In this document: positions 1-39,577 of the stretch, one piece after another
How positions within the stretch are numbered: the stretch's first letter is position 1
Layout: the number at the start of each line of letters is the position of its first letter
Source: a virus
Lineage: Duplodnaviria > Heunggongvirae > Uroviricota > Caudoviricetes
Virus record (IMG/VR): IMGVR_UViG_2529292882_000015
DNA length: 39,577 bases
Strand: one strand, 5' to 3'
Position numbers and translations under genes: made by a program
Notes under the pieces: model-generated
What the model was told of the DNA's origin: nothing
Database searches by the model: none
Seen by the model: the letters and a program-made list of their open reading frames with translations, nothing else

Positions 1-516
1 ATGAAATTTAAAAAATGTCTTCTGCCTGTGGCAATGTTAGCGTCATTCACTCTGGCAGGATGCCAGTCAAATGCTGACGATCATGCTGCCGATGTTTATC
101 AAACCGATCAACTGAATACCAAACAAGAAACTAAAACCGTTAATATTATTTCCATTCTTCCCGCAAAAGTTGCCGTAGACAACTCCCAAAATAAACGGAA
201 CGCACAAGCCTTCGGCGCGCTTATTGGCGCAGTCGCTGGCGGTGTTATCGGCCACAACGTCGGGTCTGGCAGCAATTCCGGAACGACGGCAGGTGCAGTT
301 GGCGGCGGAGCTGTAGGCGCGGCAGCGGGTTCTATGGTGAATGATAAAACCTTAGTGGAAGGTGTTTCTTTAACCTATAAGGAAGGCACCAAAGTGTATA
401 CCTCTACCCAGGTGGGTAAAGAGTGCCAGTTTACGACAGGTTTAGCCGTTGTTATTACCACGACGTATAACGAAACGCGTATTCAGCCAAATACCAAATG
501 TCCTGAAAAGAGCTAA
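1..516 (+). CDS. Outer-membrane lipoprotein with glycine-zipper segment (SlyB/Pcp-like); probably chromosomal flank
   Basis: Lipoprotein signal with lipobox LAGC (MKFKKCLLPVAMLASFTLAGC); glycine zipper GALIGAVAGGVIGHNVGSG resembling the SlyB/17-kDa antigen family. Lies outside the phage gene block. Confidence 0.6.
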   Translation: MKFKKCLLPVAMLASFTLAGCQSNADDHAADVYQTDQLNTKQETKTVNIISILPAKVAVDNSQNKRNAQAFGALIGAVAGGVIGHNVGSGSNSGTTAGAVGGGAVGAAAGSMVNDKTLVEGVSLTYKEGTKVYTSTQVGKECQFTTGLAVVITTTYNETRIQPNTKCPEKS

Positions 517-531
517 TAATCAGGAGGAGTC

Positions 532-1071
532 ATGAAGAAAGTTTTTCTTTGCGCCATCTTAGCCTCCTTAAGCTATCCGGCTATCGCCTCATCATTGCAG
601 GATCAACTCTCTGCTGTCGCAGAAGCGGAACAGCAAGGTAAAAATGAAGAGCAAAGGCAGCATGACGAATGGGTCGCGGAGCGCAACAGGGAAATCCAGC
701 AAGAGAAGCAACGTCGCGCAAATGCCCAGGCCGCCGCTAACAAAAGAGCGGCAACGGCAGCGGCAAATAAGAAAGCTCGTCAGGATAAACTGGACGCCGA
801 AGCCACTGCGGACAAAAAACGCGATCAAAGTTATGAAGATGAGCTACGCAGCTTAGAGATTCAGAAACAAAAACTGGCGCTGGCGAAAGAAGAAGCCCGC
901 GTTAAGCGCGAAAACGAATTTATCGATCAGGAACTGAAGCACAAAGCTGCGCAAACCGATGTGGTGCAATCTGAAGCTGACGCCAACAGAAATATGACTG
1001 AAGGCGGTCGCGATCTGATGAAAAGCGTGGGCAAAGCAGAAGAGAACAAATCGGAAAGCTGGTTTAATTAA
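532..1071 (+). CDS. Secreted K/E/A/Q-rich coiled-coil protein of unknown function; probably chromosomal flank
   Basis: N-terminal signal peptide (MKKVFLCAILASLSYPAIASS), then a charged low-complexity helical region. RBS AGGAGG 6 nt upstream of the ATG. Confidence 0.5.
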   Translation: MKKVFLCAILASLSYPAIASSLQDQLSAVAEAEQQGKNEEQRQHDEWVAERNREIQQEKQRRANAQAAANKRAATAAANKKARQDKLDAEATADKKRDQSYEDELRSLEIQKQKLALAKEEARVKRENEFIDQELKHKAAQTDVVQSEADANRNMTEGGRDLMKSVGKAEENKSESWFN

Positions 1072-1115
1072 TCGATGTTAGTAACTTCAAGCCTATGATT
1101 CTTGAAGATAAAAAA

Positions 1116-1142
1116 CCCTCTGTAGTAACAGAGGGTTTTGTT
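1116..1142. terminator. Bidirectional rho-independent terminator between chromosomal genes and the prophage lysis cassette
   Basis: Stem CCCTCTGT / ACAGAGGG with loop AGTA; A-run upstream and TTTTGTT downstream, so it can terminate in either direction. Confidence 0.5.
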
Positions 1143-1288
1143 CATTCATAGTGCAGGGTCAAATCATTCCCACTCAATTATTTACGACATGCATAACCAA
1201 TTGACTGATAACAACTTTTTGAATCCTGATTTTCACCGTACCGTTTTATATACCGTCACCAATAATCAGTACCATGAAAAATGCCATG

Positions 1289-1771
1289 CTATCTGGTCAG
1301 GGTGTCGTACTGTTTTTCGCAGACTCTTCCGGCTTCGGCTGCCCGGTCAGCATACTCTGCCAGTTGTCTATTTCTCTCGAGAGATTTGCTGAACACGTCG
1401 GCAAGCAAAACTCCGGTATCTGCGGCTGACGCCCCAGCGCCGACAATGGCGTTATACTGCCTGAGCTGCTCACGGATGGCAACGAGCTGTTGCTGCAACC
1501 TGCCAGCGCGAGCGGCAGCATCAAGAGCATCGCTGCGCGCCTGATCGATCCTCTGCTGCGCTTCACGTTCATTGGTCGCTTTCTCCTGTTCGTAGTACTG
1601 ACGAACTTTTTCTTCTTCGGCTTTGCGGTCTTCTTTCGCCTGCGCATACCCGGCGTCGTACTGACGACTGCCGTGTGCATTCCAGGCTACAACTCCTGAC
1701 ATGACCAGAGCAGCAAGGATCGCCATGATAACCAACTGTTTCCAGTATGCTTTTACGAATGCCCAGATCAT
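1289..1771 (-). CDS. Rz-like inner-membrane spanin (i-spanin)
   Basis: N-terminal TM helix (MIWAFVKAYWKQLVIMAILAALVMSGVVAW) followed by a charged coiled-coil periplasmic domain; start overlaps the endolysin stop (ATGA); last gene of the lysis cassette. Confidence 0.6.
   Translation of the reverse strand: MIWAFVKAYWKQLVIMAILAALVMSGVVAWNAHGSRQYDAGYAQAKEDRKAEEEKVRQYYEQEKATNEREAQQRIDQARSDALDAAARAGRLQQQLVAIREQLRQYNAIVGAGASAADTGVLLADVFSKSLERNRQLAEYADRAAEAGRVCEKQYDTLTR
1297..1572 (-). CDS. Rz1-like outer-membrane lipoprotein spanin (o-spanin), embedded in Rz in another frame
   Basis: ORF in a different frame wholly inside Rz; lipoprotein signal MNVKRSRGSIRRAAMLLMLPLALAGC with lipobox LAGC; Pro/Ser-rich mature part. 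Start could instead be the ATG at 1530. Confidence 0.4.
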   Translation of the reverse strand: MNVKRSRGSIRRAAMLLMLPLALAGCSNSSLPSVSSSGSITPLSALGRQPQIPEFCLPTCSANLSREIDNWQSMLTGQPKPEESAKNSTTP

Positions 1772-2397
1772 ACCGCCAGCACCTTACTGGCAGTGATGTA
1801 ACGCGCGCGCCGGTCGTCGATGCCGTTCCTGCCACCATTGATAATCAGAGTTACACGTACAATATCTCCGGAATACTTCATGCAGCCTTTGCTGGAGAAA
1901 AACCACGCCGCGCTACGAGCCGCATATTCGTCCTGCGCCAGCAGTTCAGGATTCTCCATCAGGTCCACTTTCAGGCCGTTTCCGCAGTCACGATAGTTAT
2001 TCAAACCGGTAATCTGGATAAGTCCGCGCCCACGGTAATTCCATCCATCGCCTGGGGCATTGTTACCCATGCGTTTGCTGTACACCAGATTTGCGATCGC
2101 GCGCTGGCGCTCGAGTGGCAATGGTGGTTCACCAGCACGGCGACCCAGTGCGTTGGCCTGTCCCTGAGTGAGACGTCCTGCCCGAACAAAGTTAGCCAGT
2201 CCTGTGACGCTGTAGTTGAAATTCTCCTGCAACCTGGTGAAGCCACCAGACTCATGCCCGACTTGAGCAATAAACATTGCCTGATCTTCTGCTTTGCTGA
2301 TACCAAACTCTTTCATTGCAGAAGTTATATGCGAGAACCAGCGAGCGGCCAGCGCCTCGCTAATACCAGCAGCTCGCTGGAATTGTTTAATGTCCAT
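1768..2397 (-). CDS. Endolysin, glycoside hydrolase family 19 (chitinase-like) type
   Basis: GH19 signature-like motifs (FIAQVGHESGGF; NYRGRGLIQITGLNNY); RBS GAGG 7 nt upstream; sits between holin-like genes and Rz. Confidence 0.8.
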   Translation of the reverse strand: MDIKQFQRAAGISEALAARWFSHITSAMKEFGISKAEDQAMFIAQVGHESGGFTRLQENFNYSVTGLANFVRAGRLTQGQANALGRRAGEPPLPLERQRAIANLVYSKRMGNNAPGDGWNYRGRGLIQITGLNNYRDCGNGLKVDLMENPELLAQDEYAARSAAWFFSSKGCMKYSGDIVRVTLIINGGRNGIDDRRARYITASKVLAV

Positions 2398-2680
2398 GCT
2401 GAGACCTCGTTATCTTGAAAATTTGCACCACGTTCCCTTTTGTCTTGATAAGGGCTGCCAGGAACACGGCTTTGATGATGATTTCTGACCAATCTGCGCA
2501 TATGTAATGCCCGTAAAAAGTACGAATAGGCACGCTGGCAGCAGAGACAATAAGAAGGTAAGCCAGCCACCCGCCCCACCAGCGATGGCGTGACCCGCCA
2601 CGACGGAACAGCAGGACTCTGATTGCAATTCCGCCGCAGATTGCGGCGTTCAGGATGAGAAGTAGCTCAGGACTGGCCAT
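2387..2680 (-). CDS. Small membrane protein, possible second holin or antiholin
   Basis: About 98 aa from the ATG at 2680 (MASPELLLILNAAICGGIAIRVLLF...), 2-3 predicted TM helices, RBS GGAG 8 nt upstream; overlaps the holin end and endolysin start. Confidence 0.4.
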   Translation of the reverse strand: MASPELLLILNAAICGGIAIRVLLFRRGGSRHRWWGGWLAYLLIVSAASVPIRTFYGHYICADWSEIIIKAVFLAALIKTKGNVVQIFKITRSQHGH

Positions 2681-3083
2681 CGTCTTTTCTCCCCGGGATA
2701 AGGTCGCGCGGATTTTCAGAGCTGTGATACAGCCAGATACCAATGCGGACAGCAACGATTGCTGATACGAAAGCACCGGCAGAAAACACAATGCCCTTCT
2801 CAAAAGAATCCTGCGTGATCGTTGGTATAAGGCTGGCAACACCGATGAGAATTGATGCTGTCGCTTTGTAGAAGAGAACTCCGCAGAGGAAGCTGAGAAT
2901 AGCCAGGATCAGCCGCCGTTTTATTGGGTACTCAACTGCCGAGGTAACAAAAATTACCGCACCAGCAAGAGCACCTAACGCTACTTCTGGAGGAACCCCG
3001 GCAACAACGGAAGCCAGCGCACCAAGGCTAAGCCCCTGATTAAGTGACTCCGTTGTCAGCGTGGTTGCCATAGTGACCACCAT
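2667..3083 (-). CDS. Holin-like multi-TM membrane protein
   Basis: 138 aa with several hydrophobic helices and a charged C-terminal tail (RKDDGQS); immediately upstream of the endolysin. Exact start uncertain (3083 or 3071). Confidence 0.5.
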   Translation of the reverse strand: MVVTMATTLTTESLNQGLSLGALASVVAGVPPEVALGALAGAVIFVTSAVEYPIKRRLILAILSFLCGVLFYKATASILIGVASLIPTITQDSFEKGIVFSAGAFVSAIVAVRIGIWLYHSSENPRDLIPGRKDDGQS

Positions 3084-3185
3084 CTATTGTGCATAATAAC
3101 CTCCTTAGTTGGAGAGTTTATCATACACATTTTAACCATATATGGTTGGCTGTGATTGATTATATCTATGGCATATTTTTAACGA

Positions 3186-5588
3186 TCACGCCCATGTCGC
3201 ATCTATGTAGAACGTTGGAGATGTAGTTGTGGACCCTTCAATCGATATTTGTCCTGTTGAAGCATTAATGGTGGCCATTGCCATGCCAAATGAAACGCCA
3301 TCAGCAGTGAACGGTACAGGGACATTTTTGGTTACTTTTGGCCTGCACCACCTCGGAAGCGTTAGAACAGTATTGCCATTCGCAAATGAAGTGGCTGCCA
3401 GTTTAATATTAATTGAATTGGCAGTTAAACTTGACGGTGCCTGTACTGTTACGTTTGTTCCAGCCCACCATTGAACAGCTGCTCTTGGCGTGTAATCAAC
3501 ACGCGACCACCAGTCGATAATGGCAGAGCAGATAATTTCCGCATACAGACGATACCCTAACTGGCTTTGGTGAATGTCATCACGCAGAAGTGGGTCGTAT
3601 TGCGTGTTGAAATATTCTGGATATGGGGCCGGGAGCTGGTGAGTTGTTGTTACACAAATGACGTTATTGCCATATTTCATCATCTGGCGTTTACCAGCTT
3701 CTCGCAACTCTGCGACACCGTCGTAGTTAGAAGATGGCTGGCCAGCCCCTCCAATAAATGACTGGCTATACCACATCCACGGCTCAACCCAAACAGGGAT
3801 ACGACCAAGGCCATTGCAATATAAGACAAACTCATCTATCAGTGCCGCCATATAATCGCCGTTTTGGTTTGCCTGCCCTTCGTTAGTTCCGGCAACCATA
3901 ATAACGATGTAAGCATCACCCGGCCCCTGAGCCTTCAGGAGATCTAACTGTTGCCTCATTGTCTGTCCGGCAACCGCCTTGTTTACAATGCTATATGAAC
4001 GGTGGCCGTTCGCTCCATCCATTAATTGCGGAATGTACGAGCTGAACGCTGAAATGAAATCCTCAGCTGTACTATCACCATGGATAAGGATATGAAGTGG
4101 AGGCTTACAGTGCACACCATTATCAGAGGTGTAGCTGCATAATCCAGTTACACGCGCAGCACCTCCAGATGCCGGGGTCATTGCAACGAACCCAACTTCG
4201 TATACATCCCCTACAGCAGAAGTATCAAATGGTAAGCGTATTCCAACGCCATTCATTGTTATCTGCGCCCAGTTTTTACCTTGCAGTGATACGCCAACGG
4301 TTGCTTTACCCGGGGCGTACGACAGTAAACCTCCTGGCAGCGGGAATGGAGTTCCTTCTGCTACTGGACCACCAATTGGTTTCTGTCTATAAGACCACTG
4401 TGTAGCACCTGGTGCCCCATAGAACATCATCCAACCACCAGAGCATCGCAGAACAATCCCAACTTCTGAGGCGGCCTGAGATTCCATACGAATATGTGCA
4501 GAAATATGCTCTCCAATATCTATTGGTGCGAACAGGCCTGTTGTACGGTCAGTAGTTAAGGGGAAGATAGCTGCGCTATCTGAGGATATGGTGACTTCAC
4601 CTTCATAGAAGAACGTGTCACCATTTATGGAATAAACTTTACAATCTGACCATTCCACTCGCTTCATGCGAATAGGGTTTCGGTTGAGTATGGCCTGCTT
4701 AGCCAGGTAATCCACTTCTCCACCGGTTGTTGTGAAATTAAGATGGGAAAACTCAAAAGTGCATTCACCTTCAAACTTCAGCGACTTATAAAGCGAGTAA
4801 AGATCGCTGTCGAATTTAAGAATGACGTTTTTATCAACGATTACACGGGAGTTTTGCAGATTTCCTGCCTGTGAGGCCGTTCCTGGTATTGTATAAGTTT
4901 TCTTTGTTGCAGAGTGGCAAGGGAAATAAACATAGCCATAGAGATTTACACTCTCCACCCATGCTGCAACAACGTTTGATTGATTGTAAGATGGCATAAC
5001 GGTGATTGGTATCGGCTCAAATTTATCCACGCCACCGATCTTTTTCCATCCGTCAGGCTGAGCAAGAAGAATCAGCACTTCACTGGCAGAAGCACTCGGA
5101 GGGAGAATGGCTATAGGCTGCCCACTGTCATCCCAGCCAAAAATCATATTCCGGCGACTTGATACCTTTGGCACCAGGTTTACACTGTTTTCAGGAACCC
5201 TAAGCGTATTTCTCTGAAGAGCACCGATGTTGAACATCGCATGCTGAATAAGCATGGTCAGGTAGTCGAATGCATCCTCATGGACCTCTGCAAAAAATTT
5301 CCCCTGATTTCTTAAATCAGTTTCCTGCACTGCTGGAAGGTTACGAGTGATTGATATTGTAATGCCTGGCAAAACAGGAGATGACGTAATAACGCTTCCA
5401 CCGGAAGATAAGCCAGCACCTGTAACCATGTAATCTGTCCCCAGGATCATTGGAGAAACAAGACCGTCAGCGGTTATTGTGCTTACATCAAGATCTGTGT
5501 CTTTAAAAATTCTGAAAGTATATGGGAATGATGTCGTGACTCCATTCCCGAGATACTCATTGTGGCTGATTTCGGTTGAGACTGTCAT
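3186..5588 (-). CDS. Tailspike/tail fiber with T7 gp17-like N-terminal adaptor domain and SGNH (GDSL) esterase domain
   Basis: N-terminus MTVSTEISHNEYLGNGVTTSFPYTFRIF resembles the conserved N-terminal domain of T7-type tail fibres; C-terminal third carries SGNH blocks (ILIHGDSTAEDF; VAGTNEG; DDIH); RBS GGAG 7 nt upstream. Confidence 0.8.
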   Translation of the reverse strand: MTVSTEISHNEYLGNGVTTSFPYTFRIFKDTDLDVSTITADGLVSPMILGTDYMVTGAGLSSGGSVITSSPVLPGITISITRNLPAVQETDLRNQGKFFAEVHEDAFDYLTMLIQHAMFNIGALQRNTLRVPENSVNLVPKVSSRRNMIFGWDDSGQPIAILPPSASASEVLILLAQPDGWKKIGGVDKFEPIPITVMPSYNQSNVVAAWVESVNLYGYVYFPCHSATKKTYTIPGTASQAGNLQNSRVIVDKNVILKFDSDLYSLYKSLKFEGECTFEFSHLNFTTTGGEVDYLAKQAILNRNPIRMKRVEWSDCKVYSINGDTFFYEGEVTISSDSAAIFPLTTDRTTGLFAPIDIGEHISAHIRMESQAASEVGIVLRCSGGWMMFYGAPGATQWSYRQKPIGGPVAEGTPFPLPGGLLSYAPGKATVGVSLQGKNWAQITMNGVGIRLPFDTSAVGDVYEVGFVAMTPASGGAARVTGLCSYTSDNGVHCKPPLHILIHGDSTAEDFISAFSSYIPQLMDGANGHRSYSIVNKAVAGQTMRQQLDLLKAQGPGDAYIVIMVAGTNEGQANQNGDYMAALIDEFVLYCNGLGRIPVWVEPWMWYSQSFIGGAGQPSSNYDGVAELREAGKRQMMKYGNNVICVTTTHQLPAPYPEYFNTQYDPLLRDDIHQSQLGYRLYAEIICSAIIDWWSRVDYTPRAAVQWWAGTNVTVQAPSSLTANSINIKLAATSFANGNTVLTLPRWCRPKVTKNVPVPFTADGVSFGMAMATINASTGQISIEGSTTTSPTFYIDATWA

Positions 5589-5692
5589 GTTAATTCTCCA
5601 GATAGTCGCAGCACCCGTTGCGCCGCATATCCGGTTATTCTATTACCCGAAAAACCACATATGGATAGACAACCCATAAATACGAATAGATA

Positions 5693-5707
5693 TTACCTTT
5701 CAGGTGA
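5693..5707. promoter_or_regulatory. Operator-like palindrome TTACC-N5-GGTGA (site 1 of 13)
   Basis: TTACCTTTCAGGTGA, in the divergent region between the tailspike start and the LexA-box promoter. Confidence 0.5.
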
Positions 5708-5744
5708 TTTGCAAAACGTGCTGGATAGCAAACAAATTATTTGA

Positions 5745-5764
5745 TACTGTATAAATATACAGTT
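5745..5764 (+). promoter_or_regulatory. LexA (SOS) box overlapping a promoter-like region
   Basis: TACTGTATAAATATACAGTT matches the consensus TACTGTATATATATACAGTA at 18 of 20 positions with the CTGT-N8-ACAG core; preceded by TTGATA (-35-like); 20 bp upstream of the ATG at 5784. Confidence 0.7.
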
Positions 5765-5783
5765 ATTGCATGGAGAAGATAAG

Positions 5784-6041
5784 ATGCAGCAGTATCACTA
5801 TCCACTGGAAGACGGATTTACCGAAAGGATTCACACGCCGGGAGGCGTCAGGTCACTGGTGGAGAGATCGCACTTGATGAAATTACTCCGGGATCTCGAT
5901 AAGGATGGATTTAATGTCGATGGCCCACTTGCCGAACTGACTGCACTGATTAACTACGTCACCAGCTCACAGATGTCTATGCAGGATCTGCAAACACATC
6001 TCGACTATTGTGCCGAACAATTACGAAAACAAACCAGATAA
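5784..6041 (+). CDS. Small SOS-regulated antirepressor-like protein (paralog of the antirepressor C-terminal domain)
   Basis: 85 aa from the ATG at 5784 with RBS GGAGAAG; clearly similar to the C-terminal ~70 aa of the downstream antirepressor (...LMKLLRDLDKDGFNVDGPLAELTALINY...DLQTHLDY vs ...LMNLLNRLQEDGHDVSGAAAELTTIFCY...DIQTHAEY). Confidence 0.6.
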   Translation: MQQYHYPLEDGFTERIHTPGGVRSLVERSHLMKLLRDLDKDGFNVDGPLAELTALINYVTSSQMSMQDLQTHLDYCAEQLRKQTR

Positions 6042-6072
6042 GGTTTGTAATTACCAAGTGGAGTGCTTATAT

Positions 6073-6087
6073 TTACCTTTGCGGTAA
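6073..6087. promoter_or_regulatory. Operator-like palindrome TTACC-N5-GGTAA (site 2 of 13)
   Basis: TTACCTTTGCGGTAA, in the intergenic region between the small antirepressor-like gene and ant. Confidence 0.5.
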
Positions 6088-6354
6088 ATTTACATCGCAC
6101 TCCTCTTGTGCCATAGTAGTCGGGCACTGGCAAAATCCAGTGCCGGGATTGGCGTCCCGGGTTACTACAGAGGCACATATGCCGCATAAGCGGTTTTTTT
6201 TATGTGTAAAGCGCACCTATTCTATGGTGGGCTGTGTGGGGGCACCGAAAGGTGCGCCGGGTCCTTTGTAGCCGGTTACGCCAACCCTGCACAGTTCACC
6301 ACCAACCGATTGGCGTCGGTAGTGGTGATTAACCTAACTACAAAGGTGATCACT

Positions 6355-7041
6355 ATGACTGCTAACGTAACCCCATCTGTTTTTCATTTTGAATCAGAAG
6401 CAACCATTCGAGCCATTGTTATTGATGGAAATCCTTGGTTTGTTGCCAAAGACGTTATTAAAGCTCTTCAACTGACAAACCCCACTATGTCAATAAAATC
6501 TCTTGATGATGATGAAAGGGCTAAATTTAACTTAGGCCGTCAAGGCGAAACCAATATTATCAACGAGTCAGGCCTCTACACACTGATCCTCCGCTGCCGC
6601 GATGCGGTGACACCAGGCACTATCCCCTACCGCTTTCGTAAATGGGTTACAGGTGAGGTTCTTCCTCAGATCCGCCGCACCGGAAGTTACATTAAAAACT
6701 CGCTCCCGCAGGAAGAACGCATAAAGATGGTTGCCGACCAGGTAGCCAACGCCACAGCATCAGCAGTGATGCAGGCAATGAAGATAGAGAACAAAACCTA
6801 CAGCGCCCCACTGAAGCCCGGCTACCGCAGTCTGATTCATTCTCCGTCTGGTGTTCTCGGCTTGACGGAGAACTCACTGCTGATGAATCTGCTGAACCGG
6901 TTACAGGAAGACGGGCACGACGTATCGGGCGCGGCGGCGGAGCTGACCACCATATTCTGCTACATCGTCGGTGTGAGCAAATGCCTGCGTGATATCCAGA
7001 CACACGCGGAGTACATCAACGACAAGGCAGGGTTCTTCTGA
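6355..7041 (+). CDS. ant: Antirepressor, Bro-N domain family
   Basis: Bro-N-like N-terminus (ATIRAIVIDGNPWFVAKDVIKALQLTNPTMSIKSLDDDERAK); RBS AAGGTGA upstream of the ATG at 6355; sits beside the tailspike gene as in P22 immI. Confidence 0.75.
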   Translation: MTANVTPSVFHFESEATIRAIVIDGNPWFVAKDVIKALQLTNPTMSIKSLDDDERAKFNLGRQGETNIINESGLYTLILRCRDAVTPGTIPYRFRKWVTGEVLPQIRRTGSYIKNSLPQEERIKMVADQVANATASAVMQAMKIENKTYSAPLKPGYRSLIHSPSGVLGLTENSLLMNLLNRLQEDGHDVSGAAAELTTIFCYIVGVSKCLRDIQTHAEYINDKAGFF

Positions 7042-7107
7042 CATGACGGCGGCACAGGGATGTGCCTTTAAATAATTCTGTACAGATTGCAGGTGAATAG
7101 CTTACTA

Positions 7108-7122
7108 TTACCTCACGGGTGA
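7108..7122. promoter_or_regulatory. Operator-like palindrome TTACC-N5-GGTGA (site 3 of 13)
   Basis: TTACCTCACGGGTGA, upstream of the leader mini-ORF and terminator that precede the 7252 gene. Confidence 0.5.
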
Positions 7123-7211
7123 TCCATAGCGATTAGGCACCGATACAGGAGGAGCCCACATGAGAAAATTTGACGAGTACGAAGGCGTTTAACATTCGGA
7201 TAGTTTAATGA

Positions 7212-7234
7212 CGGGGCCATTAGGCCCCGTTTTC
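7212..7234 (+). terminator. Rho-independent terminator/attenuator hairpin in the leader of the 7252 gene
   Basis: GGGGCC-ATTA-GGCCCC followed by GTTTTC; about 20 nt downstream of a 10-codon mini-ORF (7160-7192) that has a strong AGGAGG RBS. Confidence 0.45.
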
Positions 7235-7251
7235 ATGTCTGGAGACAGTTT

Positions 7252-7791
7252 GTGTTAAGTGAAGAAATGCAATTTGCCATGGCTGTAGCTCAAATCGTAA
7301 GTGCAGTCGCGGTTTCGCTTGGCTTGTTCATAGCTATCGCTACTATTATTTATAATGTAAATACAGCGAGAAAAGTACACACTTCAGTATTCCTTGGTGA
7401 AAGCAGGTTTGATGTAGATTATAAGAAAGGCCTATCTACTATGCGCCGCATTCACGAATCGAACAAATCATTCCGCTCTTATATGTATCCAAGCAATGGG
7501 CAGGCTGATCTTACGGATGAAGAAAAGACAGAGAAGAGAGAAATAATTTACTGCCTAGGTTTCTACGAACGCATGGCTGTGAGCGTGAAGCGGAAAACTT
7601 ATGATGAGACCATGATTAAGGAAGTATTTTACAGCTCCGTTGTAAATAACTATCAGATTGCGCTACCTCTTATACAAGCCATTAGAGAAAAAGAAAACAT
7701 AAACACATATTTTAAAGAATATGAATGGTTGGCCACACGATGGAAGGATTGTCCATTGAAGGATAAATCCCCGTGGTACAAGTTTTGGTAA
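7252..7791 (+). CDS. Membrane-anchored protein, candidate superinfection-exclusion/abortive-infection moron
   Basis: GTG start with RBS GGAG; N-terminal TM helix (AMAVAQIVSAVAVSLGLFIAIATIIY) then a soluble domain; AT-rich coding sequence unlike neighbours; plus strand inside the minus-strand late region, at the position sieA occupies in P22. Confidence 0.6.
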   Translation: MLSEEMQFAMAVAQIVSAVAVSLGLFIAIATIIYNVNTARKVHTSVFLGESRFDVDYKKGLSTMRRIHESNKSFRSYMYPSNGQADLTDEEKTEKREIIYCLGFYERMAVSVKRKTYDETMIKEVFYSSVVNNYQIALPLIQAIREKENINTYFKEYEWLATRWKDCPLKDKSPWYKFW

Positions 7792-7813
7792 GCCCGCGTT
7801 GCGGGCTTTTTTA
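7790..7813 (+). terminator. Rho-independent terminator after the 7252 gene
   Basis: AGCCCGC-GTT-GCGGGCT followed by TTTTTT, directly after the stop codon. Confidence 0.6.
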
Positions 7814-7884
7814 TGGACGAAACAAAAGTTAGTGCTACACTCATTGACGCCACATTGAGGTGGCTTATAGATGGAAATTTCACA

Positions 7885-8046
7885 ATGAAAAAAGCATTTG
7901 CTGCACTGTTCGTTTTGTTGTCTCTGGTAGCTTCAACTCAGGCCTTTGCCGGTAGTTGTCAGCACGACAGCGACACTGCTGCTGACGGCTCCCGCTGCGG
8001 TGGGCGTTCTGCGGATTCCCGCCCTGGCGGCGGTGGTATTCGTTAA
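7885..8046 (+). CDS. Small secreted Cys-containing peptide (about 54 aa)
   Basis: Signal peptide MKKAFAALFVLLSLVASTQAFA, then a Gly/Ser/Asp-rich mature peptide with two Cys. RBS is weak, so the call is tentative. Confidence 0.4.
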   Translation: MKKAFAALFVLLSLVASTQAFAGSCQHDSDTAADGSRCGGRSADSRPGGGGIR

Positions 8047-8068
8047 AAACAAGGCCGCGAAAGCGGCC
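8043..8068 (-). terminator. Rho-independent terminator ending the minus-strand late segment (possibly bidirectional)
   Basis: GGCCGC-GAAA-GCGGCC with TTGTTTTTAA immediately 3' on the minus strand; lies just past the stop of the 8078-8374 gene. Confidence 0.5.
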
Positions 8069-8069
8069 T

Positions 8070-8081
8070 GTGACATGTCAC
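8070..8081. repeat. 12-bp perfect palindrome GTGACATGTCAC (copy 1 of 3)
   Basis: Exact palindrome; the TGA stop of the minus-strand gene 8078-8374 lies within it; adjacent to the 8043-8068 terminator. Confidence 0.7.
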
Positions 8082-8374
8082 GTTCCTTTTCTGAATGATA
8101 GCCGTTCGAAAAATGATGACATTCCACCGCAGACAATAGCAAAGATGATCCCACCAAAGAAGAGAAGGCCAGCCTGCCACCACTCCCACCGCCATACATC
8201 CACAGCGCCAACCATACCAACAATCGCTCCAACAAATGGAATATAGCTCACGATGAAAGCAATGGGGGCTGCAATTATCCAGTGCAATCCCCACCATGAT
8301 TCAAGCCCAGCCATAATTGCTGCCAACTGAAAAAGACCAACGACGATATAAACAATGAATCCTATAGCTTGCAT
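8078..8374 (-). CDS. Small Trp-rich multi-TM membrane protein
   Basis: 98 aa, about three TM helices, RBS AGGTGA; follows the last large ejection-protein gene. Confidence 0.5.
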   Translation of the reverse strand: MQAIGFIVYIVVGLFQLAAIMAGLESWWGLHWIIAAPIAFIVSYIPFVGAIVGMVGAVDVWRWEWWQAGLLFFGGIIFAIVCGGMSSFFERLSFRKGT

Positions 8375-8386
8375 GTAGTCACCTAT

Positions 8387-8560
8387 TTACCCAGTAAAAA
8401 TCAGAGGCCTCCCCTCAATAAGGCTTGCAACAAGAACTATTCCCTGTACAACAAAGATGAACCAGCAAATAGCTTGAGTCTGAGGGTTAAGAAAATATTT
8501 GTAGCGGTCAATAAATAACAACCCACCAGAAATTATCACACTCAAAATAATTAAAAACAC
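8387..8560 (-). CDS. Small hydrophobic membrane peptide (57 aa), not in the supplied ORF track
   Basis: GTG start with RBS AGGAAG; translation VFLIILSVIISGGLLFIDRYKYFLNPQTQAICWFIFVVQGIVLVASLIEGRPLIFTG, read by hand from the minus strand. Confidence 0.3.
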   Translation of the reverse strand: MFLIILSVIISGGLLFIDRYKYFLNPQTQAICWFIFVVQGIVLVASLIEGRPLIFTG

Positions 8561-8569
8561 AACACTTCC

Positions 8570-11044
8570 TTATTGCGGAGTGACATCCTGAGGTCGCCAC
8601 CAGTATGTCTGATTAAACTCTTTCTTCGAACGTTGCTCCATTTTACGCAAATAGCCTGGTGAAAAATACTCCTGCATCTGGTTAAAGATCATATGATCGA
8701 GAGCCGCCTTTAAGTACCAGAGATTCGCACCTGGCATCAAACCTTTCCCCAGCTTCACCAGATCACCACCAGTCTGCTCACTCTTCCCTTCCACAGCATT
8801 TAACGGTATGCCCTGAGCAATCTTCACTACGTCATCAACCAGACCAGCTACCGGGCCAAGCATCGACGCCAGTGCGCCGCTTCCGTACCTAGTGTGATCT
8901 GACAATAAAAAGTCACCGTAAAGGCCAAGACCACCACCTTTCAGTAGAGCACCAAGCCAGAATTTTGCGGCATCTTCTCCTGTCATCTCTCGAGGATTAC
9001 GACCAGACGCAAGGTCGTTAAGTTGCTGCGACAAAGCGCCAAGAATAGTCGTACTGGCAATAAACGTCGCAATATATGCCGCACGACCACCAGCAGACGG
9101 CATACCCATAGCGCGTGACCAGTGACGCATAACCACCGAGATAGGGAACGATTTAAACAGGAAAACACTTCTCGTTAATTCACCTTTCCATGTTCCACGC
9201 TGAATACCAGAACCGGTTATCAGTTGCTCACGTGCTCCCGGTGTAATAACAGCCATATCAACTTCTTCAGTTACGGCACCGAGCAGTTTACGCATTGCCT
9301 CAAATTTCACGCGTTCAGGCTCACCAAGATGTTTAACTGCTGAATCAGGGATACGCATAATGCTTTCCGGTGTCAGCATCGTATTATTGCCGTTCCCCCA
9401 GTCCTCCTGTTGCGCCAGCTTCCATACGCTCCAGTCTGTGTCAGTAATCCCTTTGCTTTTCAGGATGCGAAAATCAGAATCATCGAGGCTACGAAGGTCT
9501 GGTGTCCGTGACACTACTTCTCCCAGGCTTCCCATCATGGTTACGCCATAGGCGCGCTTGTGCGCATCTGACCATGCTGTAAGCCCACTGGCACGCATTA
9601 CCGCCGTTGCAGCCCAACGAGACACAGACGGCCCCATATTATCCATCGCCCAGCGGTTAACGCTGCCAAGTAGAGATTCCATCGCCAGACCAGCGCGGCG
9701 CGCCCGTGCAAGTTCTGTACGGTTCGTTGGGTCCATAGCTTCAAGCTGGTTGCGGAATAACTGGTTCATTGGAAGGTTGGTAACCTTCGCAGACAGATAC
9801 ATGGTTCCAAGATCAGAGAACGATGACAGCAACGCGGATCCGAGTCTGCTGGCAACCAACCAGTTGCGGATATTGTCAGACCATCGCGCGATGTGCGGAT
9901 TCGCTACAGGCTGTGTCTTTCCGGAAATAAAGTTGTACAGATTCTCTGTGTTGTTCGCCAGCCGCTCGACTTTACCGGTTTTACTCGGGTTAGCTGTTGC
10001 CGTTTCTGCCTTCACCTGATCAAGAAGAGAGCGGAAAACATGATCGGGGTTTGGGCCATATGTTTCCACCAGTGCAATATCTTTACTGATACCTTCAAGG
10101 TGACCGACCATGATTTCCCATAGAGAGCGATCGCCATAAAGTTGCTGATATTGCAGATAGGAATCTGCATCTTTGAAATGTATCTGTCGTGATGCATTAC
10201 CACGGTTAGCACGTGCGCCGGAAATTCGCATTCCGGTATCAGTAAGCTTATTCAGCCCACCAGTAGCGATCGTGTTATAAGCCTCTCCAAGAAATGCAGA
10301 CAACTCGGCATCGTTCATCAGTTGTCCATCGGCTCGGGTATAATATTTGCGATCCAGCTTACCTATAACATCGCTAACCCATTTATCTTTTGATACTGCC
10401 CCAACCTTTTCCATAGAATGATGTTGAGGGATCCCCCAGTTTTCGAGATAGCCAATGTCCCCACCAGCATCATTAAACCGGCGGCGAAGTAGATCTGTCA
10501 CTTCTCTCCACGCCTTAGCACCTTTTCTTGCTTTAGCATTGCCAGTATTTTGCCCTCGCATTTCATATACCAGGTCACGCACGCCCGCTTCATCTTCAAA
10601 CAGGCCAAAAAAGCGAGGATCAACTGCTTCAAATGCCTCCTGCAATTGACTCAATGCATAATCACGAGTGGCTTTTGTTCTGGATTCAACAGAGAGGAAA
10701 TTCGATTTACCGTCTGCATTAAAAGCAATAGTACGGTTAAGAGCGCCAAGTTTCCCATCAGCCCCTTGATAGCTATTGATAAATTTATCCAATCTCTGAC
10801 GTGCGGCTATAGTGAGGGCCACACGACGTTTCTTTAATGCCGCTTCTCGCTGTAATTCTTCAGATGCCAATTGTGCTGCACGATACAACCGTTCTGATTC
10901 GGAAAGTTGTCGCCACGACATCGGGTCATCACGAGCAATGGAGCGCATATTTCGATAAATGCGGTCTTCAATGTTCTGTATTTCTCGCGCCGTTAACGTG
11001 CGCTGCGCCGCCTGCTGGACCGCTTGTATACATTCCTGTCTCAT
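8570..11044 (-). CDS. Large internal virion/DNA-ejection protein (T7 gp16-like position)
   Basis: 824-aa ORF, last of three consecutive large genes downstream of the tubular-tail genes, matching T7-type core-protein order. Confidence 0.65.
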   Translation of the reverse strand: MRQECIQAVQQAAQRTLTAREIQNIEDRIYRNMRSIARDDPMSWRQLSESERLYRAAQLASEELQREAALKKRRVALTIAARQRLDKFINSYQGADGKLGALNRTIAFNADGKSNFLSVESRTKATRDYALSQLQEAFEAVDPRFFGLFEDEAGVRDLVYEMRGQNTGNAKARKGAKAWREVTDLLRRRFNDAGGDIGYLENWGIPQHHSMEKVGAVSKDKWVSDVIGKLDRKYYTRADGQLMNDAELSAFLGEAYNTIATGGLNKLTDTGMRISGARANRGNASRQIHFKDADSYLQYQQLYGDRSLWEIMVGHLEGISKDIALVETYGPNPDHVFRSLLDQVKAETATANPSKTGKVERLANNTENLYNFISGKTQPVANPHIARWSDNIRNWLVASRLGSALLSSFSDLGTMYLSAKVTNLPMNQLFRNQLEAMDPTNRTELARARRAGLAMESLLGSVNRWAMDNMGPSVSRWAATAVMRASGLTAWSDAHKRAYGVTMMGSLGEVVSRTPDLRSLDDSDFRILKSKGITDTDWSVWKLAQQEDWGNGNNTMLTPESIMRIPDSAVKHLGEPERVKFEAMRKLLGAVTEEVDMAVITPGAREQLITGSGIQRGTWKGELTRSVFLFKSFPISVVMRHWSRAMGMPSAGGRAAYIATFIASTTILGALSQQLNDLASGRNPREMTGEDAAKFWLGALLKGGGLGLYGDFLLSDHTRYGSGALASMLGPVAGLVDDVVKIAQGIPLNAVEGKSEQTGGDLVKLGKGLMPGANLWYLKAALDHMIFNQMQEYFSPGYLRKMEQRSKKEFNQTYWWRPQDVTPQ

Positions 11045-11049
11045 TTAAT

Positions 11050-12852
11050 TTAACCTCTCAAGAAACACGCCACAGCAACATCAAACAGGCTGGAATCCTG
11101 TATTGCCTGCTCACTTTCCCTGTTCGCTTCATCCAGTACTTCACGCGCACTGCGCGATTGTGGATTACCATCATCATCCAGCACGGTGATTATCATGTCC
11201 GGAGATTCAAGCAGCGAGTCTTCAGCTATACGCAGATCAATATCTCCTGCCGGATCTGCCATCATTTTTTGTTCTGTCTGTTGCAATATCTTACCGGGCT
11301 CAAAAGGAGCTACTTCGTCTGGCGTCCTGACCTCTGCTGTTTTATAGAATGAAACAGCCTGAGCATTAAGTTCACTTTCTGCCTGCTGTCGCCGTGCCAG
11401 TTCTGCTCGAGCTTCAAAAAACTGACCTCCAGGCTCGTGCGGCGCCAACGCGTTACGGGAAAATTCCAGGCGTTCTTGTGCCTGCCGGATTCGTTGGTCA
11501 ATATCGCGAATTCTGGCCTGTTTATCTGATCGAGCACGAGACAAAGCTTTACCGCTACCAGTTGGCTCTTCTGCAAGAATTTGTGCGCGCTGTTCAGTGA
11601 GATTGTCGATAATTCGTTGGCTATTAGCGATTTCAGACTGGTAAACCTGTCTATCGCCACGCGGCAAAAGCTGCGCAGCCTGTTCTTCAAGCAACCGATT
11701 TTCGATAGCGCGCGCCGTTACTCCATCATCTACAGATGACAGAGCCTCATTAACTGCCTGAGACAGCAGATTCTTGCGCCCAGGAATTTCACTGAAAGAT
11801 GCAGACTCAACAATGCTGGCAACGTCTACAGGTCTCCCCTGGCTAACATCAGACATAGCTTTTCGCAGAGCCTGAATGTGAGAATTGCGCGAAAGCACGT
11901 TGATCGGCACGCCGGGAGCAATATCAATTTCAGCATGATGAGCGGCATTCGCCGCCAGTGCAGCATCGATATCAACTGGTGAAAAGTTTGGTGCGTTTGT
12001 AGACTCGCCGCGAGAGTTAATAAATCTGCCGACTCCACCAAAAGCCACCCCAAGAACAGCATCAATAGCAATTGCCTGTCGATCCAACACATCATACTGG
12101 TTAGCCATTTCGCTATAGCCACCATCACGAAGCGTTTTTGCAGTAAGCCCGCGCTGTGCCATACCGAACGCAATATTTGTACCTGCGGCATAGGCAATAT
12201 CTGGCGTTGCACGTACTGCTGTTGCCGCGGCGCGTCGCACTGAACTTTCACCCGTCCGCGCAAGCTGAGCCGCCACACCTTCCGCTAGCGCACCACCAGC
12301 ACGTAACCCGAGACTCATAGGGATCAGTGTTCCGGCACCAGCAGTAATACCCTGCACTAATCCCGCTTCCTGCGCCGTCCTGAAATCAACCCCCTGCGCT
12401 GTCAGTCGTTCAAACTCAGAAAAACCCTGTAGCGAAGTTACCGCCGCAGCACCTCCGACCGGACCACCGAGCGTTGTACCGACAACAGCCTGCCCGCCCA
12501 TATCGAACAACCCATAAAGAACCTGCCCTGCGGTTCCGGTTGTCGCGGCATCAGGCGTCAGCCGCTTAACCTGCTGCTCTGCTAGTTTTCTCTGCTCGGC
12601 AATGTATGAAACTGAAGTGTCATTGAGCGAGGTGTTTTCGTTAACAAACTGAGCAATCGGGGATACGATTTTATCCATCCCTGCCCATAGCAACTGATCT
12701 GGCTTTGCCACCAGCCCGGAGTACAAACCAGACAATGCCGCTCCTACAGCATTGTCGAAAAAACCAACATCGCTGTTAAAGCCAGCTGGATTTGATGCTG
12801 CTTCGTCAAGCTGCTGATTCTGGTTTACTGGATTAAGGCCAAAGTAACTCAT
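11050..12852 (-). CDS. Internal virion/ejection protein
   Basis: 600-aa ORF, Ala/Gly-rich N-terminal part and a charged coiled-coil region; translationally coupled to the upstream gene. Confidence 0.65.
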   Translation of the reverse strand: MSYFGLNPVNQNQQLDEAASNPAGFNSDVGFFDNAVGAALSGLYSGLVAKPDQLLWAGMDKIVSPIAQFVNENTSLNDTSVSYIAEQRKLAEQQVKRLTPDAATTGTAGQVLYGLFDMGGQAVVGTTLGGPVGGAAAVTSLQGFSEFERLTAQGVDFRTAQEAGLVQGITAGAGTLIPMSLGLRAGGALAEGVAAQLARTGESSVRRAAATAVRATPDIAYAAGTNIAFGMAQRGLTAKTLRDGGYSEMANQYDVLDRQAIAIDAVLGVAFGGVGRFINSRGESTNAPNFSPVDIDAALAANAAHHAEIDIAPGVPINVLSRNSHIQALRKAMSDVSQGRPVDVASIVESASFSEIPGRKNLLSQAVNEALSSVDDGVTARAIENRLLEEQAAQLLPRGDRQVYQSEIANSQRIIDNLTEQRAQILAEEPTGSGKALSRARSDKQARIRDIDQRIRQAQERLEFSRNALAPHEPGGQFFEARAELARRQQAESELNAQAVSFYKTAEVRTPDEVAPFEPGKILQQTEQKMMADPAGDIDLRIAEDSLLESPDMIITVLDDDGNPQSRSAREVLDEANRESEQAIQDSSLFDVAVACFLRG

Positions 12853-15362
12853 TGCGGAATATCTCCGGAGAATCTCTGACGCTTCTGTGTCAGATCAAGA
12901 ACAACAGGAGAACCATCATCCTTCAGCAGATATCCAGTCCCAAGTTTTACCAGGTACTGACTATCGCCGTAACTTTGCAAACCATACTGACCAGGCGGTG
13001 TTTTTATCCCTGTGCCGACAACTTGTTCATTCCAAGCCTGATTAACCTGCTTATCGAATTGCTCTGCAGACATTCCCCACGGCAAAAGAACATTCCCCAT
13101 TCCGTTATAGTCATGCACGCCACCTGTAGCTACGTTAACAGCCTGTTTCCAGATATCATTGTCAATTTCGCCTGATACCACGCCTTTTTTCGCCATCACA
13201 CCAGCGTAATAGTCCTTTGCGATCTCGTATGCCATTGATGCCCCCTGAGCATCACCAGCAAATGCATCCTTCACCATGTCAGAAAACTCAAGGCGAAGAT
13301 CAGCATCTTTAGGCATCGGAATACCTTTCGCATCATCAGTACCTTTACGAGCCGCCGCGCCAGCAAGAATTGTCTGCGCAGCGGTTTCAGGAGACACGGA
13401 AACATCCGGATTAAACCAGTTTTTTTCTGCCAAAATACTACCAGGCTTATCCATCAGTATCCCGGCAACGGCAGCAGATGGAGCGTTGGCACTGATCTGC
13501 TGTAGTGCTGACATATACACCTGCCCACCGCCAGTGCTTTGCCTGATGGTATCGAGATATGCTGCCTGTTGGGAAACGGGCGCATCACGAAAGAAAACAC
13601 CGATCTGATTGGCCTCGTCTTTGGAAAAGAACGTCAGTGGAGTGCCATATGACTTGGCAAGGTCACTGACCTGAGCGGCACGCAAGGCAACGCTCTGTCC
13701 AAAGTTATCCTTATTGCTCATGTCGATAGGCTTTGCCTGTCCGGCGGCAAGAGAGAACTGCACAGGATCCGATTGCCGCTGCTTTATCACCTGATTTGCA
13801 GCCGAAACAACGTTGTCATAAAGAGCTGCGCGTGCCGCATACCCCTCCCCTGTCTCACCAGTATCCGGGCGTAATTGCTCAACATATGCTGTAATGCTGC
13901 TTGTCGGCATGTTGCGGAAAGAACCTATATACTGTCCGGCGATCTGCGTATTCTTAAACTCGGTATATCGCAGGTTTCCTTCTCTGACACCATAAGCTGC
14001 AATAAAATCATCCTCACCAGGTGGGTTAGGAAATTCAACGCCACGCATATACGCAGCTGTCGCATCACGAACCTGGCTGTCAATCATCGTTTTATATTCA
14101 GCCTGCTGCTGCCGACGCAGTTGATCCGCCTGTCGCATAAAACTTGCCTGAGCCTCAGGAGATGCCGCATCGAATGCTGCATTACCGGTATAGCGTTTGG
14201 TGTTGGTTGGAATTGTTGATAAACCAAGTGCTGCACTGACACCAGCAGTTAACTGCTGATCACTGTATGGCTGACTACCGTTCTCATGATGGATAATGGC
14301 TGCACAAAGCGCCTTCAGGGTATCAGGATTTGATGCATCGAGAGGCTCATCAGCAGAAACGCCAAGTTGTTCGCACACTGCTTTGATATACGACATAGTG
14401 TCATTTTTATCAGTAGGCGGTGCCCAGCGATTAATTATCTCGCTGACGGTATCGATACCCTGCCGCTGATACGACATCAGGTTACGCCCTAATGCACGAA
14501 TCCCGTGCTCAGGTGTTTCGAATTTAGCAAATCGACCATCATCACCGGTCTGGCCTACCCACGGATTAGTTTTGCTGTATTCGAGATTTCCTGGGTTATT
14601 GTTGCGTATGCCACGGGCACGCTCGGAAGAGTCATTATCTGCTACAGCACGGCGAGCTCCAGCAGCAGTATCACTTAACTCGCCATTACTTTGGATGAAT
14701 GCGGTCGCATTGTTTGCCGACCACTGGGACAATGCGGCATCAGCAACCTTCTCTTTAAACTCGATTTTCTTGGCCTGTATTTGCTCGTCGCTCCAGCCAT
14801 GCGCAACGCCGTAATCCTCAATTTGCTGGAAAGTTTGCTTATTAGCCAATACGTATGCGGCGTTGTCGCCATACAATGCTGCGGCATTTTTACCATTGTT
14901 CAGCAGCGTCGCCTGAAACTGGCCTTCTTCGTAGGCATTTATTTGCCCTATCTCGTGCCGCCCGGCCTGCGCAGTGAACTGAATACGCTGCTGCTGCGCC
15001 TGTTGCATGAAAGCATTACGGGCCTGTTCATCCGGCAGCGACATAGCCAGTTGTTCGATCTGAGCATCAAACTGCTGCGTATACTCCTGACCTTTTCCAA
15101 TAGCATTTTTCCCTTTCAGGTTAAGCAAACCTGTTTCAGGGTTATTCAACAGATCGCTGCTTATCTGGCTTAAGCTAAGAGAAGCATCCTGAGCCATAGC
15201 AACATTCGCACGCTGTTTTGCCTGCGCAACAATACCTGCATATTGCTCTGCAACATCGCCAAGTACATCACCGACATTTGGTGTCTGAAACGATGAGAAT
15301 CCCTGAGTCGAAATCCCTCTGCTCTGAACCTGACGGCCCGATGTTGTTGGTACAACTGGCAT
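12849..15362 (-). CDS. Internal virion/ejection protein (T7 gp15-like position)
   Basis: Start placed at the ATG at 15362 (MPVVPTTSGRQ) with RBS GGAGG 7 nt upstream, overlapping the upstream stop (TAATG). Contains a GIRNNNPGNLEY segment that may belong to a cell-wall-degrading domain (unverified). Confidence 0.65.
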   Translation of the reverse strand: MPVVPTTSGRQVQSRGISTQGFSSFQTPNVGDVLGDVAEQYAGIVAQAKQRANVAMAQDASLSLSQISSDLLNNPETGLLNLKGKNAIGKGQEYTQQFDAQIEQLAMSLPDEQARNAFMQQAQQQRIQFTAQAGRHEIGQINAYEEGQFQATLLNNGKNAAALYGDNAAYVLANKQTFQQIEDYGVAHGWSDEQIQAKKIEFKEKVADAALSQWSANNATAFIQSNGELSDTAAGARRAVADNDSSERARGIRNNNPGNLEYSKTNPWVGQTGDDGRFAKFETPEHGIRALGRNLMSYQRQGIDTVSEIINRWAPPTDKNDTMSYIKAVCEQLGVSADEPLDASNPDTLKALCAAIIHHENGSQPYSDQQLTAGVSAALGLSTIPTNTKRYTGNAAFDAASPEAQASFMRQADQLRRQQQAEYKTMIDSQVRDATAAYMRGVEFPNPPGEDDFIAAYGVREGNLRYTEFKNTQIAGQYIGSFRNMPTSSITAYVEQLRPDTGETGEGYAARAALYDNVVSAANQVIKQRQSDPVQFSLAAGQAKPIDMSNKDNFGQSVALRAAQVSDLAKSYGTPLTFFSKDEANQIGVFFRDAPVSQQAAYLDTIRQSTGGGQVYMSALQQISANAPSAAVAGILMDKPGSILAEKNWFNPDVSVSPETAAQTILAGAAARKGTDDAKGIPMPKDADLRLEFSDMVKDAFAGDAQGASMAYEIAKDYYAGVMAKKGVVSGEIDNDIWKQAVNVATGGVHDYNGMGNVLLPWGMSAEQFDKQVNQAWNEQVVGTGIKTPPGQYGLQSYGDSQYLVKLGTGYLLKDDGSPVVLDLTQKRQRFSGDIPQ

Positions 15363-15907
15363 TATAATCCTCCGGGTAATCTGGTTCCTGCTGCTGCCCC
15401 GATTGACGCAGGAGTGCTTTGAGTAAACGGACTCCACGTCCCACCAAACATCTGGTACGCACCGTATGCCTTCAGAGGCGCAGTGAGCAATGTTGTTGCT
15501 GCTCCCACATTCCCCTGTTTACGGGCTGAACTGGCTTCTGCTTTATAGTTGGCAGCCTGAACCTGATAACCGTAAGCCTCGCGTTGCGCGTTATTCACCG
15601 TCGTCAGCGAATCAAGAGCGCCAAACTGGGCAGTGTCGCCAAATATATCCAGCGCGTTACCTGTAGATAAATCAGCGCCGGTAGCCCCCATTGTCGCCGC
15701 CTGTGTACCAAGCCGCTGTCGGGTCTCTCTGCGCCGTTGCTCAGCTTCAGCGTTACCTCTGTTTATTGCATCATTTGCCTGAGCTGTGGCTATATCTGCG
15801 TTCGCTTCTGCAACCTTCGAGGCATACTTTCCCTGTTGGTACTGGGTGTATGCCTGAATGCCACTCATGGCGAGCATTGCGCCACCAGCAATAACCGGAT
15901 CGCACAT
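15362..15907 (-). CDS. Internal virion protein (T7 gp14-like position)
   Basis: 181-aa Ala/Gln-rich protein between the tubular-tail genes and the large core proteins. Confidence 0.55.
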   Translation of the reverse strand: MCDPVIAGGAMLAMSGIQAYTQYQQGKYASKVAEANADIATAQANDAINRGNAEAEQRRRETRQRLGTQAATMGATGADLSTGNALDIFGDTAQFGALDSLTTVNNAQREAYGYQVQAANYKAEASSARKQGNVGAATTLLTAPLKAYGAYQMFGGTWSPFTQSTPASIGAAAGTRLPGGL

Positions 15908-16371
15908 TATTTTCTCTCCATGTGAAATCTGTGGAAATTAAGACCAAGAGCACCATAAGGCGCGGCTTCTTCAAGCCTGAATCCAAGCCAGTGCAGCCAT
16001 GCTTTGGCAACATGGTTTCGCTCGTCGACGTAGTTTTCCAGGCGCGGATAAACTGCCAGCATCAGCTGCAATACAGGGCGGCAGTGGCGAAGAAATGTCT
16101 TCTGATATTTTTCAATACGGCTGGTTCCGACCAGCCAGGGTGTACCATTGCCACCGATCATTGACGCCGGAGATACACCAAACATGGTTACCAGTTCTCC
16201 GTTCGCGAACCCTGACCAGGCCATAGTCGCAGTGCGAAGACCAACACGCAGCGCATCTTCGGTAGTCATCAGTGATACCGCATACAGTTCGTCAATATCA
16301 GCCTGACGAACATCCGGCAAAATCATCTGAAAATGCTCTTCGGTAGCGGGAATAATTTGAACGTCGATCAT
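15907..16371 (-). CDS. Virion-associated protein (T7 gp13-like position)
   Basis: 154-aa ORF, translationally coupled to both neighbours. Confidence 0.5.
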   Translation of the reverse strand: MIDVQIIPATEEHFQMILPDVRQADIDELYAVSLMTTEDALRVGLRTATMAWSGFANGELVTMFGVSPASMIGGNGTPWLVGTSRIEKYQKTFLRHCRPVLQLMLAVYPRLENYVDERNHVAKAWLHWLGFRLEEAAPYGALGLNFHRFHMERK

Positions 16372-18842
16372 CAGAACCCCCCAACAGTAAGGCGAGGAAT
16401 AACGGCAAGAACAGACAGCGGCAACGGGTCAAGCTGACGGATTCTTACACGTCCGTTTTTGCCCCAGTTACTGTCCAGTTTCACTTCTACTTTTCCGGTA
16501 GCGTCATCAACAGGATCATCGTAGAACTCGAATTCACGCTGTGGATATTCGTACCATTTACCGCCGGGCGTAGTCGCCCAGATGCCGCGGCTGGCATTCA
16601 CAACCAGAGTAACGGACGGGATCACCTGTTTTTTGTCCAGCAGCGTTTCCTGTCCGTTAATGTTGATATCCAGTGTTTCGAATTCAGCAGTTATTGGCAG
16701 GCCGATGTGCACTACAGCCCCAGGTGATTCCAGCGTGACGGCACCTCCGGAAACCACTTTCTGTGGCTCCACATTAGCATCAGAGAGAATGTTTACGGTC
16801 TGTCCTTCAAGATGAGACAGGCCTCCAAATGTCCGGCGCGCCATCTGCCAGTTCGTGGTGGCCACATTCCTGAGGGATGGCGGGACGTTCCTGTTAGCAC
16901 GAACCACTACAGCGGTGTTGCTGGTTATAGAAATAATGTCGCAACGTAATTCTTTTGACACTTCATCGCCAGTACCAGGATCAGTTCCGATATAAGGGAA
17001 CTGTAGTTGCGCACCGACATCACTACTGGTGAAGTACGCACCACCAGAAATACTGATTGTATATTCCGCGCGGTAATCCCATTCGCCAGAACCACCAGTG
17101 ATGGTCATCGTTCTGTCAGACGTATTTCTTCCATCATAGCTAAGGCCAGAATCAACAAAGAAAGCATCTTCATCGCTGGTAAATAAACGGCTGGACAGCC
17201 GCTCGATGTATCTCACTGTTTGCCCGTTAACGGTTCGGTTAACGACGAAATACACCGCATCTTCATTGCCTTCGCTGATACTGCATGTGCTTTCATATTT
17301 TCCGGTACTGGATTGTGGTGCCCATGCAAAAACCTGCTGATCACGCAAATAGGTCATCACCAGTAATTTACCGTCATCACGAATGCAGAAGGCGCTGGAG
17401 TAAGGGACAATAGAGAAGCACCAGTCAACAATACTGTGCTTCTGAAAAAGATGATTGGCAAGGATGGTCAGGTCGTTCCCCTGATAGCCGTCAACATCGA
17501 ATGAGTAGGCCAGATCACGGACAACACTGCCTTTCTCCTGGACGAACAGAGCAATATTCGCCACGGCAATTGGTGGGACATTGCTCGAGCCATTTGATCC
17601 CTGAGAGCTGAATGCAAATGATGATGGGGTTAATACTTTGTTCTGGTCGCCGGTGATGACGTACTCACCTCCGGAAGTCAGCGCCACCAGCGAACCAACA
17701 TCAATCAGGTGGCGGATCTCATTAACCTGACGCCCGGCATAGGTGTAGATAATTCTGTCGTCATCCTGCGTAGGATTGCTTTTGCCAAAATCCTTATAAT
17801 CCCCAGTACGGCTGGCCCAGATAGTCTGAGGGAACGCTGTCGATGCGGCGAAGTAAAGACGTTGTTGATAATAAACAACAGTGCCAGGATAACCGTTAAC
17901 ACTATTCCAGGCATATTTAGCCCATTTATAGCTGGCATTATCCTCGCCAACTACCTGCGAAGGGATATAGGAAATCACCTCAGCAGTTGCAGTAGTTCCA
18001 TTTGCAGCAGAGATACGGGCAATGCCAAAACCACTGTGCAGATACTCCCACTCAATGCCAGTATCATCATCACCGGATCCGCCCCAGCCATCCCATGATG
18101 TTCCTTCTGTATGCGAAGGGCGCAAAGTGCCTGTTTTGCCTGCTGTAACGGCGCGATAGTAGTTACTGTCTGCACGGCGAATATCGCCAATCGACGTACT
18201 CTTACCGGTTTCCCATACCGGCACTGAATCCACTGCAGGCTGTTCCAGATAGAACAATTTGCCTACCTGCTCCGCGCCAAAAATAGAGGCGCTTGCCGTT
18301 AACGTAATTGTCCCGGTGCTGGCGCTGGCATAAACCGTCACTGACTCGTCAATATTGATATCTTCAAATGGCCCGTTCTTCGTTACCACATCAACCAGTT
18401 GCCAGTTGTCATGCGCATAGCGACGCAACTCTTTCGGCGGGTATGCCGGATGAACCAGCGTAAGCACGTCTGCGCTTTGCGTGAATTTAATTCGGAACAG
18501 ATCGGCTTCAGTATATGGCGTGGCAATTTCATAAATAACATTGCTGCTGTTCAGCACCAACGCACCATCTTTGATAACGCGCATGTACTGGTGTCCGAAC
18601 TCCAGAGCATAGGTCTGAACAGTCGAGAACTGGAACGGGATCAGGCGGCATTTCCGATTTGGGTATTTGGCGGCACCGACAAAACGCGTACCAGGTCGAT
18701 TCTCAACGCCGCCATACTGCCGCACGATAAAGTTATCGCACTTGCGCAATGCCACCTGGTACTTCGCCATGTCGATACGACCGTACAACGACGGTCCAAT
18801 CTCACCACCGGCAAAGCTGGGCTGGATCCAACTGATAGCCAT
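16371..18842 (-). CDS. Tail tubular protein B-like (nozzle)
   Basis: 823 aa, close to T7 gp12 in size, immediately after a ~200-aa gp11-sized gene. Confidence 0.65.
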   Translation of the reverse strand: MAISWIQPSFAGGEIGPSLYGRIDMAKYQVALRKCDNFIVRQYGGVENRPGTRFVGAAKYPNRKCRLIPFQFSTVQTYALEFGHQYMRVIKDGALVLNSSNVIYEIATPYTEADLFRIKFTQSADVLTLVHPAYPPKELRRYAHDNWQLVDVVTKNGPFEDINIDESVTVYASASTGTITLTASASIFGAEQVGKLFYLEQPAVDSVPVWETGKSTSIGDIRRADSNYYRAVTAGKTGTLRPSHTEGTSWDGWGGSGDDDTGIEWEYLHSGFGIARISAANGTTATAEVISYIPSQVVGEDNASYKWAKYAWNSVNGYPGTVVYYQQRLYFAASTAFPQTIWASRTGDYKDFGKSNPTQDDDRIIYTYAGRQVNEIRHLIDVGSLVALTSGGEYVITGDQNKVLTPSSFAFSSQGSNGSSNVPPIAVANIALFVQEKGSVVRDLAYSFDVDGYQGNDLTILANHLFQKHSIVDWCFSIVPYSSAFCIRDDGKLLVMTYLRDQQVFAWAPQSSTGKYESTCSISEGNEDAVYFVVNRTVNGQTVRYIERLSSRLFTSDEDAFFVDSGLSYDGRNTSDRTMTITGGSGEWDYRAEYTISISGGAYFTSSDVGAQLQFPYIGTDPGTGDEVSKELRCDIISITSNTAVVVRANRNVPPSLRNVATTNWQMARRTFGGLSHLEGQTVNILSDANVEPQKVVSGGAVTLESPGAVVHIGLPITAEFETLDININGQETLLDKKQVIPSVTLVVNASRGIWATTPGGKWYEYPQREFEFYDDPVDDATGKVEVKLDSNWGKNGRVRIRQLDPLPLSVLAVIPRLTVGGF

Positions 18843-19447
18843 CAGGACAACCTCGCAATGGTAAACTCGTCAACCGGTGGCTGTGGTTCCTGTGATTCAT
18901 TCTGGCTATGCGAGCCAGCACTAAGAATCACGCGATTGTACATATTGAGGGCAAACGTACCGAGGTCTGCATTCCCAGTCAGCGCCATGTTAATAGCTGC
19001 CGCAAGACGCCAGGCCAACGCCTCCATAAAAATGGCATCAAACATGTTCACATCTGAAACGCGAGATACATACTTGAGCCATGCCTGCGGCTGGTCTGTG
19101 TAGATCAACTTTCCTGTTCCGTTGGTGTCTGCACCAACTTCGTACTGAACGCGCATTGCTGCTGTTGGATTGCGTACACCAGGAAGCATAATTTCAGTAA
19201 TGCGCAGACAATCGGACGGGTACTGGTACGCATATTCCCAGTCAGGCGGTGGATTGCTCGTATCTGCAAGCGCCACGCGTTTGGTAGCAAAGTTCCAGTC
19301 AAAATCAGAAAGCACAGCATCACGGCAGGCCTCAAAGTGCAGCGAACATTCCCCCGCTTCCTTGCTGGCTTCCTTCAGGCTGTTAATGCTGCGGCTGTTG
19401 CCAATATTGGACAGCGCACGATTGCAGATCTCTACTACAGAGGCCAT
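18842..19447 (-). CDS. Tail tubular protein A-like (adaptor)
   Basis: 201 aa, T7 gp11-like in size and position. Confidence 0.55.
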   Translation of the reverse strand: MASVVEICNRALSNIGNSRSINSLKEASKEAGECSLHFEACRDAVLSDFDWNFATKRVALADTSNPPPDWEYAYQYPSDCLRITEIMLPGVRNPTAAMRVQYEVGADTNGTGKLIYTDQPQAWLKYVSRVSDVNMFDAIFMEALAWRLAAAINMALTGNADLGTFALNMYNRVILSAGSHSQNESQEPQPPVDEFTIARLS

Positions 19448-19770
19448 TACTCACCCCCATTGCCGTACAGAGTTTCAGCCGCTGATTTTTCTACATCCCC
19501 GGAAACAGGAGCGATCGCCATATCAGTGATCTGCAGATCGGCGCTGCGATTAACACCATCGTCAGTTTCTCTGGCAGACAGGCCTCGAATAACAGCCTTT
19601 GCAGTTATCATCACTTCTGTTCCGACGCCCTGAGGTTGCGCCTTCAGCTTATTCAATGTGTCGTTATTAAGAGTGATGCACAGCCCCCACGGGTATTCAT
19701 CGCGAGTTCTGGTTTCTCCGCTCTCATCCTGGTAGCTGTCAGTGCCGGTTTTGAGGTTTACGAGTTCCAT
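19447..19770 (-). CDS. Small structural-module protein of unknown function
   Basis: ORF in the late operon; start placed at the second ATG (MELVNLK), 9 nt after AGGAG. Confidence 0.45.
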   Translation of the reverse strand: MELVNLKTGTDSYQDESGETRTRDEYPWGLCITLNNDTLNKLKAQPQGVGTEVMITAKAVIRGLSARETDDGVNRSADLQITDMAIAPVSGDVEKSAAETLYGNGGE

Positions 19771-19780
19771 ATACACTCCT

Positions 19781-19802
19781 GCAATAAAGGGGCCGAAGCC
19801 CC
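19781..19802 (-). terminator. Intra-operon hairpin with T-run (partial terminator)
   Basis: GGGGC-TTCG-GCCCC followed by TTTATT on the minus strand, between the 19821 and 19770 genes. Confidence 0.4.
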
Positions 19803-19820
19803 TTGTCTGATTCGCGAGGC

Positions 19821-20165
19821 TTACACGCCCAGTTCTTTACGCTTATCTGCGATCTTCTCGCGGAGCGTTTCGGCTTTGGCGTTATGGTGTGGCTTCTCGT
19901 TAAAGAGCAATTCGTACTCTTCACGGAGCTTATCCAGTTCACCATCATCTGACACATCGTTGATGATTTTGGTGCTGGTTGCTGCCATTGACACCTTTCC
20001 TGCAACTTTTGCTTTTGCCTGTCTGGCTGCATCGTTAACAGGTTCCAGTGCGCTACCAGGCTCACCTTCGTATTCGATTTCTGCCCCCTCCGGCCACAGA
20101 GTGTTATGGATATGAGAGAGGCGCAGAACGCGGTATCTTGGTTTCTCACCTGACATCGATATCAC
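19821..20165 (-). CDS. Small structural-module protein of unknown function
   Basis: 114-aa charged protein between capsid-associated genes and the tail adaptor. Confidence 0.5.
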   Translation of the reverse strand: MISMSGEKPRYRVLRLSHIHNTLWPEGAEIEYEGEPGSALEPVNDAARQAKAKVAGKVSMAATSTKIINDVSDDGELDKLREEYELLFNEKPHHNAKAETLREKIADKRKELGV

Positions 20166-20166
20166 C

Positions 20167-20604
20167 TTAACCAGTTACTTTTGAGCGGATCGGATACGGC
20201 GTATTGGCATCAACATCAAGACTGATACCCGCAGTGAATTCGCCAGCCGTTAGTGGGCCAGTTGCGACGGAGTAGTTAACACGCAGATATCGCTGAACAC
20301 CGGCAGGCACCTTTGCAGAAACAACTCGTTTACCTGCTGTCAGGGTGGTCTTTGCCAGTGCACCACTATCATAAATAGTGGTCCATGAGCTGTTATCCTC
20401 ACTCGTCTGCAACTGGATGTTTACAGTTGCATCACCGCTTGCTGCGGCGGCTGTGTTAACCAGCGCCCAAAACTCAAGCGGGTAACCCACGCCGATATCA
20501 CGACGTTTTCCGTCAATTGGACCGAGATCGATTACGTCAGTAGAAGCCGCGGTATTCGTAACCGCCTGAGCTTCGGAGAACATCAACAGTTTGTCGGTGA
20601 TCAT
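20167..20604 (-). CDS. Putative capsid decoration/accessory protein
   Basis: 145-aa beta-rich protein directly downstream of the major capsid gene; RBS GGAG. Confidence 0.5.
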   Translation of the reverse strand: MITDKLLMFSEAQAVTNTAASTDVIDLGPIDGKRRDIGVGYPLEFWALVNTAAAASGDATVNIQLQTSEDNSSWTTIYDSGALAKTTLTAGKRVVSAKVPAGVQRYLRVNYSVATGPLTAGEFTAGISLDVDANTPYPIRSKVTG

Positions 20605-20655
20605 CTTCTTTCTCCATTAGTGGGTCTGTTACGACCCACAGGTTAATAACAGGCG

Positions 20656-21642
20656 TTACACCACGCGGGCTTCTGTTTCCAGAAGCGCATCAGTTTCACG
20701 GATTGGTACACCACGGAATGAAGTCCACCACTCGCCTTCAGTCTCTTTTACGCTGATAGCCAGAGATGTTTTCTCCAGAGACTGCAGATCAAGAGCCTGG
20801 CCTACAGTGCGGTTCATGTAGAACACCGGGCGGCCCATGCCACGGTTTGGAATGCGATGCAGTGCTTTAACCATCAACTTCGCAATATTTGCGGCAGAGG
20901 AAGGTTCTGAAAGATTGCTGACATCGATGTTTGCAATGCGAACAACATAACGCCAGTCACGCAGAGCAAGTCCGTTGTCCCATTTGTAATGGGTGCGATA
21001 GCCTTCGTACTTGCCGCCATTAGCATCTTCCAGTGTCACCTGGCCTTTATCTTCCATCTGGATGCCAGCCTTCTGCCCTTTCGGGAAGATGCCATGCACG
21101 GTGTTTTCGCCCCACACCACTAACCAGATTGAGGTGTTATCTGTACCCGTGCCACCAGCATCAATGATGTTCTGAGCATTACCCGCAGACAGGCTGGAAT
21201 AGCGGGAGGACAGTCCCATAAACTGCTGAGGGTTAACGCTGGAATCACCATAAAACAGCGTCTGCGCCATCTGCTGATTCATCGCTTCAATAAATGCGCG
21301 GTCTTCAGACAGGCGGAATTCTGCGGTATTGCCGTTCAGATCAGCCAGTGACTTATCGACTTCAGCATAGGTTTCCAGCATGCCAACGGAATCGGTTACC
21401 TGCACTGTGGTTGATTTGCTTGGCTGTACGCCATAGTTCAGCAAACGCCAGGTAGCTGAAGGTAAACCAGAACGAATGGTGGTTCGGTGTCCGGTAGGAA
21501 GGTTCCCTTCGACAAAAGGCATATCCTGAAGGATCGGGTTAGTTTGACCGAGAAGCTCGATAATCTTATCGACTTTCCCGTTTGGATCGACGCGCTTACC
21601 CCAGTCAGCCAGCGTTAGCGCAGTTAAGCCTTTAACAGCCAT
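20656..21642 (-). CDS. Major capsid protein
   Basis: 328 aa, directly after the scaffold-like gene; a hairpin (GTGGGTC...GACCCAC, 20620-20639) follows its stop, a common feature after capsid genes. Confidence 0.75.
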   Translation of the reverse strand: MAVKGLTALTLADWGKRVDPNGKVDKIIELLGQTNPILQDMPFVEGNLPTGHRTTIRSGLPSATWRLLNYGVQPSKSTTVQVTDSVGMLETYAEVDKSLADLNGNTAEFRLSEDRAFIEAMNQQMAQTLFYGDSSVNPQQFMGLSSRYSSLSAGNAQNIIDAGGTGTDNTSIWLVVWGENTVHGIFPKGQKAGIQMEDKGQVTLEDANGGKYEGYRTHYKWDNGLALRDWRYVVRIANIDVSNLSEPSSAANIAKLMVKALHRIPNRGMGRPVFYMNRTVGQALDLQSLEKTSLAISVKETEGEWWTSFRGVPIRETDALLETEARVV

Positions 21643-21656
21643 TGTTATTTCCTCTC

Positions 21657-22358
21657 TTATTTGCCATAGAGCACTTCGGCCGCACTACGCTGGCCTTCAT
21701 TACCACCGGTGACCATGCCATCTTCAGACATCGCCTTTCCGATTTTCACGAACGTTTTGACCAGATCAGGGTGATTACCCAGCCCGGTGGTGTTCAGATA
21801 TTCTTTGAGTTCAGGTGTCCCAAACTGGTCAAGCGCACGCTGTGCGGCGCTAAGGTTAGAAATCAACTTGTCGCCACCGATTTCTTTGTCAGCTTTTACA
21901 TCCGCAGCCCACTGCTCGGTTGTTTTCTGCCAGGCTTCTGCCTGGCGCTGCTGAACACCTGCCAGAATCTTCGGATAAGCATCAACCAGCTTTTGCGCTT
22001 GTTCGTTGGTCAGGTTAAGTTCTCGCGCCACCGGCTCGAATTCCTTCAACGCTTCTGTATCCAGCTCTACGCCTTCGGCAGCCTGAAACTCGTACTTCTC
22101 AGGCGCCCCCTCTGGTTTATCGCCGTCCTTTTTTTCATCCTGCTTATCGTTTTCAGGCTTTTTGTCATCAGCAGGTTTATCGCCATCAGCAACAGGTTGT
22201 GGCTTATCACCTTCCTGTTGTGATGGATCACCAACTGGAGCAGGGTTATCACCTGCATGCGCTGACGGTTCTGACGCAGCCGGAGCTGCCCCGCCATCGG
22301 CTGGCTGCTCATTGCAAAGACGGCGATACAGCAAACGCTCAAATAAATTCATGATCAC
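21657..22358 (-). CDS. Scaffolding-like protein
   Basis: 233 aa with an acidic low-complexity region (DKPADDKKPENDKQDEKKDGDKPEG) and helical C-terminus, between portal and capsid. Confidence 0.55.
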   Translation of the reverse strand: MIMNLFERLLYRRLCNEQPADGGAAPAASEPSAHAGDNPAPVGDPSQQEGDKPQPVADGDKPADDKKPENDKQDEKKDGDKPEGAPEKYEFQAAEGVELDTEALKEFEPVARELNLTNEQAQKLVDAYPKILAGVQQRQAEAWQKTTEQWAADVKADKEIGGDKLISNLSAAQRALDQFGTPELKEYLNTTGLGNHPDLVKTFVKIGKAMSEDGMVTGGNEGQRSAAEVLYGK

Positions 22359-22651
22359 TCCTGTTCACTGGCCTCTTTGGCCATCTTCAAATACTGTTCA
22401 GGGCAATGAGCCATAACGCGCTGAAACAGTTCCAGCGCCAGATTGCGTTGCCCCTCATTAAATGCCATTGCCATAGCGTCCATCGGTGAGATAGCGGAAA
22501 ACACACGGCCTTTCTCCAGCACCGACCAGACAACGCGACGCCCCTGTTCACTGCTCATGACAAAGCGAATGTCATCAATTTCACGCTTCGCCATGTCACG
22601 TTGCTTACGGGCGTTTTCTTCTTTCAGTTGATCGTCTTCGTAATCTGTCAT
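22355..22651 (-). CDS. Small protein of unknown function downstream of portal
   Basis: 98-aa charged ORF, translationally coupled to both neighbours. Confidence 0.45.
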   Translation of the reverse strand: MTDYEDDQLKEENARKQRDMAKREIDDIRFVMSSEQGRRVVWSVLEKGRVFSAISPMDAMAMAFNEGQRNLALELFQRVMAHCPEQYLKMAKEASEQE

Positions 22652-24327
22652 TGTGATTGCCCCCCCTGACCACTAACTGCATTCGCCATAGCTGACAAAA
22701 CACTCGGATCCGAAGTTTTAGCTTCGCTTAGCGTCTTGGCACCCTGTGCCGCCGCCATCGCCATCGCCATCATTTGTTGCTGCTGTTGCTGCTGTGCCCG
22801 TTGCTGGCGAGCCTGCTCAACCTGTTCCTGCGGAACAATGACGGTTGGAGACACTCCGGACATATCAGCAAATGCATCGATCGCCTGATCAACGTTGAGT
22901 TTGTCGATAGCTTCTGGTTTCGCTTTCGCAAGTTGACCAATGAAGTTAACCGTGGACGCCAGACTGGACAGGCCGATAGACTTCTGCGCCTGAGCCATGA
23001 CGGAAATGTATTCGACCTTCAGGGGCATGCCTTCCATCGCGTCAGGCGGTGGCGGCAGCATGTTTTTACGCACCATCATCGAGAAAGCGCGGTCAATGAG
23101 AGGATTAAGACATTCGTCGTTCAGACGCTCCAGAACCGGCCCCAACATCAGAAGTTTTTCTTCTTTCATTTCGATCACCGCTTCAACAGGCATCGAGCGG
23201 GTATTGATGTTCTGCAACATCATGAACAGATCGACAAAGTAGGCGCTGTTAATGATTTGACGAGTGTCCTGAATGTCTGCCACCAAATCTGCTGTACTGG
23301 GGTTAACCAGATAAGCAGGCCTGAAGCCATCCTGACCAGTAATCTGATCGATATACGTGATGTCGCCAGGAAGAAGGGAGGCGCGCTGATTCTTGAGGGA
23401 AGTCGGAGCAACCATCGGCGGATTGGTGGCTTTATCAATCAACTGCGACTTGCGCTTCTGGAGAAGCTGCAATGCCTTAACAGGTCCAAGCGCCAGCATA
23501 CCCGGGCATGATGATCCATAAACATCTTCGCCGTTAACTTCCCAGCGCGGAGCCATAATTGGAAACTCATCGAATCCTGACTCACGCAACAACTTGTCGT
23601 TATCGCCACCAACCTCGTAATAAACCGATTTGAATGGCTTGTTCTTGCTATCCAGCTTCGATGTATCGCGGTCAATGTTCGGGTAAACCGAATGCATCAC
23701 TTCAATCCACTTCTCGTAGGTACCGCTTTCCCACATGCTTTTTACGGATTCGCTGACGTTATTTAGCCCGAACTCCTGAACAAGCTGACGAACAGTCATA
23801 GAGAACTTGCGAAAACAGGTGTCCACACTGCCACGAGGTGAGTTAGCCAGGTAGTAACTGCCTATCGGGAATGGCATTGTGCGAATAATGTCCTCGTCAT
23901 CCTCCAGCACCGCCATTGCACCAGTGCTGTATGTGCCGAGGCTTCCGTATAACTGCGGCAGCGACTGATAGAGATTCGACTTATTGAACATATCGTTCAT
24001 GCGGTTCTGCACCGCCTCAAGCCACAACTTAACAGGGCCATAATCCATCATTTCAGGATCTGGCGTAGCCAGGCGAAACCACGGACGCGCGGGGCTTGTG
24101 ATGCCTGACATCATGCCGCTGGCGAGAGTGCGCGCCGCCATAGTCCCGGTCGAATCAATAATGCGTGTATTGCGTCGATCGTTACGGTTGACCTCAGAAG
24201 TCAGAAAGCGGGAACCACGTGGGTTGATGTAATCACTCAACTCGCGCCAGTGCGGCTCGAACGACTGACGCTCGCTTTCAAGTTGTGCGAACTGTTTGTT
24301 CAATCGCTCTTTAGTTGTTTCCGCCAT
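22648..24327 (-). CDS. Portal protein
   Basis: 559 aa, Gln-rich C-terminus, first large gene after terminase; RBS GGAG. Confidence 0.75.
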   Translation of the reverse strand: MAETTKERLNKQFAQLESERQSFEPHWRELSDYINPRGSRFLTSEVNRNDRRNTRIIDSTGTMAARTLASGMMSGITSPARPWFRLATPDPEMMDYGPVKLWLEAVQNRMNDMFNKSNLYQSLPQLYGSLGTYSTGAMAVLEDDEDIIRTMPFPIGSYYLANSPRGSVDTCFRKFSMTVRQLVQEFGLNNVSESVKSMWESGTYEKWIEVMHSVYPNIDRDTSKLDSKNKPFKSVYYEVGGDNDKLLRESGFDEFPIMAPRWEVNGEDVYGSSCPGMLALGPVKALQLLQKRKSQLIDKATNPPMVAPTSLKNQRASLLPGDITYIDQITGQDGFRPAYLVNPSTADLVADIQDTRQIINSAYFVDLFMMLQNINTRSMPVEAVIEMKEEKLLMLGPVLERLNDECLNPLIDRAFSMMVRKNMLPPPPDAMEGMPLKVEYISVMAQAQKSIGLSSLASTVNFIGQLAKAKPEAIDKLNVDQAIDAFADMSGVSPTVIVPQEQVEQARQQRAQQQQQQQMMAMAMAAAQGAKTLSEAKTSDPSVLSAMANAVSGQGGQSQ

Positions 24328-24341
24328 TTCAATGACTCCGG

Positions 24342-24548
24342 TTACTGACCAAGCAGCGTTTTACCGCTGGTATTAGCGGTTGATGTGTCGCCCTGAGAAC
24401 CGGTAAGCAGCGTAGAACTACGACCAGCAGCAGCGCGACGGCGACGTGTTTCTTCGTCGCGGGCATCAACAACGGCGGCATCCTGCTCCTGTGGTGCTGC
24501 CTGAACTTCTGGTGTTGCAGGCACTGATGGTGAGCTACCCATGCACAT
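24342..24548 (-). CDS. Small protein of unknown function upstream of portal
   Basis: 68 aa; its upstream region (GGAGTCATTGATATG) is nearly identical to the portal initiation region (GGAGTCATTGAAATG). Confidence 0.35.
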   Translation of the reverse strand: MCMGSSPSVPATPEVQAAPQEQDAAVVDARDEETRRRRAAAGRSSTLLTGSQGDTSTANTSGKTLLGQ

Positions 24549-24638
24549 ATCAATGACTCCGTACGCAATTAAATTATTACCAATTTAACCACATATGATT
24601 TATTTATCGTAGATGGTTGACATTTAACGCACAAATTA

Positions 24639-24653
24639 TTACCTTTCAGGTAA
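24639..24653. promoter_or_regulatory. Operator-like palindrome TTACC-N5-GGTAA (site 4 of 13), next to a TTGACA -35 element
   Basis: TTACCTTTCAGGTAA; TTGACA at 24617-24622 lies 16 bp upstream on the plus strand, in the divergent region between the portal operon and the tRNA unit. Confidence 0.5.
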
Positions 24654-24975
24654 CTAAAGAGTTCATTCCGGTTACTAACCTGACTGGCTTGTCGTTAAAT
24701 TGAACAGGTGGAGTGAGCTTTTATTTTGAGCAGTACGGCGTATGGCACATGCGCCGATAGCGGTCTGGATACGTTTAAGGGGCACCCTCCCTTGCTCGGG
24801 CAAACGAACCAGGTAGCCGGAATGTGCAAGTCGAGCGGTTTTATTCCGCGCACGGGGATTCACCATCCCGGCGATTCGGTGTGACGCCTCGGAAGAGACG
24901 AGGGTACAACGATGATAGCATTTATGGAGCCGCGACAAAGTGTGGCGCCTTAACAGGCTAAGTGCTCTCAGCGTT

Positions 24976-25052
24976 GTGGCATTAGCTCAGCTGGACAGAG
25001 CAACCGCCTTCTAAGCGGTTGGTCGCAGGTTCGAATCCTGCATGCCACGCCA
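24976..25052 (+). tRNA. tRNA-Arg, anticodon UCU (reads AGA)
   Basis: Cloverleaf folded by hand: acceptor GTGGCAT/ATGCCAC, D-arm GCTC-AGCTGGACA-GAGC, anticodon stem ACCGC/GCGGT with loop CTTCTAA, T-arm GCAGG-TTCGAAT-CCTGC, discriminator G and encoded CCA. Confidence 0.9.
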
Positions 25053-25095
25053 GAATCACGCCTAAGGACCGTGATGCCAGAAGCTCCAGGTGCTT

Positions 25096-25137
25096 GGCGG
25101 TGATGGTTTCCCTTGAAGGACTATCACCGCCCTTTTT
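25096..25137 (+). terminator. Hairpin with T-run downstream of the tRNA
   Basis: GGCGGTGAT ... ATCACCGCC (9-bp stem, 18-nt loop) followed by CTTTTT. Confidence 0.4.
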
Positions 25138-25167
25138 ACAGCAGGACGCCATTGCGATGACTTCATG

Positions 25168-25183
25168 CTGTAAACCAGTACAG
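25168..25183 (+). promoter_or_regulatory. Weak LexA-like box (CTGT-N8-ACAG) upstream of the moron gene
   Basis: CTGTAAACCAGTACAG has the right half-site spacing, but the centre is not AT-rich. Confidence 0.3.
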
Positions 25184-25249
25184 CCACGGAAGGCATAACT
25201 CATTGCTTCCAGTTCTCCCGGTTCGCCGGGCATTTTTTAAGGTGAGATT

Positions 25250-25606
25250 ATGAACGACCAGCAAATCGAAAAAGAAATCGTTGAGAAAGGCAAAACGGCA
25301 CCGCGAGTTACGCCTCAATATATCGAAAGCATCATTCTTGAAGAGCATTTCTTTACTGCTTATGACGGCATTCGTGCTGCCAATATGGGCGTTGGCGATT
25401 CATGGACAGCGCATAAATCTACAGACCTCCTGACTTTCTGCGTACTGGTGCTGAAGAATGGCTTCACCGTCACCGGAGAAAGCGCCTGTGCAAGTCCGGA
25501 AAATTTTGATGCAGAAATTGGTCGGAAGATTGCCCGGCAGAATGCTGTAAACAAAATCTGGATGCTCGAAGGTTACTTGCTGAAGCAGAAGTTAAGCGAG
25601 CAATAA
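25250..25606 (+). CDS. Conserved phage moron protein of unknown function
   Basis: 118 aa; RBS AGGTGAG preceded by hairpin CCCGG-TTCG-CCGGG plus T-run; plus strand between TerL and portal; motif VTGESACASPENFDAEIGRKIA. Confidence 0.6.
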   Translation: MNDQQIEKEIVEKGKTAPRVTPQYIESIILEEHFFTAYDGIRAANMGVGDSWTAHKSTDLLTFCVLVLKNGFTVTGESACASPENFDAEIGRKIARQNAVNKIWMLEGYLLKQKLSEQ

Positions 25607-25610
25607 CACC

Positions 25611-25622
25611 GTGACATGTCAC
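25611..25622. repeat. 12-bp perfect palindrome GTGACATGTCAC (copy 2 of 3)
   Basis: Exact palindrome 4 nt after the moron stop codon and 4 nt before the terminator hairpin. Confidence 0.7.
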
Positions 25623-25623
25623 A

Positions 25624-25653
25624 AACAGCCAGCCTATGAGCTGGCTTTGTTTT
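25624..25653. terminator. Bidirectional rho-independent terminator between the moron gene and the TerL 3' end
   Basis: AGCCAGC-CTATGA-GCTGGCT flanked by ACAAAC upstream and TTTGTTTT downstream. Confidence 0.55.
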
Positions 25654-25696
25654 ATCCTCACCAGAGGATATCAGCAGTATTATCCCCACCAGCGGA

Positions 25697-27172
25697 TTAA
25701 GCATAAGGGTCATAATCCGTTATGGCCCTTCCCTGCTGGCTTTGCTGTCCTGGTATATTTATGCGTTTCGAGACCGGGAAAGCAAACGTCAGCAATAGCG
25801 CATCGCCTTTCCCCGGCGAACGCCCAAGTCGATCCTTGATATCTTCCTTCGGTTCGATAACGATTTTACCGTCCACGCGAACTTTGTACTCTGCCGTCGA
25901 CAGGTCGTCCGCTGTTTCCTGGTCATCCAGCATGCCGCCGAGCCTCAGCCATGTCTTGCATGAGTTGAACATCTCCCCACGCTTGTTGAGCATCTGCGGG
26001 TCAGTAGACGCGCCACCGAACGGAACAAGTTGCCATGTACGACCCCAGCCGTCACCGATTGACTTCAGACCAGTTCCGTAACCGAAGTCGATGAACACTG
26101 CGTCAGCCTGATACTGGTCTTCAAAGTCAGCGATACGCTTCGCCATAATCAGATCGTCGGTAGTCTTGTTGCCAGTCCACAGCACCTTACTGTGTAGCCC
26201 CTGCCGCAGGTATATCACCGCGTCATCAACGCCTGAATATGCCGGGTCAACACCGATTATCACCGGAGCATGCGCCACCTGCGCAGCGGTTACCACCCGT
26301 TTCATTGCCTCATCAGTAAGACCGGTAGGGATAAACTGCAATTCAGATGCATCAGGGAATATGCCGCGCACACGGATTTTAACGAAGTCGCTGTCTTCCC
26401 CGTAGTCATCAACCCATTTCTGCAACTGCTGTTTGTTAGTGCCTTCCACCGTTCGGCTGTCAATCTGCGCAGTTTTCCAGCGGTGTTTATATTTGCGGAA
26501 ACATTCGCGAAAACGCCCGGTGTTACGTGTAGGGTTTCCGAACGCCACCCAGATAATCTCAGTGTCTTCGTCCGTTAGCGCACCCTCGGCAACTTCCCAC
26601 ACCAGATCCGCAATGTTCGACGCTTCATCAAACACCACGATGATGCGTTTGCGCTCGTTGTGTAGTCCGGCGAATGCCTCAGTGTTGTGCTCAGACCAGG
26701 GGATTGCGTCAGCTCGCCACCGCTTGTCGTGCCCAGGATCATTGCTGTACATCGCGGTAGCGGTACAGGTAAACCAGTCTTTCGTGATAGCAAGGTTCGA
26801 CCACTTGATAATTTCCGGCCAGGTCTTCGTTCGTAGCTGGTTGTCGGTGTTGGCGGTCACCACGACCTTACAATCCTCGCAAGTGGACATGCCCCAGTTG
26901 ATCAGCATTGAGATGAATGCGGATTTACCAATACCGTGACCAGAAGCGCGTGCCAGCATAAGCGGCTGATAGCGCGTCTCTGGATTCTGCAGGTGATCAC
27001 GTATCTCTCGGAACGCATCAGCCTGCCACTGACGTGGGCCGGTAGCATGTGCCAGTTCAGTCCCCTCTTCCCCCCACGGGAACGCATAGAGGGCATAGCC
27101 AAGCGGATCGTGAGTGAACCCTGCAATATCCTCGATCAACTGCTCTTCAGGAGATAACGCTGTATCTTTCAC
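25697..27172 (-). CDS. Terminase large subunit
   Basis: 491 aa with Walker A-like ARASGHGIGKS and a nuclease-type C-terminal region; GTG start overlaps the TerS stop (GTGA). Confidence 0.85.
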   Translation of the reverse strand: MKDTALSPEEQLIEDIAGFTHDPLGYALYAFPWGEEGTELAHATGPRQWQADAFREIRDHLQNPETRYQPLMLARASGHGIGKSAFISMLINWGMSTCEDCKVVVTANTDNQLRTKTWPEIIKWSNLAITKDWFTCTATAMYSNDPGHDKRWRADAIPWSEHNTEAFAGLHNERKRIIVVFDEASNIADLVWEVAEGALTDEDTEIIWVAFGNPTRNTGRFRECFRKYKHRWKTAQIDSRTVEGTNKQQLQKWVDDYGEDSDFVKIRVRGIFPDASELQFIPTGLTDEAMKRVVTAAQVAHAPVIIGVDPAYSGVDDAVIYLRQGLHSKVLWTGNKTTDDLIMAKRIADFEDQYQADAVFIDFGYGTGLKSIGDGWGRTWQLVPFGGASTDPQMLNKRGEMFNSCKTWLRLGGMLDDQETADDLSTAEYKVRVDGKIVIEPKEDIKDRLGRSPGKGDALLLTFAFPVSKRINIPGQQSQQGRAITDYDPYA

Positions 27173-27765
27173 TGATTACCATCCTGACGTTCTTTGAGTC
27201 GCTTCCTGGCTGCTGCTATGCGATCAGCAATTGTCACATTCACATTAACATCCAGACGTTCTTTGAACGCGTTGACATCAACATGCTTACCAATCAGCTC
27301 AAGGTTCTTCACCTTGTCAGGCCATTTAATTTTTTTGAGGATTGTCTCTATCGAATCCTCGTTCATGTTCATGATGGTCGATGACAGATCAAAGCCACTA
27401 AGCGTAGTGCGCCAGATTTTCGGCCACTCACGGATTGGTTTAAGGCTCCCATCGTCGTTGAGGATGTCGATCACGTCCATCTGGTCGATCTCCACCAGGC
27501 GCATGAGAACGTAATCAGCACTGACGCGCATTCGTTTGTTGCGCTCCTCCATCAACTCGGCAATCCGTTTTTGAATGCGTTCATCGCGCATCATGACACT
27601 GGCTTTAACTGCCGCTGTATTTGGGGAGAATCCTGCATTAATCGCTGCCTGAGTCTGGTTTTCAGGCGTTTTGATGTATGACTGGCAATAAGCCTCCTGC
27701 ATTGCTGTTAGTGGCTTAAATTGCGTTGATTTGCGTTTATAGGTTTTAGGTTCAGCAGGCATCAT
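27169..27765 (-). CDS. Terminase small subunit
   Basis: DNA-binding N-terminal region (LTAMQEAYCQSYIKTPENQTQAAINAGFSPNTAAVKASVMMRDERIQKRIAEL) typical of small terminases; start placed at ATG 27765 (MMPAEPK); directly upstream of TerL. Confidence 0.75.
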   Translation of the reverse strand: MMPAEPKTYKRKSTQFKPLTAMQEAYCQSYIKTPENQTQAAINAGFSPNTAAVKASVMMRDERIQKRIAELMEERNKRMRVSADYVLMRLVEIDQMDVIDILNDDGSLKPIREWPKIWRTTLSGFDLSSTIMNMNEDSIETILKKIKWPDKVKNLELIGKHVDVNAFKERLDVNVNVTIADRIAAARKRLKERQDGNQ

Positions 27766-27782
27766 AACCACCGTGGTAATAG

Positions 27783-27797
27783 TTACCGTTGTGGTAA
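27783..27797. promoter_or_regulatory. Operator-like palindrome TTACC-N5-GGTAA (site 5 of 13), overlapping direct repeats upstream of TerS
   Basis: TTACCGTTGTGGTAA; overlaps two ACTATTACCAC direct repeats (minus-strand reading) about 20 bp upstream of the TerS start. Confidence 0.5.
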
Positions 27798-27807
27798 TAG
27801 TAACATG

Positions 27808-27834
27808 CAAAATAAAGCCGCCATAGTTGGCGGC
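27808..27834 (-). terminator. Rho-independent terminator between the early-right operon and TerS
   Basis: Minus strand GCCGCCA-ACTA-TGGCGGC followed by TTTATTTTG, about 40 bp upstream of the TerS start. Confidence 0.5.
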
Positions 27835-27875
27835 AGTATTCAAAGTCCATCAAATTCATCATGCACAATCTACTC

Positions 27876-27887
27876 GTGACATGTCAC
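27876..27887. repeat. 12-bp perfect palindrome GTGACATGTCAC (copy 3 of 3)
   Basis: Exact palindrome; the TGA stop of minus-strand gene 27884-28222 lies within it in the same register as at copy 1. Confidence 0.7.
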
Positions 27888-28222
27888 ACTATTAATTTCG
27901 TTTCATGCCAGCCTTTAGTCACCCAGCATTGCGAGTCACCATTACACGGGCATGAATTAACTGGAACTCTCTCGCCGCACTTACCGCAACATTTTCTGCT
28001 GATCGATTTTATACGCCCGCGCACGCGTGCATCATCCTGCCGGATCAGTAACGCTATATACTCACCAAATTCGTAAGGCGCACGCCCGGGGCGACGCGCG
28101 GCACAGTTACGCTCAAGCATTTCAATTTCCTGAGCATCAAGCACAATCTCCAGCTTACGCACACCAGATGCAGCTTGTCTGGCTCTCTGAGCGGCTTTGC
28201 GCTCTGCTGCTGATTTAGCCAT
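27884..28222 (-). CDS. Cys-rich putative zinc-binding protein, candidate late-gene regulator
   Basis: 112 aa, basic N-terminus, C-terminal Cys cluster (CCGKCGERVPVNSCPCNGDSQC); last early-right gene before the terminator and TerS. Confidence 0.45.
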   Translation of the reverse strand: MAKSAAERKAAQRARQAASGVRKLEIVLDAQEIEMLERNCAARRPGRAPYEFGEYIALLIRQDDARVRGRIKSISRKCCGKCGERVPVNSCPCNGDSQCWVTKGWHETKLIV

Positions 28223-28496
28223 TGATATTCACCTTTATCGCGAACACCTTTACCGGTTTATCGCCGAAGTGCGGATGTGTGATTGTCTTGATTTCATATC
28301 CGTCATACGGAACATCAATTCTACGGCTGGAATCGTCGCGCTTCGGATATCCCTTTGTGATAATCAGGCGGTCATATTCCCGGAACATGATTCGCTTATT
28401 CCAGTAGTCATTACACAGGCGATACTCTTCCGTTTTCTCTCCGCGAGTCATGGCATCGAAGTATTCACCTTTAACGGCAAGTTGAAGGTTAGCCAC
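28215..28496 (-). CDS. Small protein, possible ASCH/PUA-like fold
   Basis: 93 aa; N-terminal pattern LQLAVKGEYFDAMTRGEKTEEYR resembles ASCH-type domains (by memory, unverified). Confidence 0.45.
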   Translation of the reverse strand: MANLQLAVKGEYFDAMTRGEKTEEYRLCNDYWNKRIMFREYDRLIITKGYPKRDDSSRRIDVPYDGYEIKTITHPHFGDKPVKVFAIKVNING

Positions 28497-28857
28497 GGTT
28501 AACCCCCTGCGGCGGTTCGGGTAACGCTTCCAGTGACGCTTTTACAAACCACGCGGCCTGAACTATTACGCCATGAATCCAGCGCAAATCAGCATCGCGA
28601 TCTTTCTTTTTCATCTTTTCGCCACTTAAAGCCTGGCTTATGTGGCTGCGAACCAGGTTTTCATGTAATTCCTTCGCATCCTCAATGGTGAAACCACCAG
28701 GCAGGCGAGCCGGAGTTACCGGAGAGTTGCCAGCCTTACGCATGGCCATTTCCACGATTTCAACCATATCTCCTGGTGGAATTTTACAAAGTTGCCCAAT
28801 ACATTTCTGCTGCCTGGCATATTCGAGAATGTGCTCCAGTTTGGTTCGATTAATCAT
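28489..28857 (-). CDS. Hypothetical protein (nin-like region)
   Basis: 122-aa ORF with overlapping start/stop to its neighbours. Confidence 0.45.
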   Translation of the reverse strand: MINRTKLEHILEYARQQKCIGQLCKIPPGDMVEIVEMAMRKAGNSPVTPARLPGGFTIEDAKELHENLVRSHISQALSGEKMKKKDRDADLRWIHGVIVQAAWFVKASLEALPEPPQGVNRG

Positions 28858-29360
28858 TATTTATCTCCCTTAAGCATGGCGGCGCGGCAGGCGTTCCAGC
28901 CACCTCGGAAAGTGTCATCAAAAGAGTCATCTTCCATGAACCGACGCTTGTACTCTTCGCGGGTTAGCTCATCAGGCACAGATACCGGTGCTGGCTGCCA
29001 CATTCCTGCCAACACGGTTTCAATCTGGTCAAACACAGCCTGCATGTCAGAAACATCAGTTATGACAGCGGGCGTGAAGATGTGGCGCATGGTGGCGTCA
29101 CCTATCTTGTAGAATTCCGGCGCTGGCGGTGCGGTGTAGAGCGAGCCAGGCTTGATATCATGACGACGCATACGGATATCACAGGTTCGCTCTTCGTTTG
29201 GCGAAGACCATGCGACAACATCAGCCACAGCCTCCGCTTCGAGCGATGCCAGCGCGATACGCGCCAACTCGTTCAGGATTGCCACATCAGCGTGACCGAG
29301 GGTGTAACCAGCTTTCAAATCGGCAACTGCTTGGACGGCATGTTTGTCGATGTTGCTCAT
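28857..29360 (-). CDS. Hypothetical protein (nin-like region)
   Basis: 167-aa ORF, translationally coupled. Confidence 0.45.
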   Translation of the reverse strand: MSNIDKHAVQAVADLKAGYTLGHADVAILNELARIALASLEAEAVADVVAWSSPNEERTCDIRMRRHDIKPGSLYTAPPAPEFYKIGDATMRHIFTPAVITDVSDMQAVFDQIETVLAGMWQPAPVSVPDELTREEYKRRFMEDDSFDDTFRGGWNACRAAMLKGDK

Positions 29361-29542
29361 TGGAACCTCACATGATTCTTCCAGCGATTCTGTGCTGCGC
29401 TGTTTTTGAATTGATGCCCTTCACGGCTAACACCACCGAGCGTGAAGAGAACCATGCGTCGATTGCTTACATTCAGCCATTGGCGCGGGTAGCAGTTTTT
29501 CAGAGCGCGAAGAACGATGATTTTGGCTTTACGGTTTTTCAT
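29357..29542 (-). CDS. Small basic hypothetical protein
   Basis: 61-aa ORF with ATGA overlaps on both sides. Confidence 0.35.
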   Translation of the reverse strand: MKNRKAKIIVLRALKNCYPRQWLNVSNRRMVLFTLGGVSREGHQFKNSAAQNRWKNHVRFQ

Positions 29543-29976
29543 GACTGTACTCCTTTGCGAAGCTGGGCGGCGAAGTCATTGAGCTCGTCGAATACGTATC
29601 CGCTACCCCAGCGCTCTGATGCAGCATGTTCAATAGCACTGGCCCGTACTTCAGCCAGGAAAGCATCGGTGGCAGGGGTATTTTCCATTAGTCGTTTTGA
29701 CGTTGACCAAAGCGCGGAAAGCCACTCTTTATCAAACCATTTATCCTTATGGTGAAACATTTCATCAACTGTCTGGTGGCAGCGGGATATCTCAAAAAGG
29801 CACCGCGCATTCTCCGCCGCCAGCGCATTAGCACGCGCCAGTTGCACTTCCAGTTGCGTTGCCAAATCGCTGATCAGCTTTGCCACACTACGCATATCAA
29901 CGGCACCACATTCTGCTTTCAGTTCCGAAGCCATCTCATGCCCGGCGGTAACTAACCCTTTGATATTACTTTCCAT
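29539..29976 (-). CDS. Hypothetical protein (nin-like region)
   Basis: 145-aa helical ORF. Confidence 0.45.
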   Translation of the reverse strand: MESNIKGLVTAGHEMASELKAECGAVDMRSVAKLISDLATQLEVQLARANALAAENARCLFEISRCHQTVDEMFHHKDKWFDKEWLSALWSTSKRLMENTPATDAFLAEVRASAIEHAASERWGSGYVFDELNDFAAQLRKGVQS

Positions 29977-30037
29977 CTTTACCCTCGCTTATCCACATAA
30001 CTTATTGATTACATTGATAACTAAAAAGATCGTCGAT

Positions 30038-30382
30038 TCAGAACTCTTCGATTTTCCAGCCACCACCTGCTTTCTTTGGCTTAACAGTTACCCCGATGAT
30101 TCGGAACGGATATTGATCTGCGGCGACTTTGGTTTTCACCCTGGCGTCGTCGGTCCAGAAACCTTTCACTTCGTGCAGTTCCATCTCTCCGGTGGCGAGC
30201 ATCACAGCGAAATCTGGCGTATAGAACGTGTTATCAGCTAACCGCAGCTTGATACCCTCGAATCGATACCAGGCGATTTCCCCTGCACGTTTACGCAGCT
30301 CAAGGTGCTGGCAATACGCAGATTCTGTTTTGTTCATCTGGCCTGTTTTGAGTCGACCAAGAGCCTGTATCTGTTTTCTCAT
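30038..30382 (-). CDS. Putative PD-(D/E)XK nuclease-fold protein
   Basis: 114 aa with a D...E-x-K arrangement (YTPDFAVML ... GEMELHEVKG) consistent with a restriction-endonuclease-like fold. Confidence 0.45.
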   Translation of the reverse strand: MRKQIQALGRLKTGQMNKTESAYCQHLELRKRAGEIAWYRFEGIKLRLADNTFYTPDFAVMLATGEMELHEVKGFWTDDARVKTKVAADQYPFRIIGVTVKPKKAGGGWKIEEF

Positions 30383-30385
30383 GAT

Positions 30386-30400
30386 TTACCCCTGAGGTAA
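30386..30400. promoter_or_regulatory. Operator-like palindrome TTACC-N5-GGTAA (site 6 of 13)
   Basis: TTACCCCTGAGGTAA, immediately upstream of and overlapping the RBS region of the 30382 gene. Confidence 0.5.
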
Positions 30401-30447
30401 TTAAAAACCACATAAGACACGAAATCAATAGATTTTAGAATATTTTA

Positions 30448-30462
30448 TTACCCAACAGGTAA
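30448..30462. promoter_or_regulatory. Operator-like palindrome TTACC-N5-GGTAA (site 7 of 13)
   Basis: TTACCCAACAGGTAA, in the intergenic region after the P-like gene. Confidence 0.5.
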
Positions 30463-30499
30463 TTATCAAGACGTAAAAAAATGCGCTATCGCGCTGGTA

Positions 30500-31285
30500 T
30501 TACTTGATAAATCCTGCTGCCTTTCCTCGCCTGTATTCCTCCATCAGCCACTGCGCCGGCGTTATTCCCCCCAGGGTGGCGGCGTTAGGCATGCACCCGA
30601 AACTTCGCCCTGGTGGATGGTAAACGTCTCTCCCTGTGTCCGGAGGCGTACTCATTGGTTCTGGCTTTGCCTGTATGCTGATCACCGGATCGGGTATCTG
30701 CTGTCCGGAAGCCACCTTTTTCGCCCAATCATCGAGCAGCCTGCGCGCGTGTTTCTCAACCTCAATCTCGCTAAGCTGGCGCTGATACATTGCACGGCGG
30801 GTATCACATACGACCCAGTACATAACCGGATGTCGCCACGGGAATCTTTCGGGACCACCAGGATATAAACTTTTTTCCTTGCTGTACCGGTGAAACTCCG
30901 CCATCACATCGTCAATGGTGACGCCAAGAACCATCTTGCTGTCTTTACACCACTTGATGAATTGCCCTGGCGACGGCCAGAACGGAGATTCACTGGCGCG
31001 GGCGTGGCGCATACCAGCAGAAACCTGTTCACGGGTTCGGATCCCCCCTTCGGCAAACGCAGCAATCCACTGCTGTTTTGCAGCAACTTCCTGCTCTGGC
31101 GTCTTCAGGTTGGTTACCACTGCCGCCGGAAACAGTTGTTTCAGCTGTTTGAAAAGGGCATCAACAAGCCTCTCTGCTGACATGTTCACCACGTTGTCAT
31201 TGTTGGTGTACTGATGCTCATAACCTGACATGCGAGAAAGGGCTTCTCCGTCACGGTTTTGTATCGCGGTAAAAACGTTGTTCAC
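30500..31285 (-). CDS. Replication protein P-like (helicase loader)
   Basis: Clear similarity to lambda P by memory (WIAAFAEGGIRTREQVSAGMRHARASESPFWPSPGQFIKWC vs lambda WVLAFRENGITTMEQVNAGMRVARRQNRPFLPSPGQFVAWC). Start placed at GTG 31285 (RBS GGAGG, overlaps the O-like stop); the in-frame ATG at 31300 is the alternative. Confidence 0.8.
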   Translation of the reverse strand: MNNVFTAIQNRDGEALSRMSGYEHQYTNNDNVVNMSAERLVDALFKQLKQLFPAAVVTNLKTPEQEVAAKQQWIAAFAEGGIRTREQVSAGMRHARASESPFWPSPGQFIKWCKDSKMVLGVTIDDVMAEFHRYSKEKSLYPGGPERFPWRHPVMYWVVCDTRRAMYQRQLSEIEVEKHARRLLDDWAKKVASGQQIPDPVISIQAKPEPMSTPPDTGRDVYHPPGRSFGCMPNAATLGGITPAQWLMEEYRRGKAAGFIK

Positions 31286-32097
31286 AAGAAATCCTCCCAT
31301 GCTTCAGGGCTGTTCCAGTGCGGAACGTTGTTATCAGGTAATGTTGATTGCTTCTGTCTGCTAATCTGCAGCCGCCTTGCCAGCTTCTGCTCCCACTGTG
31401 CCTGATGGTATGCCTTACCCTCAGCCATCCAGTAAATTCTGAACTCTGCAAGTTCCTGTGCCGTTGGCAGACTGTCCAGGTAGATCCCCTGCAATGAGCT
31501 TTTCCGAAGAAAGTCATCTGATGGTTGCCATTGTTCATGCATGACAAATTTGCCTAATTGCCCTGGCCCACCAGGAGGAACAAAGTTATTCATCACGGCG
31601 TTGTTTGCGCCGGGGTCATTAGGCACAGAATCCCCGCTTTTTGTCCTGCTCTCCCTCTCTTGGTTAAATGACTGGTTATATGACTGGTTCTGGATCCCGT
31701 TTTTGGGATCATTCAACATCCCGTTTTTGGGATCATTCAACATCCCGTTTTTGGGTATATTCCCGTTTTTGGGAACATTACCGTTTTCGGGTTCATTACA
31801 CCCATCTAGGTTGCCTTTAATGTTCCCTTTTTTGGTTATATTAAGAGAGAAAACCCGCACTCTTTTCGTCGCTCCCTTTCTCTCTCCGGTATCTGAAATA
31901 AGCCCCATTTTCATGAGCGATATAAGCCCGGCCTGTACGGTTTTTTTATTCAGGCAAGTGTCTTTAACGAGGCGTTCTATGCTGGGGTAGCAGAGGTTAT
32001 ATTCATCGGCTCTGTCAGCCATCGAGAGCAGTATGAGCTTTAATGACGAGCTACCTGGATCTGTCTCCCAGGCCCAATCTGTTGCATGTCTGCTCAT
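31282..32097 (-). CDS. Replication initiator, lambda O-like, with internal origin iterons
   Basis: N-terminal DNA-binding-like domain; central repeat peptide (NVPKNGNIPKNGMLNDPKNGMLNDPKNG) encoded by the iteron array; directly upstream of the P-like gene; RBS GGAG. Confidence 0.7.
   Translation of the reverse strand: MSRHATDWAWETDPGSSSLKLILLSMADRADEYNLCYPSIERLVKDTCLNKKTVQAGLISLMKMGLISDTGERKGATKRVRVFSLNITKKGNIKGNLDGCNEPENGNVPKNGNIPKNGMLNDPKNGMLNDPKNGIQNQSYNQSFNQERESRTKSGDSVPNDPGANNAVMNNFVPPGGPGQLGKFVMHEQWQPSDDFLRKSSLQGIYLDSLPTAQELAEFRIYWMAEGKAYHQAQWEQKLARRLQISRQKQSTLPDNNVPHWNSPEAWEDFL
31694..31797. repeat. Putative replication origin: five iterons (core CCCGTTTTTGGG) inside the O-like gene
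   Basis: Two exact 24-bp tandem repeats ATCCCGTTTTTGGGATCATTCAAC followed by three degenerate copies. Confidence 0.6.
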
Positions 32098-32112
32098 GAT
32101 TAATCTCCGCTA

Positions 32113-32313
32113 TCAGCTTGAATGTTGTGGGGAGGAATTAATCATGATCTGCTTAATCTCTGCCCTGATGCGACGGTTTGATTCCATGGTGCACTCAACA
32201 CAGTGTCCGTTGTAAACCCAGCGTTCACTGTCATGTCCGTGCTTACATGGTTTTCCGGTGTAGTAGCGTTTAAGTCCGCGCTTTGCGGCATCAATACGTG
32301 TAATGATTTCCAT
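32113..32313 (-). CDS. Small Cys/His-containing protein (possible zinc ribbon), early-right operon
   Basis: 67 aa from ATG 32313 (MEIITRIDAAKRGLKRYYTGKPCKHGHDSERWVYNGHCVECT), RBS AGGG; occupies the position of cII-type genes, but no similarity is claimed. Confidence 0.4.
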   Translation of the reverse strand: MEIITRIDAAKRGLKRYYTGKPCKHGHDSERWVYNGHCVECTMESNRRIRAEIKQIMINSSPQHSS

Positions 32314-32393
32314 GGTAAGCCCTGTTATTAGTATTGGGATTACGGTTATTTTGTGCTGACACAAAAAAAAGATCAACCAGATTTGGTTTTTTA

Positions 32394-32408
32394 TTACCTT
32401 TAAGGTGC
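32394..32408. promoter_or_regulatory. Operator-like palindrome, imperfect (site 8 of 13)
   Basis: TTACCTTTAAGGTGC, between the cro-like terminator and the next gene. Confidence 0.4.
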
Positions 32409-32415
32409 GAATAGA

Positions 32416-32441
32416 TATGAAAAGACCGCCGGATGGCGGTC
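32416..32441 (-). terminator. Rho-independent terminator after the cro-like gene (tR1-like)
   Basis: Minus strand GACCGCC-ATCC-GGCGGTC followed by TTTTCATAT. Confidence 0.5.
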
Positions 32442-32463
32442 TACAGAGGTTTGTGGCTGGATA

Positions 32464-32694
32464 TCATGAGTAGAAGAAGTATGCCAGTTCTGCTTTTGAG
32501 CGCAGCCATTGTCTTGTTTTACAGGCTTTAAAAAGCCCATTCATCAATACTTTACCTGGCATTTTGCGCTTACCTGTTAAGTGAGTCTGGATATAGTGAC
32601 TCGTCGTTCCGGCTTCCTGTGCGAAGGCTTCACGCTCATCCGGAGTAAGTGCAAGCCAGTGCTTTTTGAAATCGAAATGTCCGTTATCGCTCAT
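32464..32694 (-). CDS. Cro-like early regulator (putative DNA-binding)
   Basis: 76-aa protein transcribed divergently from the repressor gene across the operator cluster; a TTGTTA-N17-TATTAT promoter overlaps operator site 9. Confidence 0.5.
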   Translation of the reverse strand: MSDNGHFDFKKHWLALTPDEREAFAQEAGTTSHYIQTHLTGKRKMPGKVLMNGLFKACKTRQWLRSKAELAYFFYS

Positions 32695-32730
32695 AGCTAT
32701 TGCCTGATATTTATTTCAGATAATAAATAT

Positions 32731-32745
32731 TCACCCATAAGGTAA
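32731..32745. promoter_or_regulatory. OR-type operator site (site 9 of 13)
   Basis: TCACCCATAAGGTAA; overlaps the spacer of the minus-strand TTGTTA-N17-TATTAT promoter for the cro-like gene. Confidence 0.55.
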
Positions 32746-32761
32746 CAAAAATCAAGGATAG

Positions 32762-32776
32762 TTACCTATGGGGTGC
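32762..32776. promoter_or_regulatory. OR-type operator site (site 10 of 13)
   Basis: TTACCTATGGGGTGC. Confidence 0.55.
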
Positions 32777-32778
32777 AT

Positions 32779-32793
32779 TTACCTGTTGGGTAA
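32779..32793. promoter_or_regulatory. OR-type operator site (site 11 of 13)
   Basis: TTACCTGTTGGGTAA; the three OR sites have centre-to-centre spacings of 31 and 17 bp. Confidence 0.55.
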
Positions 32794-32848
32794 TATTGCT
32801 TTAAATTGAATCATCTACTGATTCATATATGAGGCGATTTTCCAGAAA

Positions 32849-33433
32849 ATGAAAAGTATCCAGGACGTCCGCAGGCAAAATCTCAACGACTTGATCGACC
32901 GTGAATTCAATGGTGTTCAGACGCGGATGGCAGAAAAACTTGGAACTCAGGCAAATCTGGTAAACCGCTGGGCTCTTGGCAAGAAGGTTATCGGCGACCA
33001 GGTTGCGCGAAAAATTGAAGCTGCCGCCAATAAACCCCGTAACTGGCTTGATATCGATCGCTCGCTTTCTCAGGAAGGTTTTCAGCCTGTCGGACCGAGC
33101 GACATTGGTCAGCTGGCGGCTCACAACCTGGAACGCTGGATGAGCGAAAGCCGCGACCTTTCAACGCAGGGAAAACTTCACCGCGCATCCGGCGTCGCCC
33201 AGGTGACAATCAGCCGCCTGTTAAACAATGAGGTCAGCGTTTCCATTTCCACCCTGGAGAATGTTGCATCCGCATTCGGGCGTCACGGCTATGAATTACT
33301 GATTCACCCGCACGACCCTGCGACTATCAACTATGACCGCTCGCGCTACGCTTTGTTACCCGAAACCGAGAAAGCAAAGATCGAAAGTTACATTGAATTT
33401 GTCATCAACCAGAACGAAAAAAACAAACAATAA
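32849..33433 (+). CDS. Prophage repressor candidate with two Xre-type HTH domains and no peptidase domain
   Basis: Two HTH-like segments (QTRMAEKLGTQANLVNRWALGKK and LHRASGVAQVTISRLLNNEVSVSISTLENVASAFG); divergent from the cro-like gene across three operators; followed by a terminator and the pL-like promoter; no S24/LexA-like C-terminal domain. Confidence 0.6.
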   Translation: MKSIQDVRRQNLNDLIDREFNGVQTRMAEKLGTQANLVNRWALGKKVIGDQVARKIEAAANKPRNWLDIDRSLSQEGFQPVGPSDIGQLAAHNLERWMSESRDLSTQGKLHRASGVAQVTISRLLNNEVSVSISTLENVASAFGRHGYELLIHPHDPATINYDRSRYALLPETEKAKIESYIEFVINQNEKNKQ

Positions 33434-33454
33434 AATCATATTTTTCAGTAAGTA

Positions 33455-33478
33455 AGCCGCCTTCTGGCGGCTTTTTTA
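33455..33478 (+). terminator. Rho-independent terminator after the repressor gene
   Basis: GCCGCC-TTCT-GGCGGC followed by TTTTTT. Confidence 0.6.
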
Positions 33479-33490
33479 TTGCCTATTAGA

Positions 33491-33505
33491 TTACCTAACG
33501 GGTAA
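33491..33505. promoter_or_regulatory. OL-type operator site (site 12 of 13)
   Basis: TTACCTAACGGGTAA, upstream of the pL-like -35. Confidence 0.55.
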
Positions 33506-33524
33506 TTTTTTTAACTCATATCTA

Positions 33525-39577: not shown

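What the first reader, a model, noticed from the sequence alone, without database searches (positions are those of the whole stretch)
5745..6041. Near-consensus LexA box in front of a mini-antirepressor gene that is a paralog of the Ant C-terminal domain
TACTGTATAAATATACAGTT sits 20 bp upstream of an 85-aa ORF whose sequence aligns with the C-terminal ~70 residues of the downstream Bro-N antirepressor. The repressor candidate (32849-33433) has no autocleavage domain, so SOS induction through a LexA-controlled antirepressor is the likely switch. The unusual part is that the SOS-controlled unit is only the C-terminal module, with the full antirepressor downstream behind a terminator.
Basis: partly seen in the sequence, partly recalled or inferred. 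Interest (0 to 1): 0.75.

Follow-up and report, generated by a model that had tools for sequence, protein, structure and literature searches.

The report
SOS-controlled phage antirepressor, already known type
This is the E. coli-phage version of a published DNA-damage switch, in which host LexA holds back a small protein that disables the phage repressor. It sits next to a second, RNA-controlled antirepressor that reuses the same repressor-binding module, so the core is ordinary and only the tandem arrangement is mildly new.

Summary
TACTGTATAAATATACAGTT (5745-5764) is a near-consensus LexA box 19 nt upstream of an 85-aa gene (5784-6041). That protein aligns at 40% identity (E 1e-19) with the C-terminus of the downstream Bro-N protein (6355-7041).

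The window is a phiV10/epsilon15-like podophage (Uetakevirus). The 85-aa protein is not a truncated module. It is the orthologue (88% identity) of Ant of Salmonella phage SPC32H, and the 32849-33433 protein is the orthologue of its repressor Rep. The two were crystallised together (PDB 5D50). The box is conserved in position across the genus. SPC32N differs from SPC32H by ACAG>AAAG in exactly this box. The SOS switch is therefore already known.

- The 'terminator' belongs to an IsrK-like RNA (6124-6200) with its own promoter.
- A C4-type antisense RNA (6220-6306) follows it. Its loops pair with the Shine-Dalgarno of the Bro-N gene, with compensatory changes across seven phages.
- The Ant-like domain is a portable module, found standalone or fused to Bro-N, AntA or Rha heads.

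SPC32H and epsilon15 lack this second unit, and phiV10 has it frameshifted.

Verdict: a new member of a known kind. The possible coupling of the two antirepressors is modestly interesting and untested.

The parts
5693..5707 (.). Repressor-operator-like palindrome TTACCTTTCAGGTGA, between the tailspike gene and ant
   Evidence: TTACC-N5-GGTRA occurs at 12 sites against 0.08 matches expected. The same position in epsilon15 is annotated 'protein_bind repressor'. It is conserved in SPC32H, phiV10 and ZX5.
5745..5764 (.). LexA (SOS) box TACTGTATAAATATACAGTT
   Evidence: It is positionally conserved in SPC32H, epsilon15, phiV10, ZX5 and Tyrion, with conserved arms and a variable spacer. It is present in 77 of 80 close IMG/VR loci. 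SPC32N differs from SPC32H by ACAG>AAAG in this box.
5784..6041 (+). ant: 85-aa antirepressor, orthologue of SPC32H Ant
   Evidence: PDB 5D50 chain E 'Anti-repressor protein', E 5e-47, 88% identity. Family phrog_450. It has no Pfam family.
6073..6087 (.). Operator-like palindrome TTACCTTTGCGGTAA abutting the -35 of the IsrK promoter
   Evidence: It is conserved at the same distance from IsrK in ZX5, phiV10 and Tyrion, and absent in Stx phage PA28 and APSE-7.
6089..6117 (+). Sigma-70-like promoter for the IsrK-like RNA (TTTACA-17-CATAGT, TG-extended)
   Evidence: The -10 and -35 hexamers are conserved in position in six phages, including Stx PA28 and APSE-7. The spacing to the first position of the Rfam IsrK model (6124) fits a transcription start there.
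6124..6200 (+). IsrK-like RNA (leader/decoy) carrying a1 (UUGGCGU, 6149-6155) and b1 (CUACAGAGG, 6165-6173), ending in the intrinsic terminator at 6181-6200
   Evidence: Rfam isrK 74.7 bits (gathering score 50). Rfam c4-a1b1 45.2 bits (gathering score 46.7) at 6111-6163. Terminator. Complementarity to C4.
6220..6306 (+). C4-type antisense RNA with loops b' (CCUUUGUAG, 6263-6271) and a' (ACGCCAA, 6278-6284)
   Evidence: Rfam C4 79.5 bits (gathering score 45). The fold and complementarities are. a' and b' co-vary with their targets in seven phages.
6310..6346 (+). C4 targets a2 (UUGGCGU, 6310-6316) and b2 (CUACAAAGG, 6338-6346); b2 overlaps the Shine-Dalgarno AAAGGUGA (6342-6349) of the Bro-N gene
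   Evidence: Exact complementarity. Compensatory changes in Tyrion, APSE-7, L087, phiV10/ZX5 and PA28.
6355..7041 (+). Second antirepressor: Bro-N domain (aa 18-104, nt 6406-6666) fused to an Ant-like domain (aa 147-224, nt 6793-7026)
   Evidence: Pfam Bro-N E 5e-20. C-terminus against 5D50_E gives E 2e-13, against Ant E 1e-19, and against phrog_450 E 5e-35. Overexpressing the ZX5 orthologue (98% identical C-terminal domain) lowers the lysogen count 1000-fold (PMC9782041).
32731..32793 (.). Immunity-region operators (TTACC-N5-GGTRA at 32731 and 32779, imperfect copy at 32762) between the cro-like gene (32464-32694, minus strand) and rep
   Evidence: The same motif flanks rep in SPC32H.
32849..33433 (+). 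rep: non-cleavable two-HTH repressor, orthologue of SPC32H Rep
   Evidence: PDB 5D50 chain A 'Repressor', E 4e-42. It is 100% identical to phiV10 and ZX5 Rep and 42% identical to SPC32H Rep. Pfam finds only HTH families and no Peptidase_S24.

Best explanation
The window is a phiV10/epsilon15-like temperate podophage (Uetakevirus). The finding is its copy of the SPC32H-type SOS antirepression switch.

Proposed mechanism for the first unit:
- In the lysogen, host LexA sits on the box at 5745-5764 and keeps ant (5784-6041) silent.
- DNA damage leads to RecA-stimulated LexA self-cleavage, so ant is transcribed.
- The 85-aa Ant, a tetramer in SPC32H, binds Rep (32849-33433), which has no autocleavage domain.
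- Rep comes off its TTACC-N5-GGTAA operators, which are scattered through the genome, and lytic genes switch on.

Immediately downstream sits a second, separately controlled antirepressor unit of the P1 immI / Gifsy-1 isrK-anrP type:
- Its own promoter (6089-6117) is flanked by a Rep-operator-like site.
- That promoter makes an IsrK-like leader RNA (6124-6200), which mostly stops at the terminator.
- Read-through yields a C4-type antisense RNA (6220-6306) and the mRNA of a Bro-N::Ant-like fusion protein (6355-7041).
- The C4 loops pair with a2 and b2, and b2 covers the Shine-Dalgarno of the fusion gene. Translation is therefore blocked unless excess IsrK/a1b1 RNA titrates C4.
- The C-terminal domain of the fusion is an old paralogue of Ant and is most likely its repressor-binding module.

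Basis of each step:
- Shown here by sequence: the orthology, the conservation of the box, the RNA family matches and the covarying complementarity.
- Shown by others: LexA control and Rep inactivation in SPC32H, and a pro-lytic effect of the ZX5 Bro-N protein.
- Inferred: that these hold in this phage, that the fusion binds the same Rep, and any coupling between the two units.
For: - Ant matches PDB 5D50_E at E 5e-47 with 88% identity.
- Rep matches 5D50_A at E 4e-42 and has no S24 domain.
- Gene order (tailspike, LexA box, ant) is identical to SPC32H, epsilon15, phiV10 and ZX5.
- The LexA box is aligned and conserved, with a variable spacer, and is kept in 77 of 80 close loci.
- The SPC32H and SPC32N records differ by ACAG>AAAG in the box. 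This matches the published explanation of SPC32N's constitutively lytic phenotype (Kim & Ryu 2013, J Virol 87:11775; recalled from memory, the paper was not held).
- Reviews confirm LexA-controlled Ant inactivating the repressor (PMC7380047) and tetrameric Ant breaking the Rep tetramer (PMC9638917).
- RNA unit: Rfam isrK and C4 hits above gathering score; exact b'/b2 pairing over the Shine-Dalgarno; compensatory a'/a1/a2 and b'/b1/b2 changes in seven phages; a conserved IsrK promoter; and the Gifsy-1 mechanism (PMC4825925).
- ZX5 has an identical Rep. Overexpressing its Bro-N protein lowered lysogens from 1e9 to 1e6 (PMC9782041).
Against: - Nothing was measured for this phage. LexA binding, Ant-Rep binding and C4 action are all by homology.
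- Rep is only 42% identical to SPC32H Rep (C-terminal domain 37%) while Ant is 88% identical. The interface cannot be assumed identical.
- The exact ant promoter hexamers could not be assigned with confidence.
- The c4-a1b1 Rfam hit is just below its gathering score (45.2 against 46.7).
- The ZX5 overexpression used a GST-fusion system and is indirect evidence.
- In Gifsy-1 the RNA region is also translated (orf45) and coupled to the antirepressor. Whether a peptide is made here is unknown, and the frame is not conserved between this window and ZX5.
Confidence: 0.82

Rival explanations
1. The Bro-N protein is the 'full' principal antirepressor. The 85-aa gene is a detached C-terminal module that alone was put under SOS control, as an unusual split design.
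For: The small protein aligns only with the C-terminal ~78 residues of the larger one. The larger one carries the widely annotated Bro-N 'antirepressor' head.
Against: - SPC32H and epsilon15 have only the small gene, and in SPC32H it is the working antirepressor.
- phiV10 carries the Bro-N gene frameshifted into p23 plus p22.
- In the 1.84-billion-protein representative search, most clusters of the domain are standalone 82-98-aa proteins.
- The fused forms carry interchangeable heads: Bro-N, AntA or Rha.
- The two copies share no DNA similarity.
Confidence: 0.07
2. The Bro-N::Ant-like protein does not serve induction of its own prophage. It may be an anti-immunity or cross-talk factor. In that reading it is made by a superinfecting phage unless a resident prophage supplies matching C4 RNA, as in P1/P7 immI. 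Alternatively it is aimed at the diverged Rep of heteroimmune relatives, as with Gifsy and Fels antirepressors.
For: - Its Ant-like domain is only 40% identical to Ant.
- The control module is the P1 immI type.
- The a'/b' sequences differ between phages like immunity specificities.
- Lemire et al. show trans-acting antirepressors, including one under repressor rather than LexA control (PMC3121763).
- The unit is dispensable in SPC32H, epsilon15 and phiV10.
Against: The ZX5 orthologue, overexpressed, shifts ZX5 itself away from lysogeny, and ZX5 Rep is identical to the Rep here. An operator-like site at its promoter suggests control by the phage's own Rep. This reading is not exclusive of the best explanation.
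Confidence: 0.3
3. The fusion protein modulates Ant rather than Rep. Because Ant works as a tetramer, a paralogous domain could co-assemble with Ant and tune or poison it, acting as a brake or timer.
For: The two share a fold family with 14 invariant positions. Ant is tetrameric in SPC32H.
Against: There is no direct evidence. Overexpressing the ZX5 orthologue promotes the lytic outcome rather than protecting lysogeny.
Confidence: 0.08
4. The LexA-like palindrome is a chance or non-functional sequence, and ant is controlled otherwise, for example only by Rep through the upstream operator.
For: An operator-like site lies about 38 bp upstream of the box. Klebsiella relatives and locus L089 have ATGT instead of CTGT in one arm.
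Against: There were no matches at 3 or fewer mismatches in shuffles. The arms are conserved with a varying spacer across E. coli, Salmonella and Enterobacter phages. The natural SPC32N point mutation lies in this box.
Confidence: 0.03

Closest known systems
SPC32H Rep-Ant-LexA antirepression switch (Kim & Ryu 2013, J Virol 87:11775; Kim et al. 2016, PNAS 113:E2480; PDB 5D50, 5D4Z)
   Same: - Orthologous Ant (88% identity) and orthologous Rep (42% identity).
- Same phage genus and same gene position next to the tailspike gene.
- LexA box at the aligned position.
- Same operator motif TTACC-N5-GGTAA.
   Different: SPC32H has a terminator straight after ant, with no IsrK/C4 RNAs and no Bro-N::Ant-like gene. 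Rep here belongs to a different immunity type, identical to phiV10 and ZX5.
Gifsy-1 isrK-orf45-anrP locus (Hershko-Shalev et al. 2016, PMC4825925)
   Same: An IsrK RNA with its own promoter and a leaky terminator is followed by a structured RNA region and a Bro-N-type antirepressor. Translation of that antirepressor depends on RNA-RNA interplay with IsrK.
   Different: - Here the unit lies directly behind a LexA-controlled ant gene and carries a Rep-operator-like site at its promoter.
- The antirepressor's C-terminal domain is Ant-like.
- The coupling ORF is not conserved in frame.
- No AntQ link is evident.
P1/P7 immI operon (c4 antisense RNA - icd - ant; Citron & Schuster 1990, own knowledge and as cited)
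   Same: A C4 RNA is co-transcribed with its target. Its a' and b' loops pair with a2 and b2, and b2 covers a ribosome-binding site. There are a1/b1 copies upstream. The promoter is under the phage's main repressor.
   Different: b2 covers the Shine-Dalgarno of the antirepressor gene itself rather than of icd. The proteins are unrelated to P1 Ant1/2. The same module upstream of a Bro-N gene was already noted in APSE phages (PMC7313666).
LexA-controlled small antirepressors Tum (phage 186), AntC (N15), and GfoA/GftA/GfhA (Gifsy) (Shearwin 1998; Lemire 2011, PMC3121763)
   Same: Same logic: a non-cleavable repressor, with an antirepressor gene outside the immunity region under a LexA box.
   Different: No sequence relationship was detected here, but it was not tested directly. 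The Kim & Ryu abstract (from memory) calls Ant structurally distinct from these. Gifsy antirepressors form A2B2 complexes, whereas Ant acts as a tetramer on two Rep dimers.

Membership tests
SPC32H-type Ant (phrog_450) | ~86-aa protein homologous over its full length to the crystallised Ant (5D50 chain E) | tested here: met
   E 5e-47, residues 2-84 against 3-85, 88% identity. phrog_450 E 1e-47.
SPC32H-type Ant (phrog_450) | LexA box immediately upstream of, or overlapping, the ant promoter | tested here: met
   The box at 5745-5764 aligns column for column with the SPC32H box. It is the site of the SPC32N mutation. Statistics.
SPC32H-type Ant (phrog_450) | Cognate repressor of the Rep type (two HTH-like domains, no RecA-dependent autocleavage domain) | tested here: met
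   Rep against 5D50_A gives E 4e-42 over 1-190. Pfam finds HTH_3 and related families only, with no Peptidase_S24.
SPC32H-type Ant (phrog_450) | LexA binds the box; Ant binds Rep and releases it from DNA | not testable with these tools
   Needs EMSA or footprinting and pull-down. Known only for SPC32H.
C4 antisense RNA / immI-type control (Rfam RF01695, clan CL00128) | Match to the covariance model above the gathering score | tested here: met
   79.5 bits against gathering score 45, full-length 1-87.
C4 antisense RNA / immI-type control (Rfam RF01695, clan CL00128) | Loops a' and b' complementary to downstream a2 and b2, with b2 over a ribosome-binding site, and to upstream a1 and b1 | tested here: met
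   - b' 6263-6271 pairs with b2 6338-6346 (9/9).
- a' 6278-6284 pairs with a2 6310-6316 and a1 6149-6155 (7/7).
- b1 6165-6173 pairs with one G-U.
- Compensatory changes occur in seven phages.
C4 antisense RNA / immI-type control (Rfam RF01695, clan CL00128) | C4 is processed from the precursor transcript and represses translation or transcription of the antirepressor | not testable with these tools
   Needs Northern blots or RNA-seq and reporter fusions.
IsrK RNA (Rfam RF01394) | Covariance-model match, own promoter, and Rho-independent terminator allowing partial read-through | tested here: met
   74.7 bits against gathering score 50. Promoter hexamers conserved in six phages. Terminator at 6181-6200. 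Read-through itself was not tested.
Bro-N antirepressors (Pfam PF02498) | Bro-N domain above the Pfam cut-off | tested here: met
   72.3 bits against cut-off 25.6, residues 18-104.
Lambda CI / LexA-type autocleavable repressors | C-terminal Peptidase_S24 domain with an Ala-Gly cleavage site | tested here: not met
   No S24 hit at E 0.1 or lower for 32849-33433. The closest solved relative is the non-cleaved SPC32H Rep.
Tum / GfoA-type LexA-controlled antirepressors | Sequence homology to Tum, GfoA, GftA or AntC | not tested
   No reference sequences were compared. The 85-aa protein gave no credible Pfam hit (only DUF724 below cut-off).

The most novel reading that the evidence does not exclude
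The two antirepressor units may form one two-stage induction circuit.
- No canonical terminator separates ant from the IsrK region, so SOS-induced ant transcripts would carry the a1/b1 decoy as a 3' extension ending at 6200.
- That RNA, plus IsrK made from its own Rep-gated promoter once Rep starts to fall, would titrate the C4 antisense RNA.
- This would unlock translation of a second antirepressor that reuses the Ant repressor-binding module on a Bro-N head.

The result would be a positive-feedback latch that commits the prophage to lysis. It could also admit SOS-independent cues, as IsrK does in Gifsy-1. The Ant fold would then be a portable repressor-binding cassette shuffled among Bro-N, AntA and Rha antirepressors.
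Probability: 0.22. Interest if true: 0.6.

Novelty: new member of a known kind. Interest (0 to 1): 0.33.

Why it matters
As an SOS switch it adds nothing new. It is the E. coli phiV10-type copy of the SPC32H mechanism.

It has practical value for annotation. At least 80% of the ant-IsrK-C4-BroN stretch is present in 234 of 5426 complete E. coli genomes. There the key antirepressor is labelled 'hypothetical protein'. PHROGs lists its family as 'unknown function', and the one experimental paper on a near-identical phage overlooked it.

The modest scientific interest lies in the tandem. The same repressor-binding module appears once under LexA and once under a C4/IsrK RNA switch with a repressor operator. 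If the two are coupled, this would be a compact model for how prophages combine SOS and RNA-based inputs and make induction irreversible. It would also show that the Ant fold is the specificity cassette of several families of 'Bro-N/AntA/Rha antirepressors'.

Tried and rejected
- **Primary papers not held.** Kim & Ryu 2013, Kim et al. 2016 and Kropinski 2007 could not be read. Their content is cited from memory and cross-checked against PDB molecule names, GenBank annotation, citing reviews and the SPC32H/SPC32N sequence difference.
- **Structure prediction unusable.** The AlphaFold2 model of the Bro-N::Ant-like protein from a 21-sequence alignment had mean pLDDT 50 and pTM 0.28. It is too poor for a fold search, so none was run. 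Homology of the C-terminal domain rests on sequence.
- **Distant family members.**
  - The alignment was too diverse to make search patterns.
  - P0170 gave nothing in genome contigs.
  - P0165 and P0159 each gave one usable locus. One has no LexA box and one has a degenerate box (ATGT...ACAG).
  - LexA control is therefore supported within Uetakevirus, not for the whole domain family.
- **Profile search contaminated.** The representative-library profile included the tail of the Bro-N domain. Many of the 671 hits are Bro-N-only matches, and only hits covering profile positions of about 68-150 were used.
- **Defence-system search.** PADLOC gave no hits for the neighbouring cargo genes or the Bro-N protein.
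- **Other LexA-like cores.** The other two CTGT-N8-ACAG sites (20626, 25168) were rejected as LexA boxes because of GC-rich spacers and, for 25168, 8 mismatches to the consensus.
- **Mistaken call.** referred to a non-existent RNA model and returned nothing.
- **Promoter not assigned.** I could not assign the ant -35/-10 hexamers convincingly from sequence.
Full report
**Observation**

The sequence TACTGTATAAATATACAGTT lies at 5745-5764. It has two mismatches to the 20-nt E. coli SOS-box consensus. It is the only site in the 39.6-kb window within three mismatches of that consensus, and none appeared in 100 dinucleotide-preserving shuffles. The core CTGT-N8-ACAG occurs three times against 0.6 expected. 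The other two sites have GC-rich spacers and were dismissed.

Nineteen nucleotides downstream, after GGAGAAG, an ATG at 5784 opens an 85-aa ORF that ends at 6041. The next gene really starts at ATG 6355 (228 aa) and has a Bro-N domain at residues 18-104. Its residues 147-224 align with the 85-aa protein at 40% identity, E 1e-19. The two share no DNA-level similarity, so the duplication is old. A hairpin followed by a T8 run lies at 6181-6200. The protein at 32849-33433 has HTH domains only and no S24 peptidase. Every factual element of the finding is confirmed.

**What the small gene is**

The window is a phiV10/epsilon15-like podophage of the genus Uetakevirus. The 85-aa protein matches one solved structure, chain E of PDB 5D50, 'Anti-repressor protein', at E 5e-47 and 88% identity. 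This is Ant of Salmonella phage SPC32H, whose GenBank record names the gene ant.

The 32849-33433 protein matches chain A of the same entry, 'Repressor', at E 4e-42 over its whole length. It is 100% identical to the repressors of phiV10 and vB_EcoP_ZX5 and 42% identical to SPC32H Rep.

From my own knowledge of Kim & Ryu 2013 (J Virol 87:11775) and Kim et al. 2016 (PNAS 113:E2480), neither of which could be opened:
- SPC32H Rep is not cleaved during the SOS response.
- Rep is inactivated by Ant, whose promoter overlaps a LexA site.
- Tetrameric Ant binds two Rep dimers and takes them off the DNA.

Held papers confirm these points in outline (PMC7380047; PMC9638917; a 2025 preprint).

**Is the LexA box functional?**

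The upstream regions of the window, SPC32H, phiV10 and ZX5 align without ambiguity. The box occupies the same columns in all four, with conserved CTGT/ACAG arms and a varying spacer:
- SPC32H: TACTGTATGTTTATACAGTG
- phiV10: TACTGTGTATTTATACAGTT

Epsilon15 and Enterobacter phage Tyrion show the same arrangement. Among 80 near-identical IMG/VR loci, 77 keep a CTG-N10-CAG box 20-21 nt from the ATG.

The deposited genomes of SPC32H and its lytic sibling SPC32N differ at two positions in the 849 bp compared. One of these turns ACAG into AAAG in exactly this box. This agrees with the published explanation of SPC32N's constitutive Ant synthesis.

Klebsiella members of the genus, and one distant homologue (locus L089), carry ATGT in place of CTGT in one arm. 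One still more distant homologue has no box. LexA control is therefore well supported within this genus, but not for every member of the protein family.

The 314-nt spacer between the two genes gives three Rfam matches:

| Rfam family | Coordinates | Bits | Gathering score |
|---|---|---|---|
| isrK | 6124-6200, including the terminator | 74.7 | 50 |
| C4 antisense RNA | 6220-6306 | 79.5 | 45 |
| c4-a1b1 | 6111-6163 | 45.2 | 46.7 (just below) |

A sigma-70-like promoter (TTTACA-17-CATAGT, 6089-6117) is correctly spaced for a start at 6124. Its hexamers are conserved in six phages, including a Stx phage and APSE-7.

The C4 loops and their targets are:
- Loop b' (CCUUUGUAG, 6263-6271) is exactly complementary to CUACAAAGG at 6338-6346. 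That target overlaps the Shine-Dalgarno AAAGGUGA of the Bro-N gene.
- Loop a' (ACGCCAA, 6278-6284) is complementary to UUGGCGU at 6310-6316 and also at 6149-6155 inside IsrK.
- IsrK also holds a b1 copy at 6165-6173, which pairs with b' through one G-U.

In Tyrion, APSE-7, an IMG/VR contig, phiV10/ZX5 and Stx phage PA28, the a' and b' sequences differ. In each case their upstream and downstream partners have changed to match. This is the P1/P7 immI design: C4 blocks a ribosome-binding site, and an a1/b1 copy lies upstream. It is also the Gifsy-1 isrK-orf45-anrP design, in which short IsrK activates translation of a Bro-N-type antirepressor from a read-through transcript (PMC4825925). The pairing of C4 and IsrK upstream of a Bro-N gene has also been noted in APSE phages (PMC7313666).

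**The Ant-like domain is a portable module**

The small-protein family has no Pfam entry and is 'unknown function' in PHROGs (phrog_450). A profile search of 1.84 billion representative proteins found only a few dozen clusters that cover the domain. Most are standalone proteins of 82-98 aa. The rest carry it at the C-terminus behind Bro-N, AntA, Rha, or Bro-N plus ORF6C heads.

Fourteen positions are invariant across small and fused forms. Of the 80 close loci:
- 58 have isrK, C4, a Bro-N head and the Ant-like domain downstream of ant.
- 10 have the same RNAs and Ant-like domain but a different head.
- 5 have ant alone.

SPC32H and epsilon15 have ant alone, followed by a terminator. In phiV10 the Bro-N gene is split by a frameshift inside the Ant-like domain. 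The small protein is therefore the canonical antirepressor and the fusion is an accessory, not the reverse.

The fusion is nevertheless probably active. In ZX5, whose Rep is identical to the one here and whose fusion C-domain is 98% identical, overexpressing it lowered lysogen counts from 1e9 to 1e6 and lowered repressor transcripts (PMC9782041). That paper does not mention LexA, SPC32H or the small gene.

**Repressor operators**

The palindrome TTACC-N5-GGTRA occurs at 12 intergenic sites in the window, with 19 strand matches against 0.08 expected. These include three in the cro-rep spacer, counting one imperfect copy, and two after rep. One lies at 5693-5707, upstream of the LexA box. One lies at 6073-6087, abutting the -35 of the IsrK promoter. 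One lies at 7108-7122.

The same motif flanks rep in SPC32H. The epsilon15 GenBank record annotates seven dispersed 'repressor' binding sites, one at the position equivalent to 5693. The site next to the IsrK promoter is conserved in Uetakeviruses but absent from the same RNA module in Stx and APSE phages. This suggests that the imported module was placed under Rep control, as the P1 immI operon is under C1.

**Most likely mechanism**

Shown by homology and conservation: LexA represses ant. SOS relieves this repression. Ant then neutralises the non-cleavable Rep, and the operators open.

Inferred from RNA complementarity and covariation: the Bro-N::Ant-like gene is translationally locked by C4 and unlocked by excess IsrK/a1b1 RNA.

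Speculative: the two units may be coupled. The ant-IsrK spacer has only a hairpin without a U tract (6060-6103, -22.7 kcal/mol). SOS-induced ant transcripts should therefore run into the a1/b1 region and end at 6200, adding decoy RNA. Loss of Rep would also open the IsrK promoter. Together these would give a feed-forward latch. I put about 0.2 on this.

Alternatives are that the fusion serves superinfection or cross-talk with heteroimmune relatives, or that it modulates Ant itself.

One fact is unexplained. Ant is 88% identical between this phage and SPC32H, whereas Rep is 42% identical, 49% in its N-terminal domain and 37% in its C-terminal domain. From memory of the 2016 paper, the C-terminal domain is the part that Ant binds.

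**Comparison and novelty**

The LexA-Ant-Rep switch is a member of a published, structurally solved system. All sequence-testable defining features are met. The IsrK/C4-antirepressor module is likewise a known kind.

What I did not find described is that the C-terminal domain of these Bro-N, AntA and Rha antirepressors is homologous to SPC32H Ant. I also did not find described that a LexA-controlled and an RNA-controlled copy sit in tandem. Gifsy-1 offers a partial precedent. It has both a LexA-controlled small antirepressor (GfoA) and the IsrK-controlled AnrP, though at separate loci, and these have not been reported as paralogues.

At least 80% of this stretch is present in 234 of 5426 complete E. 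coli genomes, with the small gene labelled 'hypothetical protein'.

I rate the finding a new member of a known kind, of low-to-moderate interest.

**What did not work**

- The AlphaFold2 model of the fusion protein was too poor for a fold search (mean pLDDT 50).
- Searches for distant loci mostly failed.
- PADLOC found nothing in neighbouring cargo genes.
- The ant promoter hexamers could not be assigned with confidence.

Noticed in passing
window 5693, 6073, 7108, 24639, 27783, 30386, 30448, 32731, 32779 (plus imperfect 32762), 33491, 33553: A 15-bp palindrome TTACC-N5-GGTRA occurs at 12 intergenic sites, with 19 strand matches against 0.08 expected. It is presumably the Rep operator, dispersed through the genome as in P1. 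The epsilon15 GenBank record already annotates seven such 'repressor' sites, and SPC32H has the same motif around rep.
   Followed up: partly
window 5784-6041 versus 32849-33433: Conservation is asymmetric. Ant is 88% identical to SPC32H Ant, but Rep is only 42% identical (N-terminal domain 49%, C-terminal domain 37%). Either Ant recognises a small conserved patch or it is broadly cross-reactive among heteroimmune Uetakeviruses. This is unexplained.
   Followed up: partly
L001 (phiV10) 2341-3020: In phiV10 the Bro-N::Ant-like gene is broken by a frameshift inside the Ant-like domain. It is annotated as p23 (194 aa) plus p22 (29 aa), so the second antirepressor is dispensable for a viable temperate phage.
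   Followed up: yes
IMG/VR loci L007-L086; proteins P0121, P0123, P0138, P0152, P0158: At the same locus in near-identical prophages, the head of the second antirepressor is swapped (Bro-N, AntA or Rha). The IsrK/C4 RNAs and the Ant-like C-terminal domain stay constant. Ten of 80 loci lack the Bro-N head but keep the Ant-like domain.
   Followed up: partly
window 6202-6354; L003 (ZX5) 2955-3068: An ATG at 6202 opens a frame that runs through the C4 RNA in frame into the Bro-N gene (279-aa mechanical ORF). In ZX5 the same region is annotated as a 37-aa 'ash family protein'. These look like translations of the C4 RNA. Their relation to Gifsy-1 orf45, which is translated and coupled to anrP, is open, and an indel in the b' loop shifts the frame between this window and ZX5.
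   Followed up: partly
L090 and L091 (Klebsiella Uetakeviruses) about 30 bp upstream of ant; L089 about 25 bp upstream of its Ant homologue: The LexA box has ATGT instead of CTGT in one arm (for example ATATGTATATATATACAGTA). This may be a weaker box, which could mean leakier Ant and higher spontaneous induction.
   Followed up: no
window 7108-7791: After the Bro-N gene come several features in order:
- another operator-like site (7108-7122);
- a 10-codon mini-ORF (7161-7193);
- a hairpin with a T run (~7211-7233);
- a 179-aa DUF4760 protein with an N-terminal membrane helix (7252-7791; Pfam E 8e-31, phrog_2284).
This looks like moron-type cargo. It gave no PADLOC hit and is absent from SPC32H at this position.
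   Followed up: partly
window 7813-8046 (+), 8078-8374 (-), 8387-8560 (-): Three small predicted secreted or membrane proteins without family hits lie between the cargo gene and the 824-aa internal/injection protein gene. SPC32H has a single 46-aa membrane protein here.
   Followed up: no
window 3186-5588 (-): The 800-aa tailspike/tail fibre has a weak GDSL/SGNH esterase-like region (residues 504-681, E 1e-3, below the Pfam cut-off). The Klebsiella relative's counterpart is annotated as a GDSL-type esterase. This suggests an O-antigen deacetylase-type receptor-destroying activity.
   Followed up: no
window 25168-25183 and 20626-20641: Two further CTGT-N8-ACAG cores were found. The one at 25168 lies about 70 bp upstream of a 118-aa gene (25250) but has 8 mismatches to the 20-nt SOS consensus. 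The one at 20626 lies in a 51-nt gap between two capsid-region genes. Both have GC-rich spacers and are probably chance or hairpin elements.
   Followed up: partly
E. coli genome search; PHROGs phrog_450: The antirepressor proven in SPC32H is still labelled 'hypothetical protein' in RefSeq E. coli genomes and 'unknown function' in PHROGs. The ZX5 paper treats the Bro-N protein as the phage's only antirepressor. This is an annotation gap worth fixing.
   Followed up: yes

Follow-up and report, generated by a model that had tools for sequence, protein, structure and literature searches.

On the plus strand of the 39,577-nucleotide stretch analyzed here (the window; Caudoviricetes, IMG/VR record IMGVR_UViG_2529292882_000015), the gene ant (6355-7041) encodes an antirepressor of 228 amino acids that is composed of a Bro-N and a C-terminal domain, as identified through Pfam (Bro-N, 5e-20) and PHROG (anti-repressor Ant, 2e-56). 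Upstream of it, on the same strand, sequence searches returned a unit (5745-6041) that starts with a LexA box (TACTGTATAAATATACAGTT, 5745-5764) and continues with an open reading frame (ORF) of 85 amino acids (5784-6041). The product of this ORF, which we call mini-Ant, is a paralog of the C-terminal domain of Ant (40% identity to Ant residues 147-224, E = 1e-19; phrog_450). Between the stop codon of the mini-Ant ORF and the ATG of ant at 6355 lies a spacer of 313 bp (6042-6354), which is the subject of this analysis. The upstream neighbor of the spacer, the LexA-controlled mini-Ant, is located next to the tailspike gene.

The spacer is found with at least 80% coverage in 454 out of 5,426 complete Escherichia coli genomes, and RefSeq annotates no feature beneath it. 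In the relative ZX5 the spacer is 89% identical and a Bro-N antirepressor occupies the equivalent position; when overexpressed, the ZX5 Bro-N Ant favors the lytic cycle (PMC9782041). Rfam models match the spacer with E-values from 1e-14 to 1e-16. Judged from its sequence, the spacer holds, complete and intact, an RNA circuit already known from phage P1 and Salmonella Gifsy-1, composed of an IsrK-like leader and a c4 antisense RNA. The circuit is ordinary in kind, yet unannotated in this group of phages. For comparative purposes we relied on a set of 21 modules, from phages of E. coli, Klebsiella, Enterobacter, Salmonella, Shigella, Actinobacillus and Hamiltonella, and from P1.

Two promoter-like sites precede the leader on the plus strand. 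The main module promoter, P-b (6089-6117; TTTACA-17 nt-CATAGT with a TGn extended -10), was identified in a promoter scan and ends 6 nt upstream of the isrK 5' end, which coincides with its predicted start at approximately 6124. All 21 modules have a -35/17 nt/-10 site whose end lies 6-7 nt ahead of the isrK start, including P1, where the homologue of P-b is the annotated P1c4 promoter (P51b). The second site, P-a (6045-6073; TTGTAA-17 nt-TATATT), is a putative upstream promoter supported by the scan and by relatives: its -35/-10 pair is retained at this position in Uetakevirus-type relatives despite differing flanks (L041, and the minus copy in L016), and it is placed like P2c4 (P51a) in the annotation of the P1 record. 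The sequence scan returned no promoter-like site between c4 and ant, and the two may be co-transcribed from the conserved promoter upstream of the leader.

The palindrome ATTTACC-TTTGC-GGTAAAT (6071-6089, unstranded), with its core TTACC-N5-GGTAA at 6073-6087, overlaps the -10 and the predicted start of P-a and abuts P-b, relative to which it occupies -53 to -35. Allowing up to one mismatch, the core occurs at 12 sites in the window, as compared to 0.68 expected, and none of 100 shuffles reached 12. These sites cluster between a divergent ORF of 76 amino acids and an HTH_3 ORF, and also at other early regions. Because of this excess and of the clustering beside the HTH repressor gene, the palindrome is probably the operator of the phage HTH repressor encoded at 32849-33433. 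The palindrome had been recognized in the original prediction as operator-like, and it is a real site; rather than being an Arc/Mnt-like local operator, it probably belongs to the operator family of the phage repressor. Through this operator the upstream promoter at 6045-6073 is probably under the control of the phage repressor, and P-b may be as well, either repressed or activated; Oc4, P51a and P51b of P1 show the same operator-promoter arrangement. The operator is enclosed in a larger, interrupted inverted repeat (6060-6103, unstranded; GGAGTGC at 6060-6066 and GCACTCC at 6097-6103) with an RNA fold of -18.4 kcal/mol (z = -5.4), whose counterpart in phiV10 is a perfect palindrome of 18 bp.

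The LexA box and the mini-Ant ORF are kept in approximately 70 relatives. Since in approximately one third of the close relatives an 830-bp insert with terminators splits the LexA unit from the module, the module is autonomous, and the idea that read-through from the LexA promoter is a conserved design is weakened by the same relatives. Ant had originally been described as insulated from the LexA promoter. A terminator and structured RNA do lie between the two, but ant has promoters of its own and is not fed by the LexA promoter only.

The IsrK-like leader, or short sRNA, extends from 6124 to 6201 on the plus strand, as defined by Rfam and by the minimum free energy (MFE) fold. Rfam isrK (RF01394) matches over its full length at 6124-6200, with 74.7 bits compared to a gathering score of 50. 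In addition to this score, the other two features expected of isrK, namely a promoter of its own and a Rho-independent terminator, are both found here. The leader is composed, in order, of hairpin 1, hairpin 2, a linker and the terminator. Hairpin 1 (GGCACTGG/CCAGTGCC, loop CAAAAT) spans 6123-6144, or 6124-6143 as part of the leader, is described by both the isrK and c4-a1b1 models and carries compensatory changes in a 20-sequence alignment; it is the hairpin with an 8-bp stem that was first noticed at approximately 6123-6147. Hairpin 2 (CCGGGAU-UGGC-GUCCCGG, 6143-6161) forms in the MFE fold and presents the pairing site a1, and the linker carries b1. We considered the loop GCAAAAUC of hairpin 1 as a further target of c4 and rejected it, as it does not co-vary with the c4 loop b', gives way to UAUAAAG in phages of the SfV group and is inverted in two relatives. 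The model c4-a1b1 (RF03163) matches at 6111-6163 with 45.2 bits (E = 4.7e-10), narrowly missing its gathering score of 46.7, and scores 50-51 bits on relatives and P1. In line with what this family describes, a1 and b1 in the leader are complementary to the neighboring c4 and co-vary with it.

The leader ends with an intrinsic terminator (GCCGC-AUAA-GCGGU followed by U8, 6181-6201, plus strand), detected by the terminator scan and corresponding to the 3' hairpin of the isrK model. Its existence had been correctly predicted, at a position (approximately 6192-6212) that was off by about 10 nt. The T-run is invariant in 20 modules, and the MFE fold shows the terminator hairpin together with an unpaired b1. 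Because its 5-bp stem is short, the terminator is presumably leaky; partial read-through has been demonstrated for the Gifsy-1 homologue (PMC4825925).

Downstream of the terminator, Rfam C4 (RF01695) matches at 6220-6306 on the plus strand over the full length of the model (positions 1-87), with 79.5 bits compared to a gathering score of 45 (E = 3.8e-14). From the alignment to the annotated 77-nt c4 of P1, the mature RNA is predicted at approximately 6226-6303. The MFE fold is the same as the structure of the Rfam model and comprises a closing stem of 17 bp, hairpin 1 with a GNRA loop, hairpin 2 with the b' loop and a single-stranded junction with a'. The fold is specific to the plus strand (z = -3.6, compared to -0.7 on the minus strand). 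In the relatives the closing stem is 100% paired, with eight pairs changed on both sides, and four out of the five pairs of hairpin 1 are compensatory. This hairpin (GCACC-GAAA-GGTGC, 6243-6256, plus strand) was already part of the original prediction, which did not include the hairpin at 6143-6161, the closing stem of c4, the two promoter-like sites and the antisense complementarities. Rfam and fold analyses, proposed at that time, returned isrK, C4 and a plus-strand-specific c4 fold; the involvement of a small RNA is supported, and a conditional read-through switch, which had been the other suggestion, gives way to two known RNA families that both score above their gathering thresholds. The closing stem resembles an acceptor stem, with a 3' CCACCA, and c4 is described as an RNase P substrate in P1 (Hartmann et al. 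1995, as cited in PMC11143913). According to the annotation of the P1 record and to papers citing Citron and Schuster 1990, the P1 homologue of c4 is a genetically defined repressor that acts in trans.

c4 exposes two effector sequences on the plus strand, a' (ACGCCAA, 6278-6284) in the single-stranded junction and b' (CCUUUGUAG, 6263-6271) in the loop of hairpin 2, and each finds a complement both upstream and downstream of c4. In the leader, a1 (UUGGCGU, 6149-6155) is the exact complement of a' and is formed by the loop and the closing pairs of isrK hairpin 2, and b1 (CUACAGAGG, 6165-6173) forms 9 bp with b', including one G.U pair. Between c4 and ant, a2 (UUGGCGU, 6310-6316) is presented like a1, by the hairpin ACCGAU-UGGC-GUCGGU (6305-6320), whose outer stem (UCACCAC, 6296-6302, and GUGGUGA, 6322-6328) borrows the 3' strand of c4 (fold z = -3.1). 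The last site, b2 (CUACAAAGG, 6338-6346), is a perfect 9-bp complement of b' and covers the Shine-Dalgarno sequence of ant (AAGGUG, 6343-6348), 6 nt before the AUG; the b':b2 duplex has -12.6 kcal/mol. The effector/target organization of C4 is therefore present, with 7 bp in both a':a1 and a':a2 and with b2 on the ribosome-binding site. As to other targets of c4 in the window, three extra copies of CTACAGAGG were found, with no adjoining a site.

Considered individually, these duplexes are modest, as 8 to 42 of 1,000 shuffled targets do equally well; the strength of the case comes from covariation. The 21 modules display six a' heptamers and approximately 15 b' loops, and every change in a' or b' has its counterpart at the cognate sites. 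At a1 the complement of a' is exact in all 21 modules, and at a2 in 20 of them. In the 20-sequence alignment, five of the seven a1:a' pairs are changed on both sides and 96.4% of the cells are paired; the corresponding figures for a':a2 are five of the five variable pairs and 96.8%. None of 500 shuffles reaches the observed values, and slid controls pair approximately 40% of the cells. A control with non-cognate effectors was diluted by near-identical effectors counted as different, and we excluded it as a statistic. Since the MAFFT alignment places the b sites out of register, as well as the a' of P1 and the a2 of APSE, we made formal pair counts only for the a sites and for helices internal to the RNAs, and assessed the b sites through a per-module search for complementarity. 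b1 and b2 lie at fixed offsets in every module, and b1 co-varies with b' and b2 over approximately 15 loop types. An exact Watson-Crick scan had missed b1 because of its G.U pair, and we found it by mapping the annotated b1 of P1 onto the leader. Experimental support comes from Gifsy-1, which has the same a-type: there G28:C162 and G31:C159, which are a1:a' pairs, behave as base pairs upon compensatory mutation (PMC4825925). The a1:a' nucleotides of the window, which correspond to helix b-I between the middle hairpin of isrK and the downstream segment, are identical to those of Gifsy-1.

We conclude with good confidence that ant is governed by an immI-type RNA module, which the spacer forms and which is homologous to c4-icd-ant of P1/P7 and to isrK-STnc1160-anrP of Gifsy-1. 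The order of the parts in the immI of P1/P7 is the same as here: after an operator over the upstream promoter come another promoter, a leader of two hairpins that holds a1 and b1, a hairpin resembling a terminator, a c4 with the same fold, a2, and b2 on a ribosome-binding site. The P1 immI leader matches the same three Rfam models in the same order as the window, the P1 record annotates Oc4, P2c4, P1c4, a1, b1, c4, a2, b2 and icd, and in both phages the junction of c4 carries a' and the loop of its hairpin 2 carries b'. The window differs from P1 in several aspects. As no icd gene intervenes, b2 masks ant's own ribosome-binding site. Moreover, Ant is a Bro-N protein rather than Ant1/2, the operator is that of a lambda-like HTH repressor rather than that of C1, and a paralog of the Ant C-terminal domain under LexA control lies just upstream. 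The a and b sequences differ as well, and hence the two modules have different specificities.

Gifsy-1 has the same a1 (UUGGCGU, at +26 to +32), followed by a terminator, a c4-type segment and the antirepressor gene, which is driven by the module promoter. Its upstream neighbor is antQ, whereas in the window it is the LexA-controlled mini-Ant. In the published model of Gifsy-1 the c4 segment figures as an ORF or as mRNA, and no relation to the c4 of P1 is drawn (Hershko-Shalev et al. 2016, PMC4825925). Hfq binding and the activation in trans of antirepressor translation by IsrK are experimental results that are reported only for Salmonella (PMC4825925). For the APSE phages of Hamiltonella, record LR794147 (Rouil et al. 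2020, PMC7313666) annotates isrK and, adjoining it, C4 ahead of a Bro-N gene; a' and b' are indicated as well, the two labels being the other way round from their use in P1. The a and b sites of APSE co-vary with those of the window and have a different specificity (GUCUCAA / CCUUGUUAG), and APSE has neither a LexA unit nor a TTACC operator upstream.

The original prediction compared the spacer with the sar/arc/mnt controls of P22 ant. The comparison is valid for the role, since in the immI of P22 a small RNA also blocks antirepressor translation in a secondary immunity region (review PMC12197685), but the two systems are otherwise unrelated. P22 sar runs antisense within the arc-ant interval, from the opposite strand, whereas the RNA of the window comes from the same strand as ant and makes short loop contacts. 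We detected no Rfam sar match at E<=5 and no promoter-like site on the minus strand within 6042-6354. Similarly, no Arc/Mnt match was found in 5784-6041, ant or 7252-7791, and no other plus-strand ORF of at least 60 amino acids, the lower limit of the screen, flanks ant. The module is a homologue of P1 immI and of isrK-anrP in Gifsy-1; its likeness to P22 sar is only one of analogy.

On these grounds ant is very probably kept untranslated in the prophage by the RNA circuit of the spacer. A transcript from P-b would carry the decoy sites a1 and b1 first, followed by the short-stemmed terminator, c4 and the ant leader. Transcripts that read through the terminator would give rise to c4, probably excised by RNase P as in P1, and by analogy with P1 and Gifsy-1 this RNA would accumulate in the lysogen and act in trans. 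Its pairing would begin at a2, which is exposed in the loop of a hairpin, and go on to b2, thereby occluding the ribosome-binding site and leaving Ant untranslated. Short terminated IsrK-like RNAs bearing a1 and b1 could bind the same surfaces of c4, and, when over-produced, these leader RNAs may either titrate c4 or open the long transcript, so that Ant would be translated. In Gifsy-1, over-expression of IsrK permits translation of the antirepressor, IsrK in trans raises anrP translation 139-fold, and PisrK drives anrP transcription (PMC4825925). As the phage repressor has no S24 cleavage domain, its inactivation could start with the LexA-controlled mini-Ant; upon loss of the repressor, leader and ant transcripts would exceed the c4 pool and induction would be locked in. 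We infer promoter use, terminator leakiness, c4 processing and action in trans in this phage from the related systems, with the details of the P1 mechanism drawn in part from the GenBank annotation and from citations in other papers.

Alternatively, the module could serve activation only, as in the published model of Gifsy-1: the long isrK-c4-ant transcript would be inactive in cis through a1:a' pairing and a short IsrK-like RNA would open it in trans, so that the importance of the c4 segment would lie in belonging to the mRNA, or in being an upstream ORF, and not in acting as a free antisense repressor. The a-type and the positions of the a1:a' pairs match those tested in Gifsy-1, and the 3' strand of c4 can pair alternatively with GUGGUGA (6322-6328). 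This model also predicts that a1 mutations in cis raise basal expression, which is what G28A and G31A do to anrP translation in Gifsy-1, instead of lowering it, and which a simple decoy does not explain (PMC4825925). However, the Gifsy-1 model depends on orf45, an upstream ORF with a stop that overlaps the AUG of anrP (PMC4825925), and no such ORF ending at the ant AUG was found in the window: the frame from ATG 6224 stops at 6269-6271, another stops at 6330-6332, and that from ATG 6202 runs in frame into ant. Nor does the model need the covariation of b' with b2 on the Shine-Dalgarno sequence, which is observed in every module. Furthermore, a stable processed RNA, STnc1160, exists in Salmonella (PMC4825925), and the P1 homologue is, in the sources given above, a repressor in trans. 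We therefore regard activation alone as unlikely.

Somewhat less likely still is that pairing of c4 acts mainly on transcription, as in the immunity of P4, causing termination either at 6201 or, in a Rho-dependent manner, inside ant. In favor of this possibility, b1 ends 8 nt before the terminator stem. In P1, c4 binding is also said to cause transcriptional polarity on ant. The authors of the Gifsy-1 study raise the analogy of STnc1160 with the CI RNA of P4, a processed leader RNA that pairs with repeated sites, seqA and seqC, up- and downstream of it (PMC4825925); the outcome in P4 is premature transcription termination of the replication genes. Against it, b2 lies directly on the ant Shine-Dalgarno sequence, of which a block of translation is the simplest reading, the MFE fold contains no anti-terminator, and co-expression of STnc1160 left IsrK toxicity unreduced in Gifsy-1 (PMC4825925).

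A purely cis-acting conditional terminator, in which the leader would sense a signal and decide on the passage of RNA polymerase beyond 6201 with no RNA acting in trans, is very unlikely. The intrinsic terminator is real, its 5-bp stem is short and its Gifsy-1 homologue is partially read through (PMC4825925), but no riboswitch or leader family of Rfam matches (the best is speF, with E = 0.61), the MFE fold has the terminator formed with b1 unpaired, and the covariation of three sites with the loop and junction of c4 would be left unexplained. Finally, we give hardly any credit to the hypothesis that the spacer is protein-coding, either as an N-terminal extension of Ant to 279 amino acids from ATG 6202 or as small peptides within 6202-6354: the ORF 6202-7041 is open and in frame with ant and orf45 was seen as a tagged protein in Gifsy-1 (PMC4825925), but no reading frame is conserved because relatives differ by 1-nt and 2-nt indels (b' of 8, 9 or 10 nt; GGTACGCC alternating with GGTTACGCC), substitutions are compensatory as expected for RNA stems, no Shine-Dalgarno sequence precedes 6202, which adjoins the 3' end of the U-tract, and the Gifsy-1 authors report that the nucleotide sequence is conserved and the amino-acid sequence is not (PMC4825925).

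Within the preferred reading of an immI-type module in which c4 represses ant, a conceivable further step, which we propose tentatively, gives the IsrK-like leader the part of a dedicated anti-antisense decoy and makes the locus a commitment switch with three layers. SOS would free the LexA box at 5745-5764, and mini-Ant, as a stand-alone C-terminal domain of Ant, would start inactivating the HTH repressor, which is not cleavable. The promoter at 6045-6073, being under operator control, would then fire, and with the genes arranged as they are here the LexA transcript may reach the terminator at 6201 as well. Terminated a1-b1 RNAs would flood the cell and absorb the c4 pool; only then would full-length Ant be translated, making induction irreversible. 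If this were true, the orf45/STnc1160 of Gifsy-1 would be a c4 RNA and IsrK would activate by titrating it, thus unifying two systems that PMC4825925 and PMC12197685 treat separately.

These results offer an explanation for a highly conserved and unannotated interval of 313 bp. The mechanism is not new in kind. Given the link between IsrK and the c4 a1-b1 leader, the data from Gifsy-1 could be read simply as the work of a decoy. Prophages of the epsilon15/phiV10 type appear to gate a large antirepressor with an RNA immunity module of the P1 type, and the many interchangeable a/b specificities, together with prophages bearing two modules, would represent a natural set of orthogonal pairs of RNA repressors and targets.

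The window is a temperate E. coli phage of the epsilon15/phiV10 type (Uetakevirus), and its interval 5600-7250 shares 93-97% identity with phiV10, TL-2011b, ZX5 and Phi05_1387B. The tailspike gene (3186-5588, minus strand) precedes a perfect LexA box (TACTGTATAAATATACAGTT, 5745-5764), an 85-aa ORF (5784-6041), the 313-bp spacer (6042-6354) and ant (6355-7041), which encodes a Bro-N protein (Pfam, 5e-20) matching the PHROG 'anti-repressor Ant' (2e-56). Elsewhere the phage carries a tRNA-Arg with anticodon UCU (24976-25052, plus strand).

Score, fold and target logic all place the spacer module in the C4 and isrK RNA families, and it is a real and well explained feature. Applying curated thresholds, we scanned the whole window with Rfam: isrK (RF01394; 6124-6200, 74.7 bits) and C4 antisense RNA (RF01695; 6220-6306, 79.5 bits) exceeded them, and c4-a1b1 (RF03163; 6111-6163) scored 45.2 bits, slightly below its cut-off of 46.7. 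The structures of the original prediction are all present: the palindrome ATTTACC-N5-GGTAAAT (6071-6089), the 8-bp-stem hairpin (6123-6144), which is isrK hairpin 1, and the GNRA hairpin (6243-6256), which is c4 hairpin 1. The intrinsic terminator (GCCGC-AUAA-GCGGU plus U8) also exists and corresponds to the terminator of the isrK model, but it lies at 6181-6201, about 10 nt to the left of where it had been placed. In the predicted c4 fold, a closing stem of 17 bp encloses two hairpins and a single-stranded junction of 8 nt, with z = -3.6 on the plus strand and -0.7 on the minus strand. Between terminator and c4, most modules have a linker 6-9 nt longer than that of the window (6201-6219), L068-minus and Tyrion types. 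Within the window linker, GCGCACCU is complementary to AGGUGCGC (6250-6257), the 3' strand of c4 hairpin 1, and the two may pair in an alternative, precursor-specific way.

The spacer occurs in 454 of 5426 complete E. coli genomes, and among the RefSeq records listed no feature is annotated under it; the phiV10 record labels the homologous interval only with 'terminator' and misc_feature. A literature search returned no paper connecting c4 with phiV10 or epsilon15, and a 2025 review gives IsrK and c4 as separate systems (PMC12197685). In the APSE-7 record, isrK, C4, a' and b' are already annotated 5' of a Bro-N gene. In P1 the annotated order is Oc4 (Op51), P2c4 (P51a), P1c4 (P51b), a1, b1, c4, a2, b2 and icd, and the three Rfam models that hit the window also recognise the P1 leader and c4, in matching order.

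We assigned the effector and target sites by mapping from the P1 sequence, where the hairpin-2 loop of c4 is b' and the junction is a'. In the window, b' is CCUUUGUAG (6263-6271) and a' is ACGCCAA (6278-6284). Upstream, a1 (UUGGCGU, 6149-6155) occupies the loop of isrK hairpin 2, and b1 (CUACAGAGG, 6165-6173) forms 9 bp with b', including one G.U pair. Downstream, a2 (UUGGCGU, 6310-6316) is displayed in a hairpin mimicking that of a1, and b2 (CUACAAAGG, 6338-6346) lies on the ant Shine-Dalgarno sequence, 6 nt 5' of the AUG. Unlike in P1, b2 would mask ant itself, with no icd between. The pattern CTACARAGG has six matches in the window (0.28 expected), three of them within the module; the b1 sequence has three extra exact copies (CTACAGAGG; 1117-1125, minus strand; 19435-19443 and 32441-32449, plus strand), none with an a site nearby in the window. 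These copies could be chance or additional c4 contacts.

We compared 79 close relatives (IMG/VR), 15 more distant phage loci and P1, with hosts among E. coli, Klebsiella, Enterobacter, Salmonella, Shigella, Actinobacillus and Hamiltonella. Rfam placed isrK and C4 on the same strand and always adjacent in all loci except one, Salmonella phage SW-37, where C4 alone reached at least the gathering score and a1 and b1 are still present. Across 21 representative modules, with six distinct a' heptamers and about fifteen distinct b' loops, a1 is the exact complement of a' in all 21 and a2 in 20, and b1 and b2 complement b' over 6-11 bp at fixed offsets; a-types recombine freely with b-types. In a 20-sequence alignment, two-sided changes affected five of seven a1:a' pairs (96.4% of cells paired), all five variable a':a2 pairs (96.8%) and eight pairs of the c4 closing stem (100%). 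None of 500 shuffles reached these values, and slid controls paired in about 40% of cells. The covariation provides direct comparative evidence for the predicted contacts of the c4 loop and junction with the leader as well as the ant ribosome-binding site.

A second isrK-c4 module, encoded on the other strand, is present in some close relatives (compared sequences L016, L013, L030, L031, L032, L040, L045, L057 and L068). That of L016 (2197-3120, minus strand) drives a second Bro-N ant paralogue and has a different a-type (AGACCAA/UUGGUCU), so that this one prophage has two c4 circuits predicted not to cross-react. The L030 copy near 1409 is a recombinant whose a1 (UUGGCGU) mismatches its own a' and a2. 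Hairpin 1 of isrK, whose loop does not covary with c4, reads GCACTGG-CAAAATC-CAGTGC (window 6124-6143) and is exactly inverted to GCACTGG-ATTTTGC-CAGTGC in L018 (about 2270) and in the L016 minus-strand copy, which looks like a quasi-palindrome inversion. In SfV and several Stx phages (L087, L088, L089, which is SfV, and L093), the module sits between replication gene O and cro/cII-like genes. The genes called over it, which carry the labels 'peptidase', 'transcriptional regulator' or 'putative phage regulatory protein' and contain the whole module, probably extend across non-coding RNA.

A sigma-70-like main promoter site (TTTACA-17-CATAGT with TGn extension, 6089-6117) ends 6 nt 5' of isrK. 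A -35/17 nt/-10 site occupies this position in 21 of 21 modules, and its P1 counterpart is the annotated P1c4 (P51b). A second promoter-like site (TTGTAA-17-TATATT, 6045-6073) is conserved in Uetakevirus-type modules even with unrelated flanks, and the promoter scan found no such site between c4 and ant. At the upstream promoter the palindrome overlaps both -10 and start, and it adjoins the -35 of the main promoter, a layout equal to P1 Oc4 with P51a and P51b. We read it as the putative operator of the phage repressor because 12 sites in the window match its core, TTACC-N5-GGTAA, with at most one mismatch (0.68 expected), three of them between an HTH_3 protein gene (32849-33433) and a divergent 76-aa ORF and others at early-region intergenic positions, and because weaker copies (TTACC-N5-GGTGA, one mismatch each) flank the mini-ant/ant block, at 5693-5707, about 40 bp 5' of the LexA box, and at 7108-7122, immediately 3' of ant. 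In phiV10 (L001, about 3456-3501) the operator lies within an 18-bp perfect palindrome (GGAGTGCTTATATTTACC ... GGTAAATATAAGCACTCC); its counterpart at 6060-6103 is interrupted, yet folds strongly as RNA (z = -5.4). The repeat could be either a protein site of greater extent or, in the SOS transcript, an RNA hairpin.

Beyond the observed parts, order, complementarities and covariation, we infer the mechanism from P1 and Gifsy-1. Transcripts reading through the terminator would yield c4, which would build up and mask the ant ribosome-binding site via a2 and b2. Terminated leaders could compete for c4, since they carry a1 and b1. Repressor loss, begun by the LexA-controlled mini-Ant, would then raise leader and ant transcripts above the c4 pool. 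In Gifsy-1, anrP is transcribed from PisrK into a translationally silent RNA, its translation rises 139-fold when IsrK is provided in trans, and G28:C162 and G31:C159 act as base pairs (PMC4825925); these are a1:a' pairs, of an a-type identical to that of the window. A simple decoy model faces two objections: a1 mutations in cis increase basal expression in Gifsy-1, and the published Gifsy-1 model depends on orf45 (PMC4825925), which the window module, unlike that of Gifsy-1, lacks. Direct SOS read-through is not conserved, since about one third of the E. coli relatives have some 830 bp of inserted DNA with terminators between the module and the LexA unit with mini-ant. This insert, seen for example in L010 (1378-2106, minus strand), codes for a Cys-rich protein of 242 aa whose N-terminus is hydrophobic, and has terminator-like hairpins on its flanks and its own TTACC operator-like site. 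Gene map, Rfam scan and promoter scan show a module unrelated to sar, Arc or Mnt of P22.

The HTH_3 repressor has no S24 peptidase domain, which fits SOS induction via a LexA-controlled antirepressor. The label 'mini-antirepressor' is reasonable for the 85-aa ORF because its product shares 40% identity with the 80 C-terminal residues of Ant (E = 1e-19). As a paralogue it corresponds to the Ant C-terminal domain alone, both proteins belonging to phrog_450. Two antirepressor-like genes are therefore present in the phage, each under its own control, LexA for the 85-aa ORF and c4 for ant.

Follow-up and report, generated by a model that had tools for sequence, protein, structure and literature searches.

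A matS-like palindrome at operon ends of an epsilon15/phiV10-like prophage, probable docking site of the adjacent phrog_536 protein

The window analyzed here, the whole 39,577-nucleotide stretch of DNA, is an epsilon15/phiV10-like (Uetakevirus) prophage in which the 12-base palindrome GTGACATGTCAC occurs exactly three times, at positions 27876-27887 (copy A), 25611-25622 (copy B) and 8070-8081 (copy C). Copy A overlaps the TGA stop codon of a minus-strand gene (27884-28222) that ends the early-right operon and encodes a 112-residue, Cys-rich protein of the phrog_536 family, the proposed binder of the palindrome. The intrinsic terminator tA (27807-27834, minus strand; GCCGCCAACTATGGCGGC followed by TTTATTTT) lies between this copy and the small terminase gene, and the small and large terminase genes (25697-27843, minus strand) have copies A and B on either side. 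Copy B is located between the stop codon of a moron gene and the moron's terminator, tB (25627-25656, plus strand), convergent with the large terminase gene. The unit served by tB (24976-25606, plus strand) comprises a tRNA (24976-25049) and a Phage_gp49_66 gene (Gp49/66 family; 25250-25606), the end of which is followed 4 nt later by the palindrome. Copy C contains the TGA of a minus-strand gene (8078-8374), the last one in the structural operon, in the same register as in copy A (G|TGA), and is followed by tC (8042-8069, minus strand), the terminator of the late structural operon, whose hairpin is common to a convergent antirepressor/moron unit.

A terminator scan places the three hairpins, respectively, 41 nt downstream of copy A (stem 27834-27817, minus strand, then TTTATTTT), 4 nt downstream of copy B (stem 25627-25646, plus strand, then TTGTTTTA) and directly at copy C (0 nt; stem 8069-8052, minus strand, then TGTTTTTA). 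Each copy is accompanied by the G+C-rich hairpin and T-run that define intrinsic terminators, and all three palindromes lie 5' of the terminator and are read toward its T-run, with gaps of 0 to 41 nt. A previous sequence-only reading of this DNA had placed the three copies at gene 3' ends, twice with the TGA inside, beside hairpins with T-runs and at transcription-unit ends that coincide with module boundaries, and this description is correct. The palindrome is usable as a practical marker of module junctions in these prophages; across 128 distinct contexts, a terminator is found on its 3' side in 39%, compared to 10% of random positions.

No further GTGACATGTCAC-like site is present in the window when 2 mismatches are allowed, and none of 100 dinucleotide shuffles of the window contains an exact copy, which bears out the earlier judgment that three exact copies are unlikely to arise by chance. 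Inverted GTGAC/GTCAC pairs occur in the window with a 2-bp spacer only. Across the compared loci, the extended motif is Y-GTGAC-NN-GTCAC-R, in which the half-sites are constant, the centre is free to vary and the symmetric Y...R flanks are kept in most copies, with one exception (L016). A set of 583 kb composed of the window, phiV10, epsilon15, Tyrion, the N15, Yersinia and Vibrio loci and 21 genome loci harbors 46 instances of GTGACNNGTCAC against approximately 1 expected, and a total of 2.53 Mb, about half of it retrieved through the 14-mer match itself, contains 324 pairs at spacer 2 and 1, 0 and 1 at spacers 1, 3 and 4, respectively. In copies that fall within coding regions the wobble positions are conserved too, and the early region upstream of the phrog_536 gene (297 kb in 80 unbiased loci) contains zero copies. 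The host-genome count that the sequence-only reading had proposed as a check covered 100 kb of one E. coli chromosome, a small sample, and revealed no GTGACNNGTCAC; this chromosome carries a 98% identical copy of the prophage's terminase region. The same 14-mer also hits unrelated contexts in IMG/VR, set aside from the analysis, namely a DnaJ-like zinc-finger gene (at VTCH codons), Q82-type genes (at their MRDMSQ start) and replication-initiator genes of high-GC phages (in iteron-like arrays).

Epsilon15, phiV10, Tyrion and dozens of prophages have the palindrome at the three homologous positions, flanked by genes that differ from one to another. Copy A is kept in epsilon15, Tyrion and phiV10 (1 mismatch in the latter) and is present at 15 of the 21 genome loci and at 75 of 79 unbiased viral loci, followed by cassettes that range from a LexA-controlled umuD-like gene to other ORFs or a terminator. 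Copy B is exact in 52 of about 77 unbiased loci and is conserved together with its hairpin next to a variable moron gene, and copy C is kept in phiV10, epsilon15, Tyrion and many IMG/VR stretches with different last genes. The order of gene, site, terminator and late genes seen at copy A recurs in epsilon15 and Tyrion and in Pantoea, Rahnella and Citrobacter loci.

Several further identities for the palindrome were considered and rejected. The phiV10 record is cut inside copy A, as would befit a physical genome end or cos site, but the cut simply follows the last stop codon and the epsilon15 and Tyrion records are cut elsewhere. The promoter-like matches in which the palindrome would supply the -35 element, GTGACA-18-CATGAT (copy A) and GTGACA-18-AATGAT (copy C), are weak and not conserved in relatives. 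Rfam matches in the window are limited to C4, isrK and a tRNA, all located elsewhere, and a free energy of only -1.2 kcal/mol does not befit a stable RNA hairpin. Finally, epsilon15 has a near copy at its Rz stop that is without a conserved counterpart in the window.

The extended motif travels with a single protein family, phrog_536, which includes phiV10 gp55, epsilon15 gp49 and N15 gp46, and the members of which are called 'hypothetical' or, on an unstated basis, 'transcriptional regulator' in public records. The stop codon of the gene falls inside the site at 10 of the 21 genome loci, and the site is shifted by 6-205 nt in five others. N15, the protein of which is 35% identical, carries exactly three copies of its own variant, one of them on the gp46 stop. 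Between one and three copies are likewise found in Vibrio phages (2-3), a Yersinia P2-like phage (1 and a near copy), Providencia (2) and metagenomic relatives. Members with about 30% identity still present the motif, and in one of them the site contains the stop and is followed, 20 nt on, by a terminator. The phrog_536 protein is the only protein common to the window, N15 and the Vibrio loci, and the hosts identified for the family are all Enterobacterales, Vibrio or Aeromonas, with the exception of one metagenome bin labelled Advenella. The copies of N15, Vibrio and Providencia are not beside terminators, being found in coding DNA, before ribosome-binding sites or after cro. Comparative genomics thus provides good support for the pairing of the phrog_536 protein with the palindrome, which most probably serves the small, putatively zinc-binding protein encoded beside it as a docking site on DNA. 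Literature searches on the 12-mer, phrog_536 and late regulation in these phages, within the paper library searched, returned nothing relevant, and the protein-site pair appears to be undescribed so far.

The predicted elements of the 112-residue protein are a basic helix, a ribbon-helix-helix-like unit and a Cys4 knuckle. In a moderately confident AlphaFold model (pLDDT 66.6), the N-terminal half looks like a ribbon-helix-helix DNA binder. The C-terminal half is similar to the RNA polymerase-binding zinc-finger factor TraR, as suggested by a PDB profile search (YbiI, E 0.0099; TraR, E 0.013) and by an hhalign comparison with TraR (77% probability, E 2e-5, over 55 columns). The family scores below the Pfam gathering score for DksA/TraR (PF01258) and does not present the two CxxC knuckles of that group: the first (CxxCGxxLP) is conserved, the second is reduced to a single Cys, and another conserved Cys lies 8-9 residues past the first knuckle. 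Searches of Pfam, NCBIfam, PDB sequences and Foldseek databases (PDB, BFVD) with the single protein, the shallow alignments A1/A2 or an A2-based model gave nothing significant, and Pfam reveals no match to the Q family (lambda, 21, 82). In a Providencia prophage the phrog_536 gene is located in the nin region, where lambdoid phages commonly carry TraR-like genes. The earlier suggestion that the Cys-rich protein binds the palindrome gains strong support from its co-occurrence with the site in very distant phages, from the modeled ribbon-helix-helix-like fold and from the apparent TraR likeness.

The interpretation that we favor, with a probability of roughly 0.45, is that the phrog_536 protein recognizes the palindrome, in double-stranded DNA, as its cognate site and that its dimers act on RNA polymerase at operon ends. 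The protein would be made at the end of the early-right operon, dimerize via its ribbon-helix-helix-like N-terminal domain and occupy the three sites, while its TraR-like C-terminal half would dock on RNA polymerase. Each site lies in transcribed DNA with a stop codon on one side and an intrinsic terminator on the other, where the early-right operon, the terminase unit and the structural operon come to an end. Because the site lies between stop codon and terminator, bound protein would meet the elongating polymerase right before the terminator and could alter whether it stops. We favor read-through at A and C, which would couple early to late transcription and late transcription to the tail-fibre and lysis genes. 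Binding, polymerase contact and direction of effect are each steps that we infer from a conserved site, its co-occurrence with the protein, domains that resemble the named folds and adjacent terminators. Scanning of the other early-right-operon genes turned up no Q-like regulator, and the proposed mechanism may explain how late genes are switched on in the Uetakeviruses.

Several observations count against this interpretation, in addition to the moderate confidence of the model and the incomplete likeness to TraR. N15 has a separate Q homologue besides its phrog_536 protein, 24 of 79 close relatives carry an additional gene that separates copy A from the terminase terminator, and copy B precedes a terminator only in the moron direction, so that read-through there would give antisense terminase RNA. 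Moreover, terminator adjacency is lineage-specific: the role in termination or antitermination raised by the sequence-only reading fits the anatomy of this lineage, but cannot be extended to the whole family given the location of the N15, Vibrio and Providencia copies.

[quoted passage not shown] The E. coli matS consensus is GTGACATTGTCAC, with pattern GTGAC[AG]N[TC]GTCAC (PMC8669397, PMC3603311). Both sites present inverted GTGAC/GTCAC half-sites around an A/T-rich centre and occur as multiple dispersed copies, and MatP has a ribbon-helix-helix element, as the phrog_536 protein may have. However, the phage palindrome is one central base shorter than GTGACATTGTCAC, with a spacer of 2 bp instead of 3 (324/324 in Uetakevirus-type and most other lineages), adjoins the gene of a 112-residue protein and is denser (3 per 40 kb versus about 3 per 100 kb for matS). 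It is unlikely, in our estimate, that the pair constitutes a private MatP/matS-like system that organizes or protects phage DNA instead of acting on transcription, be it by bridging sites, by unloading or excluding the host MukBEF condensin or by interfering with host MatP, in which case the 2-bp spacer would hide the prophage from host MatP. Such a system would be in keeping with the shared half-sites, with two or three scattered sites per genome whose gene-relative positions differ by lineage, and with a host range that is largely Enterobacterales, Vibrio or Aeromonas; MatP/matS has been described in Enterobacterales, Pasteurellales and Vibrionales, a list that does not include Aeromonas (PMC10945525). 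True matS is reported to be avoided by prophages (PMC3603311), and its 13-bp form (GTGAC-RNY-GTCAC) is found neither in the window nor in any Uetakevirus, N15 or Vibrio sequence, nor in the 2.5 Mb compared outside L238; one distant phrog_536 member, which also speaks for such a system, has the canonical 13-bp pattern 590 nt downstream. Against it stands the lack of significant homology to MatP, since hhalign of the 67-sequence family profile gives 9.6% (E 0.0034, helices only; not significant) and Pfam searches give no MatP match even at E<=1-10, either to PF06303 (N-terminal) or to PF17414 (C-terminal ribbon-helix-helix). A MatP homologue search returned only near-identical E. coli sequences and was for that reason no help in profile building. 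The N-terminal domain of MatP is a DNA-reading four-helix bundle and the protein also has a C-terminal coiled-coil; neither is seen in the phrog_536 protein, whose 112 residues are too short for PF06303 plus the domains found. The resemblance of its C-terminal half to an RNA polymerase-binding factor also argues against this system, which would leave unexplained the tight packing of stop, palindrome and hairpin at all three sites.

Every copy lies in transcribed sequence, after stops, directly before Shine-Dalgarno sequences (N15 gene 47, Vibrio terS and several A-site variants) or, in some lambdoid phages, immediately past cro, and the N-terminus of phrog_536 is a basic helix. The palindrome might then act as RNA, as a small 3' untranslated or intercistronic hairpin bound by the arginine-rich N-terminus in a nut-like manner or in the control of translation or stability. 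This is very unlikely: the hairpin (4 bp and a tetraloop, -1.2 kcal/mol) is not better than shuffles, the palindrome has no Rfam match, the Vibrio flanks (C...A) are unable to pair, and, over a protein identity range of 25-100%, the stem never covaries but the centre does vary, contrary to boxB-type elements, which combine a stable hairpin and covarying stem with a conserved loop. With an invariant 'stem' and a variable 'loop', the RNA processing role formerly suggested is disfavored, as is a structural one. The varied moron genes that abut the same palindrome and hairpin at B and C, together with the varied cassettes after A, could also reflect a recombination sequence that, alone or cleaved by a phage protein, promotes cassette exchange between related phages. 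We regard this as less probable still: homologous exchange needs more than 12 bp, the phrog_536 protein showed no motif of a recombinase or nuclease, copies in coding regions are conserved at wobble positions, and the strict tie to a single DNA-binding-like protein, in phages of unrelated types, is indicative of a protein operator. A pure recombination-boundary role is accordingly the less likely one. Least probable of all is a host-factor site or a coincidental motif unconnected with the neighboring protein; the match of the half-sites to a host protein's site and the unrelated coding contexts and iteron-like arrays that harbor the 14-mer speak for it, but the motif is absent from the 100 kb of host DNA and accompanies phrog_536 in N15, in Vibrio, Yersinia and Providencia phages and in metagenomic contigs, the compared loci of which have no other gene in common.

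The favored reading, a phrog_536 operator at operon ends, endows the family with a testable function and a precise candidate DNA target in epsilon15/phiV10-type phages, N15-type phage-plasmids and Vibrio, Yersinia and Providencia phages. A bolder version, which we consider doubtful, would make phrog_536 a new class of site-specific RNA polymerase regulators, in which a ribbon-helix-helix dimer holds a TraR-like module at matS-like palindromes within operons and transfers it to the polymerase as it passes, overriding or enforcing the adjacent terminator, with an operator borrowed from, or deliberately one base out of register with, host matS/MatP. If true, this would represent a further phage antitermination route besides N, Q and put. 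The occurrence of matS minus one base in otherwise matS-avoiding prophages also raises the question of whether phages mimic, evade or exploit the MatP/MukBEF machinery.

Among known systems, lambda Q offers a similar layout, with a regulator gene that is last in the early operon, a DNA site right after its own stop, and a short leader with an intrinsic terminator ahead of the first late genes. However, phrog_536 has no sequence similarity to any Q family, its site is a perfect palindrome whereas that of Q is promoter-embedded (pR'-tR'), and two further copies lie at operon ends. The phage ribbon-helix-helix repressors Arc and Mnt of P22 and the plasmid global regulators KorA and KorB, to which phrog_536 may be likened, are small dimers that read short palindromes at several positions of mobile elements, but their operators overlap promoters, whereas the palindromes here are located at 3' ends, before terminators or within genes. 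In RfaH/ops, a 12-nt element in transcribed DNA recruits a factor that suppresses downstream termination, as may be the case here; ops, however, is asymmetric, read as single-stranded non-template DNA and found in 5' leaders, and RfaH is a NusG paralogue. F-plasmid TraR and E. coli YbiI, C4 zinc-finger factors of the type that docks in the secondary channel of RNA polymerase, share with phrog_536 a helix followed by CxxCGxx[I/L]P...C. In phrog_536, by contrast, other cysteines replace the second CxxC knuckle of TraR and DksA, there is no free acidic N-terminal helix tip of the kind that the aligned TraR helix needs, and the finger is fused to an N-terminal half that, in the model, resembles a sequence-specific DNA-binding domain.

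The sequence-only reading had placed a 12-bp perfect palindrome, GTGACATGTCAC, at the ends of three transcription units, and exact copies were indeed recovered at 27876-27887 (copy A), 25611-25622 (copy B) and 8070-8081 (copy C), with no further match in the window at up to two mismatches and no copy in dinucleotide-preserving shuffles of it (0/100). Inverted GTGAC/GTCAC pairs in the window always present a spacer of 2 bp. The stop-codon and terminator details of that reading were likewise borne out by the gene and ORF coordinates and by a consensus terminator scan: copy A contains the TGA of gene 27884-28222 (-), copy C contains, in the same register, that of ORF 8078-8374 (-), and copy B starts 4 nt past the end of gene 25250-25606 (+). 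The distance to a hairpin with a T-run is 41 nt for copy A, 4 nt for copy B and 0 nt for copy C, and in 3/3 cases the palindrome is located 5' of the terminator, read in the terminator's working direction.

The window represents a Uetakevirus prophage, of the epsilon15/phiV10 group, reversed with respect to the phiV10 record. In phage orientation, copy A closes the early-right operon, directly ahead of the small terminase gene (terS); copy B closes the terminase unit and faces a convergent moron unit, composed of a tRNA and a Gp49/66-family gene; and copy C closes the structural operon and faces a convergent antirepressor-like unit that starts with two RNAs, isrK and C4, and a Bro-N gene. The tRNA gene of the moron unit that ends at copy B (24976-25049, +), annotated as tRNA-Arg in relatives, overlaps ORF 24982-25233 (-), which is gp04 in the phiV10 annotation. 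The isrK Hfq-binding RNA (6124-6200, +) and the C4 antisense RNA (6220-6306, +), both Rfam matches above the gathering score, lie directly 5' of the Bro-N antirepressor-like gene (6202-7041) and overlap its start; together they give this epsilon15-type phage a control module resembling P1/P7 immI, and copy C marks the end of the operon that carries it. Positions 1-1140 harbor two (+) genes past the lysis cassette, coding for a glycine-zipper/TraT-like lipoprotein and a DUF5384 protein and followed by a bidirectional terminator (~1112-1140); these genes belong either to the host flank or, as morons, to the prophage end.

The three positions are conserved in close relatives. Salmonella phage epsilon15 carries the exact 12-mer at all of them, as does Enterobacter phage Tyrion when the two ends of its record are joined, and phiV10 presents copy A with one mismatch, split across the record ends; the split merely reflects where that record was opened, past the last stop codon, and does not denote a physical genome end. 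Among 80 viral contigs fetched through the protein encoded by gene 27884-28222, a sampling that is hence unbiased for the site, exact copies number 75/79 at A and 52/~77 at B, the variants being scattered single mismatches, and the upstream early region (297 kb over the 80 contigs) contains no copy. At B and C, related phages retain palindrome and hairpin as a block, and the adjacent genes vary. What follows copy A on its 3' side is variable as well: some relatives have the terminator and then terS, others a umuD-like gene under a LexA-box promoter, and others a different gene, the ribosome-binding site of which begins immediately past the palindrome. The LexA-box promoter (TTGACT-17-TATACTGT-N8-ACAG) is inserted 6-7 nt past copy A in many relatives, including fetched stretches L007 (10348-10420), L008, L012, L029, L033, L047 and L058, where it drives the umuD-like or another gene.

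The motif travels with the product of gene 27884-28222, a Cys-rich 112-aa protein of family phrog_536, which neither Pfam nor NCBIfam matches and which public records annotate as hypothetical. Fetching through the protein gave 21 loci from different Enterobacterales species (54-85% identity), of which 20 contain GTGAC-NN-GTCAC; ten have the stop codon inside the motif in the same register, and five others have the motif 6-205 nt past the stop, indicating that it is tied to the 3' end of the gene and is not a by-product of coding. In the 46 kb of phage N15, the gp46 of which is 35% identical, GTGACTGGTCAC is present exactly three times, namely on the gp46 stop, inside repA and close to the antirepressor locus. 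Vibrio phages (~33% identity) harbor two or three copies, one of them ~230 nt past the gene within a small ORF and another 19 nt ahead of the terS start; in a Yersinia P2-like phage, an exact copy and a near copy lie 33 bp apart, and Providencia lambdoid prophages carry two, of which one falls within the 3' end of a cII-like gene and the other in the leftward operon. In metagenomic members with 25-32% identity, one stop codon falls within GTGACGCGTCAC, with a terminator 20 nt on, a second locus has two copies in 10.6 kb, and a third and a fourth carry spacer-1 and spacer-3 variants. The family is small (211 representatives among 1.84 billion proteins) and is the only protein that the N15 and Vibrio loci have in common with the window.

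Matches to the 14-mer in IMG/VR include some within coding sequence of unrelated context and some within iteron-like arrays that belong to other phages; the motif is thus not exclusive to phrog_536, though strongly enriched with it. High-GC phage contigs present arrays of 4-12 GTGAC/GTCACG half-sites inside replication-initiator-like ORFs (L046:10730-10920, L094:1850-1960, L132:10800-10890, L065 and L075), which look like origin iterons using the same pentamer. Several lambdoid prophages carry the exact 12-mer immediately past the stop of a YdaS-like cro (L050:1546, L061:438, L130:4784, L135:7761) or within the final codons (R-D-M-S) of a cII-like gene (L020:6138, L051:6848), the position that nutR occupies in lambda, and in some of them the phrog_536 gene was not found within the retrieved DNA. 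N15 (L150) also has a second three-copy family of 18-bp palindromes, GTGCGACC-NN-GGTCGCAC, at 35930, 41124 and 45561, of which one copy lies just 5' of the annotated late -35/-10 and terminator and another coincides with an annotated terminator stem.

With regard to the nature of the element, the ten half-site bases are invariant across the family, the two central bases vary (AT, AC, CT, AG, TG, GC, CC) and the flanks are symmetric (Y...R) in most copies, with L016 (T...T) as single exception. A reading as an RNA element is less likely: the Vibrio flanks are C...A throughout and unpairable in RNA, the predicted fold (4 bp plus tetraloop, -1.2 kcal/mol) is no better than that of shuffled sequence, and no Rfam family matches. 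Invariant halves, variable center and weak fold fit instead a symmetric dimer reading duplex DNA, and the palindrome is probably the DNA site of the phrog_536 protein. Less likely, too, are readings as a recombination boundary or as the target of a host factor; no copy is present in 100 kb sampled from an E. coli chromosome, Mu-like prophage included.

The AlphaFold model of the protein (pLDDT 66.6, moderate confidence) begins with a basic helix at the N-terminus, continues with a segment and two helices, and ends in an ill-defined Cys-rich tail; a Foldseek search with it gave no match. A PDB profile search with a 67-sequence family alignment returned YbiI and TraR (E about 0.01), and hhalign aligned residues 47-105 with TraR (77% probability, E 2e-5), with which phrog_536 shares the CxxCGxx[I/L]P knuckle but not the second CxxC. 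From the depositors' names of structures 6N57 and 5W1S, we take TraR to be an RNA polymerase secondary-channel binder. The protein thus looks like a sequence-specific DNA-binding half joined to a half of polymerase-binding type, both assignments lying below curated thresholds.

The half-sites coincide with those of host matS, GTGAC[AG]N[TC]GTCAC, the phage palindrome being the E. coli consensus GTGACATTGTCAC minus one central base (PMC3603311, PMC8669397). Such identity is unlikely to arise by chance (a few per cent, allowing for the many known motifs that might be recognized). The main rival explanation is a private MatP/matS-like function, in DNA organization or condensin evasion, which would account for the identity of the site, the position-independence of the copies and the host range, given that MatP and matS occur in Enterobacterales, Pasteurellales and Vibrionales (PMC10945525) and that the identified hosts of phrog_536 phages are nearly all Enterobacterales, Vibrio or Aeromonas. 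We consider it improbable; it leaves both the TraR-like half and the packing against terminators unexplained. By its 2-bp spacer, the palindrome itself is not a matS site. Among 500 prophages of Escherichia and Salmonella, Bobay and colleagues reported none with matS and argued for counter-selection (PMC3603311), with which our 324 spacer-2 pairs versus 0 spacer-3 pairs in 2.53 Mb are consistent, the 324 being inflated because about half of the sequence was fetched through the 14-mer itself. Two additional spacer-3 copies (4287 and 10972) occur in L238, where a distant phrog_536 member (25% identity) lies within a genomic island; the 13-bp GTGACACCGTCAC, of canonical matS pattern, is 590 nt downstream of that gene and the other copy is in host flank; both may be host matS sites. 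As a MatP member the Cys-rich protein was rejected: homology by hhalign is not significant (best 9.6%, E 0.0034), and 112 aa is too short for MatP's other domains.

We favor a model in which the palindrome-bound phrog_536 protein would act on RNA polymerase at the ends of the three operons; as a whole, we tentatively assign it a probability of about 0.45. As to the direction of the effect, read-through may be the more likely outcome at A and C. The model is favored by the TraR-like half, by the position of the gene (the last early gene ahead of the late genes), by the failure to find a Q-like regulator in those other genes of the early-right operon that were scanned, by the conserved packing of stop, palindrome and hairpin, and by a fourfold enrichment of terminators 3' of the palindromes. 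Against it, terminator adjacency is limited to this phage lineage, copy B precedes a terminator only in the moron's direction, and in many relatives an inserted gene separates copy A from the terminase terminator. The division of the late genes into these units is supported by the repressor operators (ATTACC-N5-GGTAAT) annotated in epsilon15 5' of terS, gp3 and the tail-fiber gene.

In the window, two direct repeats of ACTATTACCAC at ~27765-27806 (-), between the copy A terminator and the terS start, provide the terS leader with an operator-like element, TTACC-N5-GGTAA, of the same motif as the annotated epsilon15 sites; the prophage repressor would accordingly touch each late unit directly. 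The frame of the Cys-rich gene also remains open for ~47 codons past its UGA-C stop (27740-27886, -), and for longer in epsilon15, crossing the terminator toward terS. UGA-C is a leaky stop context; the open frame is probably due to chance (about 10%).

The palindrome element is not annotated in the epsilon15 and phiV10 records, and a search of the accessible paper library on the 12-mer, phrog_536 and late regulation in these phages found no description. We rate the palindrome and its protein as a putative phage regulator with dispersed operators, a kind of system that is already known. What is unusual here is the combination of domains, together with an operator that lies one base out of register with the matS site of the host.

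Follow-up and report, generated by a model that had tools for sequence, protein, structure and literature searches.

A conserved leader RNA with covariation-supported structure precedes the tRNA-Arg(UCU) gene in an accessory unit of a phiV10-like phage

The stretch of DNA analysed here (the window, 39,577 nucleotides) comes from a phiV10-like (Uetakevirus) temperate phage and carries an accessory transcription unit on its plus strand, at positions 24617-25653. From 5' to 3', the unit consists of a TTGACA promoter with its operator, about 70 nt of little-conserved RNA, a structured RNA of about 255 nt and a tRNA-Arg(UCU), which are followed by a hairpin, a predicted terminator (T1), a conserved leader of 76 nt, a second predicted terminator (T2), a gene of the Acb4 family and a bidirectional terminator (Table 1). 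Both flanks are encoded on the minus strand, with the terminase large subunit at 25697-27172 on one side and gp3/portal at 24342-24548 and 22648-24327 on the other. The same placement between terminase and gp3/portal is found inside the complete phage genomes phiV10 and ZX5, which confirms an earlier reading, made from the sequence alone, that the tRNA is phage cargo lying antisense to packaging and head genes. The main result is the structured RNA in front of the tRNA, rather than the tRNA itself.

Table 1. Positions in the window of the features that make up the accessory unit
Feature	Position	Strand	Basis
-35 hexamer TTGACA of the cassette promoter	24617-24622	+	direct reading; kept in Uetakevirus relatives
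Predicted operator palindrome ATTACCTTTCAGGTAAC, overlapping the putative -10	24638-24654	.	repeated motif; epsilon15 annotation
Little-conserved 5' transcript segment, weak hairpin at 24668-24687	24655-24721	+	128-sequence alignment
Conserved RNA core	24722-24911	+	covariance model R1; covariation
Core stem P1	24736-24744/24748-24756	+	coordinates checked on sequence
Core stem P2, base	24765-24768/24809-24812	+	coordinates checked on sequence
Near-invariant 19-mer GGTAGCCGGAATGTGCAAG	24812-24830	+	identical in 107/117 homologues
Variable hairpin in core	24831-24854	+	coordinates checked on sequence
H-type pseudoknot stem S1	24855-24858/24866-24869	+	covariation
H-type pseudoknot stem S2	24861-24864/24878-24881	+	covariation
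Core stem P5	24887-24891/24899-24903	+	coordinates checked on sequence
Stem P6 (CAACG..GAUAGCA / UGCUCUC..CGUUG)	24907-24976	+	compensatory subtypes; single-sequence fold
tRNA-Arg(UCU), encoded CCA	24976-25052	+	ARAGORN; Rfam tRNA
Hairpin ATCACG-N9-CGTGAT	25055-25075	+	kept after tRNA and non-tRNA cargos in relatives
Predicted intrinsic terminator T1, 14-bp stem (25096-25131) then CTTTTT	25096-25140	+	kept in relatives
Leader of Acb4-family gene, invariant ACGCCATTGCGATGAC, contains CTGT-N8-ACAG	25141-25216	+	alignment A3
Predicted terminator/attenuator T2, CCCGGTTCGCCGGG and T run (hairpin 25217-25230), adjoining RBS AAGGTGA	25217-25238	+	
118-aa Acb4-family gene (PF13876, Phage_gp49_66)	25250-25606	+	Pfam
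Predicted terminator common to the converging terminase operon, hairpin 25627-25646	25627-25653	.	structure scan

The putative -10 element of the promoter, TACCTT (24640-24645), begins 17 bases past TTGACA and lies within the palindrome. The window holds 12 copies of the motif TTACC-N5-GGTAA, for an expectation of 0.68, and none of 100 shuffles reaches this count; the copies cluster at 5693-7122, 24639, 27765-27797, 30386-30462, 32731-32793 and 33491-33567, and the epsilon15 record labels the homologous site as a repressor site. Given that one palindrome is repeated at several promoters of the same phage, we predict that it is a repressor operator. The promoter and the operator-like palindrome at its -10 position, which had both been proposed earlier, are therefore upheld, the palindrome being the phage's own repeated operator motif.

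ARAGORN finds a single tRNA in the window, tRNA-Arg(tct), and the Rfam tRNA family (RF00005) matches it at 71.7 bits (gathering score 29), in agreement with the complete plus-strand tRNA-Arg(UCU) of the sequence-only reading. Among chromosomal tRNA-Arg genes of E. coli, the closest shares no more than 84.5% identity with it over positions 7-77, indicating that this is a distinct phage tRNA gene; across 38 loci we found nine near-identical variants that differ by changes at single positions alone. AGA occurs in the phage genes at 5.96 per 1000 codons, roughly three times the level of about 2 per 1000 in E. coli K-12. It is absent from capsid, scaffold, portal, both terminase subunits and the 118-aa gene, and the most highly expressed late genes have no AGA at all. 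Codon-usage compensation, which had been suggested as the role of the tRNA, agrees with the overall AGA level and disagrees with the AGA-free late genes, and we can uphold it only weakly.

Downstream of the tRNA, the hairpins at 25096-25131, 25217-25230 and 25627-25646 are GC-rich and followed by U runs, the features by which intrinsic terminators are predicted. The stem of T2 covaries (CCCGG/CCGGG versus CCCAC/GUGGG), and the phiV10 record annotates a rho-independent terminator at the position matching 25627-25653. A hairpin after the tRNA and a hairpin-plus-RBS leader of the gene had been described before; both are present, with the amendment that the hairpins are probably intrinsic terminators. 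The CTGT-N8-ACAG element, noted earlier as weak, is present in the window and is not conserved; its right half-site is missing in epsilon15, PAT1 and SPN1S, and we reject it as a LexA (SOS) box. The 118-aa protein matches Pfam PF13876 with E = 1.7e-34 and 118.6 bits (cut-off 27). It also resembles, weakly (E = 0.006 over 43 residues), the solved SPO1 Acb4 chain 'anti-CBASS 4' (PDB 9e4w), although its identity to SPO1 Acb4 is very low. PF13876 is the Acb4 family (PMC11722364), and we regard the protein as a putative cyclic-dinucleotide sponge of this anti-CBASS family. What had been called a moron gene on account of its location thus stands as an accessory gene, for which an HMM search, as had been suggested, now provides the family. 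A Klebsiella relative carries a Tad2-like gene in the same slot.

Conservation within the leader is limited to 24722-24978, and covariance model R1 scores the core of the window at 148.3 bits (E = 6.8e-45). Covariation was assessed in two sequence sets that were retrieved separately, using different anchors: 95.8% of cells are paired in the first, with 12 compensatory pairs, and 97.0% in the second, with 13. None of 500 shuffles reaches the observed value, and slid controls give 26-52%. Stem S2, though outside the model, changes from C-G to A-U in 12 sequences (alignment A5), and G-U pairs are tolerated on the plus strand alone. The compensatory changes exceed the controls, and this very strong comparative evidence shows that the leader is a structured RNA, a possibility that the sequence-only reading had raised. 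Its picture of a long GC-rich leader has to be adjusted, as there is a conserved structured part and the GC content is merely mildly raised (53-56% versus 49.6% for the window). The fold of the single sequence is insignificant (z = -1.13). The homologues in which the 19-mer was counted (Table 1) were fetched using a different anchor. RNAalifold proposed a possible pairing between AUGUGC within the 19-mer (24822-24827) and the complementary GCACAU at the tip of stem P1 (24745-24750); because both sides are invariant, it is beyond the reach of covariation. A CCUUG motif is common to the P2 loop and the terminator loop and is a candidate kissing partner of the 19-mer.

The RNA family is widespread. 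It was found in 1840 of 5426 complete E. coli genomes (about a third), in 24 species-representative genomes, nearly all of them Enterobacteriaceae, and in at least 120 viral and metagenome contigs. Its carriers are phiV10-like, N-less lambdoid and P1-like temperate phages of enteric bacteria, Stx-converting prophages included, and the element always lies on the sense strand of apparent early operons. Repressor control is annotated for phage P1 and epsilon15 and inferred from promoter/operator sequence for the lambdoid phages. In lambdoid carriers, the element, downstream of cI, follows immediately on a TTGACA promoter that has a palindromic operator; this is the nutL/putL position. About 780 nt of non-coding DNA lie ahead of yfdP, and the lambdoid carriers inspected have no annotated N gene. 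In phage P1, the element's place is between trnI and ban in the ban operon, which C1 controls, and a tRNA adjoins the 5' end of the core. A promoter-like site is present within 220 nt upstream of 62 of 203 elements (13 of 193 controls), and a terminator-like site on the same strand at +90 to +800 in 136 of 198 unique elements (25 of 196 control windows). Most family members occur without a tRNA. Accordingly, the leader, which had been taken as part of the tRNA unit, does adjoin the tRNA in this phage but belongs to a large RNA family that is usually tRNA-free. The downstream genes offer no hint on function; their products, YfdP, YfdQ/DUF2303 and a ParB-like HTH protein, are uncharacterised.

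The family is apparently new to description. An Rfam scan of the leader and tRNA region had been proposed as a check; Rfam 15 at E <= 10 over 24500-25720 returned nothing but the tRNA, leaving the leader without a match to GOLLD, ROOL, EAR, T-box, riboswitch, ribozyme, YrlA or other families. Runs at gathering thresholds on the window and 14 other loci, and in E-value mode on three leader regions, returned tRNA, C4, isrK and int-alpA alone, all outside the element; core and cargo had no match in the 14 loci, nor in loci L005 and L010 at E <= 5. The element is annotated in none of the records inspected, the 535-feature record of phage P1 included. An exact-sequence literature search found no paper containing it, and no description of it turned up in searches by topic, which covered prophage ncRNA and antiterminator RNAs as well as the phiV10 tRNA, mEp460/cdtI, yfdP/sRNA and P1 ban. 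The Pas sRNAs were rejected as an identity, since those adjoin structural genes.

At its 3' side the core passes into stem P6, which has a variable tip (24921-24962), and whose final base is G1 of the tRNA. Homologues show compensatory P6 subtypes (GAGAGCA/UGCUCUC, AAGAGCA/UGCUCUU and GAGCGCA/UGCGCUC). A boxA/Nus role for UGCUCUU was considered and rejected, as this sequence forms the 3' side of P6 and varies in step with the opposite strand. P6 is followed by a stem-closed slot, which holds the tRNA in this phage and tRNA-like RNAs elsewhere: tRNA-Arg(UCU) occupies it in 31 of 159 loci, and the cargo of locus L045 is a tRNA-like RNA with a CUUUUAA anticodon-like loop. In these cargos, an acceptor-like stem and D- and T-like arms are preserved, the D- and T-loops complement each other, and the central part ranges from 70 to 290 nt. 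The GUUGUGG junction of P6 and cargo is conserved, and at some loci P5-like/P6/cargo units are found in tandem.

From its position, we tentatively propose, with low confidence, that the core is a cis-acting leader that carries RNA polymerase through an untranslated stretch and the terminators beyond it. In this model, the core would fold while it is being transcribed, forming a compact domain with one or possibly two pseudoknots, and would act in cis on the very polymerase that has just transcribed it, with the invariant 19-mer and adjacent invariant loops contacting RNA polymerase or an elongation factor. Elongation would become Rho-resistant over about 600 untranslated bases, and resistant to T1 and T2 as well, and early in infection the tRNA and the counter-defence gene would both be expressed from one derepressed promoter. 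The tRNA would be excised by RNase P and 3' processing and might serve to decode AGA in the tail, injection and early genes, which are richer in this codon. The model is favoured by the location of T1 and T2 between the core and the Acb4-family gene, and by a deletion in epsilon15 that took out the core plus the 5' half of T1. In addition, some family members, those of the P1 type included, directly adjoin an RBS or ORF with no cargo and no terminator, and having no defined 3' end they favour action in cis. Several observations count against it. Epsilon15, lacking the core, retains T2 and an intact Acb4-family gene; the cassette promoter was not called by a strict sigma-70 promoter scan; and there is one core copy per genome (in the window and in mEp460), whereas put and nut serve both early operons. 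Full read-through of the last terminator would generate RNA antisense to the terminase genes. Furthermore, a slot for tRNA-like cargo is not explained by antitermination.

The main rival is a trans-acting early RNA, which we consider possible but doubtful. Here the core and P6 would themselves be the product, and the cargo would serve as an entry site for RNase P, which would cut between GUU and GUGG of the junction and release an RNA of about 250-330 nt, its 3' end shielded by P6, that binds or sequesters a conserved host or defence factor. Parallels exist in mascRNA, which defines the 3' end of MALAT1, and in the C4 RNA precursor of phages P1 and P7, which is processed by RNase P. Preserved arms and loops around a freely varying centre would suit cargos that RNase P recognises by their tRNA elbow, and the invariant single-stranded stretches of the core suggest a conserved partner. 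The conserved junction, the tRNA at the 5' end of the core in phage P1, the position of the terminators after the cargo and the counter-defence neighbours, of the Acb4 and Tad2 families, are all consistent with a released RNA. However, the P1-type and several other members that run into an ORF without cargo or terminator would lack a defined 3' end for such a product.

Alternatively, and in our view less probably, the core and P6 would serve to express, fold, process or protect the cargos, which would be the effectors. The cargos might, for example, replace the tRNAs that anticodon nucleases or other tRNA-targeting defences attack, or divert such defences as decoys. It is known that tRNAs of phages can overcome defences that cleave tRNA, and such a chassis would suit the recurrence of tRNA-Arg(UCU) in the slot, the tRNA-like RNAs (with the anticodon-like loop of L045) that fill it elsewhere, the tandem units and the counter-defence genes in the same cassette. 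Nevertheless, bacterial tRNAs need no such leader, the core is cargo-free in phage P1 and in the members that enter an ORF directly, and no defence targeting tRNA-Arg(UCU) was identified in this analysis. A riboswitch-like sensor, in which the pseudoknotted core would bind a small molecule or ion and set read-through of the downstream terminator, is quite improbable: a compact, highly conserved pseudoknotted fold in a 5' leader ahead of terminators would be in keeping with it, but P6 and the 70-290-nt cargo stand between core and terminator in place of an adjacent expression platform, the downstream genes are mutually unrelated and thus suggest no common ligand, and no Rfam riboswitch matches. 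Finally, an ordinary tRNA moron, with a tRNA that tops up AGA decoding and a leader that is a spacer with chance hairpins or encodes the small minus-strand ORFs annotated in some records, can appeal to the AGA frequency, to hypothetical ORFs over the element such as mEp460_037 and to the insignificant single-sequence fold, but it is very improbable and already contradicted by the spread in E. coli genomes and by both covariation sets, as the leader is kept across unrelated phage types, usually tRNA-free, the most highly expressed late genes do without AGA, and a protein-coding leader is rejected by the strand-specific G-U covariation and by the finding that no frame is open across the core in more than 38% of 209 variants.

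Phages are known to carry cargo of the same kinds as the tRNA and the Acb4-family gene, whereas the leader RNA is unlike known cargo. We suggest, again tentatively, that it may represent a new class of phage RNA, either a self-sufficient reprogrammer of the elongation complex, and so a second put-like solution, or a constant chassis for exchangeable tRNA or tRNA-mimic cargos directed against tRNA-targeting immunity. In lambdoid genomes, the element maps to the place of lambda nut, where the leftward early operon starts. A lambda-type nut site (boxA and boxB with N downstream) was nevertheless rejected, as no more than the chance number of members, 4 of 209, have a boxA-like sequence after the core, and no N gene is annotated in the carriers. 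The EAR RNA (eps-associated, Bacillales) is a pseudoknotted RNA, about 120 nt long and internal to its operon, that helps RNA polymerase to read processively through distal terminators, and its operon-internal position makes a core inside the ban operon of phage P1 less odd. EAR differs in phylum, sequence and fold and has no Rfam match to the element, and a similar role would rest on analogy.

The core resembles HK022 put, which likewise lies just past a repressor-controlled early promoter in N-less lambdoid phages and is strongly conserved in sequence (PMC9378689). The put RNAs act alone on RNA polymerase (PMC9378689), and the core is proposed to act, also without a phage protein, on the transcribing polymerase. 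In contrast, put is a pseudoknot-free RNA of about 70 nt that folds into two stem-loops and is present in two copies per genome (putL and putR, downstream of PL and PR), whereas the core is unrelated to put, 2.5 times its size at about 175 nt, contains an H-type pseudoknot and is present once per genome. Identity with put was also rejected by model R1, which finds nothing in HK022 23000-31000, the region covering the early operons. Many of the carrier phages have no known early antitermination device, and RNA-mediated antitermination has been suspected in N-less lambdoid phages (PMC12315714). If the core acts on RNA polymerase, it would offer a testable answer to the question of early-left expression in these phages, and were the reprogramming reading true, it could explain the early operons of many N-less lambdoid, P1 and phiV10-like phages. 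If it is instead a trans-acting RNA or a cargo chassis, an RNA component would be added to phage counter-defence cassettes. GOLLD and ROOL are also structured RNAs of phages and prophages that lie near tRNA genes. GOLLD sometimes holds tRNAs within a variable linker (PMC12286853), which may be compared with the tRNA slot of the leader family. GOLLD and ROOL are, however, 500-800 nt or more in length and occur mainly outside Enterobacteriaceae, while the leader family is small, matches neither of them in Rfam and resides in early-operon leaders. Either way, the leader family would be a compact enterobacterial counterpart in kind to the tRNA-linked GOLLD and ROOL, in hosts of easy genetics.

The leader RNA (24722-24978) in front of the phage-borne tRNA-Arg(UCU) gene is a structured RNA, as the sequence-only reading had suggested it might be. 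The evidence is comparative; folding the single sequence gave no significant result (z = -1.13). The core, as delimited by conservation, measures about 175 nt (24722-24911 of the window). In an alignment of 48 sequences sharing less than 95% mutual identity, 95.8% of cells were paired and compensatory changes occurred in 12 of 26 pairs (109 cells); none of 500 shuffles reached the observed value, and slid controls had 26-52% of cells paired. Metagenome sequences from a separate retrieval (100 hits, 77 of them distinct) gave 97.0% paired cells and 13 compensatory pairs (198 cells). There S2, a pseudoknot helix outside R1, the covariance model of the core, was 100% paired, with C-G replaced by A-U in 12 sequences. 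The tolerance of G-U pairs identifies the plus strand as the functional RNA. Among 209 variants, each reading frame across the core is open in 38% at most. RNAalifold showed the invariant GCACAU at the P1 apex to be complementary to AUGUGC of the near-invariant 19-mer, and the two could form a second pseudoknot; both sides being invariant, this pairing is beyond the reach of covariation. R1 scores 148 bits in the window, with a single copy there and another single copy in the whole mEp460 genome.

Features of the leader RNA, its cargo slot and the surrounding genes (window positions unless a locus is named)
Feature	Position	Strand	Details
P1 stem			CGGCGUAUG-GCA-CAUGCGCCG
Core, after P1			AGCGGUC, invariant
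Core, P2			variable interior
Core, after P2			invariant 19-mer, then variable hairpin
H-type pseudoknot			S1 GGGA/UCCC, S2 CACC/GGUG; S1 loop contains 5' strand of S2
P5			CCUCG-GAAGAGA-CGAGG
Slot insert			73-nt tRNA-Arg(UCU); nine variants, 38 loci
Slot insert			RNAs whose D and T arms are canonical, with large insertions
Slot insert class			D-like loop AGGCUGAU complementary to 9-nt T-like loop AGAUCAGCA
Slot insert	L045		CUUUUAA anticodon-like loop, tRNA-Lys-like
Slot insert			115-nt class, Stx2c/cdtI-type phages
Portal	22648-24327	minus	PF12236
gp3-like gene	24342-24548	minus	68 aa
Conserved hairpin 3' of tRNA	25055-25075	plus
T1	25096-25131 + T run	plus	strong intrinsic terminator
Conserved stretch	25141-25216	plus	76 nt, between T1 and T2
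T2	25217-25230 + T run	plus	second terminator, abuts RBS
118-aa ORF	25250-25606	plus
Terminator	25627-25646		common to cassette and converging terminase operon
Terminase large subunit	25697-27172	minus
Terminase small subunit	27169-27843	minus	PF03592
Other operator copies (11)	5693, 6073, 7108, 27765, 27783, 30386, 30448, 32731, 32779, 33491, 33553		at least 5 other regions
Tad2-like (anti-Thoeris) gene	2697-3218 of L008 (Klebsiella relative)		173 aa

The phage in the 39.6-kb window belongs to the genus Uetakevirus, being a temperate podophage of E. coli like phiV10 and epsilon15, and megablast found the interval 24617-25653 to be 90-97% identical to phiV10, vB_EcoP_ZX5 and O157 typing phages 9 and 10, with identical gene order. 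A hypothetical minus-strand CDS is annotated in phiV10 (p04) and ZX5 at window 24982-25233, antisense to the tRNA and T1, and a second minus-strand ORF (24675-24938) overlaps the RNA core. Neither is likely to be a true gene, the DNA here encoding non-coding RNA.

By comparison across carriers, the leader belongs to a large RNA family, with more than 200 distinct versions in total. Unannotated DNA of lambdoid phages (mEp460, cdtI, 2H10, Ayreon, Stx2c- and Stx2a-converting phages) shares about 82% identity with window 24735-24975, and Klebsiella, Enterobacter and Salmonella Uetakeviruses share 67-75%. Of 5426 complete E. coli genomes, 1840 carry the element, and 554 of its places lie on plasmids; the plasmids inspected are P1-like. 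Scanning with the 19-mer matched 24 species-representative genomes, all from Enterobacteriaceae (among them Kosakonia, Citrobacter, Klebsiella, Kluyvera, Buttiauxella and Phytobacter) and Ca. Erwinia dacicola except two MAG contigs of doubtful origin, as well as at least 120 IMG/VR contigs. With another segment as anchor, at least 120 metagenome contigs were matched, and the 19-mer GGTAGCCGGAATGTGCAAG was exact in 107 of the 117 usable ones. The family is without counterpart in Rfam 15 (where a covariance-model search gave no match for the leader), in inspected record annotations and in the searchable literature; many subscription papers lay beyond that search, and an earlier description is possible.

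In the window and many relatives, stem P6 (24907-24976), with a variable tip, lies 3' of the core; its strands co-vary (GAGAGCA/UGCUCUC, AAGAGCA/UGCUCUU, GAGCGCA/UGCGCUC), and GUUGUGG at its end opens a stem that closes 70-290 nt downstream. The slot so enclosed holds 60 distinct inserts, and among those examined Rfam matched none besides tRNA-Arg. In the class with complementary loops, both stems carry compensatory changes, and 94.5% of cells are paired. Several tRNA-like slot RNAs were missed by both ARAGORN and Rfam (L005 3237-3371, L045, L114, L196, L231, L233 and others). Some loci carry tandem repeats of the P5-like hairpin/P6/cargo unit, and members without P6 and cargo, e.g. at phage P1 ban and L099, lead directly into an ORF. 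On the same strand, tRNA-Arg(UCU) lies directly 3' of the element in 31 of 159 loci, and the tRNA-Ile2 of phage P1 directly 5' in 19 of 159.

The only tRNA that ARAGORN calls in the window is the plus-strand tRNA-Arg(tct) at 24976-25052, with an encoded CCA and an Rfam tRNA score of 71.7 bits (gathering score 29), in agreement with the first reading. It is already known, being annotated in several GenBank relatives. The closest chromosomal E. coli tRNA-Arg is merely 84.5% identical over positions 7-77, and the about 500 records with copies at 95% identity or more are presumably prophages; the gene is therefore phage cargo, in line with that reading. Megablast of the interval also matched 64 Synechococcus phage records, presumably on the tRNA-Arg portion. 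The proposed codon-usage compensation is weakly supported. The phage uses AGA and AGG at 5.96 and 5.46 per 1000 codons, against about 2 and 1 in E. coli K-12; however, AGA is absent from the capsid, scaffold, portal, both terminase and Acb4-family genes and concentrates in genes for the tail and for injection and in some early genes. A role in codon supply is thus plausible but modest, and the tRNA may act against tRNA-targeting defences.

The -35 element with an operator-like palindrome at -10 was borne out: TTGACA (24617-24622) is followed 17 bases on by TACCTT within ATTACCTTTCAGGTAAC. The window has 12 matches to TTACC-N5-GGTAA versus 0.68 expected, grouped in several inter-operon regions, and the homologous site in the epsilon15 record is an annotated repressor site; the cassette promoter is therefore very probably under repressor control, silent in the lysogen and active early after infection or induction. 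The dispersal of the operators suggests a regulon like that of the P1 C1 repressor. One operator pair sits at the start of the small-terminase gene. A highly conserved AT-rich stretch (24549-24616, minus strand, 30% GC) upstream of the gp3-portal genes holds a possible divergent promoter, TTGTGC-17-TACGAT, which would share the cassette operator. Elsewhere, Rfam matched isrK (6124-6200, 74.7 bits) and C4 antisense RNA (6220-6306, 79.5 bits) beside a 279-aa ORF (6202-7041), with operator motifs at 5693, 6073 and 7108 flanking what looks like a P1/P22-style antirepressor control region. C4/isrK are also present in lambdoid carriers of the leader RNA.

The tRNA is followed, as noted from the sequence, by a hairpin and a 118-aa gene with its own hairpin-plus-RBS leader, this latter hairpin being T2, whose stem covaries across relatives. 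The weak CTGT-N8-ACAG element ascribed to this gene is taken as a chance occurrence, its right half missing in epsilon15, PAT1 and SPN1S. The stretch between the terminators, with an invariant ACGCCATTGCGATGAC and a GGAAG...CUUCC hairpin, is highly conserved in all Uetakevirus relatives, even those without core and tRNA. The HMM search called for at the outset matched the 118-aa protein to PF13876 (Phage_gp49_66; E = 1.7e-34), and a weak match (E = 0.006) was to chain 9e4w, "anti-CBASS 4 (Acb4)". Acb4, founder of PF13876, is a tetrameric sponge for CBASS cyclic dinucleotides (Chang et al., PMC11722364), and by homology the gene is a new Acb4-family member. At the same position, epsilon15 again has a PF13876 gene and Klebsiella phage ST512-KPC3phi13.3 a Tad2-like protein (PF11195; PDB matches are Tad2 chains, 1e-13 to 1e-16). 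This predicted exchange of counter-defence genes marks the cassette as a putative counter-defence slot under an early promoter.

Our first-ranked though tentative reading is that the core would work in cis on the transcribing polymerase, as a leader that would confer Rho resistance over roughly 600 untranslated bases; this polymerase would also resist T1 and T2, so that a single derepressed promoter would couple expression of the tRNA and the Acb4-family gene. Position argues for this. Lambdoid carriers are arranged as cI, terminator, TTGACA promoter with palindromic operator, element, terminator and yfdP-yfdQ-yfdR, with about 780 nt of non-coding DNA and no N gene annotated in those inspected, which places the element at the nutL/putL position. 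In phage P1 (AF234172) the order is C1-controlled Pban (Op72), dicF-like region, tRNA-Asn, tRNA-Thr, tciABC, trnI, element and ban, and the core, at about 3510-3700 of the locus, is unannotated among 535 features. The element sits in sense orientation in what appear to be early operons, with terminators between core and genes, and some members are plain 5' UTRs. A terminator-like site on the same strand at +90 to +800 was found for 136 of 198 unique elements (25 of 196 control windows), and a consensus promoter within 220 nt upstream for 62 of 203 (13 of 193). In epsilon15 (about 2330-2400 of its locus, compared with L010/L011) a deletion between two TTCCCTTGATGCT copies, one each in the P2 and T1 loops, has taken away the remainder of the core together with P6, the tRNA and T1's 5' half; UCCCUUG is common to these loops in the window. 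EAR is a precedent for a cis role. So is put (PMC9378689). Against it stand the single copy per genome, the lack of likeness to put and of a boxA, the antisense RNA that full read-through would produce in this phage and the unexplained cargo slot. In the main rival, possible but ranked lower, the RNA would act in trans, and RNase P cleavage at the cargo, whether tRNA or tRNA-like, would generate its 3' end; this would account for the conservation of tRNA-elbow features alone in the cargos. That the core is a chassis for tRNA-type counter-defence cargo is unlikely, and a riboswitch-like sensor is more improbable still.

Judged on testable features, the leader RNA belongs to none of put, EAR, GOLLD and ROOL. 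By the proposed cis role, put and EAR are nearest in kind; as phage RNAs near tRNA islands, the nearest are ROOL and GOLLD, the latter sometimes with tRNAs in its linker (PMC12286853).

Follow-up and report, generated by a model that had tools for sequence, protein, structure and literature searches.

How late genes are controlled in phages of the epsilon15/phiV10/SPC32H type, which include O157 typing phages and serotype converters, is to our knowledge not understood. We examined the short interval between a gene for a 112-aa Cys-rich protein and terS, the small terminase subunit gene. A first-pass annotation had likened it to a compact lambda Q/pR'/tR' arrangement made up of a candidate regulator, a palindrome, a possible promoter spacer, an intrinsic terminator and direct repeats overlapping an operator-like palindrome, while noting that the regulator is small for a Q protein and that the mechanism may differ. 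All of these elements are present where that annotation had placed them, and coordinates, copy counts and shuffle statistics show that they are real and, with the exception of the promoter, well beyond chance. We find, however, that a compact lambda Q switch does not describe the interval. It stacks three separately evolving elements at the point where the delayed-early ('nin') transcription unit of a Uetakevirus (epsilon15/phiV10/SPC32H type) meets the terminase genes. We are confident of this composite anatomy and of the pairing of the 112-aa gene with the palindrome. The whole package, which adds a boundary role for the protein, read-through into terS and the operators, we hold with somewhat less than even confidence.

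Coordinates refer to the + strand throughout; the window is the whole stretch of DNA that was analyzed (39,577 nucleotides), and the elements of the interval between the 112-aa gene and terS are read on its minus strand (Table 1).

Table 1. Features of the interval ahead of terS and related sites elsewhere in the window
Feature	Coordinates	Strand	Description
112-aa gene	27884..28222	-	ORF call; predicted layout: N-terminal basic helix, ribbon-helix-helix domain, long helix, C-terminal Cys-rich zinc knuckle
Palindrome P_A	27876..27887	.	GTGACATGTCAC; overlaps TGA stop (27886-27884) of 112-aa gene
Spacer	27875..27835	-	Between palindrome and terminator
Vestigial 8-codon ORF	27840..27866	-	GTG CAT GAT GAA TTT GAT GGA CTT TGA (VHDEFDGL, stop)
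Intrinsic terminator	27808..27840	-	GCCGCC-AACT-ATGGCGGC then TTTATTTTG, flanking A/T pairing
Operator O1	27782..27798	.	ATTACCACAACGGTAAC; 17-bp ATTACC-N5-GGTAAT, 1 mismatch
Operator O2	27764..27780	.	ATTACCACGGTGGTTAT; 17-bp ATTACC-N5-GGTAAT, 1 mismatch
terS (small terminase subunit)	27169..27768	-	Pfam Terminase_2 E = 1e-29, PHROG 51
terL	27172..25697	-	ORF call, directly after terS
Palindrome P_B	25611..25622	.	Identical 12-mer; between terL stop (25697) and stop of convergent moron
Palindrome P_C	8070..8081	.	Identical 12-mer; supplies the TGA stop codon of a 98-aa gene

Relic, terminator and operators upstream of terS

The roughly 40 bp between palindrome and terminator had been proposed to hold a late promoter. 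A scan of this spacer returned a single weak match, GTGACA-18-CATGAT (9/12 positions), and promoter-like matches across 27000-29500 numbered 1 against 3.2 expected in shuffles, no better than chance. The putative -10 (CATGAT) falls inside the 8-codon ORF. Many close relatives have a 70-aa accessory ORF intact at this place, and the 8 codons are what an in-frame deletion has left of it. In a comparison covering 44 distinct intergenic sequences from 91 terS-linked loci, the distance from palindrome to terminator ranged from 23 to 330 nt among relatives. As the spacer is an ORF relic and not conserved, we reject a promoter within it.

The terminator that follows is genuine. It has a 7-bp stem (six GC pairs; 27834..27817), a 4-nt loop and the tail UUUAUUUU, with a T-tract to about 27808. 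Its predicted stability (dG -16.2 kcal/mol, z = -4.8) is equaled by none of 200 shuffles, and the homologous hairpin is annotated as a terminator in phiV10 and epsilon15. The second element of the interval is this relic followed by a strong intrinsic terminator, which 88 of the 91 terS-linked loci have kept; the three that lost it (L201, L206 and L195) represent three distinct intergenic sequences. One could argue that the junction has no dedicated regulation, the terminator being a constitutive attenuator that keeps terminase low and the palindrome having a role unrelated to terS. Terminase is needed in catalytic amounts, the three losses apparently occurred without replacement, and the spacing of palindrome and terminator is unconstrained, all of which speak for this reading. 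Yet the block formed by the terminator, O1, O2 and the terS start is tightly conserved, and palindrome and terminator are recurrently adjacent at P_B, at P_C and in other phages, both of which argue for function; we hold simple attenuation to be very unlikely.

Downstream of the terminator are two direct repeats of 14 nt (27804..27791 and 27786..27773; spacing 18) that are identical at 13/14 positions; the 11-mer ACTATTACCAC that they share has no other exact match in the window. The left repeat overlaps the left half-site (ATTACC) of O1 and the right repeat that of O2 (also ATTACC), while O2 also overlaps the terS Shine-Dalgarno (GGTGG) and start codon (ATG ATG at 27768/27765). When up to one mismatch is allowed, the window carries 10 sites for the ATTACC-N5-GGTAAT motif (0.13 expected); among them are 32778, between cro and rep, and 33490 and 33552, both downstream of rep. 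Operators flank the Rep gene and also lie ahead of terS, gene 3, the tailspike gene and the nin block. They are syntenic in epsilon15 and BUCT711, O1 is conserved in all terS-linked relatives compared, and the syntenic epsilon15 site carries the annotation 'repressor; lysogeny' in its RefSeq record. By motif, O1 and O2 are members of the Uetakevirus Rep (immunity repressor) operator set. The epsilon15 annotation and the sites flanking the repressor gene suggest that Rep binds them; the window's Rep is 42% identical to that of SPC32H. The repeats and operator-like palindrome of the first-pass annotation are present, but their assignment to a late switch is not supported: they are operators of the immunity system. 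We also considered the repeats as the site of the 112-aa protein or as a pac site; both are ruled out by the genome-wide operator copies, including those in the immunity region, and by the absence of operators from AH07 and YenM, phages that carry only the ribbon-helix-helix (RHH) gene and the palindrome.

Like the Rep operators of SPC32H and epsilon15, the 'stoperators' of mycobacteriophage L5 and the sites of P1 C1, O1 and O2 belong to a dispersed set, here of at least 10 copies of 17 bp, found at the immunity region and before most transcription units, late ones included. Placed after a terminator and over the ribosome-binding site of terS, they are reminiscent of an elongation block or a lysogeny lock. 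L5 stoperators are asymmetric and orientation-dependent, whereas operators of the O1/O2 type are symmetric.

What, then, transcribes terS? Exactly four minus-strand sites in the window match the element CATATGTGGTT at ≤1 mismatch, and they have syntenic copies in epsilon15. They precede four other late-strand units (the nin block, the gene 3 block, the tailspike gene and the lysis genes), and at the same threshold none lies upstream of terS in the window. Since terS lacks this promoter-like motif, it is probably expressed by terminator read-through. The stretch from about 30.4 kb to the 112-aa gene holds no minus-strand terminator, and Q, N, Ogr and Mor were not detected in this genome. Most likely, terS-terL is expressed at a low level from nin-promoter transcripts that pass the palindrome and the terminator. 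In the absence of a recognizable terS promoter, passage of the terminator therefore probably matters for terminase expression. This read-through source rests on a promoter not being found, and terS may have an unconventional one.

The 112-aa protein and the palindrome at its stop codon

Structure prediction gives the 112-aa protein the fold of a ribbon-helix-helix DNA binder, to which a C-terminal zinc knuckle is added. Its AF2 model (pLDDT 91.2) contains the beta-strand followed by two helices that defines this class of obligate dimers. The RHH domain is joined to a Cys pattern, C-x2-C-x8-C-x-C-x5-C, with knuckle residues C79-x2-C82, C91/C93, C99 and H106. It is the equivalent of epsilon15 gp49, phiV10 p55 and the N15 gp46 family (PHROG 536). 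The protein is conserved, with 766 clusters when grouped at 90% identity and 156 representatives when grouped at 50%. The family is widespread: members occur in temperate phages that infect Enterobacteriaceae or Vibrio, in a GC-rich lineage and in phage-plasmids. Pfam RHH matches among 56 members are weak and all below curated cut-offs: RHH_5 in 2/56 (E = 0.013), RepB-RCR_reg in 2/56 and RHH_1 in 1/56.

Kinship with Q-family or Ogr/Delta-type activators, which the first-pass annotation had raised, finds no support: the protein has neither fold and matches none of the corresponding Pfam families. The Q families (Antiterm, Phage_antitermQ, Phage_antiter_Q) gave no match at E ≤ 1 for the window's protein and none at E ≤ 0.1 among the 56 members; PHROG 536 is a separate family, and the predicted RHH fold is not a Q fold. 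Ogr/Delta proteins of P2, P4 and 186 differ in size (~70-80 aa), in Cys spacing (C-x2-C-x22-C-x4-C) and in sites (TGT-N12-ACA at ~-55 of late promoters), and their Pfam model is unmatched by the window's protein. Searched against the PDB, the family profile has its best sequence matches, both marginal, in TraR (E = 0.047) and YbiI (E = 0.058), over a helix and a C-x2-C-G-x2-(I/L)-P segment. Pfam zf-dskA_traR is unmatched by whole family proteins or by their C-terminal halves. The DksA/TraR zinc finger, C-x2-C-x17-C-x2-C after a coiled coil, differs in the placement of the fourth Cys. A TraR/DksA-like C-terminal domain is a weak lead only.

The palindrome is closely tied to this gene. The window holds exactly three copies of GTGACATGTCAC and none with one or two mismatches, and about 0.04 GTGAC-NN-GTCAC sites per genome are expected by chance. 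Among homologs 31-100% identical to the 112-aa protein, 122 of 141 distinct loci, from at least six phage lineages, carry the motif at the stop codon. The register, offset -1 of the stop codon, is the same in every identity bin, with the motif at 62 of the 71 loci below 50% identity; the distant loci L237, L238 and L242-L247 have it as well. The downstream gene varies by lineage, being terS, N15 gene 47, xis, a P2-like accessory gene or lysis genes. Because it is fixed at the homolog's stop codon whatever lies downstream, the palindrome is very probably the protein's binding site. Co-inheritance suggests that the protein probably binds GTGAC-NN-GTCAC as a dimer.

Several observations bear on whether this element acts as DNA or RNA. 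The half-sites are invariant, without compensatory changes, while the central dinucleotide varies; as an RNA hairpin P_A (dG -2.9) is no more stable than shuffled sequence. These properties favor a DNA-level site. We reject an RNA-level element on the hairpin's shuffle-level stability and on two further results: a predicted long-range pairing that involves sequence past the terminator lacks conservation among relatives, and Rfam has no match in the window region.

A full-text search for the palindrome returned no match, and the RHH gene with its stop-codon palindrome is apparently undescribed in the searchable open-access literature. A 'gp46' expressed in telomere-phage lysogens (PMC12042878) is, by that paper's numbering, the CB repressor and not an RHH homolog, and the ZX5 paper deals with the repressor, antirepressor and integrase, not with the 112-aa gene region (PMC9782041).

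The further copies often adjoin terminators, as P_B and P_C both do. P_B is next to a hairpin (25627..25646), facing a convergent + strand moron (25250..25606). P_C ends a late membrane-protein gene (8374..8078) and closes late unit 2 (gene3-to-gene18), which converges with the + strand ant operon (5766..8046); a terminator (8069..8052 plus TGTTTTT) begins one nucleotide downstream. Syntenic copies of P_B occur in epsilon15 (2142) and SPC32H (2145), and of P_C in epsilon15 (19517), SPC32H (19634) and BUCT711 (18526). In SPC32H the hairpins beside the palindromes, that at the P_B copy included, are non-homologous to those of the window, and adjacency is nonetheless kept. The second site of 10N.237 is 13 nt from a bidirectional terminator, and in N15 the repA operon ends with site 28550, which a terminator follows. 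Like the window, epsilon15, SPC32H, N15, K308 and ZF40 have three sites per genome; BUCT711 has four, AH07 and 10N.237 two. Some extra copies are within genes: N15 repA, ZF40 cII and gp08, BUCT711 virion genes and AH07 Q.

The half-sites are identical to those of E. coli matS (GTGAC...GTCAC). Like the Arc/MetJ/CopG proteins and E. coli MatP, the 112-aa protein has a predicted RHH fold, a short palindrome and, by that fold, a dimeric state. A MatP-like architectural protein could thus be imagined, dimers of which would bridge the roughly three palindromes and loop the genome, for instance isolating terS-terL. Sites are few, dispersed and single rather than in arrays, and the long helix and extra C-terminal domain could mediate oligomerization. 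Homology to MatP is however not detectable (hhalign probability 0.5%, BLASTP E = 12), the palindrome has a 2-bp spacer in a 12-bp site where the 13-bp matS (GTGACRNYGTCAC) has 3 bp, and positions other than the own-stop-codon site are not syntenic between lineages. The added Cys-rich zinc knuckle, the overlap with the protein's own stop codon and the clustering of sites by terminators, not promoters, are further differences from these RHH proteins, and we regard an architectural role as highly improbable.

Possible action of the 112-aa protein on transcription

Of the three palindromes, one overlaps the stop codon of the 112-aa gene; the others lie where the terS-terL and gene3-to-gene18 units end and run into opposite accessory genes, including the SOS-inducible antirepressor operon. 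Our preferred reading is that the protein, probably bound at the palindromes with which it co-occurs, would affect RNA polymerase during elongation, where transcription units have their 3' boundaries. It would serve as a roadblock or assist terminators, limiting transcription out of its own operon and keeping convergent units from invading one another, and so provide insulation and not Q-like activation. Transcription would start at the nin promoter(s) near 30.4 kb, a fraction would proceed past palindrome and terminator into terS-terL, and in a lysogen Rep on O1/O2 would shut this read-through path. The proposed likeness is to DNA-bound terminators and roadblocks (eukaryotic TTF-I/Reb1 and mitochondrial mTERF1; bacterial repressors acting as roadblocks, for example LacI or CodY), in which a site-specific protein sits at the 3' end of a unit; a stop of the TTF-I/mTERF1 type, possibly acting from both directions next to a release element, would be entirely an extrapolation for the 112-aa protein. 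We know of no phage-encoded dedicated termination or roadblock factor of this kind.

Several observations speak against the boundary reading. A roadblock at P_A would lower terminase expression, an odd target of selection. Several lineages have a co-directional gene (N15 gene 47, the 70-aa ORF, xis or K308 terS) that starts 9-45 nt downstream of the palindrome, and at those places there is no unit boundary; some extra copies sit inside genes. A 'hairpin plus roadblock' is also awkward at P_B, because a stalled polymerase would stop before completing the adjacent hairpin, a geometry that we reasoned from published footprint sizes. We consider a boundary or roadblock function doubtful enough to be put forward only tentatively.

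Alternatively, the RHH-zinc protein could be a Q-like antiterminator of a new structural class, essentially the idea of the first-pass annotation. Bound at the palindrome, it would move to passing RNA polymerase and suppress nearby terminators, switching on terS-terL here and lysis and late genes in other phages. As with Q-lambda, Q82 and Q21, its gene is the last early-right gene, with a probable DNA site just after it, a terminator before the late genes and zinc-binding cysteines in the protein. This last-early position, right before late genes, recurs in Uetakeviruses, K308, 10N.237 and the L238 and L246 types, and a site adjoining its own gene fits the established cis-acting logic of Q. 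In four distant sublineages a homolog in the 'Q slot' is followed by a lambdoid pR'-like promoter, a pause-like element (a second -10-like hexamer 6 nt downstream) and terminators, then by lysis genes in the L238 and L246 types. Tests of upstream candidates in these pR'-type phages turned up no known Q, and a search of the window found none either. The missing promoter motif of terS, the location of P_A and P_C before terminators and the best PDB matches of the family profile, TraR and YbiI (E about 0.05), which are RNA-polymerase-binding zinc-finger proteins, point the same way.

Other observations speak against it. Adjacency to a late promoter does not discriminate, because the last early gene automatically adjoins one, and the TraR similarity is unseen by Pfam. 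The RHH fold is unlike any known Q. In the pR'-like cases (L237, L238, L246 and 10N.237) the palindrome is outside the promoter, 51-147 nt upstream of the -35; together with the 23-330 nt to the terminator, this spacing is too variable for a loading site of the Q-binding-element kind. The junction between the 112-aa gene and terS has no conserved promoter or pause element, and a pattern search for the two found nothing in the window or in epsilon15. The family coexists, away from late promoters, with true Q in N15, AH07 and L239 and with a separate regulator of 72 aa, at the position of Ogr, in a P2-like phage. P_B lies after its hairpin in the late reading direction, P_B and P_C have no co-directional gene downstream and are extra sites at the 3' ends of other units, and those other late units have their own promoter-like motif. 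What survives of the likeness to Q/pR'/tR' is the palindrome as a probable site, a real terminator, a terS without a recognizable promoter of its own and, in the four distant sublineages, a homolog in the 'Q slot'; a Q or Ogr fold and a conserved promoter spacer fall away, and the repeats are immunity operators. We consider a Q-like role unlikely, though still a serious rival.

Nearly all characterized RHH proteins are repressors, and an ordinary operator-type regulator would act on the promoter or gene immediately downstream of the palindrome: accessory or SOS-controlled genes after P_A, N15 gene 47 or xis. The window would then have lost its target by deletion, leaving P_A an orphan. In BUCT711, L200 and L208 the palindrome is followed at 2-8 nt by the -35 of a LexA-box promoter, and in the 70-aa ORF variant, N15 and K308 a start codon comes 9-19 nt after it. 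In P2-like phages another, imperfect site 33 bp away resembles the second half of a paired operator. Such a role fails to account for P_B and P_C, which have no downstream co-directional gene or promoter, for the constant stop-codon register before genes that are unrelated between lineages, or for the adjacency to terminators, and we think it decidedly unlikely. The SOS-box 85-aa gene after P_A in L200 was examined as an Ant homolog and has no similarity.

More generally, the family of epsilon15 gp49, N15 gp46 and PHROG 536 might form an unrecognized class of transcription-elongation regulators that load from the palindrome of their own gene and from boundaries, either as a fourth, structurally unrelated type of Q-like antiterminator or as a termination/insulator factor; we put this forward as a possibility and with reservation.

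Implications for Uetakeviruses and the 112-aa family

Our analysis tells apart three cis elements in these phages and gives each a likely partner: the palindrome of the RHH protein, the Rep operators and the CATATGTGGTT motif. A PerC-family protein encoded at 37190..37486 is one candidate for recognizing the CATATGTGGTT motif. It also brings out a small unannotated family that travels, in hundreds of prophages, with a 12-bp palindrome in fixed stop-codon register. Such constraint between a gene and a site is usual only in cis-acting systems such as Q/qut, ParB/parS and TerS/pac. A GTGAC-NN-GTCAC motif at the stop codon can serve as an annotation marker for the family. If the 112-aa protein controls termination or antitermination, it would represent a new class of mechanism; if it is an insulator, it would explain how mosaic phage genomes protect convergent accessory genes, the SOS antirepressor switch among them, against transcriptional interference.

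Anatomy of the early/terS junction

The window is a complete 39.6-kb genome of a Uetakevirus-type temperate podophage, akin to phiV10, epsilon15, TL-2011b, ZX5 and SPC32H. Its minus strand carries the late and early-right genes, its plus strand the repressor gene (rep) and the left operon. The junction under study extends from the last early-right gene to terS (see table). A first-pass annotation had likened it to a compact lambda Q/pR'/tR' arrangement for late control. Read on the minus strand, its elements all lie where they had been placed and the intrinsic terminator is strong, but support for the Q/pR'/tR' interpretation is partial: it extends to the regulator with its site and not to the promoter, and the repeats are operators of a different system.

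Features of the window and pR'-like promoter regions of comparison loci (plus-strand coordinates; L-numbers denote comparison loci)
Feature	Position	Strand	Remarks
112-aa ORF	28222..27884	minus	ORF reading
Palindrome P_A, GTGACATGTCAC	27887..27876		internal TGA is the stop codon of the 112-aa ORF
Spacer		minus	41 nt, between palindrome and terminator hairpin
Intrinsic terminator, hairpin GCCGCCAACTATGGCGGC + TTTATTTTG	27834..27808	minus	dG -16.2 kcal/mol, z = -4.8
Two direct repeats			14 nt each, 13/14 identical, spacing 18; downstream of terminator, before terS
terS	27768	minus	start ATGATG; Pfam Terminase_2, E = 1e-29
Palindrome P_B	25611..25622
Palindrome P_C	8070..8081
Operators O2, O1	27764, 27782		ahead of terS
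Operators	33490, 33552		downstream of rep, at left-operon promoter
Operator	32778		between cro and rep
Operators	30385, 30447		nin region
Operator	24638		ahead of gene 3
Operator	7107		inside ant block
Operator	5692		ahead of tailspike
CATATGTGGTT element	30406-30416	minus	nin block
CATATGTGGTT element	24587-24597	minus	gene 3 (portal/head block)
CATATGTGGTT element	5653-5663	minus	tailspike
CATATGTGGTT element	3134-3144	minus	lysis block
Predicted sigma70-like promoter	30469..30442		operator within spacer
Hairpin AGACCGCC-atcc-GGCGGTCT + TTTCATATCT	32423-32442	minus	terminator-like, directly after cro
PerC-family gene	37190-37486	plus	left operon; PF06069, 30.2 bits (cut-off 22.6); PHROG 868
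Moron	25250-25606	plus	118 aa, PHROG 322 (unknown function)
LexA box	about 5747-5762		CTGT-N8-ACAG (SOS box), ahead of Ant homolog
Ant homolog	5766-6041	plus	88% identity to characterised SPC32H antirepressor Ant
pR'-like promoters downstream of RHH gene	L238:3450-3660; L237:3430-3553; L246:about 2990-3120; L236:9015-9055

The 112-aa protein and the palindrome at its stop codon

A Pfam scan places the 112-aa protein in no family; PHROG 536 ('transcriptional regulator') matches it over its full length. Its counterparts are epsilon15 gp49, phiV10 p55 and N15 gp46, and near homologs without gene names are plentiful in enterobacterial prophages. The family is small and compact, as an exhaustive search yields no more than 156 representatives at 50% identity. 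Aligned to one another, 56 members (27-77% identity) display a basic N-terminal helix with almost invariant R8 and R13, a beta-alpha-alpha core and a long helix, with C79-x2-C82 ... C ... C99 in the C-terminal part. The AlphaFold2 model built from this alignment is confident (pLDDT 91.2), and we therefore assign the N-terminal two-thirds to a predicted ribbon-helix-helix (RHH) DNA-binding domain. The Q-family or Ogr-type identity considered earlier falls away, as a Q fold and an Ogr-type zinc finger are both absent from the protein. Searched against PDB sequences, the family profile finds TraR and YbiI as top matches (E ~0.05) across the long helix and zinc knuckle; because Pfam scans do not confirm this similarity, it is only a lead.

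In the window, GTGACATGTCAC occurs exactly three times, with no near-miss copies, and three syntenic copies are also present in epsilon15 and SPC32H. The general form, GTGAC-NN-GTCAC, lies at the homolog's stop codon in unrelated phage types and usually supplies the TGA itself: in N15 (gene 46), in a P2-like Yersinia phage (homolog after gpA), in Pantoea phage AH07 (homolog at the left-operon end, before xis) and in Klebsiella phage BUCT711; in Pectobacterium phage ZF40 it follows the TAA stop by 2 nt. Viral and bacterial contigs yielded about 230 loci, in each of which the family HMM located the homolog. Of the 141 distinct loci, 122 have the site at stop-codon offset -1, in all identity bins down to 31%, and the exceptions are mostly one-mismatch variants, truncated ORFs and record ends. 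Distant loci (L237, L238, L242-L247) carry the palindrome at the homolog's stop as elsewhere, the first copy in L246 beginning 2 nt after a TAG.

Both half-sites stay invariant; the dinucleotide between them depends on lineage (AT, GC, TG, CT, AC and others). Across the lineages compared there are no compensatory changes between half-sites, and as an RNA hairpin the palindrome does not exceed shuffled sequence in stability; the pattern thus agrees with a symmetric dimer that recognises double-stranded DNA. From the stop-codon register we infer that the palindrome is very probably a site of the RHH protein rather than a terS element. A full-text search of open-access literature (PMC CC-licensed papers and bioRxiv) returned no mention of the palindrome, and the RHH-zinc protein with GTGAC-NN-GTCAC in fixed register on its own stop forms a conserved module, the main result here, that is apparently undescribed in that literature.

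A variable spacer and further copies of the site

The spacer had been thought able to hold a promoter. Its single promoter-like match, GTGACA-18-CATGAT (9/12 positions), does not exceed chance, with one match in 27000-29500 against a shuffle mean of 3.2. We compared 91 loci with terS after the homolog, which represent 44 distinct intergenic sequences. The palindrome-to-terminator distance falls into four classes (23-24, 40-42, 226-227 and 324-330 nt), and three loci have no terminator. The 227-nt class carries an intact 70-aa ORF (MPKIRYDL...FYDEFDGL), its Shine-Dalgarno directly after the palindrome. Of this ORF, an in-frame deletion has left GTG-CAT-GAT-GAA-TTT-GAT-GGA-CTT-TGA (VHDEFDGL*) in the window, with the supposed -10 (CATGAT) at the deletion junction, so that the spacer is, judged by sequence, a relic of the 70-aa ORF. 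Given the variable distance and the relic, a compact fixed promoter-terminator geometry is not a feature of the lineage. Unlike the spacer, the block made up of terminator, O1, O2 and terS start is conserved as one unit.

In other relatives the same slot holds an SOS-box moron: some have a umuD-like gene, others a gene for 85 aa. The slot between palindrome and terS terminator is an accessory-gene hotspot (L090:300-470 in BUCT711, L200, L201, L206 and L208), and SOS promoters begin 2-8 nt past the palindrome in BUCT711, L200, L201 and L208.

Two to four sites are typical of genomes with the family, where about 0.04 would be expected, and the extra copies often adjoin terminators. P_B separates the stop codon of terL from that of a convergent plus-strand moron; the hairpin 4 nt away from it is a canonical terminator when read in the direction of the moron. 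P_C forms the stop codon of a 98-aa late membrane-protein gene, with a canonical terminator 1 nt further on; on its far side ends a block of four plus-strand genes, which begins with the Ant homolog and runs to 8046. In SPC32H the hairpins beside the equivalents of P_B and P_C differ in sequence yet the palindrome still adjoins them, so the adjacency appears to be selected. The second site of Vibrio phage 10N.237 is 13 nt from a bidirectional terminator, and the N15 site at 28550 lies where the repA operon ends, with a terminator and the ant operon beyond it. Intragenic copies occur as well (N15 repA, ZF40 cII and gp08, AH07 Q), and in Vibrio phage K308 copies lie 19 nt upstream of start codons, that of terS among them. 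The preference for unit ends and terminators is suggestive, not uniform.

Around these copies, the reverse-oriented moron between terL and the portal block is flanked by its own terminators and P_B, and the Ant homolog is divergent from the tailspike gene, its block ending at P_C and the terminator. In P2-like Yersinia phages (L088:7292-7340 and relatives) the stop-codon site has an imperfect palindromic counterpart, GTGACGTGTCgt, 33 bp or about three helical turns further downstream. Next come a terminator and then a LexA-box promoter, where phage 186 has its SOS-inducible tum gene.

Our best guess at mechanism, offered tentatively, is that the RHH protein on its site would serve a boundary function, as a roadblock or terminator-helper. 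An ordinary operator-type regulator seems rather improbable, and a MatP-like architectural protein more so. Somewhat less doubtful than these two, though still unlikely, is a new kind of Q-like antiterminator. Four distant sublineages (L238/L242-L244, L237/L245/L247, L246 and Vibrio 10N.237) share a layout 51-147 nt past the palindrome: a near-consensus promoter, 6 nt, a second -10-like hexamer (TAnCGT), a leader, one or more terminators, then lysis or other late genes. This layout resembles the annotated Q-dependent promoter of N15 and is similar to lambda pR', and no known Q was detected among the subset of upstream and neighbouring genes tested in these pR'-type phages. However, the palindrome is too distant from the pR'-like promoters, and too variably spaced, for a Q-binding element; any last early gene adjoins a late promoter, which makes adjacency weak evidence; and the family occurs alongside a genuine Q in N15, AH07 and L239, and alongside an Ogr-position regulator in the P2-like phage, away from late promoters in each.

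A conserved leader hairpin downstream of the RHH gene is common to L237 and L238 as well. In K308, for the stretch that separates RHH homolog and holin gene (L087:4184-4281), Rfam gives a full-length match to the Qrr quorum-regulatory sRNA (46.6 bits, below the gathering score of 50; E = 8e-6), which may be a phage-encoded Qrr-like sRNA.

Late transcription and the Rep-type operators

In the early-right and left operons, scans with PHROG and Pfam detected a PerC-family activator and no Q, Ogr/Delta or Mor/C. At exactly four minus-strand places in the window, 28-40 nt downstream of a Rep-type operator, there is a promoter-like element that consists of CATATGTGGTT and, 5-6 nt further on, GGTAATAGAAT or GGTAATAAT. 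Epsilon15 has it at all four syntenic places, BUCT711 at gene 3 and the tailspike. Its poor -35 region suggests activator dependence, and the PerC-family protein is a candidate activator. No such element was found upstream of terS, and no minus-strand terminator between the predicted sigma70-like promoter and the 112-aa gene; terS-terL would thus most simply belong to the nin unit as its distal part, with transcription passing the junction terminator to reach them. The hairpin after cro occupies a tR1-like position within the early-right operon; no N-like antiterminator was identified.

The direct repeats and operator-like palindrome ahead of terS are present as described, though as members of a genome-wide set and not as parts of a Q-like switch. 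They contain ATTACC-ACAAC-GGTAAC and ATTACC-ACGGT-GGTTAT, and the 17-bp dyad ATTACC-N5-GGTAAT occurs ten times in the window at no more than one mismatch, against 0.13 expected. The operator sets are syntenic in epsilon15 and BUCT711, and are annotated in the epsilon15 RefSeq record as repressor-binding sites; none occur in AH07 or the P2-like phage, both of which carry RHH gene and palindrome. On the strength of the immunity-region sites, this annotation and that absence, we assign the operators to the Rep/Cro system. The window repressor has a double HTH and shares 42% identity with SPC32H Rep. A lysogeny lock would fit the position of O2 over the ribosome-binding site of terS. The dispersed set is reminiscent of P1 C1 operators and L5 stoperators, and its presence at the immunity region and ahead of most units, late ones included, implies that the repressor would directly control or block late units.

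Follow-up and report, generated by a model that had tools for sequence, protein, structure and literature searches.

The replication origin of bacteriophage lambda, which has been proven by experiment, lies inside the initiator gene O, mid-gene between the DNA-binding and partner domains. It consists of direct repeats with an internal dyad, in which G/C tracts flank an A-tract, at a spacing of about two helical turns; an A/T-richer, purine-asymmetric tract follows the iterons, a P-family gene overlaps downstream, and the early operon lies under a divergent repressor. Lambda has four iterons and Stx phages have six, and the layout of the lambda origin has been described (PMC7466680). In phage P22, the origin in gene 18, a GenBank rep_origin feature, is likewise an iteron array followed by an A-rich tract within the initiator gene. 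Lambda O and P22 gp18 both match Phage_rep_O (Pfam, 1e-36 to 1e-38), and the partner of gp18 is the DnaB-like helicase gp12. Iteron-type theta origins combine a winged-helix initiator, iterons in the same orientation and an iteron that co-varies with the DNA-binding domain. For the RepA_N initiators, work by Schumacher et al. from 2014 reportedly placed the origin within the rep coding region and assigned the recruitment of host replication proteins to a separate C-terminal domain. The staphylococcal plasmid initiators of this type (5kbj, 4pt7, 4pql) bind iterons and have a winged-helix N-terminal domain, and the entry 5kbj is titled 'Structure of Rep-DNA complex'.

Here, we analysed a 39,577-nt stretch of tailed-phage DNA (hereafter the window), in which the lambda arrangement of iterons, overlapping P-family gene and divergent repressor, the P22 order of array and A-rich tract, and the properties given above for iteron-type theta origins recur at one locus, with a moderately A/T-rich stretch behind the iterons. 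A block of ~220 bp at 31630-31845 is probably the replication origin of this phiV10-type temperate phage of E. coli and lies where the phage's initiator gene encodes the linker; whereas the lambda origin is proven, this one is predicted. Judged from the sequences, placing the origin in the initiator gene is a familiar design, but the initiator/iteron pair is different, previously undescribed and widespread in proteobacterial phages. Literature searches on the motif, on HTH_36 and DnaT-like phage initiators and on the epsilon15/phiV10 origins brought up no account of this origin, and in the searchable literature we found no experiment on binding or origin firing for any family member.

The initiator gene (31282-32097, minus strand) encodes 271 aa with an HTH_36 N-terminal domain, a disordered linker and a DnaT-type C-terminal domain (Pfam: HTH_36 at aa 18-67, E 1.8e-10; DnaT at aa 184-252, E 1.2e-15), and its product is 96-99% identical to the 'primosomal protein I / replication initiation protein' of phiV10 and PAS61. 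The N-terminal winged-helix domain, aa 1-89 (31831-32097, minus strand), is the presumed iteron reader; AlphaFold2 modelled it with pLDDT > 90 as four helices and a beta-hairpin wing at 67-85. For aa 90-209, pLDDT was < 50, and the array-encoded residues fall in this predicted disordered segment, so that constraints imposed by the DNA may be tolerable there. Fold searches with the N-terminal domain gave generic winged-helix matches only. Among the Foldseek matches to winged-helix DNA binders was the staphylococcal RepA N-terminal domain on iteron DNA (5kbj), a weak and generic match (E ~1e-2, 15-18% identity); RepA_N initiators belong to Gram-positive plasmids, have unrelated iterons and lack a P or DnaT partner.

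The DnaT-type C-terminal domain, aa 180-265 (31303-31560, minus strand), was matched by phmmer against PDB to E. coli DnaT / primosomal protein 1 chains (9zbt_D, 6aep, 4ou6, 4ou7 and 2ru8; E 6.5e-21 to 2.5e-19), with homology over the C-terminal 85 residues (E 6.5e-21; Pfam 'DnaT DNA-binding domain'). As the alignment covers no more of DnaT than residues 85-170, it is misleading that databases name the gene 'primosomal protein I' and 'DnaT'; a full-length DnaT ortholog was ruled out, the N-terminal part of DnaT being replaced by an unrelated HTH_36 domain and an iteron-encoded linker. Nor did the protein resemble lambda O significantly. Whereas the N-terminal domain of the lambda initiator is Phage_rep_O, Pfam found HTH_36 and DnaT only in the window protein; BLASTP gave no similarity of the initiator to lambda O or P22 gp18, and hhalign of the N-terminal domain against these two aligned the same helix-wing segment at a non-significant probability of 1-9%. 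The term 'O-like', used for this protein in the preliminary description, therefore fits only its position and presumed role.

Immediately downstream, a lambda-P-family gene of 266 aa (30500-31300, minus strand; Pfam Phage_lambda_P, E 1.5e-56) overlaps the initiator stop by 19 bp with its start; its product is presumed to be a helicase loader, a P-type partner unlike the helicase gp12 of P22. The upstream early-operon context (32423-32748, minus strand) comprises a promoter-like site at 32748-32720, an ORF in the cro position at 32464-32694 and a terminator-like hairpin at 32442-32423, and a divergent repressor gene is present at 32849-33433 (plus strand). The elements are annotated in this order in phiV10 as well: repressor, small ORF, terminator, small ORF, initiator, P, terminator.

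The main iteron array (31691-31801) consists of five units with cores at 31780, 31762, 31744, 31720 and 31696. On the coding strand, the first core (31780) is CCCGAAAACGGT and the next four are CCCAAAAACGGG, at spacings of 18, 18, 24 and 24 bp, and each core forms a short dyad, (A)TCCC-A5C-GGGA(T). In the window, CCCGTTTTTGGG occurs in four exact copies, at 31696, 31720, 31744 and 31762, while by arithmetic ~0.005 copies of an exact 12-mer are expected by chance in 2 x 39.6 kb; the fifth copy, ACCGTTTTCGGG at 31780, has 2 mismatches to it. Allowing ≤ 2 mismatches, the motif count over the whole window was 7 against 3.3 expected, which is not significant alone; the clustering and the exact copies carry the signal. 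Tandem Repeats Finder detected one array of 24-bp period (31694-31755; 2.6 copies, 100% match, score 124) and one of 18-bp period (31745-31799; 3.1 copies, score 75); together with the 12-bp array described below, these are the top three tandem arrays of the 39.6-kb window, and all others score ≤ 42. The five copies that the preliminary description had placed in the initiator gene, and the exact 24-bp tandem duplication among them, were thus confirmed, four of the copies being exact. A degenerate sixth copy, iteron 1 in the coding direction (31825-31836, plus strand CCCTTTTTTGGT), had been missed 45 bp upstream of the main array. It was found at this 45-bp spacing in 79 of 79 close relatives, and in phiV10, BP9 and YDC107_2 its coding strand, ACCAAAAACGGG, is one base nearer the consensus. 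The six same-strand units extend over 31696-31836, the first of them at codon 88, right behind the wing (aa 67-85), and the iteron centres lie within ~0.3 helical turn of one common DNA face.

As had been proposed, the iteron is distinct from that of lambda (ATCCCAAAAACGGGAT here, ATCCCTCAAAACGAGGGA in lambda); its core is 3 bp shorter, and the window units are in frame whereas those of lambda are not. The P22 iterons (TCGGTAAAAC...) are unrelated to it. Two further annotations within the array were rejected: terminator-like matches at 31704-31747 (plus strand) were judged a by-product, namely antisense-strand hairpins between neighbouring dyad iterons, and an overlapping plus-strand ORF at 31541-31990 (FLG repeats) was judged an artefact of the repeat. 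Rfam gave no match at the locus.

Abutting the last iteron is a 12-bp repeat of 2.4 copies (31661-31689; coding strand AACCAGTCATAT / AACCAGTCATTT / AACCA; Tandem Repeats Finder score 51), which has one unit more in phiV10. The block reaches ~66% A+T over 29 bp, which is only moderately A/T-rich and well short of the long A/T tract of lambda, replaced in this family by the conserved 12-mer repeat; a purine-rich tract comes next. Across the family, A+T after the iterons was 62% compared to 53%, and GAAYC-type repeats spaced 12-13 bp apart occur behind the array at 30 per kb compared to 1.8 per kb elsewhere. This block is a candidate unwinding or accessory element. An accessory site here had been suggested from a 'TGACTGGTT' direct repeat; the unit is really 12 bp, while the accessory reading gains support from the family-wide conservation. 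Inspection of the 12-mers by eye revealed no IHF or Fis consensus.

The purine-rich tract (31630-31660; coding strand AAGAGAGGGAGAGCAGGACAAAAAGCGGGGAT) ends in a half-iteron-like sequence at 31630-31646 that is within 2 mismatches of the iteron core in some close relatives. It also marks the border between the N-terminal/origin module and the C-terminal module: in other phages, N-terminal homology stops at aa 139-147 and C-terminal homology begins at aa 161-181. DnaA boxes adjoin the iterons in many, not all, iteron plasmids; at 31300-32200, only one site was within 1 mismatch of TTWTNCACA, TTAGGCACA at 31619. The cumulative GC-skew minimum at 31-33 kb is uninformative on the origin, since it coincides with the switch to divergent transcription.

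For a non-circular comparison, aa 1-89, the part encoded ahead of the repeats, served as the sole query for homologs and yielded 70 diverse loci of 40-87% identity. Within the 360 nt that follow, 62 of the 70 loci have ≥ 4 12-mer copies, while the controls reached this number at 1/70 (upstream), 0/66 (downstream) and 0/70 (shuffled). The motif density after the N-terminal domain was 11.4 per kb, compared to 1.1 per kb per strand in the flanks. At 54 loci the units did not share a single reading frame; spacings of 17, 22, 23 and 25 bp were common; the 311 units were distributed over the three frames as 175/92/44 and encode 147 different pentapeptides, and the DNA logo across loci is a ~24-bp dyad, AACAGTCCC-AAAAAC-GGGACTGTT. 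Units in all three frames indicate DNA elements rather than a peptide repeat. In-frame units are restricted to the window phage and its close relatives; with unit lengths of 18 or 24 bp in this lineage, repeats can be added or dropped while the frame stays intact, and the number of tandem units varies from ~4 to 8 among genes with a 99-100% identical N-terminal domain. Iteron number also differs between relatives in the lambda and Stx phages. The array of the window is translated as PENG followed by four PKNG, the repeated peptide noted earlier, which appears to be a by-product given that the units are mostly out of frame in relatives. These independent comparative tests, with the array following the N-terminal domain, support the earlier proposal of a lambda-style origin inside the initiator gene.

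Among 59 family proteins scanned, HTH_36 was found in all 59, DnaT in 8, Phg_2220_C in 4 and DnaA_N in 2; lambda-O-type and P22-gp18-type C-termini also occur in the HTH_36 initiator family, and some relatives of the N-terminal/iteron module run into a P22-gp18-type C-terminus including its CCCCC...GGGGG palindrome. In ZX5, Tyrion and SPN1S, which have a DnaT C-terminus and a non-HTH_36 N-terminus, the array was not found. Intragenic repeats were absent from three Uetakeviruses with DnaT-type initiators, so not all members of this phage genus have an intragenic origin. The iteron is conserved down to ~37% domain identity and differs at 25-31%: the Klebsiella phage RothD, whose HTH_36 domain is 25% identical, has another palindromic iteron at this site, TGCCATCTGATGGCA, present four times, and Mcat8 (31% identical) also has a different one. 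The 12-mers are retained in RothD although its iteron differs. On this comparison, the array accompanies the N-terminal domain whichever C-terminus is attached (DnaT, lambda-O type, P22-gp18 type or DnaA_N). Furthermore, a circular E. coli plasmid of 8,461 bp (NZ_CP148379.1) carries a repressor, a cro-like gene and YdaT, and its only recognisable replication genes are P and a family initiator that contains iterons and 12-mers. This is one database record of another family member (49% identity), which may represent an excised circle or an error of assembly, and it lends further, indirect support to the origin reading.

Based on these features, the HTH_36 winged-helix domain would bind the six dyad-symmetric CCCAAAAACGGG iterons, and the resulting initiator-iteron nucleoprotein complex would destabilise the adjoining, A/T-richer 12-mer stretch. 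The DnaT-type C-terminal domain, tethered by the disordered linker, may then contact single-stranded DNA and/or the neighbouring lambda-P-family protein, which would recruit the host DnaB helicase. Transcription of the early operon would run through the origin site, as in lambda, and the PKNG peptide repeat would be incidental to the presence of DNA sites in a linker that tolerates them.

The repeats could instead be initiator sites for autoregulation, titration or copy control, with replication beginning elsewhere in the genome. The presence of binding sites is not in itself proof of initiation, the adjoining stretch is only modestly A/T-rich, and a more A/T-rich intergenic stretch (30-35% GC) lies at 32320-32420. 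However, the stretch at 32.3-32.4 kb carries a terminator-like hairpin, annotated as a terminator in phiV10; the motif was not found near the promoter of the early operon, the window holds no second repeat array (the flanking 3 kb gives only weak two-copy matches), the conserved iterons, 12-mers and A-rich tract match origin anatomy, and the mini-plasmid carries this module only. We therefore consider regulatory sites unlikely. Still less probable, in our judgement, is that the repeats serve another factor (a host protein, packaging or partition) or simply mark a hotspot of recombination where two modules join, with no relation to the N-terminal domain. Such a role would fit the border of the N- and C-terminal modules just downstream of the repeats, the persistence of the 12-mers on a change of iteron, which an iteron-reading surface does not explain, and the suggestive clustering of GATC in the array, with three sites within 40 bp (although this cluster is only tied for the densest in the window). 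A site for a host factor should not track the N-terminal domain across hosts, whereas the iteron does so from Enterobacterales to Acinetobacter, Vibrio and Burkholderia and in an Accumulibacter phage, changing only with a very divergent domain, and sister phages with another N-terminal domain lack it.

That the array is a tandem peptide linker (N-x-P-K-N-G) grown by slippage, with no function at the DNA level, is the least credible reading and seems extremely improbable, although the window units are all in frame, low in complexity and predicted to be disordered, and their number varies as in a slippage-prone repeat. Across the family, the dyad consensus is kept in the DNA despite the mixed reading frames and the diversity of encoded pentapeptides, and the changes among PKNG, PKIG, PENG, PIYG and PKFG are non-conservative while CCC-(A/T-rich)-GGG is preserved. 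In addition, every Pro codon of the array is the rare CCC (5/5, compared to 7.6% of prolines elsewhere in the phage), an argument that is weak by itself within the window, as tandem copies in one phage are not independent.

Taken together with the origin reading, it is quite possible, though we hold this at slightly less than even confidence, that the locus represents an undescribed portable origin cassette (HTH_36, CCCAAAAACGGG-type dyad iterons and GAAYC-type 12-mers) that occurs widely among gamma- and betaproteobacterial phages and prophages and is combined, through recombination, with five or more kinds of helicase-recruiting C-terminal domain. The 12-mer block persists even with another iteron and another iteron reader, which implies a second reader for the 12-mers; if this is true, it may be, for example, a conserved host factor, or the unwound single strand may be recognised, at the opening or helicase-loading step. 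The prophage module is present in ~8% of complete E. coli genomes (424/5426), and HTH_36 proteins are also found in Stx phages, within their non-lambdoid replication units; the replication of these has been described as uncharacterised (PMC8951638). The repeats may break short-read assemblies and split gene calls. The block provides a concrete candidate origin for this prophage module and for phiV10-type phages, whose initiator gene is called only 'DnaT-like' or 'primosomal protein' in databases that annotate no origin, and the rule of dyad repeats, then 12-mers, in the linker behind an HTH_36 domain should locate origins in hundreds of proteobacterial phages. The modular logic of lambda, in which origin specificity goes with the N-terminal and partner specificity with the C-terminal domain, would thereby extend to a second initiator family.

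The window phage is of the phiV10/Uetakevirus type, and the gene order annotated in phiV10 is identical to that of its early region. The initiator gene (31282-32097, minus strand) is 96-99% identical in DNA to the genes of phiV10, vB_EcoP_PAS61 and related phages. It encodes 271 aa, with a Pfam HTH_36 domain at aa 18-67 and a DnaT DNA-binding domain at aa 184-252, and its stop codon is overlapped by an ORF of the lambda P family (30500-31300, minus strand; E 1.5e-56). A small ORF, a terminator-like hairpin, a cro-position ORF, a promoter-like site and a divergent HTH repressor lie upstream. Elsewhere in the window, Rfam matches at the gathering threshold marked isrK (6124-6200, plus strand) and C4 antisense RNA (6220-6306, plus strand), which we take to be the two small RNAs that occur together in antirepressor immunity regions of the P1/P7 type, and a tRNA gene was found at 24976-25049 (plus strand; Rfam tRNA, 71.7 bits).

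Within the initiator gene, the iteron array occupies 31691-31801, with a degenerate unit at 31825-31836. On the coding strand, the degenerate unit ACCAAAAAAGGG is followed after 45 bp by CCCGAAAACGGT and then by four copies of CCCAAAAACGGG, at spacings of 18, 18, 24 and 24 bp. The three tandem-repeat scores at this locus (124, 75 and 51) are the highest in the window and thus confirm the repeats noted in the preliminary description, to which we add a sixth unit and the finding that the nearby repeat, there called a possible accessory site, has a 12-bp period. This 12-bp repeat (31661-31689) abuts the iterons, reads AACCAGTCATAT / AACCAGTCATTT / AACCA and runs into a purine-rich tract whose end, GACAAAAAGCGGGGAT, resembles half an iteron. 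The iteron centres fall at 0, 4.29, 6.0, 7.71, 10.0 and 12.29 helical turns, at most about 0.3 turn from one face of the DNA. Among loci with 99-100% identical N-terminal domains, tandem units numbered about 4 to 8, with every step 18 or 24 bp, and protein lengths of 279 to 311 aa among E. coli matches are consistent with such variation; in phiV10 the 12-mer block is one unit longer. In YDC107_2 (1198-1500), where the annotation splits the initiator gene into pieces, several iterons carry one added A (CCCAAAAAACGGG), reflecting either sequencing errors at homopolymers or decay of a prophage gene.

Two further properties of the array were observed. Adjacent dyad iterons at 31704-31723 and 31728-31747 (plus strand) give terminator-like hairpins with a T-run, antisense to the initiator gene; these are probably a by-product of the repeat, and could block antisense transcription. 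Three GATC (Dam) sites (31693, 31707 and 31731) fall inside a 40-bp stretch of the array, a density matched but not exceeded elsewhere in the window, whose total GATC count equals expectation. A GATCCC iteron flank is present in several enteric family members and AGTCCC in Acinetobacter members; a link of the cluster to Dam/SeqA control is possible.

Because the units are in frame in this phage, the window alone cannot decide between a DNA element and a peptide repeat. The in-frame translation had been described as a repeated PKNG peptide, which is correct for four of the five array units, the first reading PENG. All five array Pro codons are CCC, compared with a 7.6% share of CCC among the other Pro codons of the phage, and we give this little weight since tandem copies share ancestry. 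Relatives were retrieved with a query limited to the 89-residue domain that precedes the repeats (alignment A3), which kept the repeats from biasing the search. Viral contigs yielded 80 near-identical loci, and bacterial genomes 80 diverse ones with 40-87% identity. Of the diverse loci, 70 had an intact ORF; in 62 of these, at least four copies of a 12-mer (≤ 2 mismatches) lay in the 360 nt following the domain, compared with 1/70 upstream, 0/66 downstream and 0/70 shuffled control segments. A loose CC-A-rich-GG pattern occurred at 11.4 per kb after the domain versus 1.1 per kb on each strand of the flanks. The units used more than one reading frame in 54 of the 70 loci, with spacings of 17, 22, 23 and 25 bp common; altogether, 311 units were distributed 175/92/44 over the three frames and encoded 147 different pentapeptides. 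The DNA consensus across the diverse loci is a dyad of ~24 bp, AACAGTCCC-AAAAAC-GGGACTGTT. The named phages behave alike: the unit is ATCCCAAAATTGGGAT (PKIG) in Edwardsiella GF-2, CCCGAAAACGGT (PENG) in Vibrio H20, CCCATATACGGG and CCCAAATTTGGG (PIYG and PKFG) in Acinetobacter AP22, and AACAGTCCCAAAAACGGGAC, at out-of-frame spacings, in EBPR podovirus 1 and Burkholderia Bcep176. The CCC-(A/T-rich)-GGG dyad is constant while the peptide varies non-conservatively, which argues from sequence comparison that selection on the array is at the DNA level.

The 12-mer block was also conserved. Two or three GAAYC..YCA-type units with a 12-13-bp period come after the last iteron at almost every family locus, and they often continue into an A-rich stretch. 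In the 60 nt behind the array, GAAYC occurs at 30 per kb versus 1.8 per kb elsewhere, and A+T content is 62% versus 53% in the rest of the gene. Klebsiella phage RothD, whose HTH_36 domain is only 25% identical and whose DnaT and P partners are as in the window, has a different palindromic iteron at the equivalent position (TGCCATCTGATGGCA, four copies 22-24 bp apart) but retains GAACCAGTCACT three times, in other frames (TSH / EPVT / EPDS versus QNQSY / NQSF in the window). The proposed accessory site is thus conserved as DNA.

To which part of the protein the array belongs was judged from domain combinations. HTH_36 was present in 59/59 family proteins scanned, while only 8 carried a DnaT C-terminus, 4 Phg_2220_C and 2 DnaA_N. 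The DnaA_N modules matched with a best E of 5e-9 (alignment A4); in DnaA, this domain binds helicase, and here it would provide a further connection from the origin module to the host helicase. The GF-2 C-terminus is of the lambda-O type. Several Edwardsiella, Plesiomonas and Serratia prophages run into a P22-gp18-type C-terminus with a CCCCC...GGGGG palindrome resembling the one that ends the P22 origin. Six prophage genes (L148, L159, L160, L164, L166 and L135) carry this palindrome as CCCCC(T/C)A(A/G)CCCCC..GGGGG past the 12-mers, ~60-90 nt after the arrays; its presence shows that the HTH_36/iteron module is fused to a P22-gp18-type C-terminus. Such variety is as expected of a helicase-recruiting adaptor end. 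In tblastn against phages, N-terminal homology ended at aa 139-147, just past the 12-mers, and C-terminal homology began at aa 161-181; the origin block thus moves together with the N-terminal domain. In ZX5, Tyrion and SPN1S, phages of the same genus with a DnaT-type C-terminus, the N-termini are non-HTH_36 and without Pfam match, and no intragenic array was found; SPN1S also has no P gene. Their origins must be organized differently. The iteron of Moraxella phage Mcat8 (31% identity) is, as in RothD, different. By these comparisons, the array is a companion of the N-terminal domain, and this specificity pattern, which lambdoid O proteins also show towards their origins, is our main argument for the domain as the likely iteron binder. 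In the AlphaFold2 model, aa 1-89 form a confidently predicted winged helix (pLDDT above 90, wing 67-85), and aa 90-209, including all array-encoded residues, are disordered. Foldseek gave generic winged-helix matches only, including the staphylococcal RepA N-terminal domain on iteron DNA.

Taken together, the block of iterons and 12-mers is probably the phage's origin, read by the initiator N-terminal domain. The preliminary description had likened it to the lambda origin within O; this likeness, shared with P22, holds for the architecture and the presumed function, whereas an O-like family membership is rejected because the defining Phage_rep_O domain test fails. Nor is the initiator a DnaT ortholog, since only the C-terminal domain is shared (homologous to the E. 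coli DnaT C-terminal DNA-binding domain, E 6.5e-21; PDB 9zbt, 4ou6 and others). GC skew was uninformative as origin evidence.

In lambda, the origin sits midway along gene O. The O protein touches the outer G residues of every iteron, the iteron DNA is bent, and a pair of iterons together with the A/T tract is sufficient for unwinding (PMC7466680). By analogy, N-terminal domains of the initiator would occupy the six iterons near one DNA face, and the complex would strain the adjacent 12-mer block. The tethered DnaT-type C-terminal domain could then contact single-stranded DNA, the P-family protein or both; DnaB would be delivered by the P-family protein. The A/T-rich unwinding tract of lambda (PMC7466680) is the positional counterpart of the 12-mer block, which we propose as a candidate place of opening or helicase loading.

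Of 5426 complete E. coli genomes, 424 carried the module, whose sole annotation there is 'DnaT-like ssDNA-binding domain-containing protein'. One relative (49% identical) is carried by NZ_CP148379.1, a circular E. coli plasmid of 8,461 bp with a repressor, a cro-like gene, YdaT, an HTH_36 + DnaT initiator and a short P-family gene; the cargo comprises an ATPase/HNH pair, DUF5677, hokD and rem. The initiator contains CCCAAAAACGG units followed by GGAACCCAAAG twice. It and the P-family gene are the only replication genes recognizable on the plasmid, and no other Rep-like ORF was found among ORFs of 70 aa or more. This gene content resembles a natural counterpart of lambda-dv and suggests, from a single plasmid record, that the module is a self-sufficient replicon. 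Several other records were noted. Two circular 41,027-bp E. coli 'plasmids' (NZ_CP079771.1 and NZ_CP079768.1) are of phage-genome size and encode exactly the N-terminal domain of the window; they probably represent the phage itself, recovered as a circular episome. PhiV10-like replication regions near one end of the 115-kb PH444 record and near the end of BP9 (PP488543.1, a 138-kb Vequintavirus record; 131,937-138,295) may reflect chimeric assemblies or contamination. Of the database matches to the N-terminal domain (proteins P0121-P0240), most were 50-160 aa long and many were labelled 'partial' or came from very short contigs, and we suspect that short-read assemblies break at the iteron array.

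HTH_36 proteins have been listed in non-lambdoid Stx-phage replication units, with replication stated as unknown (PMC8951638), and the searchable literature yielded no experiment on any family member. The design is a textbook one. The particular combination of initiator, iterons and 12-mers, and how widely it occurs, appear undescribed; this family-wide cassette and its 12-mers are useful leads.
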